The position numbers and the translations under genes are program-made. A DNA stretch of 54,035 nucleotides, counting the filler, from Streblomastix strix (Eukaryota): the NCBI GenBank assembly GCA_008636045.1. It is 3 parts of 3 records of this genome, joined end to end, with 100 filler letters (N's around TTAATTAATTAA, not from the genome) between each part and the next. Parts side by side here need not be neighbours in the genome. Positions count along the whole stretch, not along the records: positions 1 to 17,952 come from SNRW01000655.1; positions 18,053 to 35,996 come from SNRW01000656.1; positions 36,097 to 54,035 come from SNRW01000657.1. The stretch is one strand, 5' to 3'. Of this stretch, positions 1 to 54,035 are shown one piece after another. The notes beneath the pieces are model-generated. The model saw nothing but the letters and a program-made list of their open reading frames with translations, was not told where the DNA came from and searched no databases. Each line of letters opens with the position of its first letter. Position 1 is the stretch's first letter.

Positions 1-419
1 ATAGGAGAAGAATGTTAAATGTGAATATTATTGATAGAATTGTGACTAGTAATCTATGAAGATGAACGAATTCTAACTATTGGACATTATTATTCAGCAT
101 AATTTTGTGATTTATTTTGTGAATTGACTATACTGGGTGATGACAATGATCTCATAAGTGACGACTTCAATTCAGTGTAAGAAAATTTCTGTTGATTATT
201 CTAGTTTAAAGCTGAATTTCGTAGTTGAGGTGATTTTGGAGTTTGTTACATATGATTCCCTTTAAATGCTCTTGATGAATAACTGGTATTTGAACCTACT
301 AACCCATTAATCGAGTGTCTTATGTGTTAAATTTACTCAATTTCTTAATGGGTTGGAGTTCTAGGATAGAATTAGTATTTTGAACCAGAATTTTCTTTAA
401 TTTTCATTAATTTGCTCAT
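1..419 (-). CDS. Hypothetical Ser/Asn/Gln-rich protein, 5' part (runs off window start)
   Basis: ATG at 419; with TAR=Gln the frame is open to position 1 (MSKLMKIKENSGSKYQFYPRTPTHQEIEQ...SLMRSLSSPSIVNSQ...). No recognisable domain. Confidence 0.6.
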
Positions 420-1213
420 TATTCTTCTTGTGTTTGAAAAATATAAAATTAAATATGAATTAATATTGAAACATATACAAGTAAAATTAATTAAATTCAA
501 AATTAGAATAATTGTAATTCATTAGTAGATATATTGCAATTTTAATTTTTATTTATAAAAAACGAGATAGTAAAAGTATCAAAAAGTAAAATGTATTAGA
601 TTTCTTTATAATTGTGTTGTTTGAATATTTTAAATAATTGAACAGTCCAAATACCAACTACATCGAGTTTATTTATTGATTATTTTACAAAGTCGATTTC
701 TATGCTATAAACACTAAATTGAATGTTAAAAGTAAGTTGGAAAGAATCAATTAGAATAGTTACATGTAATTGTTATAAATCATATCAATTAATTATTTAG
801 AATCATTCACTTAAATTATCAAAACACTTCGATGGGAAGACTATTTGATCTCGAAACAATTAGAAAAGTAAACCCAGATTCTAATATATCCACGATTTTA
901 TCAAAACCATATTTATATTTCATCTCTAACTTAATATTTGCATTAAACCTTTTGTTTTATGTCTGACTAAAATTACAAAAAAATCTGTTTACTGATTGAT
1001 TCCCATTATACAAATACAAATATATCACTTATTTCAATTTAATTTTATATTCTCGGCCATTTCACTCAAATATAGCTAATTCAGAACATTGAATATTCCA
1101 ATTTTGCCTCCGATAAATTTTGAACTTAAATTGCAAAATATACACGTTTGAAACAATTATTTTTTTGTTTACTATCTCTAATTTATCTATTATTTTTCTC
1201 CTCTACTTCGAGA

Positions 1214-3100
<1,887 letters not shown>

Positions 3101-3280
3101 TATGTTTAAACAATAAATAAAAGAATACATTTCCCTTTTATTATAGATCCATTTTTAGTATTTGCTATATATTAATATTGTTGTGTTGCTAAAGGATAAA
3201 TAAAGGACAAGATAAGTATAATCAGTGACATGATGTTGACTATTTGAACAATCATCAAATCAAATCATTTCAATAATCGC

Positions 3281-3924
3281 TCATCTTTCTGATCGTACTG
3301 CAAATAGACGCTATGCCCTTCTTAATATTGCATCCTTTGATGAGTCATACTATTAAATTATTATGGAGTTAAAAAATATATAGTAATTATAAACTATAAA
3401 AGTTGGTGTAATAATAATGACAATACTTCTATATTCTTTCCCGGAACTTCAAGAATTGCTGGAAGTGGATTTTCAAACTCCTCAAGTTTGTCTCTTATTT
3501 TTTCTGCAATCTTTTGTGTAAGATATCAACATAAACAGTAAAATTTACTTGAAATAAATAATAATAATCTAATGGACAAACATATTATGTGATAATTAAG
3601 ATGCCAATATCGTGCCTGTGTGTGAATTTATGGAAAGCTTCTTCAATATCCTCTCGGGGAGTTTCTTACATGGAATAAATCAAGAAATAGAAGATTTTAA
3701 TAAATTTATCATACTTATATCAGCAATGAAATAATTAGGCTGTTTTGAATCACTAATATTGCCTAATCCTGTCAATAAGAGTCCTGTGATTAAATCCTGT
3801 ACATTGTCACGTACAGCCAATATCAACAAGTATCACGTAAATAAGTTTGCAAATAGTAATTATTACATACTTCTTCCCCTATAACAGCAACCAGCAAACT
3901 TCCTTCTCGAACTCGGGTTGTCAT
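3281..3924 (-). CDS. ATP6V1F: V-type H+-ATPase subunit F (Vma7), 5 exons
   Basis: Spliced translation MTTRVREGSLLVAVIGEEDLITGLLLTGLG...ETPREDIEEAFHKFTHRHDIGILIITQYIAEKIR...PLPAILEVPGKNIEYDSSKDAILRRAQRLF matches the subunit F family; TGA at 3281-3283. Confidence 0.93.
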
Positions 3925-4704
3925 TTCTAATGATAATTAAGTTTAAAAGAAAAATGTATATGGAAATAAATTGGTTAGATAATTATATTTATTTAATTTA
4001 GATATCAGATGCTCCCAAACAGAAATAATTGGAACAATCAATTGCGCTTTTTTGAATATGTTTAAAATGTATATTTAGTTGTGATAATTAATAAATGAAT
4101 ATAATCAAAATCGCATCATATCTTGAAAATTGTGATTTATTTTATAAAATTTTCATTGTGACTTTTACCTTTAAGGTAAATGAAATCAAGTTGTAAAATA
4201 TACATATAACGTAAAATAATAACAATATATATTTAACTGGAGCAAATAAAAATACAAATTTTGAGTTAAACGGTTGTTGTTGGGAAAATAATAAATTAAT
4301 TGTTGATCAAACGATTTCGCAGCAAATTGTCAAAATATGGACTCATGGTTTAAAAGATATGTTGTTATACTTATAGGGAGCAAAATATATTAGGATATAC
4401 CAGGAGAGTGATTGCTATTCAATATGGCGTAAATTTTATTTTCCACTCACGTTTGAATGCTGGAAGAAGAAATAAATACTCATTTAAGATAAGTTAAAAT
4501 TTCACTCAATTTATTTATCTTTTTGTTTGTTGGCTTAAATTGTTAAATAAATGTAATATAATTTAAGAAAAAATTAATATTTTAAATATTTTAATAGAAT
4601 AATTGAGTAAATTAACTTTATTATTTTTACTTTCAATAATTAAAAAAATTCGGGCAATATTAACAGTATTCATTTGTTACATCTTTATATAATTATCGGG
4701 ATAA

Positions 4705-7700
4705 TCAACACATTCTTGATTTGCATGCTGAAATAATATCTTGGAACAAACCATCCCATGACTACTCTCCAATTCTGATATCTTCAAGTGCATCAATAAG
4801 TTTATAAATATATCCAGTAAATTTGTAAAATGTAATATTATTTTATTTATATTAATTTATTCTGATAATTTGATTTTATTTATCACATTTTGTTATTGAA
4901 TCTAACGAATTTGTTATATCTTGAAGCATAGTTTATTCAGAATTTTTCTTATCATTGTTTTTTAGTAAGAATTTTCGAATTAAACACTTATAAATGATAT
5001 TTCCAATTGAAATATTAGGAGGAAAATAGATGGAGCGATTAATAGATATATTATAAGCAATAGATTTAAAAATATATTTAAATAAAGAAGAAGTTTATTA
5101 ATTGAATTACAATATTTAATTTTTGGAATATTTTTCATCTCCAATTTCCTTTTATAAAAATATTTTATTATATGAACTTTGTTGTGAAGAATCTAATGAT
5201 GAAACAGATTAATTATCAGATGAAAATGACTCAGTAATTGCTTATTTTACAGGATGACTTTAAATCTATTTTTTTTGATTATAAGAAGGATTAAACTCAG
5301 ATGACCTGATTTTAATTAAATTCTATTTAATTTATTTTTTTTCTTTCTTAATTGATAAAATTTCACTGATTGTTATCCATTCATTTTAATTATCTAAATA
5401 TTTCTTTCTTTTATTATTTATTTTTTCAGTATTGATATTATTAAGATCATCTTAACTTATATTTATACCATATAACCCATTATTATCATCATTTCTATAT
5501 TAATTATGATATTTATTGTCAATATATTTATGATATTATTTATTGTGTAATTTATTCCATCTTATTTAATCTTTATCATTATTAAATATTTTCCCCCAAA
5601 TTATTTCACTCATAAGTTTCATTGTCCAATCAAATTAAGATCGAATTTTACATGAGTTAATTTATTATTTTGAATTAGATGTTATTTTTAACAATGGGCG
5701 AAGATGAGAATAACATTGTGGTAATTAATAAGATTAATTTTGTGAAAATTGCTCATACTTTTATTACTAAATATAATTAGATTAATATGAAAGAAAAAAT
5801 TATAGAGGATCTTAAGTAAATTCTTTATAAATCTAACCAAATGAATTATCAACAAAGAAGTTAGGATAATTTTAAGATCTACATAAAGATGAATTAGAAA
5901 AATGAATATTTAATTCATTTTGTTTCTGTTCAGAATTATTTTCCTAATTATTGAGATCCATATTCAAATTATTTATATATGAATTGCAGTTAATATTTTA
6001 TTATTTCATTTCATCAATCTTTAACCTTCGTTTTAAATTCAAATATTTTTCTTTCATTTGATAAATTTCTTTCTTTTTCCATATCTTTTCTTCTTAACAT
6101 GATATTACATTTTTATATAGATTAATATATTTTTATTATTACTCTATGTTTTATCTATATTTAGTAGATTATTAGTTTATACATTTTAATATATTATTAT
6201 TTTTTTCATCTAAATCAAATTATTTTTGATTATTGAGATTAATAATATCAAAATGGTGTGGAATAAAAAATTGATGAATATCATCTATCAGTTTTCTATT
6301 ATGTTCAAATGAACGATTATTCTTAGTAAATTGTTAATCTTTATCAGTTTTCTCATTATTACATTAAGTTATATATTAATTATACTTTTATTATAACTGT
6401 TCAAAATTTTAATTTGAAGAAAATTATATTGGTTTATTTATTTATTTATTAATAAATTAAGGAGATTAATCATTTTAATATAATGAAGGAGGAGTTTGTG
6501 AATATGACAAATGAGTTGAGTGAAATTTTAATAAATCATTATTATTACTAATAGGTGGAAAATTATTAAGATTATCATAAGAGGGTTAAAGTTTATCAGA
6601 TGAGGAAGAAAAAAATGAGGGCGATGAAAGTTTATAAGTTTCAAGTTTATATTATGGTTATGTTGATGTTATTTTTTTATTTAATTTCTATTATTTATTT
6701 TATTGATGAATTGAGTTTTCAAATTATAAAGCAGAAATAGCATCTATGATTTATTAATTAGGCATTTCGGAATGAGATTACTGTTATCTAGGAATTGAAA
6801 TATTGGCTAAGTGAAAGGGGTTTGAGAATGATTATTCCTAAAAATGATGATTATGTGATATAAAAGATTGAGATGAAGAAGAAGATGAAGACAAATTTAT
6901 TTTGCTGCTTTAAGAAGAATCAGATGATTCTGGTTATTCTTATTATTATTATTCTTCTTATTTTTATAGCTCTTATTATTCTTATTATTATTAAATAATA
7001 TTTTCATTTATTTATACTAATGGTTCAAAATAAAATAAAGATGAGTAGAATGTTGGTTTTTAAACTCTCAATAATTTATTGTGAAAGAAAAAATCCTATG
7101 TTTTTGATGAATCTTAAAGATTTAATAATTGATATGAATGTGATTATGAAAAATTTCGTTGGTGGTTAAATGAAAGTTATTGTTATTTCTACTAATGATT
7201 TTATCCCAATAAAATAGATGAAGTAGGAAATTTAGATTGATATTACAATTATTATTGGTTGTCATTAAATGTTGGCAATTTAGTATTATTCAATTTCAAG
7301 TTTTCTTCATATAACTGTTATTACTATAAATATTTTTAATATTTTTATTTTAATAATTCTTTTTAATATTTTTATTTGATTATTTATTAATTTTCATTAT
7401 CATTTAATGTTGTGAATATGTTTTTCTTTATCTCGCTTTCTTTCTATTTTTAATTTTCATTCTGCTTTTCTTTCTCGACTCTTTAAGAGTTATTAAACAT
7501 ATTTATGTCTAATGTGAGATATTACTATTATTATTAAGGCAATGGAAGAGTTTATGAAGAAGAAAAATTTTATTCAGGAGGAAGTGATATTTACTTTATT
7601 TATTTTTGTGGCTATTATTTCAAATTATATTGTTAAAGAAATTTCTATTATTTTTATTTTAAATTAGAATAAAGTGTATTATTATTTGATGAATGAGTTT

Positions 7701-10700
7701 ATTTCATAATTTATTAATATTACAAAGAAAAGTGTAGAGATTAAGAAAATAAATCTTATTCCTTTGATGAGTACTGATATTATTATAATAAATTTGAATA
7801 TTACATTTAATTATTTATAATTTATTCTTTTGAAATGTTCTAAGTTTTTAATTTTTATTTTTATTATTATTATTCTTTCTTTGGTAAAATTCTAATTTTT
7901 TATTTATTTATTCTAGAATCTTAATTTTAATTTTGTAGCGTAATTTAATTTTTCAATTATTAGCATGAGTATTATACTGCAAAAACAGCTTAAATAAACA
8001 TTTATTTTCTGTTATTATCAAAACTATTTATTTTAATTAAACTATTATTTTTCTTCTTTATATTATTTGAAATTAGTAAGTTCATTAAATGATTTGAATT
8101 ATTTCCAAAGTTTTTTTTAATTTTATTATTATTCAAAATTGGTTTAGTTATCGTTGGGAGTATGTTTGGATCATTCAAAATTATTTCATTTAATTTAATT
8201 TCATTTTACTTTATTATTTTAAAGTTTTAAATGTAAGAAGGAATAAAATTTTCGGTTTAATATAAGGAATTTATTATTTGATGGTTAAGGGATCCATTAT
8301 TATTTAATAACTATTGAATTCATAAAGAATTAAAAATAAGTTATGGAGTCAGGAGAATTTTCCTATAAAACTGTTCATCTTCAGATTTATATGTAGGAAA
8401 TATATTATATTCATTATTTTACTACTAATACTTAATTTTACTATTTGATTTACTTTAAAATTCATTTGAAGCCTAAGAAGCAGCAATTTCTTTAATATCT
8501 TGAGTTGAAGTGTAAAATGAGTTATTATGTGTTATATAAAAACTTCTTAGTTCTCTTGTTTATTTAATTGAAGATTATTATTACTTTAAAGATGATTAAT
8601 TTAGAAATAGAGAAAGAAGTTATTATGAAGAAAATAGATATGAGGAAAATAAAGATATAATGATTAATAAAAGATGGTGAGAAATAGAATTATTGTTATT
8701 TTTAAAGAAATTATTAAGGATTTCATTTGCATTAATATCTTAAGCATTAATAAAATCTGTATTGTCTAATTATTCTTCACGTTACCTCGGATTCAATTAT
8801 TCTTATTATATATTTTATTTTTATTTTCTGTTTAATTCAATAAATTATTGTAAAGGAGAATAATAATTATTAATAGTAGTAGAAATTCCTTTAAGTTCGG
8901 GGTTATTTTCATCAATTTTATTTAGTAATTGTTATCTTTAATTTAAAAATTAATTTGATTTTTATTAATGTTTACGAATTTATTATTATATTATATATTA
9001 TATATTATTATACTTTTCTCTATTTCTCATTTTAATTCTATTTTATAATCTATCTTTTTATTTTTCTTCTTATCCTTTAATAAATTTTTCAATTTCTTTC
9101 TCAGAAAATTTTCCTAATTTAATGAACATTCTGTTTCCTTGAAATTTATTTAATTCAAATTACTATCCAAACCATCTTATTATATAAGAATTTTTTGTTC
9201 TTAATGAATAATATTATTAATTATGTTATAATTAGTCAATATTAATATTAATATTGTTGCTATTAATGTTGTTATGGTTGATATTAAAGTTGCTTTACAA
9301 TGGATCTATTTTCACATAAGGTAACTATATAGATGATATAGTTTTATCCCCAAAAATATTATTATTCATAAATAAAGAGAATGAATTATTTTCTTCCAAA
9401 TTGTTAATATCAAATTAATTATAATTCTTTTTCTACTATTAAACATAATTTTTATTATCTTCAAAATAGCTATTTTAATTATTTTCTATTTTTTTTATTT
9501 ACTATTATGATGTGAAGAATGGGAATTTATCAACTAATTAATATTATTATTATTAATCTCTTATGTTTAAGTATTATTCACTAATCTAAGATTGTTATGA
9601 AAGAGTATATTAATTATTTTGTTATTATTCCTAGTTTTCATTAAATTCTATTTTATCAGTTTCTATTATCAATGAAGGAATATGTTTTTATACAAATTAT
9701 CTATAAGAAGAAAGCCAATATGGTAAAATGTTAGAATTACATTTGCATTAGCACTAACAAATATAAGGAAACGAAGAATAATTCGATGAAAATTCTTATT
9801 ATTTACTTTTTTTTATTTTGATTTATTTATTCATTATTTTACAAATAAATAATTTAATAGAAGGTAATGAATTATGCAATGAAATATCATTTTCTATATC
9901 CCATAAAGATTTATATGATAATGGAATTTATGATAGTGATTGTTTACCATTATGATTATTAACTGATTAAAAATTATCAATTTCTTTCTAATCTGTATAA
10001 TCATAAAAAAATTCTTTATCCAATCCTGATAATAATTCATTTTTCTGAAAGCAAAATAATATTCTTTATTCATTTGAATTATTTTATTAAACATTTAATT
10101 GATTTCATTATTAAATTGAAAATATTTATTATAATTATTATGATTTTTAAGCGGAAGTAGAAAACGAAACTAAAGAATTGGATTAAGTAAATGAATTTGA
10201 ATTATTTATTAGTTAATTTTCAATATTAATATTCTCAATCTCATTTTTTCCTCCAATCTCTTATTCCTAATTATTTTATTAATCTGCTTTTTCTTCAATT
10301 TTCAAGTATAGTTTTTTATTCTCATTTGTTAGTTCTTTTTCATTTACTTAATTAGCTATATTCATTTAACTTTATTTTTCATTGTTTTCATTATAAATCT
10401 CATTTACCCTATTTTCATTTATATTAATCAATATTTATTCATCATAAATATTAATATTATCAAGTTCATTAGCTCTAGCAACTTATTGGGCTATACTTGC
10501 TGCAAGTGTTGATCATAAAGCTGATTAATTGAGCTATTGAAATATTTAATATTTTTCAAAAATTTCTTTTTCATCTTTGTTTTATTTTTTAAATAATTTA
10601 TTTATCCAATTACCTTTCATTTTATCATTTAATTCTCTATTATCCTAAATTAACTTAGAAATATTTATTTAGTCTTTATATTCTGATAAAATTTTATTTG

Positions 10701-13577
10701 CCAATTAGGACTCCTTGTCTAATTGCAACGCTAATTCTCTCTATCTAACAATTAGTTCTTAAGAAATTCGTGAATGGCTAAGAGGATAATAACCTAAATA
10801 AAAGTTTATCGCTTATTATTTATAATTATTTTGAAAATTGTTAGAAATAAATCTTTTTATATTAGAAACTGTATTACTTTAGGATATAATTCCTTAATTT
10901 ATGTTTTATTAGCTCTTCAATTGTTCATATTACTTGAATTTCTCTTAATCTTGTATGTTAATATTTCCATTAATTGCAATTTCTTATTACTAATTTACCA
11001 TATTCTAAACTCTATCAGCTGTAAATAGAGCATCTTTGTCTAGAGTATCAACTTTCTTTATCATTGCACTTCCTCCATAAAATTATGATAATTAATCTCC
11101 CAATTAATTATGCAATTAATAAATTGTAGAAATAAGAATAGCTGCGGCTTCATAAGTAAGTTCGATTTGTTATAAATTTAATATTTTTTGTAAAGCAACA
11201 GCAAAAATGCAGATTTATGCACAGTGGGTACGATCTATAGAATCTAAGCAGTTTATTCTCGTAACTCCATTCTGCAAATTAAATATACAAAGACCATCAC
11301 CAATATATATTTTATTTCTTTTGTATTATGATGAGATAAATGGATTAATGAAGTTCTTCTATTTCTTTTGGTTCTAATTTATCTCATATTATTATTAATT
11401 GATTTCAATATATTTTTCAGCATAAAATACATTATGAACAGATACTGAGGCTGAAGCAATTTGGATTAATCTTTAATTAACATTCAAGATTGAATTTGTT
11501 TAACACCTTGAATAGTCAAAAGGAATATAAATGATTTTATATTATTAAGGAAGAATTCTATTAATTGTTGAAATTGCATCAACAAATAATGAATGAAGAG
11601 GAGTTTCTCTTGGTTTTTTTTCATCCAGTTTTAGAAGAGATAATACTACAGTTGGATATCCATATCTGGTCTATAAATCAGCAAAATGGGCAGTGCTTGA
11701 ATCAAATAATGGGTCATGCTTTGGATAATATATTTCAGGCTTAATAATTTGTTCTGTTTTCTATGACCAATATACTGGAACTGTCCCACGACATTATACA
11801 TAAGATCCAATTTTCTATGATGCAAAGCCATCTTCAATAACAATCAGCTCTGTTTCAACATCATTTGCTACCCAACCTCTCTCAGATACGCCCCTCTTCT
11901 AAAATCTTGTTCCAGAATAATGTCTCGATCTTCTTGCAATAATTGTTATCGTGAATTATCTCCCATATAAATAGAATTTTCGTTGAACAAATGAGCCTGA
12001 AATTGCAATGACACAAAAATCAAATAAAGTTTTTTAAATTCCTTTCGCATGTTACAGTAAGTGGCCATTCCATAGAAATATCTCTCTAGTATTTTTTAAT
12101 GAGGGAATTGAACTTATGAAAAATTGTGAGTCATTCTCAACTAAACCACGAGATAATCCATCTGAATTTGATGCGCTTATCATAGCAAGTAGTATTTATC
12201 TAAATTTCATAGCTTTCATTACCGATTTTTAGTACACAGTAAGATTCTATTTATTCTTATTATTTTTAATTTTATTATTATCTGTTTAATTCTTATTACT
12301 ATTAATTTTACATATATTTTATAATTCTTTATCTTTTCTTCTACAAATATCAAATTAAGATTTTAATTCATCTTCAATAGGGAAAGCAGGAATTCTTTAC
12401 TATAACTAGTCTTTATGAATTGTATTTTAATTTTGATATTAATTATAAATCATATTTTCATTTAATAAGGTATTTGTGTGAAGTTCATGAAACGAAGGAA
12501 AATTATTCGTTAGAGAGAATTATTATGATTATAATGAATATGGACCATTATTTTATTAATTTTCAATAATTTTATTATTAGAAGGAGAAATTCTTTATTG
12601 TTAATGTATTAATTTTGATGACTACATATTGCTTGATATAGAATTCGAATGTTTAATATTTGAATTTTAAATTGTAGAAGATGAAGAAAGTGATTCTTTA
12701 GGGTTTGTTAATTTCAACATAATATGTTTTCCTATAATTTTTGATTGGTAATCTGTATCTTTATTTATCTATTTATCATTATTTAAGTTAATATCTTTTT
12801 TATTATGGGCAAATGGGATATTTGTAAGTGAAGGAATAAGTTTTTTAAGTTTTTAACATTATGAAGAAGATCTATGTAGTTTTTATTTTAACTTATTAAC
12901 GTAATAACTATCTTTTTCTTGAGAATATTAGGCAGATAGACAAATGTATTATTAAACTGTTCTTGTTAAATCATAAGTAAAAGAGAAGAAGAAATCGCGA
13001 GTGAAAGGTATTTCATTGAAATATTTTCGGTATCTAAAAGTGACATAAAATACAATTAAAAGAAAATAAATAGAATTAATAAAAATAAGTAAGGAGTAAA
13101 TATAAAAATAAACCTTTCTTCTTCTTTTCTATGCTCTTATGTTATACCCATTGATTTTACGTAAGATTCTGTTGCCAGAGGAATTAAAGATATTTAGTCT
13201 ATTCCATAAATTTCATGTTCATAAACTAACCCTGCAAATCTCGGAACTTTGATGAATATAACGTAATATCCAATAATACCCTTAAAAAATCCAAGAATTG
13301 CACAAGCTTTTGTCAATATTTATAATGATCCATTCTCTTCATCAAATCCAATTTCAGTGTTTGACTGTTTTCTTCCAAGAATCTTATCAATCTCACTACT
13401 TGAATATATTCGTTAATCATCAAACAATTGCAATGTATTTGGAGGTTGTCGATCAATCTTCAGAATTCTATATACATAATTGGAATCAATTCCTTCATTC
13501 ATGAAAGTGGAATTATTTGAAATACGAGAAATGACAAAGATGCGAGACTCTGAACCATAAACTGTGAACTAATGCAT
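4705..13577 (-). CDS. FIG4: FIG4/SAC3-like SAC-domain phosphoinositide phosphatase with very long Q/N-rich insertions and C-terminal extension (about 2930 codons if three internal TGAs are read through)
   Basis: Exon 13577-13114, intron 13113-13034, exon 13033-4705 in one frame. Motifs YRILKIDR, DFFFSFTYDLTRTVQ, ARRSRHYSGTRFQKRG...VANDVETE, RGTVPVYWSQ, catalytic RINCLDSIDRT, GDQLSQFYGGS, KRFISNNF..KQQAINFYLG. Internal TGAs at 10513, 10105 and 8320 make the true C-terminus uncertain. Confidence 0.85.
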
Positions 13578-14184
13578 TAGTTACCTATAATTATATTTAA
13601 TTATAAGTATTATAAATAATATAGTGAATTAATTATTAAATAATTGAAACAATTTGTGTAAATATTAAAAAATAAATTTTCTCATTTATCCATCTTCCTG
13701 CAATAGTTATATGACCTTAAGCATAATTAAATTTGAATCATTCTAATGGATAATTCTAAATGATTGTGGGATGATAATATTATAAGCTAGGGTTCTTAAT
13801 TTGTACCTGGTTTTATAGAATTTATTTTGCTTAATATCTATAGTTACCAATCGATTAAAACGTAGATTATAAATTATGTATTTATAAGTACAGTATAAAA
13901 AATTGTATAATTAATATAAAAATATTGAGATATAAGAGTATAAAATAATGAAAGCTTTTGGATTTATTTGATGTTGGGTAAACCTATTAGGAACTTTCAA
14001 CTATTATCACATTAACTGAATAATAATAAATTTGAAACAGAATTAATGATTAGGCTATAATAGCAAAAAAAACTTGTAGATTTGTCTATCTGATTAAAAA
14101 AATTTTATTATATTCATTTTTATAATCTATTTGTTGCAATATTCTTTTTCTTTTTATTTACAATTCAATAATAAAATACTGATA

Positions 14185-17100
14185 TCATTGTGGTGGTTAA
14201 GATACTTTCTTTGTTCCTCCTCCAAGGAATACATTCTCATTTGTATTGACATCTGATGATGTGCTTGAAGAATCTTATTTTTTCCCAGGAAGCGGAAGTC
14301 GGAGAAGAGATCGGCTGCGTTCTAATATTTCTGATTTAATTCGAGTATAGCTGGATGATTTTTCTAAAACTTATTTTGAAATTGTTATTGCATCCAAAAA
14401 CCTATTTCCTTTCATATAGTTAAAAGCAAGCATATATCCAATTACTGGATCAGTCTTCTCTCGTAACTTCCAACATTATTCATAGTTTTCAGCTGCATTA
14501 ACAAAGCTCTTTTCTTATTCGAAGACATAGCCAAGCAATTCATGTGCGGTTGCACTTGATTTATTTAATGCTATACATTTCTTGCAATAATCCTCTGGTA
14601 TATCAAATTTTTTTGCCTAAAAAAAGTTTATTAAAAAAAATTAATCTTTATCATTTACTAATAATAAATTCTAATAATAAATTTACAAATAAAATTCAAA
14701 ATACAAACTTTTATATAAATTTGAGCAAGCATGAGATAAGCACGCTCAAATTCTTCAAAGAGTGGAGGAATTGGACTAAATTATGTTATAGACTTTAGAT
14801 ACGTTTTTGATTTTTGGTCCACACCCTTCCGTGTGTAATAATGTGCAAGGCCAAGAAGAACTGGCACTCCAATCACATCTGTAAGTTGTTCACGTTTTTC
14901 TTCTAAAGATTGAAGATGAAAACTAACATCATTTCTTGGACCATCGATATCAGCATCTCCATCTTTTTCTTCCTTTTTTCTTTTATCTTTCTTCTTCTTA
15001 TTTCTCCCAACACCTTCATTAAATGCACCTCCAAAGTCATCTAATTATATTCCTCCAAATTCAAGAGCTACAAGGATGTAGAACTCAAGAACTTATAAAT
15101 CAAGCATCTCTGATGATGTAACAGTCTGTCCTCCTACAGTTCTTGATGCTCCTTATGCAGTGATTAGTGAGTTCTTTCTAACTTTACTCTAACCAGTACT
15201 ATCTTCTTTATTTATCATTCCTTATGCTTCACGTATTAAAGTAAGTGCTGTAATTAAACCATCAGCTTCATCCTTATCAATAGTTTATGATTATTCTGTT
15301 ATAGTTAATTGTTATTTGGAATTTAAATTCAACAATACAAAATGATTAAATAATTGCAAACATGAACTATCGTATGCCGGACCAGCTTTGCTAGTTCGAT
15401 CGAATTCGGAGCTCAAATAAATTCGAGCCATCTGTGATGCAGCAGGAATGCCCCATGTAATATCTCGTCTACATAGATTGAAATGATCAAGTGCAGAACG
15501 ATTGTCATATCGATATCTATTGGCGAGTATTAAAGTAATTTTATTGTTGATAAAATAAAAATATTTCTTCAAACCTCTAATAGCATCCAAAGCAAAAGTT
15601 AAGACCAGGTTCAATGCTCCCTGTTGCTCGTAACGATTCTCTCTTTGCAGCATCAAGCAATGGAGGAATTTGGTTCATATCACCTAATAAAACAATTATA
15701 AAATATTATAATTAATTAATTGAAAAAAAACCTGCTCGATATAAAAGTTAAATTGTTTTATGCAGAGCTGTATAATGACGTGGATTTTCATCCAAAAGGC
15801 CGTGAAATTTATCTGCAGTGTCTTTGAAATCTTTCTTTCGGAATCTTTATAAAAAATATTGAATATAATCATATAACTTCAAAGTTAAAAATGAATAAAT
15901 ATACTTTACATCTGCAAGCATCATTAAAGCATCTTCATTGTTAGGGTCAACTCTAAGCATTTATTCGCAATTATCTTCACATGCATCATAATTTCCAGTT
16001 GCCATAAGAAGTTTAGAAAGAGCTTTCAAAGCTTACATTGATCCTTTATCATTTTGAAGTGCTTCAGAATAAGAACGACCTGCTTCATCTGAATCTCCGC
16101 GTAGTTCAAATAGATTTGCTCTATGAAGACACAGTTCAGCCATGATGAAGTGTTCAAGTCCTCTTCTACTACCTTCCCTGCTTGGGTCATCAACTGATTC
16201 ATGATCAAGGCCGCTTAAACTTCCTGATCCAATTCCAAGTTCAGTTTATGCTCGTTCAGAACCAAGAAGAGAGTCTTCTTCGTTTGGCTCTGCAGCAGCA
16301 TCAGCTCCAATACGAGTGAGATGAGTAAGAATCTGTTGTTGAATGGTGATTGCACGCTGGATCATAACTGATGCTTCATCCAACCGACCCATCGACATCA
16401 ATACATCGCCCATGACAAGTATATCTGCAACTGTTTCCTTAGAGTGCTCAACACTAAAAATCTAATTTATATCATCATCATCATAACCATCTTCAATATT
16501 AGCAGCTCCACCACGTTTCTGAGCTTCTTCTGAATCAATTTCGTTAATTGAAACAGAGATTATATTTTCTGCATCAGAAAAATCTCGAAGCTTGATATAA
16601 AGTCTGGCTAATTCTCTTCTTAAAGGAGTACGCTGTGAAACTTATCTTAAATCACTATCTATATGTTTTCCTTCCTACTATCTTTAGATACATTTGCGAT
16701 AAAATTCTACAGCACGGCGGAAGTTATGGAGAGCTACGAGTGTTCGACCTATCTTAATCTCCAGAGCAACTTCACTAAGACCAACTTCATTCAATTCTTC
16801 TGCTGATAGTTCATTGACTTCTCCAAATTCTTGAAGATTTGATTTTCCAAACCCTTCTTTACCCCAATTATCGTCGCTAATATTATCTCCTTCATCAACT
16901 TCATCAACATCATCATTTGCATCCCAATCATCATTGTCTTACTCATTCTTCTTAGATATCTTCACTCGTCTATGCTCTGCTCCATCTCTTCCTCTTCCAA
17001 TTCCTTCTCCATTCTTACCTCCTGCAAGAAGTCTGGTCGCTTTTAATTGAGCTTCTGCTCCTAATTTTCCTCCCCATAATTGATGAAGAGCTAAAAAATA

Positions 17101-17952
17101 TAGTTCTAATCCTCGTTCAACTTCACGAACTCGAACAAGAGCATCTCCCAATTAAACAAGACCTGCAATTTGTGCTGATGCAGAAGATTAAATAGGTACT
17201 TGAGATTATTATAAATCACCCCCTGATAGTTTAGATGATGCAAGTACTTATTATTATTACTATTATTTCAATTCTGTTTCCATAAGCTGCCTTTATACAC
17301 GCATAAATCCTTCCTTATCTCCTTTATGACTAAGAAGAGCATCTGCCAATTTCAACTATGCTTATCTATATTGCTAATCATCTTAGCTTACTTACTCTAA
17401 TTATTTAATAGCATTAGTTAAATCGCCTTATTATAGAAATGCATCAGCTTCAACTAGTACAATGCTTGTTTCTTCTGGAAGACCTGATAATTCTGTTCGT
17501 CCTTATTCTAAGTATCGAAATGCTTACTCCTATAAATGTGTGAAAAAAATTGAAATTATGAAATGAAAAATAACAATTATGTTAATAATAACATATATAA
17601 TTATTATTTATAAATACCCATTCTTTTTTCTTCATATGGAGCTATGCAAGTTCAATGAAAAGAAGAGTTTTGTCACGAGGTGATATAATCAAATTTTCTG
17701 TGTCTAAATCTTTATCTTTCTAAGTTTATTGTTATTAAATCTATTTCTGTCGTCCTTTCTTTTCTGATGCAGTAACAGAATCAGGATTGGAAGATTCAAT
17801 TGGATTAGTGCGTAAACAAACACCTGGCATACTTAGAGTATTTAACAGCATTTTCTTTCCTTCTTCGATATCTTAAGGAATTCTGCTTCTTACAAGTGCT
17901 TATCCCATAATTATACAATAAGATGTATTTTTACGAATATTGAATTCTCTTG
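14185..17952 (-). CDS. TTC21B: Intraflagellar transport protein IFT139/TTC21B (TPR protein), 3' part; 5' end cut by contig boundary
   Basis: C-terminal EEFERAYLMLAQIYIK...NKSSATAHELLGYVFEQEKSFVNAAENYEQCWKL...DPVIGYMLAFNYMKGNRFLDAITIS...YTRIKSEILERSRSLLR closely resembles the TTC21B C-terminus; TPR helices upstream; several GT-AG introns; TGA at 14185-14187. Confidence 0.9.
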
Positions 17953-18052
17953 NNNNNNNNNNNNNNNNNNNNNNNNNNNNNNNNNNNNNNNNNNNNTTAA
18001 TTAATTAANNNNNNNNNNNNNNNNNNNNNNNNNNNNNNNNNNNNNNNNNNNN
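17953..18052. other. Artificial contig-joining spacer (N44-TTAATTAATTAA-N44)
   Basis: Exactly 100 nt, symmetrical Ns around a six-frame-stop linker; unrelated genes on either side. Confidence 0.97.
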
Positions 18053-19324
18053 ATGCATTAGACCTCTATTATAATGCTATAAGATAGATGCAAGGTAAGC
18101 TAAATAATATAATTCATTATAAATTACAATGATATTTTTATTGAATGTATAATATTGTTTTATTTAGAAGTTAGGAATTGACAATACAAGTTTGGTGTAA
18201 GCTCTGAATATGCTTTTAACAGAAGGCCGAATTGTTAGCAGGATGAATGGAACCAGCGCTCTACTTTCTGTTAGTGATACAGCCTAAGATATTAAAGTGG
18301 AGAATGCTATCTGCGATTTCCTTAGAGAGTAAGGCTCAAAAGGTTTGTCTTGACAAGTTTTTACAATAAATAATCCAATATTTTACTTCTTCATATCTAT
18401 TAACATTTTATAAGGTTCTTAGATTAAAGAACTGAGGAGAATATTTATTAAATACACACAAGATGTTGCTAAAATGATGGATAAGATGGTTAAAGATTAA
18501 AAAGTCATTAAAGTTAGTAGAAATCGAGTATGTTATAGTAGTACATATTTGTTACATTATTTTTCGTCTATTTGAAGGTCGGATATTTTATACTTCCAGA
18601 GTGTTTTGAAGATGAAGATGTTTATTATAAAGAAGGAAAGATTAATTCTGAGCTTATTTCATAAGTTATGATGAGTATACTTTACAGTTTAAAAAAAATT
18701 GTGTGTCTTTAGAAAACGTCTATTTGTATTTGTTTTATTGGATAATTCTTCATTTTTCAGTAACGGATGACAACTCTGCAAATTAAAGATGAAATTTCTA
18801 AACCTGGTGACATAACTGTTCGATTAGATGAGAAGCACGTTTAAATGAGCATAAAGTTTGTTTAAATAAAAGGAATGAAAATAAATGAAGAGAGAATTAA
18901 TAATATTTATAATAAAAATGTTTATTTATTTATTTATTTATTTATTTTTATTAAAATATTTTTTTATCAGTGCTCTAATTTATTCCAGATAAATTGCATA
19001 TTTTGATGAAGAAACACCTGATAAAAAGGTATGAAATATACAATTTGCATTTATTATAGCTGTTATATTTAATACATTTTAAGATTGTAAGATATTACCA
19101 CCTCTCTTTTGATCATATGCATCCCTCTCCTTACTCATCAACACCTTGTGCCAATTGCCCTGTTTGATTTTTCTTCTTTTATATTGTGTAGATTAAATTG
19201 ATTCCATCCAATATATATATTCTTTATTCAGATTGCAAGCGAATGCTGCATAGAAGAATGTGCTGATGTTTGTCCCTAAAAATGCTCTTTTTTAACTTTA
19301 TGGACTAGTAACACACAAATCTGA
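18053..19324 (+). CDS. POLR3F: RNA polymerase III subunit RPC6/RPC34 (C39), multi-exon, possibly 5'-partial
   Basis: Spliced translation includes ALNMLLTEGRI, EDVYYKEGKINSELI, VRLDEKHVQMSINALIYSRQI and C-terminal STPCANCPIASECC...VCPQKCSFLTLW, matching the RPC34 PCxxCP...C...SPxxCxYxxxW motif; TGA at 19322-19324. Confidence 0.8.
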
Positions 19325-19569
19325 TAATAAACAAAAAATAATAAGAATAAATAATATTAATAAATATTTTATAAGATAATTTTCATTACTGTTCGTATTA
19401 ACGGTGAAATTTGAGCTAAAATATTTTTTTTATTCATCCATTCGTCCTTCTTTTCTCATTTAAATTTTATACTTTATTTTGTTGTACTCAATCTTGTTGT
19501 TCAAATATTCCTTAACACGACTCTTAATTCATTTTGTAATTGAAATTAACCAGACATTTTTATTTTTAG

Positions 19570-22500
19570 ATGGCAGGAAATAATTCTTCACCATGGTCAG
19601 GTCAAATTCTGTGGTAGCACCCGTATTACTCTCTATTTTAGAATATCAAAAATTCAAAAGCGCATAGTCGTATAGGATCTGTAAGCGAATATATGGTATT
19701 AATAATTTTGTTCTCTTTGAAAAATTAAAAATTTAATTTTTTTTAGGATAGAGAAATTTAGAAAATTTGCTATGGAATATCAGGCTCTATATCTTCAAAC
19801 AATTATATTAGGTTCCCAAAAAAGGGTTCAAAAGAAAGCATTGGTTTAACAGGGAAACTACTTTATATTCAAGTATATATTTCATACAACTTTCTATTTA
19901 TTTATTACTTTAATTTATTTTTAGTGTAAAATTCCTTCGCTTATTCCACAATCGTATGTCATTCACTTAGAAACAATTCATGGGTAAGGATTATCATACA
20001 GAATCTCTTTTGGTAATGTTTATTAATAAGTGAAAAACACTGGAAATTCTATTTAGCTCCCTTTATAATTATGAGGAAATACTTGGAGTATTATTTGCGC
20101 AAATTTATAGGTATGAATTTATATATTTATTAATACATCTATTTAAAATATTTTTTATTTAATTATTCTCTCTTATTAAGGAACTTTCACTTCACTTCAT
20201 GAATTTGAATTATATGGAGTTAAAATCTATTCAAATTTGTTCAACTCTTATAATTAGAGCTGTTTGGACATCGGACAATCAATATACAACAAAGGTAAAT
20301 AGATTTAATTATTTATTTATTATTATTATTATATTGTTTTATAATATAGACACTTCCTTCTGAATTTAAACTATTCTAAAGGATGGGACAATAATATGAT
20401 GATTGTTGTGATTGGATTCAATATCCAGATTATATTTTATATAATTAAATTAATATAACAAATAGTGAGCAAAAAAGAGGCCTTAATCAACTTTAAGTAA
20501 ACTAATCACCAGCAAGTTAAAGAATTCGGAGAAATATGTAACTAGGGAAAATTAATTAAATTGAAGGACGAGCATTCAATTAGTAATTTAATTCTCAAAT
20601 TTACTAGCATTAGTAGAATTTTACAGGATAATAGCAAGAATATCAGTAAAATCAATAAATAACATAATAGAGTAATAATAATTTACCTTTGAATATTTAT
20701 CCTCCTTCATAACAATATAATACTTCATTTGATGATTAGATATTGACTCAATCTCAAAACTCTTCACAATTAATGATTTCTTCATCCCAATCTACTCAGG
20801 ATATGATAAATGAATTTCAAAATAAGATATTGGACAGATTGGCGCTCTTAGAAGCAGAAAAGCTTATTGAAAAATAATAATAGACTTATAAGTAATAATA
20901 AGAGTTATTTTCCTAAGGGTTATAACAATAAGATAATAAATAGTTTTTTGATTAGGAAATAAATAAAATTAAACTTCCTTTTGAAAATTAAATTAATATT
21001 GAAGATGAAATGAATTAAAAAGTAAAAATAGAAGAATAATTTTAAATGGACAAAAATAAATAATAAATTATTGATGATGCAATAATTCAAAATTAATCAA
21101 AAGATTCTATGATATCATAGGAATATTAATAAGAATATTCATAGATTCAAAAATAATTTTATTAACAATAATAAAATTCCTAAAATGATGAATTTTAATC
21201 TGAAATTGAATAAATAATGCAATTTCAGGATGATTTACTATCAAAATAATAATTATAATAACATAAAAATAAACTAATTAGAACTTCAAACAATAATTAA
21301 GGATAGAAAATCAATAATGCTATCGTATAACGTCCTTCTAGTGCTCTTATAAATGTAAGAAACTAACAAAATTCTGCGAATTAACATCAAATACGTCCTT
21401 AAACATCTCGAGCTGTTTCTAATATCTAATAGAATCGTTTATTGTCTTAATCTTAATAAAACCAACATTAATAATAAAAATAACTGCACTCACCTTCTCC
21501 TTCTATATTACCTGCTCTTAATAAAATAAGAGACAAAATGAAGGATGCTTAAAATAAGAAGAAGAAGAAGAAGCGAAAAAAGAAGATAATAATCGAAGAA
21601 TAAAAAATGATTAGAAATGAAAATGATAAATAAGCAGAAAATATTGACAATAATAATTAACTTTCCAATAATTTGTAATTTGATGAATTTTAAAATGATG
21701 TTTTAATAGACAGCTAATTGATTGCCAAAAGAAATGAATATAAAAGTGAATAGAAAATAAAAGAATAGTCTTTGAAAGGACCAATAATATATCCTCTGAA
21801 TGAACAATACAATAACAATAAATCATAAAAATATCATCAAGCATTTCTTAAGTTGGAAACACTTATTGGATACACACCACTTCCTTATTCTATTAAATAT
21901 GGATATTAACATTCTTAATAATCATTATCTTCCTTATCATCTTCAAATATCTCCCAATTAGCACATTCATAATCACTGATTTGGATGTATAATAATTCAA
22001 TTGTATATCCTTCATCTAATTTCATAATTATTCTTTCTCCATAGACTGGTGCATAATTTATTTTATTTGGCCATTAAAATCCAATAATTTCTTTAAGTTT
22101 TGCATCTGGAGCTGCACTTCTTGTATCTGCACAATCAACTGCAAAAGTACCAGATATTATATTCAGAAAGTAAATGACTGATGAAAATGATTAATTTAAC
22201 ATTTCTGATAAAGATAATTAAGAAACGATCGAAGACATATCCTGTATTTCATCTTAATCAGCATCTGTATTTGCAACTGATTCATCTTAATCATCAAATA
22301 ATTGTTAACTTCCATAGATAAAGGATACAATTATTGGATCTGCAACTCAATAACCTTCTGCTTTTATCCCATTTCCATATCCATAACTCATTTCATAACA
22401 ATAAAAAAAATAATTAATTAATAAGAAAATATTGAATAATGAATTATTGAATGAAAATGAATATCCTTTCACATAAACTCCAAACCAATCAGTTAATTCT

Positions 22501-25500
22501 TCATTTGCATCATCTTCATCTCAGTTTGCATCATAACAACAACTGCGGGAAATTCCTTCTCTTATTTGTTTCTGGGATGTTCCTTCGAGATCCATTCTTG
22601 CTTCAATACAACCTCAAATAACTGTTATCACTCTTCAAGTATCAAATTAAGGTGAAATTGTTGCAGTTGTTGGAAAGGATGAAAATGGTAAAAGTGTACT
22701 TGCTGTGTATGACTGTAGTAAAGTGAGAGAAATGAACAATAAGAAAAAAGATAAAATATAATCAAATATTGAGGAAGAAATTGATTCTAGGAAATAAGAA
22801 TAAGATAATAATAAGAATTTGAATGAATAAGAAATAAATCTTATTTCAAAGATGTATATTTAATTCAATTCCATTTCACGTATAGAATTCTTCCCATTTG
22901 ATACTCGTTTTATTACTTGTGGAAGAGAGAGTATCAGAATTTGGAGATTGAAAGATGGAAAGGAATTAAAAAGTATTGGAATTAATTTAAAAGATAATTC
23001 ACATTAAATTTTCACTGATATTGCATTTATTCCAAGAAACATTAATGTAGCAAACAATGTTAATAAATCAAAGAATAATTTATAATCTTCATCTTAATCT
23101 CAACGATTTTTAGTCTCAACTTAATCCGGTTATATTTTCATTTGTGATGTAGATTCACAATAGATTCTTGAAACTCATAAAATTTTAAATCATTCAATCA
23201 TTTCTGTTTCAATTCTTTCAGACAATGTTTTTATTGGATCTTCTCAGGGATTGTTAAGTATTTGGCCACTAAAATTTGATGAATGTATAAATTAATAAAT
23301 TTTAAATGGAGGAATAGTTTCACTTACCCAATCGCCTAGTGGATAATAAATATTATTGGGATCTTCTGATGGATCAATATCAACATATGATATTTAACAA
23401 AAAAGGATAAAATAAATAGTACGATCACATTAGGGTGCTATTGTTTCATGCTCAGTGAATTATTCTGGATTGGATTTTGCAACTGCTTCTGTAGATGGCA
23501 CAGTGCGTATCTGGAACATAGGATTAATATCAAGTGGGATTTTATAAGAATGGAAAGAAAATGGAATTAAGAATGATGGGAAGATGAGAGCTCTTGCATT
23601 TGGTATTTGTCCTTAAGTTGCTGAATTATCTTCACCTGACGATCTTCCATTAGCCGTTGCATTCTGTCCAAATATTAATAATGATTAATTTTCTATCAAT
23701 CAAAATAGTTAGTAATAAATATCAGCATCATCTTAATACATTTCACATTCTCACCTCCTTGCAATAGGATATAGATCAGGATTGATATAGATATTTGACA
23801 CCGGTTCATAATAATCAATCTCTAGATTTAAAACTGGAAAATCTGCTATTACAAATATTTTATTTGATAAAAGCGGTAAGTTTATGATAGTTTCTTAAAA
23901 TGATGGTACATTGATAGTATTTGAATAATAATCATCTATTAATAATTTGGATAATAATATTAATAATCAAAGTTAATAAAGGTAATCTCAATCTATTTCA
24001 TCTCTGTATTCTCATAAAATTCGCTAAATTGATGGCGCTTGTTCCAATATACGAAGTCATTTTTCAATTTCAAGTAATAATGCATATTTTGCAAGTACTG
24101 CATATGATACATCGATTTACATAATATCACTTTAGTCTCTCCAACATATTCATACAATAAAATTGTAAGATGAAAGAAATGAGACTAATAGAAATTTAAT
24201 AGGGAAATAAAATGAGAATAATGATAAGAAAGTACAATAATTTAATATTTAAAAATTATTTAGAATATAAAACGAATTTATTTAATGTCATACTTTTAAT
24301 AACTCAAATTTTGATCCTGTTTTATTTATTGGTACAAATAATCGTATTCTCTTTTACAATATTAATGAATAATTTCTTGGTATAATAGAAAGTGCAAATA
24401 ATTTACATTCAATATCTGCAATCAGTGTGAAAAGTGGAATTAGACAAAAAAATATGATTATTTACGGGAGTGTTGATAATGTTAGAATATCATTAAGTTA
24501 ACAATAAGAGAAATAAATTGAGAAAAATGGTGAAATTGTTCCAGAAACTCATATTATAGTTACACCTTTCAATTCATCTTCTCAAAATTAAAATATTCAA
24601 AGTCAATTTTAGTCATAAGTATTCGCCTCACATTATGGATCAATTACATAATTATGTTTAACTTCAGATTAAAGAAGATTAATATCAATTGGAAATGATG
24701 GGTGTATATGTGTTTGGATATTAAATGATTAAGATGAAGAGAATAATGTTGAAGAAACTACTTTGAAAGAAAATGAAAATCAATTAATTGTTACGAATTA
24801 AGAAGATAAAAATATAAGAAATTAAGGGAAAGAAATTCAAAATATAGAAATTAATGAATAAGCAAATAATAATTCAGAAAAAGATGATATTGATGATAAA
24901 TCTTTGGGTTAATTAATAAATTTAAATTCTATTCCATCATTAATAACTTCATAAATCCAAATTAAAGATAAAATATAAGATGATGAACAGAAATAATAAA
25001 TGAAAATGAAAAATAATAAAAAAGAATAATTGAATAAACTAATATAAAATAAATATTATATAAAAGAATTTGATTATAAAGAACATTTAAATGAAAGTGA
25101 TACAGATGATACAGAAGAATATAATAGTGAAAAAGATGTGGCTAATAATAATATAATAATTAGAAATAATAAAGAAGAAAGCAACGATGGAGATGAAATT
25201 AGTAGTTAATTGGTATAAGATTTAATTAAATAGTAAGAAACAGAAGAAGAAGAAGAAGAAAATAATGGAAAAGGGGTTAAAATATTTATCATTAAAAATG
25301 GGAAAGTGAAAAAAATAAAAAAATAGAAAGAAATGTAACAAGAATAACAAAAAGAAACTTAATAAGAATAATAAAAAGAAATTAGAAGTCCAATAATAAA
25401 GAAACGAAAAATAAATTCAAAAAGTCCATCTAAGAAAAAAAGAAGCAAAACAAATACATAAAACAAGAAAGATATAAATTAAAGCGAAATATATAATAAT

Positions 25501-28500
25501 GAAGACTCAGAAGAAGAATACGAAAAAGGAAGAAATAAGAAAAGAGATGAATTGGATTTCATGCATAATAATATTCATCTCATTTAATCAGCATTTCCAT
25601 ATTCATCATATTCAGCTTCTTATTCTTATCATTCTTCGCATATTTCTCCTTAATAATTGCCTTAGTAATATCTATTCACTCTTCCAGATAAGAAAATGTA
25701 TGAAAGAAGATAATAAGAAAAATAAATTGAGAAAAATGGTGAAATTGTTGAATAAAATACAAATTTAAATAAACTTCCTCTTTGTCATAACTAATCATTT
25801 TCATAATAAAAATATCAATCATACAATCAGATACAATCGCATCTTAGCAATCTTCCTTCAATACCAATCTTTTTACCACCTTCTCCTTCTTAATCTGGTT
25901 TGTCTCTTTCATTTATTCTTTCTCACAATATTAATAAAATGAGGGGAAAAAGAGGATAAGGAAAGTTAGGACCAATTTGGATGTAGAATTCAAATTAATT
26001 AAATGAAGATAGATAATAATAATAAAATTGTTTGTTTGCTGGAGGTGGATGTGGAAATATTCCTGTTATTTACAATGGAGAAAATAAGTTGATTTGTTTC
26101 CCAGCATATTCTTTAAAAAGAAAAAGAAATAACGAACAAAATGAAGGACTTTCTTAAAACAAATAAATTTATAATGAATTTATTTTTCAATCTTCCGAAT
26201 TCGATATCATTCATACACCTCTTGAAATGTCTCCATAGCTTTTTAATCCCAATTAAATATCTTGTTTTACTATTTACCCCGATCCAAAGTATATTAATGT
26301 AAATAGTAGAAAATAGTAAGAAAATAATGAGAATCAGAATAACAAAAACAAATTGATTAGAAAAGAAGATAATAACAGTCAATAATCCACTCTGTTTTCT
26401 AATGAAGTAAACTTCCTTCCAAATGGATATTCATTGATATTAGCAGGAAGAAGTGAAACTGTTAAATAGAGGAATAATAGTATAAATAAGAATAATACTC
26501 AAGATGATGATAATAGTTTTTCTTCTCTTTCACTCTGGTTATACATTCATTCAGATTCATTTATTTCATAAACATAATATCCTCTTATATCATTCGCTGG
26601 TTCTGTTGCTGCACATCGTTCAGGAATACAATGTGTAGCATTCTGCCCTTATATTGTTAATTCATTACCAAAAATGAGTGAAAAGATGTAAAGATTATCA
26701 GAGGCATTTATAAAACCATAATATTCAAAAACATCATCTTCCTCACTTATCTATACATTACCACCTTCTTTATTTGTAGTATCAGTAGGAGATGCTGCAG
26801 AAGGAAAGATTGCACTTTGGAGATTGAATATAAATGAGATTGGAATAGATGATGATGAGGAAGAAGATTAAGGAAATGGAAGTGGTTCAATTAGAAATAG
26901 GAAATAGAAAAAGAAAAATGAATGTTTATAACTGTTATAAGTCTAAGAATGTACAAGGATCACTCATTCAATTTAATTTATTCCAATTTAACATTTTTCT
27001 TCTTCAATTTCCAATTCTCAATAAGCACTTGATATAATATCTTCTTTTGTAACATCTGGTTAAGGTGGAATTGATTTCTGGTAAATAGAAAGAAAATTTA
27101 ATTCAGAATTAGCATGGTAAATACTTACTAATATTTCACCTTTGTAATTAGCTATAGTTGGAAGATTGAGAGATGCTTATGTTGAGTAAGAAGCTTAGAA
27201 AAATAAAATAGAAAAAGAAATTGAAAATAATATTTAAAACAATGGAGATGATTAAAACAAATAAAATCTTCCTAATAATTTCATTTCACTTTCACATCTA
27301 ACTGAATCAGAGGTAATTAATGAACTTTATGGGCTTATTGATTAGTAAACAATTATAAGAATAATTGATTAATGTACATCTTATAGTTTAAAAGTGTAAT
27401 CAGGATTGTGCTTATAATAATATATACCAAATTATTTAGAGAAAAATATTGTTTTGAATGATAATCATGTTGGAATGACTATTGGCATATTAAATGATAA
27501 TGATTAATTATCAACTTCAAATACATCATAAAAATCTCCTCTGATTATTTCTTCGACTGATTCTGGTTCGTTAGTTGTTTGGGATTATGAAAGGAGATTG
27601 GCGATGTAAGTTTTAAAAAATGTTGCAATTTCAGAAATTTGCCATATTGAGCTTTTTTATTAAAACGAATAATAAAGAAAATGTGATGATTTAATTGAGA
27701 ATAAATAGAAAGAAATGATATAAAATTAATTATTTTAATTTTAGTCACCATCTTTTACTTCTTCACTAAATCTTCTAATTGCAGAAACAAATGGAATAAT
27801 TACTATTTATAAATAGATTAATAAAAATGCTTAAAATTCTACTGGTTTCCAAAAATCATTAGAAGAAATTGAAATAAATTAGAAATCATAAAAATTATCA
27901 TAGCTTAGTCATTTAATTACTCCATCATCATCTTCATCATTTGATTCATAATACTTAAATAATAACGATGAGAATAAACGAATAATCAAATTCAATTTTG
28001 GCTAATCAAAATCATCGAATATTTAACCCATATTCTTAAAATATGCTTCTTAATAATTTAAGGAATAAATTCTGTCTTGTTGTTATGGAGGAAAGGATAG
28101 TATATTTATAGCTTTGGAAAATGGGAAATTAATTTAAAGTGAAATTGAATAATTTAGAAATAACTAAAATTGCGAATATGAGAAAAATATTTTGAATGAA
28201 TAGAAAGAAAAATCTAATAAAATAAGATAATTATACAGAAACTTTGATATTGATAGAGATTAATAGATAATAACTCATACAGGGTCACTAATAGAAGTTA
28301 ATGAATAAATATTACTTACTGCATCTTCACGATATATAAGAGTTTGGAGACTTTTTGATGATGGATAAAGCAAGAATAATATGAATAATATTGGACATGG
28401 TTATTTTAGTCGATAGTTCGATGCAGATACATTATTATAAGGAATATAAATTAATTCTTCCAATGAAGAATAATAAAAATAGAAAAATGAATTATAATCA

Positions 28501-30906
28501 AAGAATAAAAATTCATCTAAATAATTAAAAAGTAGCACTCCATCATTACAATCTTCACACACTTTGAATGATTAATTAATATAATAAAATGAAAATGAGA
28601 AATAAAAACAAGAAATTGAAGGAAAGAGAATAATTGAGTCAATATTGAAACGAAGGAAATTACTTTTGGGAGAAAAATGTGGATGCCCTGCATTTATATG
28701 TGAGATTGAATGGGAAAATTAAGTTAATATAAATGAAGAACAAAGAAAAGATAATGAATATGATGAATAGAAAGATGCGAATAAAATATAAGAACTTGGA
28801 ATAATTCACGAGATAAGAACTGAAAACAATGATTTAAATAATAATAAAGAAAATTAGCTGAAATTTAATATTTAATCTTCCCCTTCATTCATTACTTCTA
28901 TTTGTCAATAAAATTCAGAATCTCCCATAAATCTTCTTTCTCCAACTTCTCAACAATCTCAATTCTTATCATCGCTGTAACTAATAGTTCCTTTTGGTCC
29001 TTTGGCTGCAGCTGTTTCTGATGAATACTCAAATTAACAGCAAAATTAATAATAACTAAAATCTGATATTTCATTGTTGGATAAATCATCGTCACTTCCT
29101 TCGATTTATTTAATTGGATCTGGTGACAATTATGGAAATGTTTGTTTATTTGACTTATTTACTAAGGTTAAAATTTGGGAAATTTAAGCATTTGAAAATA
29201 AAATAAAAGCTTGTGCTATTAGATTTTGCCATTTAGATTAGGTTTTGTTAATTGGAGGAACTAATGGATTATTTCTTGTATATGATTTGAGAGACGGAGA
29301 AGTTAAAGTGAAAATAAATGAATTATTGAAGAAAAACTAACATGTGGAATAAATCAATTCATTGAACAAATTATATGATAATTAACATCAATAATAATAA
29401 AATCTTCACCACTGGTTGCAAAGTTCAATGAATTCACTAACTCCATCTCAATAAGCATATTAGTCAATATTTAATTATCCATCTTCATTTCTCTCTCCCA
29501 TAAATTAACCTTTAATTATACCCACTCATTCTGGTGCATCAATTAATTCATTCTCTCTTTCACCATTCAGCTCCAAAATTATACTTTGTGTTACCAATAA
29601 TTCATTTTCAATTTGGTTTGTTCATAGACGAAGTTAAATTGGAAACTAATTTGAATAAGAAATTGGATGGTTTAAAACAAATGAAATTAATTTGAAATAA
29701 TAATAATCAAATTCATAATTAGAAAGAGAGTAAGATAACATGGCTAAAATATAATAGGATGCTAATAGATAATAAGAACAAGAAAATTTTAATAATAATT
29801 AAGATATATAAAATTTTGTAAATGAAAGATTAAGAAATGATAATTATTCTGACTTAAAGCTAAAATAATAATTCAAAACATTTGAAAATAATAATAGTGA
29901 TATTTTTTTGACTCTCCTTTCAATTAAATAATTTTCGGAATAAGAATTAATATAATTTGGATTAAATTCAATTTCATAATTATCCAATATTAATATTTCA
30001 TATCTTTCTTCTTAATCGCATTCCTTAGATCCTCTTCAATCAAACTAAATATCGCTTCAAGTTTAATTTCATCCAAAAGATCGAAGTTGTGTCTTTTTTA
30101 TGACAAATAAATAAATTTCCACATTTAATTTCACTTCTCAAACTATTATTTCTTCAATTCCTTATAGTTCTGTTTATCCAACTTGTTTTTCAATATGTCC
30201 TTTATTACCAAAAATTATTTTACTAGGCAATTAATAAGGAAGATTGAAAATTATTGATGCTTAAAATGAAACTTTCTAAGACTTTTTTTGTTATGGAACA
30301 AATATTAATCGTATTCTTTTTTCTAGAAATGGAGAATATGTTATTACTCTTGGAGAATGCCAAAATGAAACAGAAGATGAAAGAGATGGAAATATTTTGA
30401 TCTGGAATATGCCTTTTATAAAATCAAATACTTAAAAACAAAAATAAGATAACAATAATCCGAGAATAATAAAATTTAATTAATAGAAATATTAATAAAT
30501 CTAATAAGAAGCCAGATATGTTGCAATAACTCCTCCATCATCTCCTCCAATATTTTAATCAGATATTTCATCTCTTATTATTAAAAGATAAGGAATAAAA
30601 CCAAAAATTGACTTATAAAATGCTAAATAATTAAAACAATAGAAGAAGATTCAATAAACTCAGAAAAGTAGTGTTGTTTAAAAGAAGAAAATCTTGAAAG
30701 AAACAAATTAATCAAATTTAATTATTGAAAATAAAGCAAAGAAAATACTTTAAAAAGAATCAAGCATCGAAAAAGAAATATAAATTAAAAGGGAAATTAT
30801 TGAAAAGAAAAAAGCAAACATTTAATAATTAACTTAAGAAAATGTAAAAGAAGAAACGAGCGAGTGGGAAGAATGTGAATATGAAGAGGATGATTCAAAT
30901 TAATGA
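19570..30906 (+). CDS. WDR90: WDR90/POC16 centriolar inner-scaffold protein (N-terminal CFAP20/DUF667 domain plus WD40 repeats), about 3700 aa
   Basis: N-terminus WQHPYYSLF...GSISSNNYIRFPKK..ESIGLTGKLLY...YVIHLE..YRISFGN..LKSIQICSTLIIRAVWTSD is the WDR90-type CFAP20 domain. Later LKLETLIGY, TCGRESIRIWRLKDG, VRSHQGAI, ATASVDGTVRIW. Four 5' introns, then one 10,557-nt exon (20350-30906) with no internal TGA. Confidence 0.9.
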
Positions 30907-31170
30907 GTAAAAATTAATTATTTTAATTATTAGAAATACATATATAAATATTTTTCACGTTTTTATTATTAATTATCTTATATTTTTAAATACAACATAA
31001 AATTAAACTTATGATATTTGATTAAATGCAATGATTTATTAATTTATTCTGCTCTAATTTGAGATTGAAAACAATTATATATCATAATCAAATGCATAAA
31101 AAAATATTTACTAATTAATAAAAAAAATTAATAAAAAAATCATCCATTATTTTATTAATTAATCAATGAA

Positions 31171-32900
31171 TCATTTTTCTTAATCAGTGTTCTAATGTTT
31201 ATTAGTCTAGTTTGAATCTTTATTTTGTTTATTTCCACTTTAATTACCTTTATTATTCTTTCTCTTATTCTTTTTCCTACCCATTCCAGATGAGTCTTAG
31301 TTTTAGACATTGTTATTATGTACATTATTACTACTATTATTTCTTTATTTATGATTATGATTAAATGATGGTGCTGTAGCATGTGGATGTTGATATTAAT
31401 GATGTCTTTAATTATGGAATTATTATTATTAATTCATTGATTTCAATTATTATTATTTTTATTTTTACTACTGCTGTTACTTTTATTGATTCTCTTGCAT
31501 ATCATAAAATGTATAAGGAATTGTAGGTCCAATATTATCTTTCTTTTCATTCTAAATATTATTCATTCTCTCCCATTTAAGATGATCATAATGCAATTAT
31601 CTTTGTTATACATATTAATAGAATGAGTAAGGATCATTTGAAAATGTTGAAGAAGAAATACCATTTCTATTATTATCATCATTCATTGATTAATATTGAA
31701 TCGGAAATGGATTATAAAGATCAAAACAAATTTTCATTGAATTTAATTCGTTCTCCATATTTTCCAATTAATCTTTTATACCAAATTCTTCATTATATTA
31801 TTATTTATTATTATCAAGACTATTATTCATATTATAATCCTCTTATTTAACCTATATATCTTATGAATTATTATTATCTGTTACTCTACTATTTGGATTA
31901 TAAATTCCTGTCTTTGTCAACCATTCAATTCCAACCAGTTAAACATTATCATTTGGATTGAAACAAGACGGAAGTTTGCTTTTTTTTATATTATTTACTC
32001 TTTTGTTTGTTTGGTTCTCTTTTTCTTCAATTTCAATTCCATCTTTATTTTAATCCTTTTACATATTTTATTCTTCCATTTTAATCATTTAACTGAATTC
32101 TTCATCATAATCATCGCATTCATCTCTCTCATTTGTATAGTTACTTACAGCAGCCATAATAATTCCTTCAGTTTCACCTCTTCTCTTTACAAATATATAT
32201 TCTCCTGCATTTAGATATGAAAATGAATTCAAGATAAAAGATGCAAATAAAGACGTTCGTGTGGGATTGAATCCAGTGGATAAAGAAAATAGGTTGTCAT
32301 TTTATTATTAAAGTTATTATGAAATAGAAGATGAAAATTATTACTATTTTTATCTTGATTAACTATTTTATTAGTATTGACCTCCAATATTTTTCTATTC
32401 TTTCCCATTTCCTATAATTCCATCAGCAGACATAATCTCAACATTATTTAATTACATATTCAAAGCATTGATATGAAATATATGAATTTCAGTTGATCTG
32501 TCCCTATCATATATTTATGGGTTGATTTTACGACTTTTAATTATCTGAGATTAAGATTAAGATTATTAAAAAGTTTGATTAGAAGAAGAAGATGAAGATG
32601 ATGATGATTAGATTAATTCATCGTTGTTAATATTCTTCTGTACGTGGCCTTCATTTTCATCTTTCTCTACTATTCTTTCTTCTCCAATCTATTATTTCTT
32701 ACTTTATTGTTCATTTATCATTATTAATTTTTTTTTAGTTTAATGAATAGAAGAAGAAGATAGTTTAGACCAAATCTTTATCATCTCTGGAGGAGTTAAC
32801 AAAGATTACGATTATTGTATCGTTTGAGGTATTGGGAGGGAAAGGAATGAAGATTAAGATTATAAGTCAATAGAATTTAGTTAATTAGAAGAGTTTTTTG

Positions 32901-32996
<96 letters not shown>

Positions 32997-35996
32997 AAGG
33001 AGAAGTGAGAAGTGGATATTCTAATTTAACAACAATTTCAACTGGAACCACAACTTTGGGAATGAAAGAAGATGAATGTACTTATTAATATGAAGATGAT
33101 TATGAAGATGGTTTAGATGAATAATAAGGTAATTAATATGAAGATTATGGAGCAATAATTTAAGATTATGGAGTAATAATTTAAGATTATGGAGTAATAA
33201 TTTAAGATTAATCATTAACTTTTTTATTTTCTAATATTATATCCAATTATTTATTCATAACATTCTCAATTTCTTCTTCTTTTTCTTCATCTTTTTCCAT
33301 CAATTTTTCTCTTTATATTTCATTTTCATTTTATTTTTCATTTTCATCAATTCTTGCTTCTTCAAAATCTAAATCTTTTATCATCAATTTATCACCATTT
33401 TCTTTTTCTTCATCAATGTCATCAATTTCACCTTCTTCTTAATCTTCTTCTTCTTTCTATTTATTATCTTTATTTTCATTCTTTTCTTTTTAATCATTAT
33501 TCTTTTCTTTGTTAGAATATTCAGGTTATTCGTATATAATATTTGATTTATTTATTTCTTCATTTTAGTTTAAATTATCATCACCATAATATAATTATTA
33601 AAAAAAATTATGTTTCTCTTTCTTCTATTTATCTAATTCTTTTTTATTTTTAATTTCATCTATTTTAAGTTATTTTTATCTCTCTTCCTCTTTCATAATT
33701 TTGATTTGTCTTTCTTCTTATTCTTAATCTTTCATCATTTATAAAACCTCAAAAAATGTTTAGTTCACAATTATTGCATTGGGTGGAGCAAGCTATTCAG
33801 GAGAATAAATAGTATTTTGACTGATTTATTATTATTCATTATCTTATTTACTTAACTGATTTTTGTTATCTTTATCTTTTTCTTCAGTTTTCCATTAATT
33901 GAAGCCTTTTTAATTCTCTTTTCTTTCAATAATACCATGAATTCTAGATCTAATTAACAAATGATGAAATCCCAAAGATACACCTTCGTAAACAATATTA
34001 TCTTTATTTAAATAATCTCTAATATCAGAATTGAAGTATATTTACTTGTCAGAAGGTGTATGAATAGATTATTAATCTAAAGAAGATGAATTAGATGATT
34101 ATGAATCTGAAGATGATAAAGAAGAAGATGATGAAGATGATAAAGAAGAAGATTAATCTGAAGAAGGTGGATATTATAAATGAGATAATTATATTAAAGG
34201 TGGAGAAGTAGGAGGTGATAATAATTATTCTTATTCTTAAATAGATGATGTAATTTATAATGGAAATTCAGTTTATTTATCTTTATTTTCATTTTATTCG
34301 TCTGATATTTATTTATTTTGTTCAATTTCTTAATTTATCACTTTTGTATCTTCTTTCTTAATTTTCTTATTTTTAATTATTTTTTTATGAAAATTTTCTT
34401 TATTTTATTCATCATTTTCATCTGTATCTGAATCTTTCTCAATTAACTTATTATTCTTTCTTAATAATTTAACAGTTTTAATTTTTTCTTTCGTTTTTCT
34501 TTCTCCTTTTTATTTTTGTTGTTAATTTCTATCAATATCTTTTTCCATTTATCTATTTTTCTATATTTTTACTTTATCGTCTTTCTTATTAATATTATTA
34601 TTTTATTTATCAATATTTACTTTCATATCAACCATCTCTTTTCTTCCTTTCTTTGTCTTCTTCCCTTTAATTTCCTATTCTTATTCTGGTTTTGATTCCT
34701 TCATAGTTATTTAGATGGATTCTTCCTAATCTTCCTTCTTTTATTTCTCTTTACTCTATTTTCTTTTTATTTTATTCTCTTCATTTTTGATTTCTTTTTA
34801 TGTTTCATTTTACTATTATACAACCTTTCTCTCGTTTCTTCTTAATAGTCTTTTTCCTCTCAAATCTTTTTCTTAATTTTCCTTATCAACATTTACGTCT
34901 TAATTCTTCAATAAATTAATTGGCAATGGAGGAGGTTCTGGTATTTCTTCTTCATTCCAATTAACTTCAGTTTAATTCCATCTTATTGTTTTTAATTATG
35001 ATTAACCAGAAGATTAATTTTTCGTATTTTTAGTATTACCTTATGATTAATAATTTAATTCAACTTTTTTCTCTTTCTCATCTTCTTCATCTTTATATTC
35101 TCCTTCTTCTTCTTCTTCATCATCATCACTTCTTTCTTTATTATCACTATCAATATTATCATCATAATATATAATATTATTCTTATATGTATCTTTAATA
35201 AGAAATTGAAGTTGTTTGGGAATAAATTGATTTATTTTCCTAATTTTTGTACGTTTGAGTGAAAATACTTCATCATCTTCTTCTCTCTATTAATATAATT
35301 CATTTTCTGTATCACTAGTATCAGTATCATCAATGGATTCATTATCAAATTGATAATATTAGTTCATATTTTCTGACCTGTTTTATTCATTATTAATAAA
35401 ATCATTATTCAATAAGTATCCATCATCAAATTTTTAACCATAGATTTATTTGGATTCATCTTTTTCCAAATAAATACCATTATCAAATTATTGGTATAAT
35501 TATTTATAAAATTAATTATCAATTAATGGTATTGACAAAAACGATGAATTTGATTAAGTTTAAGATAATAATGAATGATTAAGTGATAATAGTTATGTAG
35601 GAGTTAAAATTTAAGTTTTTTCTTCATCTTTCTCTTTTTATCTATTTTATTCTTTTTCCAACAAAATTCTATTCTCTTATTCCAACATTTATTCAATTTC
35701 CGCTTACAAAGCATATTACTATTGATGTTCATCCTATTCTTAATCATAATCATCTTCATGATCATTTTATTAATCATTGTATTAATCATTATAATTATTA
35801 TCATCATCTTCTACCTCATCTGTTTTCTTTCTTTAAATTTTATTATTATTCTTATTATTTTTTTTATTCTTCTTTTGTTTCGATGATTAATCATTTGATT
35901 TCTTCATAACATTCTCAATTTCTTCTTCTTTTTCTTCGTCTTTTTCCATCAATTTTTCTCTTTATATTTCATTTTCATTTTATTTTTCATTTTCAT
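31171..35996 (-). CDS. Large low-complexity (E/K/Q/N/D-rich) hypothetical protein, 5'-truncated by contig end
   Basis: Single TGA-free frame of about 1600 codons ending at TGA 31171-31173. Ordered islands such as VYEGVSLGFHHLLIRSRIHG, LLTPPEMIKIWSKL, EIHIFHINALN, YLNAGEYIFVKRRG lie between low-complexity tracts; family not recognised. Confidence 0.75.
32902..32994 (-). repeat. (TAA)31 microsatellite encoding poly-Gln
   Basis: 31 perfect TTA units on +, in frame as TAA codons in the 31171-35996 minus-strand ORF. Confidence 0.95.
33141..33210 (-). repeat. 21-bp coding tandem repeat x3.3 (QSQIITP)
   Basis: AAGATTATGGAG(C/T)AATAATTT repeated at 33141, 33162 and 33183. Confidence 0.9.
35903..35996. 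repeat. 94-bp intragenic dispersed repeat, copy of 33254-33347
   Basis: One mismatch; offset 2649 nt (in frame); sits at the contig end. Confidence 0.9.
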
Positions 35997-36096
35997 NNNN
36001 NNNNNNNNNNNNNNNNNNNNNNNNNNNNNNNNNNNNNNNNTTAATTAATTAANNNNNNNNNNNNNNNNNNNNNNNNNNNNNNNNNNNNNNNNNNNN
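35997..36096. other. Artificial contig-joining spacer (N44-TTAATTAATTAA-N44)
   Basis: Same 100-nt structure as the first spacer. Confidence 0.97.
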
Positions 36097-36831
36097 ATCA
36101 ATAGATAATAATCATTACTCATTCAAACTGAATAAGAAACAGTCAATCAAATTAATTATTCAACCCCAACTGTTCATCATCCCACACTCTTAACAGCTCC
36201 TACAAACACATTATATAACTAATATAATTTACAAAATGATGCATAAAATTAATAATAATCATAAATTAATTATATTTCATAGGATTCTTCTATAATACAT
36301 TCTTTCAATTCTTAATAACAATAAAAAATCTAATAAACTAAATAATAATCTATTTTACCTCCAATCCCCAAATATATTATTAAACTTAGCTCTAAATTAA
36401 GCAATGTTTATGATAAAGATCGTTTATAAACATCAAAATCCTTAAGTTTATCTTAAACTGTAAAACAAGAATAGTCTTCATTAAATAATTCATTTCAAAC
36501 TCAAAATTCTTCTTTAGTTAATTCTCAGTTAAATAATAAATAATAAGATAATAATTTTGATATTATTCATAGTTCTTCTTAATAACAATATTCAAATTCT
36601 AATAAATAATCATAAATATAATAATAGTTACTGTAAGAGACAAGTTCCTAGATTAGCTCTTATATTGAAAAAGATAAATATAATACAAATGATTCTCCAC
36701 TTCATCTGTCTGGTCTTAATTTATCAAATCCTAATGTTTAATAATCATATTAATAAAGATAGTTTCTGCTATAATAACAATAACTATAATATGAAAATTC
36801 TTTATTTTAGAATCAATAACAATTTCCTTTA
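36097..36831 (+). repeat. 735-bp direct repeat, copy 1 (copy 2 at 53025-53759)
   Basis: Offset 16,928 nt; about 13 substitutions counted by eye, no indels. Confidence 0.95.
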
Positions 36832-39800
36832 CTTATATATAATCGTCCTCCATATAGGCGCAAATTGTGTCTATTCATTGTATTTTTATATTAGAATGCA
36901 AATATAAATACTTAAGAATCTATCCAAGATTAGTAATAATATTATTCTTAATTACTTTCATCTTCAAAACGTAAATAAGATGATACAATTCCGCAATAAT
37001 TATAATTAGAGAATATATCTGTTGTAATGAAATAATTTCCTGAGAATAGAAATTAGTCATAAGTTTTGACATAATCATAATTAAAATAAGATTTTTTCTA
37101 GTCTGATATTTCTATTAATTAATAAAAGATATTGAAAATTCCATCAACTTAATTTTCTCCAAGATCAAGCTCTAACTCTTAATAATCAAATATAAGAAGT
37201 TAATCCCCAACTTTAAATTAACATTCAATTAGCATAACACTTCCATAGCAATTATCTTCTCATTAAAAATAGAAATAAATTCGTAAATCTCTGAAAATGA
37301 TGTAAAATCAAACCAATACAAGGAAAAATTTATACACATATTTCTTAAGATGGTATTTCTATTCACTCAACAAAGCATAATAAAAGGAAAAAATCAGCCG
37401 CATTGTGAAACATCACTGCATAATGATCCTTCGTCGAGCATTCTCTATTATCGAATCAATTACAGAGATCAAACGAACAGAAAAGGCCTTAGTCACACAT
37501 ATTGAAACAAACAGAAGACATAATTTAATTTTGAGATCATTCAATCAATTTAAGGACAATTGGAAGTAAGAAAAAGCTGGGCGTCAGTGGAATGGACAAG
37601 TTGGTTAAATTATATCATAAATTCAATTGTTATAAAGAATGAATATAATGCAAAATGTATTAATTAATGGATTTATGGCTTATAAGAATTAGAAAATAGA
37701 TCGAAGAGAATCAAATTAGAAAGCAAGATCTTGGAGAGAATAAGAGTCGCTCTTGCATTTTTATTTCAGAATATGGCAAGATAGATATATAAGACTATGT
37801 CATGAAAGAAGAGATCTAAGAGAAGATGCAATATATTGTAGAAAGGAGAGAATATATGGGAATGTATTTAATTGGTGGAGAAGATTGTCTAATTCAAAGA
37901 TTAGAAGAAGAGAATTACTCTTAGAAGGATATGAAACAATAGTTAAACTGCCACAAATGAATAAAGTATTCATTGCTTGGGCTGGATGGACATCTTAAAT
38001 AGTTGGTTTTAAGAAGATGCAAGCTCGTAGTGTTATAAGGAGATAACAAGAAGATAAAGAATATACTCAAGATTATTTAATTGATATATTTATTCAATGG
38101 AGAGATGTATTAGTCAGAAGAAAGAATTATATTAATAATAAAATTAAAGAAGGCGTTGGATTAAAATAGAAAATTAGAATTGAGAGAGACATTTTTAATG
38201 TATGGAAGGATTATTCTTAATACAAAAATGGATTGAAAAAAATTAAAAAATTGCATTGGGATATTAATCAGCAAAAAAGATCTACGAATATAATAAATGA
38301 TTTAATAAGAAAAGTTAAAGAAAATTCATATATAACAACAATAGATAAACCAGATGAAGTTCAGAATAGCAGAGATTCCAAATTAACACTTGAAGATTTG
38401 GGAGATTCAATAATCTCTAATCACAAATTTATTAAAGTAAGAAAAGTTAATGAGAAATAGAATTAATAAGAAACCAAGATTTCACTTCCAGAGATTCCTT
38501 AGTCAATTTTTGCAGTTAGTGTTGGATCAGGAAATGCATTAAATACTATTAATATATAAAGTACATTTCAATAATTTAATGATAATAAATGGATTTAGAG
38601 TTATGATGATGATTATAATAATAATAACATTCCTAAAGGAAATAATAGAAGGAAAGCGTATTAGATTCTTCATTCGTGGATATTAATATATTTTTCGGTT
38701 TTATTTTAAAGGAAGAGAGTTGAGCGTATTATTATGAATAACTGGAGAGAATATTCAATATTCAAGAAAGAAATTAAACTGAATATGTAATAATTTTAAA
38801 TATAAATGAGTTAGAGAAATAGATAGACAGTTGAAATGAATGTATTAAAGTAGTGGTAAGATCTTTATTTGAAATCAATATAAACTTAGCAAAAGGAATT
38901 TAATTTAAATTAGAAATATGAATAGAAACTATAATCTGATGTATTTTAAGAATGGTTCTAAATAACTAATAAGAGAAAACAATTGAAGAATAAACTAAGG
39001 TTGGCTCATAAGAATCCTCGGATTGGCACAATGCTATTAACTTAAAAAATAATAATTAATTGGAACTAATATATGAAGATGAAGAAGAATCTTAAATAGT
39101 TAAATAAGCAATTTATTCCTTAAAGAAATAAGTAGAGAATTTAAATCAACTTTATTGGATGGAGATAATAAACATCAAAAGTGTTGCAAAGGAAAAGAAA
39201 GAAGATGAAAGATGCTTTTCTTGCTTGGAATAAAATTATTATTCAAAGAAAGAAATCAAAAATGAAAAACATTGAATTAGAAATTCGTAGATAAGTAGTG
39301 ATATGTCGAATATTTATGAGAACATTGCGTGATAAATCAAAAAAGAATAAGAAATAGAAATCAGAAATTAAATAAATGAACGATAAAAGAAAAAGAAAAA
39401 TTCTTATTTTAGCATTTTTTTGCTGGAGGGAAATCTCATAGTTTCAAATTGCAATAAAGAAGAATTTGAATCAAATTAAGAAACAGCGCTCAATTGAAAG
39501 AGCAAAACCATAATTTAGGATTTGGCACAATCTCACATTTGATACTATAAGACATTAAGAAATACAATCAAAGAAGATAAAATTACTTGCAAAAGTTTTC
39601 AATCATTGGAAATATCACACAAGCAGAAAACATGATATGAAAATTTTATTTAGCAAATAACAAAATCCAAACATGAATGATTAAGAATAATAATCAGTAT
39701 CTCCATCTCCTGAAAGAGGACCAATTAATATAAATTAGATAAGATTGAGAATAGAAGAAAGAAATAAAAGAATGTAACAGTAATAGATTGATATTCAACC

Positions 39801-40671
39801 AAGAATAGTCCCTGGAAGTGGATCTAATTTTGTTCATATTAGACAGATGCGAATTATTACTCCATATTTTGACTAATGGAGGAAATTGACTCCGATTGTG
39901 ATACATTATAGACATTATATATTATTGACAGCATTTAAACATTGGAGAGACTACTTTCTAGGTATAATGAAAGAAAGAAAGAGATTAAGATTAGCTTGTG
40001 AATAAAGAAAGATGTAGATTCAATTCAGAAACTAAAAATCTATTTATAGATAGTGGATAATGATTACATGTGCATCAAATGTTTATTATGAGAGACTTTT
40101 AGAGATTGGATGGAATGGAATAGCTTTGTATCACGAATAGTGTCAGGCGAAGAGAAATAGACTCAAATCCATAACAAATATTCTATAAATTCGAATGAAC
40201 TTATATCGTCTAAAATTAGCATTTCAACGACTTATTCAAAACTAGCAATAGAAAAAGAGGGAAAAGATTATTTTAAAATGGGAATAATCTATAGAACGAT
40301 TTTAACGCATTACCGACACACGATAAAAAAGTAAATCATTTCGTTCTTGGCATGTTTATTATTCATAATAGAGGATATTCCGTTTAAAAGGAGATTAATA
40401 TCGAAGATAGAAATTACTTTAATTACACCTCAAAAAGTGGAGATCATTTGCTATTGAGAAGAGATAAAGAAAAAATAAATAAAATTTAGCTGATGCACAT
40501 TATAAGAGATATATGCTATATGTTGCTTTTCAAAGATTTCACGAACGAGCAAAGCAACAGAAGATTCTTTAAAAACGAATGCCTGTCCTAGAATAATAGC
40601 GAAAAAAAATTCGAATGAAACAATTATATCAAGCATGGAAAGAAAAATATGAAGATCATGATCAAAATTGA
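36097..40671 (+). CDS. SFI1: SFI1-like centrin-binding repeat protein, 3' part
   Basis: TGA-free frame of about 1525 codons with many basic helical repeats ending F/LxxW(K/R) (e.g. LLHFYFRIWQ, IYGNVFNWWR, ILILAFFCWR, ILLTAFKHWR, LLQLHLKKWR), the Sfi1 consensus; TGA at 40669-40671. Confidence 0.8.
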
Positions 40672-41005
40672 AGTTTAAATTTAAATTACACACTTCATTT
40701 TATTATCAAATATTCATTTCATTCTACGATTTTATTTGTATTTGTGTCCAATAACGTTATAATATAATTAATATGACAATTATACATACCATTAATATAT
40801 TGAATATTATTTTAAACTCTAAGTATCTCCTCTATTTTATGTTCTACAAAAACATAGTTTTTTTACTCTTATTTAATATAATTTAACATTTTTTACTATT
40901 ATATATTTTATGAAATATTATTTTAATATAAATAAAATCGAAATTTTTAATTTTATAAATATATATAAGCACAAAAACGAGTTTGAAACATTTTTTTATT
41001 AATTC

Positions 41006-41840
41006 ATGTAAATCATAATGATTGAGCATTACTATGTTTAGACTCTTGCTTTTATTTAATATACATTAACAGCTAAATTCATTAATACACTTCATGTGTC
41101 ATTTCCCTATATTTAACTTTCAATTATTTCTTTTATTTATCACAATTTTTCATTTATTTAAGTTTTTTTTAAAATTTCAATAGTATGCACATATTAATTA
41201 ATTTAAACCTAGTTCTACACCGAGTTCAACCCTTGTTGCACTTAGAGAATATGACATGAGTATTCTTCGTGGCATAATACAGAATGTTCTTATAGGAGTT
41301 GGAATAACACTTTTCACATTCTTTAAAAGCAAGAAAGTTAATTAAATGATATTCTAAATTGCCTTTGCTCCATTCAACTTAATACGCAACAATCTTTTTA
41401 AAGCGCACATATTACGATCCGATATTGAAAGACCTTTCCCTTAATCAGGAATGTAGAAATTTATGGCAGATTTACTTGGAAATGCATAAGAATAATTGAA
41501 TTAAGCACAAGGACAAGGACAAGGATAAAGCAGTTCATCTTCATCCAAGCCAAAGAAAAAGAAAGGATCAAAAGCTCCAGAACTGAAAGGTCCACTAGCT
41601 GTAGTTGGAAAACTTCTTAATTAAGAATCCGGTAGTACTGTCCTTACGCCAAAAGAAGCTATTCAAAAGTAGTAAAAATAACAAATGGAATCATCTAAAC
41701 AAGGAAAAGGAAAGAAATCGAATAAAGAACATGGAAATGCAAGTGTTGGAGGTGCAAATTCAAAAGCTTCAGGTTTACATGCACCAGCTAAATCAGCAAA
41801 TCAAAAAATTTCAGACCGAAAAAAGCGAAAGAAGCATTGA
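41006..41840 (+). CDS. PHO88: PHO88/SND3-family membrane protein with Lys/Gly-rich C-terminal tail
   Basis: Exon from 41184: ALREYDMSILRGIIQNVLIGVGITLFTFF...QMIFQIAFAPFNLIRNNLFKAHIL..DIERPF resembles the Pho88 EYD...HL..KRPF core; TGA at 41838-41840; first exon tentative. Confidence 0.7.
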
Positions 41841-42320
41841 TACTCAAACTATTTTACTATATAAATGCTTTAATAATTTAATAAAGAGTTTAAATAATCA
41901 TCAAATGATTGAAGTATTTGCTATGCATATAAGTGAAAATAAACCCGAAAGAAAATTATTAGAAACCGTAATATAACCTTATAATCGATAAAATATTAGG
42001 CTCAATAAAATTTAACTAACATATTTAAATATATTCTTACTTTTATTTTGTTAAATTTAGCATCTTATGCACTGTTCATGACTTCAAATCATTTTTTCGT
42101 TATAACGCTTAAAACACACAAAATAAGATGAATTTTATAGTTTCATTGATTCAATTATTATTTTTTATTTTTTTTCAACCTAATTTATACAAAATATAGA
42201 TAAAATAACAACACATTATTCAATAAAAGAGATAGATTAATAAACAGAACGAATAATTCTCTTCCTACTTACTTATTCTTTTTTCATTTTTTACTTTTTT
42301 TGTTTTCTTTTCAATTGTAG

Positions 42321-42638
42321 TACCACATCAGAATGTTATACGACACTAAATCGCAGTTTTATCGTTTGCAAAAATATTTTATAAATTTAGATTGTTATTC
42401 TGTATTACTTCTGTTCGTAGGCACTTTTCTCTCACAATCTGGTCCTTCTGTGTATGATTCATTCGTTTTTTAACTTCTCAATTATTATTTGTATTATAAT
42501 AGTGATTTATAGAGAGCTTACCACATGCTTCAGGAGTATAAAGCGCATGAAAGTAAACCAGAAATTGAAAAAACTGAAATTGAAAAAACCGAAATTGAAA
42601 AAGAAAAAGAAGCACCGAAGGCTGGCGATACAGAATGA
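42321..42638 (+). CDS. Small hypothetical spliced protein ending in EIEKT repeats (start uncertain)
   Basis: Last exon RAYHMLQEYKAHESKPEIEKTEIEKTEIEKEKEAPKAGDTE-TGA(42636-42638), preceded by a gtatg...tatag intron and short GC-richer segments. Confidence 0.4.
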
Positions 42639-42745
42639 CTAATTACAGTTAAAGCATGAGTGTATAAATAAACAATATAAATATCATTAAACAATAAAGG
42701 ATTGAAAATATTTCATTATATTATGACCCTCTTTATTAACTCATT

Positions 42746-45700
42746 TCAACAATTAATTGTAATGGTTTGGTTGCAGAAAGGGCATTCGGGCTTAAGCGAG
42801 ATTGATTGAAGTCTATGCAAACAATAAGCACAAAGGAGATGAGAATTCGTACAAATAGTTTCAGTTGCCTTATGTGTGAAGCAAATTTCACAAATTTGTA
42901 CCTAGTCAGAATTTTCTTAAATATTCTTCATCTATTTTCTATCAGAACCAATTCTATCAATAAAGCACTTGAAAGCAACAAGTACTCTATTCTCATATTC
43001 TATCTCATCTGTTATTTCACGGACTTGTAGTTCATTTGCACACGAATTTCTAATAGTCCACTACTATTTCGCCCATAAATACACTTTTCCCATTGTCTGT
43101 ATGTTTAATGATGAGTCTGAGCATATATGAATAAATTACTCTCCAAAATCTGTGCTTTCAATCTTTTCACTCAAAGTTCCTATTTGAAATGCTAAGTGGC
43201 TGATCAGTGAGATACAAGGTGAAATTAGCATTGGGATACTTTGCATCATTATTTGAGTCCATACTGCCTCTCTAACAGGTCGCTAAATGCCTGTCCGTTC
43301 CCCACAAAATGTGAATATTGCGCTTATTAGATCAAGAATGATTGGTAAATTAAGAATAGCTTTAGTTTTAACTGCTTATTAATCATTTAGGCCTAAAATA
43401 TACGGAGCTTTTCCTGCTATTCCTTCAATAATTCTTAATATAGCAGCAAGAGTTTCAACTAACTAATGCTGCTTCAGTTCAACATGTGACCATTCTATTG
43501 AATCGAATGCCTCATTCATTGTATTAATTCTTCCTTCAAGTGAAACGAGACTTGTTAATAGTCCATGTCCTTAATTTAATATATATTTTATAAGTCTCAT
43601 AGTTAATGGAGTTGGAATTTACTAATCTGTTTTAATATCATTTTCATTGATTGTTAGCTCAGATATAAATGCATTCCATATTTTATTTGGTGTGCGAATG
43701 CATTGTTCAGTTGAGTAATTCAGTGGTGTTGATAATAAAAGTGGTTTATAAATACGAGAAGAAGGGGAAGTACTTTATGATGACGATGCAAATACTGATG
43801 AAAGAATAAAAAGATTCCGAATTTCATCACATCTTCCTATGATTCTTCGAGATAATATCCTCAATTCATCTTAATTAAGATTTGGTTGTTAATTTGAATA
43901 TTTTTCTATTCCTTATTCGAATTATTAGTAAGAGTCAAATGAATGTGTTATTATCATTAATAATAAATCTTATAATATAGAATGTGCACTAGTACTACTC
44001 ACTTCTCCAGATTTATTCAATTCATAGGGACCTTTAGTAATTTAATCATATGGAACATCAATTAAATATGAATAGCATCTAACTGCAGATAATGAAGCTG
44101 TTCGTTAAAGAAGTTCTTAACTTTTTGAATCTTTATTTAATGTATGAGATTATAAAACACGTAATGTTGCGATTGTGGAAGCAACTTTTACATAGAATAC
44201 AGGAATATATTAAAAGTCTGGCATATTTGAACCTTAGTTATTTATATAATTATCAAACTGAAGCATATCCAAAGTTATTTCCCAAAGAGAATTAAGATCT
44301 TTATTTAATAAAACACCAGAAAATGGTGCATATTCATTAATCAAAGTACGAAATAGTTATTTTGCACCTCTGATTGATTATTCTGCTTCAAATTACAATT
44401 AATCTGCTGATAACATTGTTTCACTCTGTGTAATCAATTATAGGCATTATTAGTTTTGAGTTAAAGATGAAGTTTGTTGGTTTGTAGATGAAATGATTGA
44501 TTTTGAAGTGGATGCATTTTAGAGATATTCTGATTATTGTTAATTTATTTAATTTTCTAATTATTAATTCTTCAAAGATGATTTCTATAATTAGAGCAGA
44601 TCATCATTCATTTGTTTATTTATTTTCAAAGCAGTATAATTTTCTAACGATATAGCGCGTCCATTTAAATAAGCCGCATAAGACAATTGAATATTTCGAA
44701 TTGCAGGAGGAAGAGTAAGTGCAAATAAATAAATAGAGAAATCAGTCAGTAGAGACAAACTCCTTTCTGTAAGATGAAGATATTAATTTGGATACCATAA
44801 CTATTAAACCCAATGTTTCATTTATTTTTATTAATATTCTTCATTACTAGAAGAATATGCTGTAATTGATTAATCTGATGTACATTTATATTCTTGGGTA
44901 TATTGAGAAAGATTTTATTCATTTAACTCTTCATTTCTCTTGTTAATTATATTTTCTTATTAAGTTAATCCTTTTAATCGACCTAGAGTTGATTTTGTTA
45001 ATATATTTGGTACAAGAGAAAATGATGTTTGAGAAGATTTATCTATTACAAATTTGTATATATTATTTGATTCTATATTCAAATATTTCTAATTATTTTC
45101 ATTGAATTTATTTCCTCTTCGAATGGACCTCCACAGAGCAATTGATAATCCTAATGCTGCATTTGGACTAGGTTAGCGTAATAGGAGTTTGAGAAAGATT
45201 GATTTTATAATAATAAAATTGGGTAATGCATTTTATAGGATAATTGAAATGATTTTTGAATTAACAGTATGAAGTGTTTCTAAATAGAGCGAGCTTAGCG
45301 GAAGAAGATTAAATATAAACTGTTGCTTTGAAATATAACTTTATTTTTTATTATATTTCTCATTTATTTTATATTATTTCAGTATTATTTTACTCATTTG
45401 AGATTGAGGTGTTTAAATTTATATCCAATTTTCATCAGAATCGTTAAAAGTTTGTTTTATTCTGCTATTAACTTAATCTTTTAAATTCTAATTTTCAAAA
45501 AGAAATTGATTCTCTTTTAATTAATCATTAAATAAATCTAATTGTGGATAATTAAAATGATTAAGTGATGATTAATGAAGTATTTCCATTGTATTTAATG
45601 AGAATATTGTAGAAAGATAAGGATAAGAAATTGACTAATGTTAATTATTACTAATTTATTTATACTATATCTTAACATTATTTATATCTTCTTAAATACT

Positions 45701-48700
45701 TCTTTCTTTAATATCTTTCATTCTTATTTCATTTTCTTAATTTAATAACATCTACAATTCATTTTAGCTTAAAACATTCATTGTGTCATTTCTGCACACT
45801 TTTGGATTAAGTATTAATTGAGTTGATTAATTACCTAATACTTGTTTATATTAGAATAAAGATGCTAAATCAATGAGATCTTCCGTGGGTCAAGTGAGAT
45901 GATGAAATTATTACTATATCAGTTATTTGAATGAAAATTAATATTTTGAAGAAATATCATCAATAGATTTATTTGATTGATTTTATTCTTTATCAGCTTA
46001 TTAATCTTATTTAAATTCAGAGCCATCATTACCATCAGAATTTAATTAGTGTAATTCATTAATATAAGGAAATAATCTCTCAAGATCCGCTTAAGATCTT
46101 TTTGGCAAATCAAAGAATATATTTCTTAACATGAACAAACAATCTCCACAATATCCTTAAATATTCTCTGGACTTACATCAATTCCTTCTGTATCCTTCT
46201 CTTCTTCATATTCTTCTGTTTCTTCATTATCCCATTCTTATTCTTATTTTGATTCATCATTATCTTATATTTGCTTTTATTTTCTTATTAATTATTAATT
46301 CTATTAATCCTTTCTTTTCTCCATTTTAATCATTTTATTTAATATTCCAATTAAATATGTCTTCTTTCTGTACTTACATATACTACTTATATTTATCCCT
46401 CTAAATAAAAGATGTAATGTAAAATCTCCTTTATCAAAAAAATCATCATCATCATAATCTTCTTCTTCCTATTCAGATTCTTTTTCATTATTTATAATAT
46501 TAAAAGAATGCTCTTTCATTTAAGTAATATTTTCTTTTTATTATTCTTTACCTAATTTGATTTTTTGTTTCTTTATTATTCCAATTTAATTTTCATTCTT
46601 TTTCTTTTTCTTCATCTTCTTATTCATTAATAATTAATCCAGATTTTTCTTCTTCTCTTTTTGTTTCTATGTTTAATTCTTTTTCTTTTCTTTCACTTAT
46701 TCTTTTGTATCTTTTTCTAACTCTTCTTTTATTTATTTCATATCTTCAGTCATTCTCTGTTTTACATTTCTTATTATTCTCTCCTTTTTATCTTCTTCTT
46801 CTTATATTTAATTTAATCTTCATCTATCCAATAATTTAACTTAAACTGATATTAAAGGAAGAGCTTCTTATAGAAATGAAATAATTGCATATCTGGCAGT
46901 CAAAGGGTTGGCTAATACCCAACAAACGCCATTACAGGCTTAAAAACTTTTATTTGTCTAATTTTAAAATTAAACTTACATCTTTTACATATTTTCATAC
47001 TCATCTTCATTATTATTCAATTAATATTTGTTTATATATTCACTTTTGTTCTGATTAATATAACATGCCCCAAATGGTAGAATTGGATGATTGACCAAAG
47101 CAGAAATAAATACAAATGATAAGTTATTCATTGCAAGATAAAATTAAACATCCAAATCAGTTTCAGGGGCTTCAAACGAAATATCAATTTCGGAATCCGA
47201 ATCAAATCGGTTATCTATATTATTTTCTTAAATTTGTGTCAATTCCAACTATTTATCTTATTTATTTCTCTATTTATTTTTATTAAAAGATTGAGAATTT
47301 TATTTTGCATTTATTTATTTATGTTTCTTATGCAATTACTAATTAATATCAATTTATTATTCTTCATGGATTTCTTAATGTTCAAATTTGTTATATTCAA
47401 GTTCAAATTAACTCATCAAGTTCTATTCAATATCGTCTCCCATTATTATTTATATTAATTTAATAATTGCTTTTAATTCTCTTATTCTTTTTCTTTCTTA
47501 TTTCTTCTTGTCTCCTTCATTATATATTATATTGTCTTATTTATTAATATTTAAAATGTCTCTAATCCATTCAATATCATCATTTATTTATTATTTATTA
47601 AATGATTTGAATTTCTTATTCTTTTCTTATAATATTTCATTTTCATTATTAATATTATCTTTTTCATCGTCATTATCTTTCTAACTTTCTTCTTCTTCAT
47701 CATCATCTTACTATTATTATTATTTTAATTTTAATTTATTCATCTTTTTTCTCTCTAATTTTCTTTTCCTTTTCAATTTTTTCTTCTCAACATCAGTTAA
47801 TGCATTTCCCTTCTCATTCTGATCTTTCTCATTTTATTTATTTATCAATTCAATATTCTATTAATTGATTATTTACTCTTCTTATTCTTAATTCATATCT
47901 TACTCTTATTCAATCATTCTTTGAGTATTGTCAAACAAAGGAAGTAGAAGAGCAACTCTGAATATTAATTTATTAAGCTCAGATCTTATTAATTCTGATT
48001 CATTAATACTAGATGCGTTTTCTTAAATGTTTTCTAATGAAAGATCTTATTCATTTTCCATTTTTTCATTTAAATTATCTTTTTCAATTTGAAGAGATAA
48101 TGGTATTTATTATTAGAATTATTCATTATCTTTATTTTGAAGTGATTTATTTTAATTCAATTGATTAAATGATTATAATAACTAGAAAGGACTATACTAA
48201 GAATGTAGAAATGATGAAGGAGTAATAAATTATGAAATGAATTAAATAAAATTACACTTATTCATATCAAATTAATTATTTTCATCAATCTGAGATTATT
48301 ATTCCTATTAATTACCAATTTGATTATTAATTAGGATATCATCTAATAATTCTCTCTCTATAAATGATTAGGATAGATCTCCTCCAATCCAATTTAATAT
48401 ATAGTAATATGATAGAGACAAAGAATGTGAAGTGAAAGTATATAGTAAAAGACGAAGAAATTAATGAATGAGTGAATTACGATAGATTATAGTGGGACAT
48501 CTTGGGTATAGATGAGAAAGTTTCTATATGTTTTACGCTTAATCTTATTAATTGTTATTTAATTCGCGTTATTTATTAATTTAATCAAGAAGAGTCTCTT
48601 ATATGTATATATTAATTAATTGTTATGTAATTGGAAATAACTTATTTGAAGTATTAACAATTGATTAAGTTAAATCAAAAGCAGGAGAAACACAAGGCTA

Positions 48701-49394
48701 AAACCCTTCAACTGGATATCTGAATGGCACATCACTGTATAATAGAATTATGGAATGAAATCAATGAAAGATTGAAAAAAAGCAAACCCATAATTAACCA
48801 ACACTGCTCCTCCCTTTTCCATTGAAACATATGGAAAGAATGTTTCTAGAAATGGACTTAAGGGCAAATTATTGAACGGAGAGCCTAAACTTATTCCATT
48901 TCTGAAGAATCCAATGCAACCAGGTAAGCAATTAGATCTGAATGAATAGGATTACTCTTCATTTCCAGAATTCACATCATAAGGCTCAAGATCAATAGTC
49001 ACTCCAATAACATCTCCAATTATACATGGTTCTAGAGAAGTGAGATTACGATCTGTTGATCTGGCATCTCCTGTAAATACATTGAACTGAGCCAAGAATG
49101 GAACATTTTCTTTCTCAAATGATCTTTGCTTTCTGACATATCCAACTGAAACTCCACCAGTTGTGAGCAATGACACTTCAAAATAAAATCATCCTTCAAC
49201 TAAACCAAACGGACCAAAAAATGATTCCGTAATTATTCGAGATGCTGATCTAGAAGATTTTTTAACTATAAAACGAAGAAAATTATACTTATAAGTAATT
49301 AATATTTCAAACGAATAGAACAGATGTGGACAGCAAGATCACAAAATATACTCAAATTATCTTCTGTCTAAATTGAAGAATTTTGATGTGACAT
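42746..49394 (-). CDS. RNF123: RNF123/KPC1-like E3 ubiquitin ligase (N-terminal SPRY, C-terminal RING), about 2180 codons, with three in-frame TGAs
   Basis: SPRY: G*FYFEV, GDVIGVTIDL, IGFFRNGISLGSPFNNL, FFPYVSM, VNYGDVPFRYPVEGF. RING: CEICFTHKATETICTNSHLLCAYCLHRL...ECPFC, then TGA at 42746-42748. No frameshift across the 6-kb last exon. Internal TGAs at 49189, 46820 and 45890. Confidence 0.8.
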
Positions 49395-50183
49395 CTCTAA
49401 ATAATAATAATAGTTTTAAAGAATTAAAAAAATATTATATATGTATATTCTGTTTGTGATGCTAAATCCAATCTGCAAATTCAAAGATGTTGCGAAATTT
49501 GATTTTATATTTTGTTTTAAATCCGCGCTCAACGATAATATAAATGAGATAATATTAGTAAATTTGTATATAATTTAAATTTAATAAATACAATTTAATT
49601 ATTTTAAAGTAGAATATTGTATTTTTATATAATTTAATTCATTGCATTAAAACTTAAAATTTTAATCGAAAAATCTACTATATAAGATCTTCGATTTTAC
49701 ATGAATAAAATTAAAGATAATAATTGTGGACGAGAACATAAATTATTTTAGAATATTTTTCTTTTTCTATTTTTTAGAAATTATGAGTTATGGTGATTGC
49801 AATTTCGCAACTCAACAAACGTAAGTACTTCACTCAATTTAAGATCTTAAAACTAATTTAATCTTACATATATTAACTTTTACAAGATTTTAAGCAAAAT
49901 ATCTCTCATATTTTGGCCACGGGACGAATAAATAACTAAAGCACTAATAGTGCATGAATCATGATAAATTATGGCACTTAAAAGATCTTAATACATTAAA
50001 TGAAAAGATAGTAATCTAGCTATTTACTAAATTATATCGAAACAATTATTGGTGCAGCGATAATAAAAAAAGTTATCTAAAAACTTTCAGCATTTATTTG
50101 ATACATTTTCAAGCATAATACTTATCATATATGATGACTTTTTCAAAATATTAATATATATATAATACAATTTCTCCTTCAGA

Positions 50184-51074
50184 ATGTCACAAATTCCTGA
50201 TACAAATGTTGATCCTTCAGTGAACGAATTGTCAATAGATACAGAGCCAGAGGAAGCAGTTAAGACCAGGAACATTTTTCTTGCTGTGGGCATTGTATAC
50301 TCTTTTTTATCTATTGGTACTATAGATTTGTTTAACTTTTTTTTCTAGGCACTGAACAAGTAAGATGTCAGTGAGGCAGATGAAAAATAAATTAAACAAG
50401 ATCCCATTGCACAAACAATATACGAGAAAGGAAACAAAGTTGCTGAATATATTGGCCAAACTAGCAAGAAAGGAACTACATATTTGACTGGGTTTGCTAC
50501 AAAATCAATCGTTTCATTATATTGATAAATAAAATTTATTCTTTACAGAACAATTGATAAACTGGTTGACAAAGTTTCGCCTGCTCCTCAACCAATACAA
50601 GTAAGCGACAATATATCATTTGTTGCTACTCAAGGCGCAGCATTGATCAAGACAGGGGGAGACAAAACAAAAGACTCCGGAAAGTATTTCACTATGGGAG
50701 TTGATTTCGTAGCTAGTTATGCATCAAACTACTTGTATAAGAATCAAGCTGAATTAATGGCGAAAGATGGAGTTCTGAAAGGAAGAAGGATCTTTCTTGC
50801 AATAGTAGCTGTGCTTATTGTGATTGTACATAGCATTGTAAGTTTGCTTATTGACTTCTAAGAAGTTCTTGTTGTAGGCATTGGGAAACTGAGCGCAAAG
50901 AGGTTTGGAAAGAATGTTGAAGAGATCGCTCAACTCATTACCCGTATCGTGTTCCTCCTGATTGAAGTATACATTACCGTGATTTCTACAGAGCCGCTTT
51001 ATCTTCTGGTTCTCTTACTCGTTGTCTTCACTCTGGCGGTTCTTAGGCATGTAGCAAATCCACCAACAAAATGA
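50184..51074 (+). CDS. Senescence-domain (spartin/ERD7-like) protein
   Basis: Spliced (2 introns): IAQTIYEKGNKVAEYIG..GTTYLTGTIDKLVDKVSPAPQPIQVS...KRFGKNVEEIA resembles spartin KLRERIQPEEKPVEVS...YKYGYNAGEA; hydrophobic C-terminal helices; TGA at 51072-51074. Confidence 0.6.
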
Positions 51075-51440
51075 AAAGGTTGATGAAATATAGATGCCAT
51101 CAAAATTTTATATTGAAACTAAATAGTATTTAAATAATAAACTCAATCTTGATATTGATTCTTTAGAAACAAAAAACTTTCTGCGTTTTATTGATAAAAA
51201 GTGAATGGTAAGAAAGGGCAAACTTAATTTTAAAACTTTTCAAAAACATTGAATGCATTATTATTAATATTTTCATTTAATTTAATAAATTATTCCTCAG
51301 AATTTAGAAAACAGCAATAATTATTAATATTTTAATTTTTGTACAAATGGCACATCAATATTTTAATATAGATTCAAAATTCCATAATATTACTTGAAAT
51401 TTAATTTATTTTTCTCCCTCTTTAATCAAGTAGTTCACCA

Positions 51441-53759
51441 ATGAACATATAAACTGACGAATTTTCATTTTCTTTAGATTAGTCTGCCATCCTTAATCCA
51501 TTTTATGATCGGAATCAACTTGCATCTAATAATAAACGAGAAAATGTTATGAAAGTGGATAGAAAAATAGAAAAATCTCAAAAAAGTAAAGAGAAATATG
51601 AAGATATAGAAGAAAACATAAATTATTTTAAGTTAATAAAAGCTAGGCTCGGAGCACAAAAAGTTTTTCGTATCTTTACTTCTTGGAGGAATTATTCAGA
51701 AAAGAAACACAATCTAACTGATCTTCTACGAATCTCTGGCTATAAATTCGTGAAGAAAGAAAATGTAATAAATGAAATTCCAATGGATAGCACTTATATG
51801 AATGATGTAAATCCACATATAGAATATTTTATGCATTCTTGAGTTAAATTTATTATTGAAGTTTGGCACTAGGAGGCAATGCTTCGATAGATATTAAGAC
51901 CTTCTTTTGTTACAGTGAGACTTAAACATCGAATACTTCTCAAAAGATTATTTTTTAATTATTTAAAAGAGAATCTACAATCGCAAAGATATAAGAAAGA
52001 AATTATGAATAGAGCAAATAAATTTATATCGAATCAAGAAAAGAAACTTAAAATAAATACTTTTAAAACATGGAGATAAGAAATTATATTTAGAATTCGA
52101 GGATAAATAACAACTGAATTTTTGTAGAAAAAAATATATTAAAAGAAAATGTTTTATTTATGGAAGAAACATTCGGATAAAATAAAAATTCTCCATCAAT
52201 TATAAAAATAATTCATAATGAATAGAAACATATAAAAAGATAAAATCTATTCAAAAGAAGAAAAAGAAGAGAAAAAGAGAATTAAAAATCAAAAGAAGGA
52301 ATAAAATATTAAAAATTAAAAAGAAATGAAAATAGAAGACTTAGAAGAAGATTAGGAAGATGAATCATCAATTGATTCAGATGAAGATGAAGATAATAAA
52401 CTTTATTTTGATTAGAGAAAATCAAAGATTAAATCTTTTTCTCGTTCAGATAGTAACAATAGTGAAAGTAATAATTATTCATATTATCAAGGAATGAAAT
52501 AATATTAGAAAAAGTAAAAGAATAAATTTATAATTACAACTATTACAGAGAGAGAAGCATTGATAAAAGCTGTTTTAAGAAGATGGAATTAAATTGCTAT
52601 AAATTATAAACAAACATTAGAAATGGAAGATGAATTAATAGGAAAACGCAAAAATAAATAATAAATTGAAATATTTCGAGAATGGCATACACTAACTCTT
52701 GAGTAACAGATTATATCAGGAATGATTAGGAGGCATTATTTAATTGTATAATGAACTATTCTGAGATAATGGAAAATCATTGCTTCATAAGAAAGAGTTG
52801 AAAATGATGGATAGAAATTGTTTAATAAGAAACTACGTGAATAAGAAGAGAAATGGATAAGAGATTTACATTTATAAGAATTGGAAAAGAATGAAAAATA
52901 TCGTAAGAAAAGAAGAGAATAAGAAGATGATGAAGAAAAGTTAGAGGATAAGAAGAGAAAGAAGCGTTGGAAAATTATTTGGGAATGGTAAGATAAAGAT
53001 GCTAAAATTACTCCAGATACTCATATCAATAGATAATAATCATTACTCATTCAAACTGAATAAGAAACAGTCAATCAAATTAATTATTCAACCCCAACTG
53101 TTCATCATCCCACACTCTTAACAGCTCCTACAAACACATTATATAACTAATTTAATTTACAAAATGATATATAAAATTAATAATAATCATAAATTAATTA
53201 TATTTCATCGGATTCTTCTATAATACATTCTTTCAATTCTTAATAACAATAAAAAATCTAATAAACTAAATAATAATCTATTTTACCTCCAATCCCCAAA
53301 TATATTATTAAACTTAGCTCTAAGTTAAGCAATGTTTATGATAAAGATCGTTTATAAACATCAAAGTCCTTAAGTTTATCTTAAACTGTAAAACAAGAAT
53401 AATCTTCATTAAATAATTCATTTCAAACTCAAAATTCTTCTTTAATTAATTCTCAGTTAAATAATAAATAATAAGATAATAATTTTGATATTATTCATAG
53501 TTCTTCTTAATAACAATATTCAAATTCTAATCAATAATCATAAATATAATAATAGTTACTGTAAGAGACAAGTTCCTAGATTAGCTCTTATATTGAAAAA
53601 GAGAATAATAATACAAATGATTCTCCACTTCATCTGTCTGGTCTTAATTTATCAAATCCTAATGTTTAATAATCATATTAATAAAGATAGCTTCTGCTAT
53701 AATAACAATAACTATAATATGAAAATTCTTTATTTTAGAATCAATAACAATTTCCTTTA
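51441..53759 (+). CDS. SFI1: SFI1-like protein, 5' part (second copy or allele); two in-frame TGAs; broken by inversion at 53756
   Basis: ATG at 51441; Sfi1 repeats (VFRIFTSWR, KINTFKTWR, KKMFYLWK, IEIFREWH); runs in frame into the sequence that starts contig 3 at 36097; TGA at 51840 and 52752. May be a pseudogene. Confidence 0.7.
53025..53759 (+). repeat. 735-bp direct repeat, copy 2
   Basis: About 98% identical to 36097-36831. Confidence 0.95.
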
Positions 53760-54035
53760 ATTATGATTACGTCAAAACTTATGACTAATTTCTATTCTCA
53801 GGAAATTATTTCATTACAACAGATATATTCTCTAATTACAATTATTGTGGAATTGTATCATTTTATTTATGTTTTGAAGATGATAGTAATTAAGAATAAT
53901 ATTATTATTAATCTTGGATAGATTCTTAAGTATTTATATTTGCATTCTAATATAAAAATACAATGAATAGACACAATTTGCGCCTATATGGAGGACGATT
54001 ATATATAAGTAAAGGAAATTGTTATTGATTCTAAA
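53756..54035 (-). repeat. Inverted copy of 36806-37085 (fold-back junction)
   Basis: Reverse complement matches 36806-37085 with about 7 substitutions; TTTA microhomology at the junction. Confidence 0.92.

Follow-up and report, generated by a model that had tools for sequence, protein, structure and literature searches.

Probable rare, position-dependent sense use of UGA in long genes of the oxymonad Streblomastix strix

UGA ends genes in Streblomastix strix and also occurs, rarely and in frame, inside three of its long genes, where it probably serves as a position-dependent sense codon. The S. strix genetic code therefore likely has no dedicated stop codon. S. strix is a termite-gut flagellate belonging to the oxymonads, which are metamonads without mitochondria. 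The sequence analysed here (the window, 54,035 nt including filler) consists of three S. strix contigs joined via N-spacers. A first-pass annotation of the window had reported eight in-frame TGA codons, and all eight were confirmed by coordinate and frame, six on the minus strand (8320, 10105, 10513, 45890, 46820 and 49189) and two on the plus strand (51840 and 52752).

Glutamine is encoded by 1567 codons in six long exons (12,180 codons), including 1063 TAA and 198 TAG, and the published code of S. strix is TAR=Gln (table 6; PMC13002328, PMC1501061). The available portions of these two papers do not mention sense UGA in S. strix, and the former, in which codes were inferred from tubulins only, has no mention of UGA or TGA there. 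Our literature search found no report of position-dependent sense UGA in any metamonad. TGA is the terminator of all 10 genes that we located, as the first-pass annotation had held, a count that follows partly by construction under table 6. In the six long exons TGA occurs in frame seven times, compared with 12–179 times in each off-frame of the same strand; the eighth TGA, at 49189, sits in a separate exon outside this count. Internal TGA makes up 0.054% of codons (8 internal TGA vs 97 TGG), and all three canonical stops are found in frame in intact genes with collinear orthologues. No tRNA genes were detected within the window, two JGI metagenome scans recovered no relative, and none of 10 guessed open frames exactly matched a stored protein.

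The first TGA-bearing gene encodes a FIG4/SAC-domain phosphoinositide phosphatase (4705..13577, minus strand) and has about 2,930 codons, one 5' intron and three internal TGAs. Pfam identified a SacI (Syja_N) domain, and the orthologues are single long proteins of 3796 aa in Monocercomonoides (M. exilis) and 2240 aa in Blattamonas (B. nauphoetae), with which the gene shares a WxIExD motif located downstream of two of the TGAs. The TGA at 10513..10515 (minus strand) is 5808 nt from the true stop and has no alignable homologous position, while those at 10105..10107 (minus strand, in a Q/N-rich stretch) and 8320..8322 (minus strand) are 5400 nt and 3615 nt from it. A by-eye match of arginine to two FIG4 TGAs was dropped after conflicting results from three MAFFT modes and its absence from ungapped scans.

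The second gene (42746..49394, minus strand) has about 2,180 codons and three internal TGAs. Pfam finds SPRY and RING domains in it, in line with the intact RING noted earlier beyond the TGAs; its earlier name, RNF123, is a provisional label, and we refer to the gene as RNF123-like. It is collinear with a single 2820-aa M. exilis protein (MONOS_8554); a homologue search with the RING half gave no match, which is weak evidence given the length-limited query. The TGA at 49189..49191 (minus strand, about codon 53) lies in a SPRY strand with the pattern G-x-aromatic-Y-F-E-V, and is the one alignable site of the eight, facing arginine in M. exilis, lysine in P0003 and arginine in RyR1. The other two are at 46820..46822 and 45890..45892 (both minus strand), the latter 3144 nt from the stop.

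The third gene is a repeat gene present as two pieces, which we take to be SFI1-like. The 5' half (51441..53755, plus strand) has two internal TGAs, and the 3' half (36097..40671, plus strand), from a second copy or allele, has no internal TGA and ends at a true TGA stop at 40669. The halves overlap by 740 nt (53025-53764 against the 36097..40671 piece) at 98.1% identity. The first-pass annotation had listed them separately, as an SFI1 5' copy and a TGA-free 3' part; they are halves of one TGA-bearing gene in two copies or alleles. The SFI1 name is provisional, Pfam having given no family for the pieces. A length-limited homologue search with the 5' half also gave no match (weak evidence). The contig ends in a 280-nt inverted piece of the same gene (53756..54035; 97.5% identical to 36806-37085 in reverse), likely an amplification chimera.

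The TGAs might never meet a ribosome, being amplification or assembly errors, parts of short in-frame introns, or targets of RNA editing. The amplification-type inversion is in keeping with this explanation, as are the GT..AG pairs of 3n length that surround five of the eight sites and the GenBank model KAA6399912, which leaves out the SPRY strand holding 49189. However, the remaining three sites, including 10105 and 8320, have no candidate intron, and a gene model without 49189 would lack a strand of the SPRY domain that M. exilis and RyR1 both retain. RNA-like contigs, judged to be RNA because a GT..AG intron has been spliced out and a poly(A) end is present, come from runs X2 and X4, which belong to the same study as the probable source run X1. 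They cover two of the eight sites and keep the TGA at both, once by tally and once by inference. The TGA at 51840..51842 (plus strand) is kept in contig 26 of run X4 together with three other SNPs, and none of the 18 differences listed for X4, all of which were inspected, falls at 51840. The site at 46820 is crossed gap-free by contig 11 of run X2, which has 34 other differences; 11 of these 34 were displayed and used, and we infer from the tally and row order that the TGA is kept. Because these contigs carry other SNPs and still keep the TGA, amplification damage (an earlier suggestion), splicing and editing fail at 51840 and 46820; the explanation is refuted at the former site and probably at the latter, and we consider it highly improbable overall. 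Further contigs from X1 and X3 span 45890, where the X1 contig is likely the same as the window; six differences are listed for X3, the sole run from another study. At 52752..52754 (plus strand), the TGA site is covered by contig 7 of X1, whose alleles are those of the other SFI1 copy, suggesting that TGAs likely occur on both SFI1 haplotypes. RNA and read support covers sites in two of the three genes, the SPRY-RING and the SFI1-like gene.

The main rival to sense UGA is gene death, in which the three genes would be young pseudogenes or dead copies, either dispensable or with an intact copy elsewhere, where nonsense mutations aided by CpG decay would have turned TAA, CGA or TGG into TGA and cut the products short. 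In agreement with this, the CpG observed/expected ratio is 0.58 and transitions in CpG context are enriched (9/35, P 0.005-0.036), and CpG deamination (CGA>TGA) may be the origin of some TGAs. SFI1 is also present in two copies or alleles, and its linker, taken by itself, evolves close to neutrality (10 non-synonymous against 3 synonymous changes). The TGAs are confined to three of about six long genes, and a WDR90-like control gene (19570..30906, plus strand; propellers by Pfam) has a long exon of 3,507 codons with no internal TGA. The first-pass annotation had taken this patchiness to favour inactivation or damage, but it is weak (heterogeneity among genes P 0.06-0.07), and the TGA-free SFI1 3' part that it had counted is the 3' half of a gene with TGAs. 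Several observations argue against gene death. Despite several stops per gene, no frameshift occurs, as had been noted earlier, although the coding sequence spans about 21.5 kb and includes 46 A/T runs of at least 6; within the SPRY-RING gene, each of the four listed indels has a length divisible by three. Between 2.6% and 3.1% of substitutions make TGA, such that eight neutral nonsense changes would correspond to ~260-310 substitutions. Polymorphism downstream of the TGAs (33 SNPs) comprises 15 synonymous and 18 non-synonymous changes, giving a pN/pS of 0.33 (P 0.002) unweighted and 0.54 (P 0.06) with transition weighting, a modest and uncertain sign of purifying selection. The stops are absent from the 3' 40% of the genes, they likely occur on both SFI1 haplotypes, and the TGA-containing RNA-like contigs are expressed. 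No sense-codon allele was found among two members of the SPRY cluster, although contigs drop rare variants and a minor intact allele could be missed. We therefore regard gene death as unlikely: a CpG origin is plausible, but inactivation fits the in-frame indels, lack of frameshifts and TGA-bearing RNA badly, and of the options originally raised sense UGA is the best supported.

All eight internal TGAs are more than 3.1 kb from the true stop, at a mean relative distance of 0.69 (P 0.035) and a minimum of 0.41 (P 0.015), both tests being post hoc. A small spliced gene on the plus strand has a terminal TGA and a 60-nt 3' UTR (together 42636..42698) followed by poly(A), with a loose end of 17 A behind 42698 in X2, and another RNA piece extends to 83 nt past its stop. 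If internal UGA is sense, a near-cognate or dedicated tRNA may outcompete eRF1 where the poly(A) tail is distant, with eRF1 prevailing near the tail, as proposed for Condylostoma; the FIG4, SPRY-RING and SFI1-like genes would then still yield full-length proteins. UGA would be inefficient and disfavoured, arising by single mutations from CGA, TAA or TGG and persisting mainly at tolerant sites of long genes.

A further alternative is that the code is unchanged, with termination dominant and sufficient complete protein supplied by a few percent of leaky readthrough, or by signals specific to a gene, for instance for selenocysteine insertion. As a codon, UGA is strongly avoided, and in yeast tryptophan, cysteine and arginine can be inserted at UGA, according to the available part of PMC4150775. 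Three stops in series at a few percent each would nevertheless leave almost no product, and no common motif follows the eight TGAs. Selenocysteine machinery is described for oxymonads in the portions available of PMC6759080 and PMC10703272. A selenoprotein UGA is not supported, as no site faces cysteine in a homologue and no Rfam element reached the gathering score within the window, although a divergent SECIS could escape such a search. UPF1 is present in S. strix (PMC1501061, in the part available), yet TGA-bearing RNA was assembled. We consider an unchanged code improbable.

Ambiguous stop/sense codes occur in ciliates, Blastocrithidia and Amoebophrya, with UGA read as tryptophan in each. 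Assuming that internal UGA is sense in S. strix, this precedent makes tryptophan an even prospect, arginine is a less probable candidate suggested by the one alignable site, and a mixed or other assignment is less probable still. A conserved tryptophan, which marks internal UGA in table 27, was found at none of the eight sites, a small sample in which one site is alignable and with which tryptophan at tolerant sites is still compatible. The first-pass annotation had preferred arginine or glutamine over tryptophan; the site facing Arg/Lys agrees with arginine, but flanking composition does not separate tryptophan from arginine and mildly disfavours glutamine (P about 0.05-0.06). The SFI1 repeat register did not discriminate between tryptophan and arginine.

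The closest likenesses, as far as the available portions of the sources extend, are the karyorelict/Parduczia code (table 27; bioRxiv 2022.04.12.488043) and that of Amoebophrya sp. ex Karlodinium veneficum, in which, as in S. strix, UAR is glutamine and UGA is both terminator and in frame; both belong to a different supergroup from S. strix. Amoebophrya prefers UGG over UGA and its sense UGA is biased to the 5' end (PMC6394959); its UGA aligns with tryptophan (72-83% between strains), whereas the alignable S. strix site faces Arg/Lys. The S. strix 3' UTR of 60 nt (one measured) is longer than the karyorelict medians of 31-43 nt. In Condylostoma magnum (table 28), the in-frame UGA rate is 0.042%, compared with 0.054% in S. 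strix, and stop codons become scarcer towards the true ends of genes (PMC4967479, available part). In contrast to S. strix, where UAA and UAG are glutamine, these codons also terminate in Condylostoma, its UTRs are 21-23 nt, and tryptophan was identified by mass spectrometry and ribosome profiling. UGA=Arg has been suggested for the Craticula vanensis mitogenome and is suspected for the plastids of Trentepohliales and the mitogenomes of Oikopleuridae (PMC13672107, available part); these organellar cases are frequent and described there without context dependence, unlike the nuclear, rare UGA of S. strix, which is still a stop.

If UGA is a sense codon in S. strix, an ambiguous code would have originated independently in a new supergroup. 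The available text of PMC4967479 raises, for Condylostoma, the borrowing of tRNA-Trp(UCA) from mitochondria; this origin would be excluded in an oxymonad, which has no mitochondria. The S. strix gene models built with table 6 (56,706 loci) would be split or trimmed at internal TGAs, as KAA6399912 appears to have been. If the residue is arginine, this would be a new nuclear code. A tentative and rather doubtful proposal is a nuclear code with UAA/UAG=Gln in which UGA is Arg within a gene and a stop at its end, CpG decay of CGA codons being the supply of internal UGAs. Such a code would be unprecedented both as a nuclear UGA=Arg code and as an ambiguous code among metamonads.

We found all eight internal TGA codons claimed by the first-pass annotation in place and in frame: three in the FIG4/SAC gene (4705..13577, - strand; 8320, 10105 and 10513), three in the SPRY-RING gene (42746..49394, - strand; 45890, 46820 and 49189) and two in the 5' half of an SFI1-like gene (51441..53755, + strand; 51840 and 52752). 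Our evidence base is the window (contigs 1-17952, 18053-35996 and 36097-54035, with N-spacers between), the contigs of four sequencing runs and three orthologues. TAR=Gln in Streblomastix strix appears in earlier publications (PMC13002328, PMC1501061). Under table 6 (TAA/TAG=Gln, UGA the sole stop), six long exons comprise 12,180 codons, including 7 TGA, 97 TGG, 1063 TAA, 198 TAG, 312 AGA and 48 CGA, and their same-strand off-frames contain 12 to 179 TGAs each; TGA 49189, the eighth site, is located in a separate SPRY exon outside these six. By-eye inspection found no additional in-frame TGA in exons of the window's smaller genes, and none was seen by eye in the intact, intron-rich genes for a 26S proteasome AAA subunit (about 1210-3100, +), presumably V-ATPase subunit F (about 3300-4000, -), IFT139/TTC21 (about 14185-17952, -) and Pho88 (about 41000-41840, +). 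The internal TGA rate is ~0.054% of ~14,700 codons (a partly estimated total), with heterogeneity between genes at P 0.06-0.07. All eight TGAs lie 3.1-6.4 kb before the true stop (post hoc P 0.035 for the mean and 0.015 for the minimum), the opposite of the pattern for tolerated truncations.

The SPRY-RING gene has SPRY and RING domains in Pfam, and we take it to be RNF123-like. It is collinear across all three TGAs with the 2820-aa M. exilis protein MONOS_8554, the match running from the SPRY domain (E 2e-29) through the RING end (E 3e-28). Searching with the SPRY region yielded seven hits, one of them in a cluster with KAA6399912.1. This GenBank model of the gene is 167 aa long and leaves out the SPRY strand holding TGA 49189. 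M. exilis and RyR1 both retain the strand, so the omission was likely forced by the stop. A WxIExD motif downstream of two FIG4 TGAs is common to both orthologues (E 0.008 and 0.001), the M. exilis protein of 3796 aa and the B. nauphoetae protein of 2240 aa, and the far C-terminus resembles them as judged by eye only. The repeat gene, presumably SFI1, received no Pfam family assignment for either piece. Its 5' piece and its 3' piece (36097..40671, +) overlap by 740 nt at 98.1% identity and belong to a single gene, each half coming from a different copy or allele. A segment of it is repeated at both contig ends (36097-37085 and 53025-54035, ~98% identity) and the end of the third contig has a 280-nt inversion; the repeated ends reflect either tandem duplication or the joining of two alleles by assembly, closing in an inverted chimera. 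A separate gene at 31-36 kb contains an internal 129-nt repeat (33219-33347 and 35869-35996, 90% identical).

Four runs (X1-X4) cover parts of the window, all as contigs, which drop rare variants; the comparison took in the five sites of the SPRY-RING and SFI1-like genes. X2 and X4 behave as RNA, since contigs of both have a 57-nt GT..AG intron spliced and X2 also has a poly(A) end. X4 contig 26 is gapless over 51660-52010 with no difference at 51840-42 (18/18 listed differences displayed, the tally by kind agreeing). X2 contig 11 is gapless over 46820 and has 34 differences, 11 displayed as a block from 46847, which indicates rows in position order, and we infer that TGA 46820 is unchanged. 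Contigs from X1, possibly the source of the window, span all five SPRY-RING and SFI1-like sites; in X1 contig 7, five of 10 differences are displayed; each of these agrees with the other SFI1 copy, and neither 51840 nor 52752 is among them. A contig from X3, a separate study, spans 45890, its differences undisplayed. That the TGAs are an artefact is very improbable.

The deepest RNA-like cover of the window (55-76) falls on a small gene at 50185-51074 (+), for which no Pfam family was found. Here X2 and X4 contigs splice 50490-50548 and have inserted and replaced letters near 50220-50349 relative to the window, so they may derive from a paralogue. At 51072-51086, two further in-frame TGAs stand at the third and fourth codons after a terminal TGA, resembling back-up stops. 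Intron donors at 48787 and 50490 read GTTTGC rather than the usual GTATG, with splicing of one confirmed by X2 and X4. At 42567, in a small gene's last exon, an X4 contig has a one-base insertion in an A run, absent from X2, which is either an error or a real frameshift allele.

TGA-creating changes make up ~2.6-3.1% of substitutions in the three genes, so eight neutral stops, as under gene decay, imply ~260-310 substitutions, alongside which neutral indel rates predict many frameshifts. None was seen in ~21.5 kb of coding sequence that includes 46 A/T runs at least six letters long, which bears out the claimed absence of frameshifts beside the TGAs. Of the seven indel rows listed, the four that fall within the SPRY-RING gene all have lengths divisible by three, although slippage of triplets would favour the same pattern. 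SNPs downstream of a TGA (15 synonymous, 18 non-synonymous) gave a pN/pS of 0.33 (P 0.002), which rises to 0.54 (P 0.06) once transitions are weighted; polymorphism in the SFI1 linker taken by itself is close to neutral. We consider gene decay unlikely.

CGA>TGA is a plausible source of the TGAs given the CpG o/e of 0.58 and the CpG context of 9/35 transitions (P 0.005-0.036), values that also hint at a CpG-directed mutator such as cytosine methylation. GpT/ApC is likewise low across the whole window (0.67). The modelled flux to TGA is 42-54% from TAA, 7-28% from CGA and 12-15% from TGG. The initial preference for Arg or Gln over Trp as the residue held at one site only. TGA 49189, the only robustly aligned site, faces Arg (M. 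exilis), Lys (P0003, a SPRY-domain homologue) and Arg (RyR1). Flanking composition weighs mildly against Gln and does not distinguish between Trp and Arg; consistent alignment to homologues was not obtained for the remaining seven. If UGA is inefficiently read and persists at tolerant sites only, the inserted amino acid may be missing from homologues, and Trp would thus be possible. Near-cognate UGA reading in yeast inserts Trp, Cys and Arg (PMC4150775); leaky or Sec readthrough is a very improbable account of the eight sites. UGA=Arg figures in the accessible text of PMC13672107 as a putative organellar code only.

No report of sense UGA in an oxymonad was found in titles and abstract openings, most subscription journals lying outside the search, and the accessible text of PMC5304391 enters oxymonads under UAR=Gln only. 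The Streblomastix strix case would operate in the manner of the ambiguous codes known from karyorelicts, Amoebophrya (PMC6394959) and Condylostoma. We nevertheless leave it outside table 27, the karyorelict code in which UGA is Trp or stop, since 49189, the one site that could be tested, does not face Trp. By analogy (PMC4967479, bioRxiv 2022.04.12.488043), UGA far from the poly(A) tail would most likely be read by a tRNA and UGA close to it would most likely be recognised by eRF1; one 3' UTR in the window measures 60 nt. The feature is real, and UGA probably serves as a position-dependent sense codon in Streblomastix strix.

Follow-up and report, generated by a model that had tools for sequence, protein, structure and literature searches.

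The nuclear genetic code of the oxymonad Streblomastix strix, a termite-gut protist, is given as NCBI table 6, with TAR read as Gln and TGA as stop (Keeling and Leander 2003, as cited in PMC13002328, PMC1501061 and PMC11687900); the main text of PMC13002328 contains no occurrence of UGA or TGA. In the literature examined, nuclear codes in which all three stops serve as sense codons occur in few lineages, and in the well-tested cases UGA stands for Trp. Condylostoma magnum and Parduczia sp. (PMC4967479) and Amoebophrya sp. ex Karlodinium (PMC6394959) are described as reading UAR as Gln and UGA as Trp, with UGA rare in frame and also used as stop. In-frame UGA is put at 0.042% in C. magnum and 0.120% in Parduczia, and termination at UGA near the poly(A) tail has been shown for Condylostoma and Parduczia (PMC4967479). 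A Q/Q/R code, with TAA and TAG as Gln and TGA as Arg at low frequency, has been described from alignments in seven spirotrich ciliates of the genera Uronychia, Sterkiella, Tetmemena, Stylonychia, Paraurostyla and Uroleptopsis (PMC10089648); for some ciliates, UGA as Arg has so far been claimed on computational grounds.

We analyzed a 54,035-nt stretch of the S. strix genome assembly GCA_008636045.1 (hereafter the window), which has a GC content of ~18–34% in 2-kb bins. It consists of three contigs on an artificial linker (N-runs at 17953–18052 and 35997–36096 flanking a 12-nt TTAATTAATTAA spacer), so that gene order across the junctions is not real. Tables 1 and 4 were rejected because they gave no long frames, the standard code yielding no frame of 150 codons. 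Reading TAA and TAG as Gln (table 6) gave frames of up to 3565 codons with Pfam matches to SacI, TTC21, WD40, Pho88 and RING, and UAA and UAG are sense codons in the window, as in a context-dependent (stopless) code. The window agrees with table 6 in that TAA and TAG are Gln throughout and TGA ends genes: nine gene ends read as TGA, two of which lie 60 and 83 nt before the ends of transcripts from a run designated X2. It differs in that TGA also stands in frame inside long, intact-looking genes. Five in-frame TGAs were counted in the 11,406 codons of five long frames (0.044%), against 157 expected from base composition, a 30-fold rarity. Altogether, seven internal TGAs were found in three long, frameshift-free genes, the survey covering long table-6 frames, with short intron-rich genes outside it.

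Like Condylostoma, Parduczia and Amoebophrya, S. strix combines UAR as Gln with rare in-frame UGA, a UGA stop and short 3′ UTRs. The difference lies in the meaning of UGA, which is Trp in those organisms, whereas Trp is the worst fit in the one alignable column of the window. The two 3′ UTRs (n=2) are also longer than the heterotrich median of 21–23 nt, and the S. strix code is here proposed from sequence. With the Q/Q/R ciliates S. strix shares TAA and TAG as Gln and, as a candidate, low-frequency TGA as Arg, derived from alignment; the ciliates are Alveolata and S. strix belongs to Metamonada, and computational evidence in the ciliates (PMC10089648) compares with one alignable site in S. strix. 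On balance we favour a nuclear code for S. strix without a dedicated stop, in which UAA and UAG would be Gln and UGA would be Arg internally and a stop near the poly(A) tail. Our literature searches returned no report of sense UGA in an oxymonad. Such a code would be the first of its kind reported in Metamonada within the literature searched, convergent with the ciliate Q/Q/R code, and would leave S. strix without any codon that always means stop. It would also imply that many genes in the public proteome of this protist are truncated or mis-spliced at UGA. An independent case in an oxymonad would test whether TAR reassignment combined with short 3′ UTRs leads to the loss of a dedicated stop, and by what means UGA can be read by an Arg tRNA.

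An RNF123-like gene with three internal TGA codons

The RNF123-like gene, on the minus strand, comprises 2182 codons and closes with a TGA at codon 2183; further in-frame TGAs occupy codons 53, 825 and 1135. This is in close agreement with the original prediction of a TGA within about the first 50 codons of a gene of roughly 2180. Exon 1 (49313–49394, minus strand) starts at a putative ATG at 49394, identical to the start of the public model KAA6399912.1. The first intron (49266–49312, minus; 47 nt, GTTTGA...TAG, 17% GC) is required to join this ATG to the SPRY frame, and its length falls inside the 46–229 nt range given in PMC1501061. Exon 2 (48788–49265, minus) holds the SPRY domain and the first TGA (TGA1, 49189–49191, minus), and a second intron (48735–48787, minus; 53 nt, GTTTGC...CAG) restores an orthologue-like NYG-DVPFRYP; both introns were placed from sequence and homology, not from RNA. 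Exon 3 (42746–48734, minus) then runs for 1995 codons without a frameshift through TGA2 (codon 825, KLLDR*RLNQ; 46820–46822, minus) and TGA3 (codon 1135, HHLT*PTEDL; 45890–45892, minus) to a RING and the terminal TGA at 42746–42748. The public model (48700–49394) represents 167 aa of this 2182-codon gene; it splices out TGA1 and ends early.

Both domains downstream of TGA1 appear well preserved, as had been proposed. The SPRY after TGA1 matches Pfam PF00622 at 36.9 bits (cut-off 26.3), and SPRY folds, among them solved SPRY domains, head the structure search with an AlphaFold model. The C-terminal RING scores 19.1 bits against PF13920 (E 0.0011), under the cut-off of 27; all eight C3HC4 ligands are present in the translation and line up with the RING domains of P0002 and P0009.

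A protein search against 1.84 billion representatives returned seven matches: the locus itself (P0001), MONOS_8554 of Monocercomonoides exilis, two short gut-like SPRY fragments (ENA), two multi-SPRY proteins and a repeat-protein false match (P0006), which was left out. MONOS_8554 is a single protein of 2820 aa that extends from SPRY to RING and is homologous to the S. strix gene at both ends (BLASTP E 6e-25 for the SPRY and 2e-25 for the C-terminus). The insect RNF123, added by profile search, is the best named match (E 3.9e-5; BLASTP E 8e-13 for the SPRY). Two word-indexed protein searches gave no match, and a metagenome contig scan found no relative among 287 pattern matches.

The identification as RNF123 holds in part. 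In favour are the best named match and the architecture of an N-terminal SPRY and a C-terminal C3HC4 RING, which the S. strix gene and MONOS_8554 share with RNF123/KPC1. Compared with the insect RNF123 (1203 aa), the S. strix protein is longer at 2182 aa and carries low-complexity inserts. The RNF123-like TPR family PF25576, present in the insect protein, was detected neither in the window protein nor in its M. exilis orthologue, and the name 'RNF123-like' accordingly refers to architecture and best named match.

The SPRY column at codon 53 and the other in-frame TGAs

Minus-strand positions 49191–49189 read TGA in GGT TTA GTT GAA GGA TGA TTT TAT TTT GAA GTG, that is GLVEG*FYFEV, exactly as predicted, and the TGA occupies the first residue of a core SPRY beta-strand (G-*-F-Y-F-E-V). 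Alignment with other SPRY rows agreed with the description of this position as variable and often K or R. The column holds Arg in M. exilis (GGRWQFEA) and RyR2 (AGRWYFEF), Lys in the insect RNF123 (KGKWMYEV), P0003 and the moth RyR, Ala in Ash2L and Val or Ile in P0005 and P0007. None of the eight SPRY rows compared has Trp here, the residue to be expected under table 27 (UGA as Trp or stop), although this concerns one site only; a conserved aromatic (Trp or Phe) stands one column later. Nor does the column contain Cys, as might be expected of a selenoprotein with UGA as Sec, and Rfam at its gathering score gave no match in the window, a search that could miss a divergent SECIS.

When the single-step neighbours of TGA were scored over five aligned rows, Arg came first (+3), followed by Gln (−2), Leu (−3), Ser (−5), Cys (−11), Gly (−13) and Trp (−15); Lys scores +7 but is two bases away from TGA. 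As the best-scoring neighbour, Arg would most likely have been encoded by the ancestral codon at TGA1. Given the range of residues in this column (R, K, A, V, I), the comparison favours Arg among the single-step neighbours rather than proving it, and at one site a nonsense change from CGA or AGA to TGA would look identical to Arg decoding. Arg codons make up 8–13% of the mutational routes to TGA in exon 3, which gives the match to an Arg column moderate weight.

TGA1 is the sole one of the seven internal TGAs in an alignable column, in line with its earlier description as the most diagnostic; the regions of TGA2 and TGA3 do not align with the M. exilis orthologue. Judged as in the Q/Q/R ciliates, by TGA at conserved Arg columns, one of the seven has an informative column, which is R/K, and TGA3 alternates with Gln. 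Three further in-frame TGAs (10513–10515, 10105–10107 and 8320–8322, minus strand) belong to a gene for a SacI-domain phosphoinositide phosphatase of ~2800 codons without a frameshift, where all lie behind the SacI domain in low-complexity sequence. The remaining one (52752–52754, plus strand; HYLIVQ*TILRQW) is found in a Trp-repeat gene without a Pfam match, presumably SFI1-like. The corresponding repeat column is mixed, Lys being the commonest (K6, I4, Y3, Q3 and R2 of 30). The base following TGA does not separate the two uses, being T, A, C, T, A, A and A at internal and T, T, G, T, A, T, C, A and A at terminal sites.

Competing readings of the internal TGAs

We consider it rather probable that the TGA at codon 53 is translated, most likely as Arg, and that UGA in S. 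strix serves inside genes as a rare sense codon and terminates translation where genes end. At sites distant from the poly(A) tail, a tRNA would outcompete a weakened eRF1, and the full SPRY-RING ligase of 2182 aa would be made. Decoding could be by tRNA-Arg(UCG) through a U:G mispair at the first position, or by a derivative carrying a UCA anticodon. Near the tail, as in the two neighbouring genes with 3′ UTRs of 60 and 83 nt, UGA would terminate, and the cost of decoding would keep the sense codon rare (about 0.05%). Among the tRNA-Arg isoacceptors of S. strix, PMC8318970 describes some with A20 and some with U20; no tRNA gene was found in the window. Counting in favour of the Arg and stop reading are the Arg column at TGA1, the protein-like nature of the stretch skipped by the public model, the lack of frameshifts, the presence of TGA2 in X2 with a dN/dS of ~0.3, synonymous changes at the C-terminus and a UGA usage of 0.044%, comparable to that of C. 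magnum and Parduczia. Counting against it are the coverage of TGA1 by run X1 only, the TAA in place of TGA3 in run X3, the end of the X2 contig near TGA2, selection that is not clearly purifying past TGA3, the clustering of TGAs, the variable column, the lack of a tRNA gene in the window and the reliance on an assumed indel ratio.

The main rival to the Arg and stop reading, which we regard as possible yet unlikely, holds that UGA is always a stop and that the TGAs arose by ordinary nonsense mutation in a copy, whether allele or paralogue, that is dispensable or decaying, TGA1 having arisen from an Arg codon by one change. TGA results from ~2.4% of random substitutions in this gene, and three TGAs need ~120 neutral substitutions, a figure close to the ~2% divergence between isolates. 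At an assumed indel:substitution ratio of 0.02–0.1, the same ~120 substitutions would bring 1.6–8 frameshifts. This gene and the two other frames with internal TGAs show none, which speaks against nonsense alleles. The probability of no frameshift in the RNF123-like gene is 0.20 at a ratio of 0.02 and 0.017–0.0003 at 0.05–0.1; for all seven TGAs of the window it ranges from 0.02 to <0.001 by assumed ratio. Also against this rival, the single site that can be aligned falls in an Arg column, although Arg codons offer few of the routes to TGA. On the other side, the seven TGAs cluster in three of eight long genes (p 0.066, from approximate codon counts), as they would in decaying copies. Furthermore, TAA is the commonest route to TGA (34–63% of routes), and TGA3 is TAA (Gln) in one X3 contig (depth 4.5, so possibly an error; four of the contig's six differences listed). 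If genuine, the TAA means that TGA3 is not fixed and that no Arg codon was replaced there.

The fate of TGA2 is harder to reconcile with nonsense alleles. X2, not on record as RNA, is taken as cDNA-like because neighbouring genes show in it a GT..AG joint of 57 nt and a poly(A) end. It derives from an isolate ~2% diverged from the window, and TGA2 is common to the two. Its contig spans 46696–48694 with no gaps and is unspliced across TGA2. Over 46696–47681 all 21 of its 21 differences from the window are listed, none at TGA2, and they give a dN/dS of 0.29–0.36 (p 0.007–0.025) for a stretch mainly upstream of TGA2; in the other X2 piece one of 13 differences is listed. A dN/dS analysis downstream of TGA1 had been proposed as a check on the original prediction, and purifying selection, suggested by this piece, is not clear past TGA3. 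There, 11–13 of 37 listed changes are synonymous when pooled (dN/dS 0.5–0.7, p 0.05–0.17; 18 further differences lie beyond those listed), a pool that includes an X3 piece with 4–5 synonymous changes among 17 listed of 28 and the X1 patch described below. In the conserved C-terminus, all three differences of an X1 variant contig are synonymous (p 0.013). Comparison of a dead with a live copy can likewise yield intermediate dN/dS. Run X1 does hold variant haplotypes, which suits the nonsense reading. A patch at 44725–44865 has 10 differences with eight of nine codons changed non-synonymously, and another X1 contig matches the window over 44695–44842; the patch is an unexplained second haplotype or chimera. 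The contig comparison drops rare variants, and 100 differences lie beyond those listed.

It is improbable, in our judgement, that UGA is read through not specifically as Arg but as Gln, by a UUA-anticodon tRNA-Gln with a middle U:G mispair, or by a mixture of near-cognates (Trp, Cys, Arg). The alternation of TGA3 with TAA, the location of several internal TGAs in Gln-rich stretches and the rank of Gln as second-best single-step fit to the SPRY column are all compatible with Gln, and UGA readthrough in yeast is reported as 86% W, 7% C and 7% R (PMC4967479). The orthologue, however, has Arg, and Trp and Cys score poorly in the column, Trp worst of all. Near TGA3, the same X3 contig has further non-synonymous differences (Q to E, Q to K), and a change from Q to R would accordingly fit a loosely constrained region there.

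Gene structure could in principle avoid the TGAs, with a 146-nt intron or a downstream start skipping TGA1 and TGA2 serving as the true stop of a split gene; we consider this very improbable. KAA6399912.1 uses such a 146-nt intron, and its splice sites are compatible with the GTTT-type donors and AAG acceptors of other introns in the window. The first AG after TGA1 ends 16 nt from its first base, with the result that all 57 in-frame GT–AG candidates over TGA1, the public intron included, delete at least *FYFE; the assertion that no intron could remove the TGA and spare the motif is therefore upheld. The stretch skipped by the public model scores 83 in the SPRY frame against five homologous rows, in an alignment that included the query itself; the highest score was 69 among 1000 shuffles and 54 among 732 tiles of the window. 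It is conserved SPRY sequence with two predicted strands. In an AlphaFold model (7 rows, mean pLDDT 71.5) residues 11–30 are among the best-predicted parts (pLDDT 86–91), and predicted strand E25–32 begins at the TGA1 residue; a single-sequence fold of the public 167-aa model was uninformative (pLDDT 34.5). Homology thus argues against the putative intron. Since the locus was deposited as a 167-aa fragment with an intron removing a core strand, claims of gene absence from the S. strix proteome would need rechecking.

As for a split gene, the end of the X2 contig lies 124 nt behind TGA2, where nine unaligned letters precede a tract whose A content ranks in about the top 9% of the exon. TGA2 could therefore be a true stop with a 3′ UTR, polyadenylation and internal priming being indistinguishable here. 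Against this, X2 passes unspliced across TGA2, the frame continues unbroken past both TGA2 and TGA3, and the orthologue in M. exilis is one SPRY-RING protein.

At TGA1, a separately assembled X1 contig (4841 nt, depth 7.9) equals 47747–51466 with no differences, TGA1 included. Since minor alleles are hidden in contigs and X1 is possibly the source sample itself, the match excludes only an assembler slip. TGA1 is covered by run X1 only, with no RNA-like contig or second lineage over it; among the matches listed, no X2, X3 or X4 piece spans it. An artefact of amplification or sequencing at TGA1, or its correction by RNA editing (U-to-C giving CGA, A-to-I giving UGG), hardly seems credible even though one DNA sample covers it and the window contains an inverted duplication, given that a second assembly has the same base, that TGA2 is unedited in the cDNA-like contig, albeit from another isolate, and that seven TGAs without a frameshift are unlike random error.

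Other genes and contig structure in the window

Other genes recognized in the window include a proteasome ATPase gene at ~1212–3100 (plus), which we take to be Rpt2-like, a TTC21-like TPR gene at ~14290–17950 (minus) and a Pho88-like gene at 41022–41840 (plus). A WDR90-like WD40 gene at 20209–30906 (plus) accounts for the frame of 3565 codons and has no internal TGA.

X3 contigs at 43842–44055 and 44149–44299 are ~13% divergent from the window, others being at 2–3%; the divergent contigs represent either a paralogue or another lineage resembling Streblomastix. At its two ends (36097–37085 and 53025–54035) the third contig carries 98% identical copies of one gene region, the last 280 nt being inverted. 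Inverted duplications of this kind arise in whole-genome amplification, and the two copies are likely two haplotypes plus an amplification chimera.
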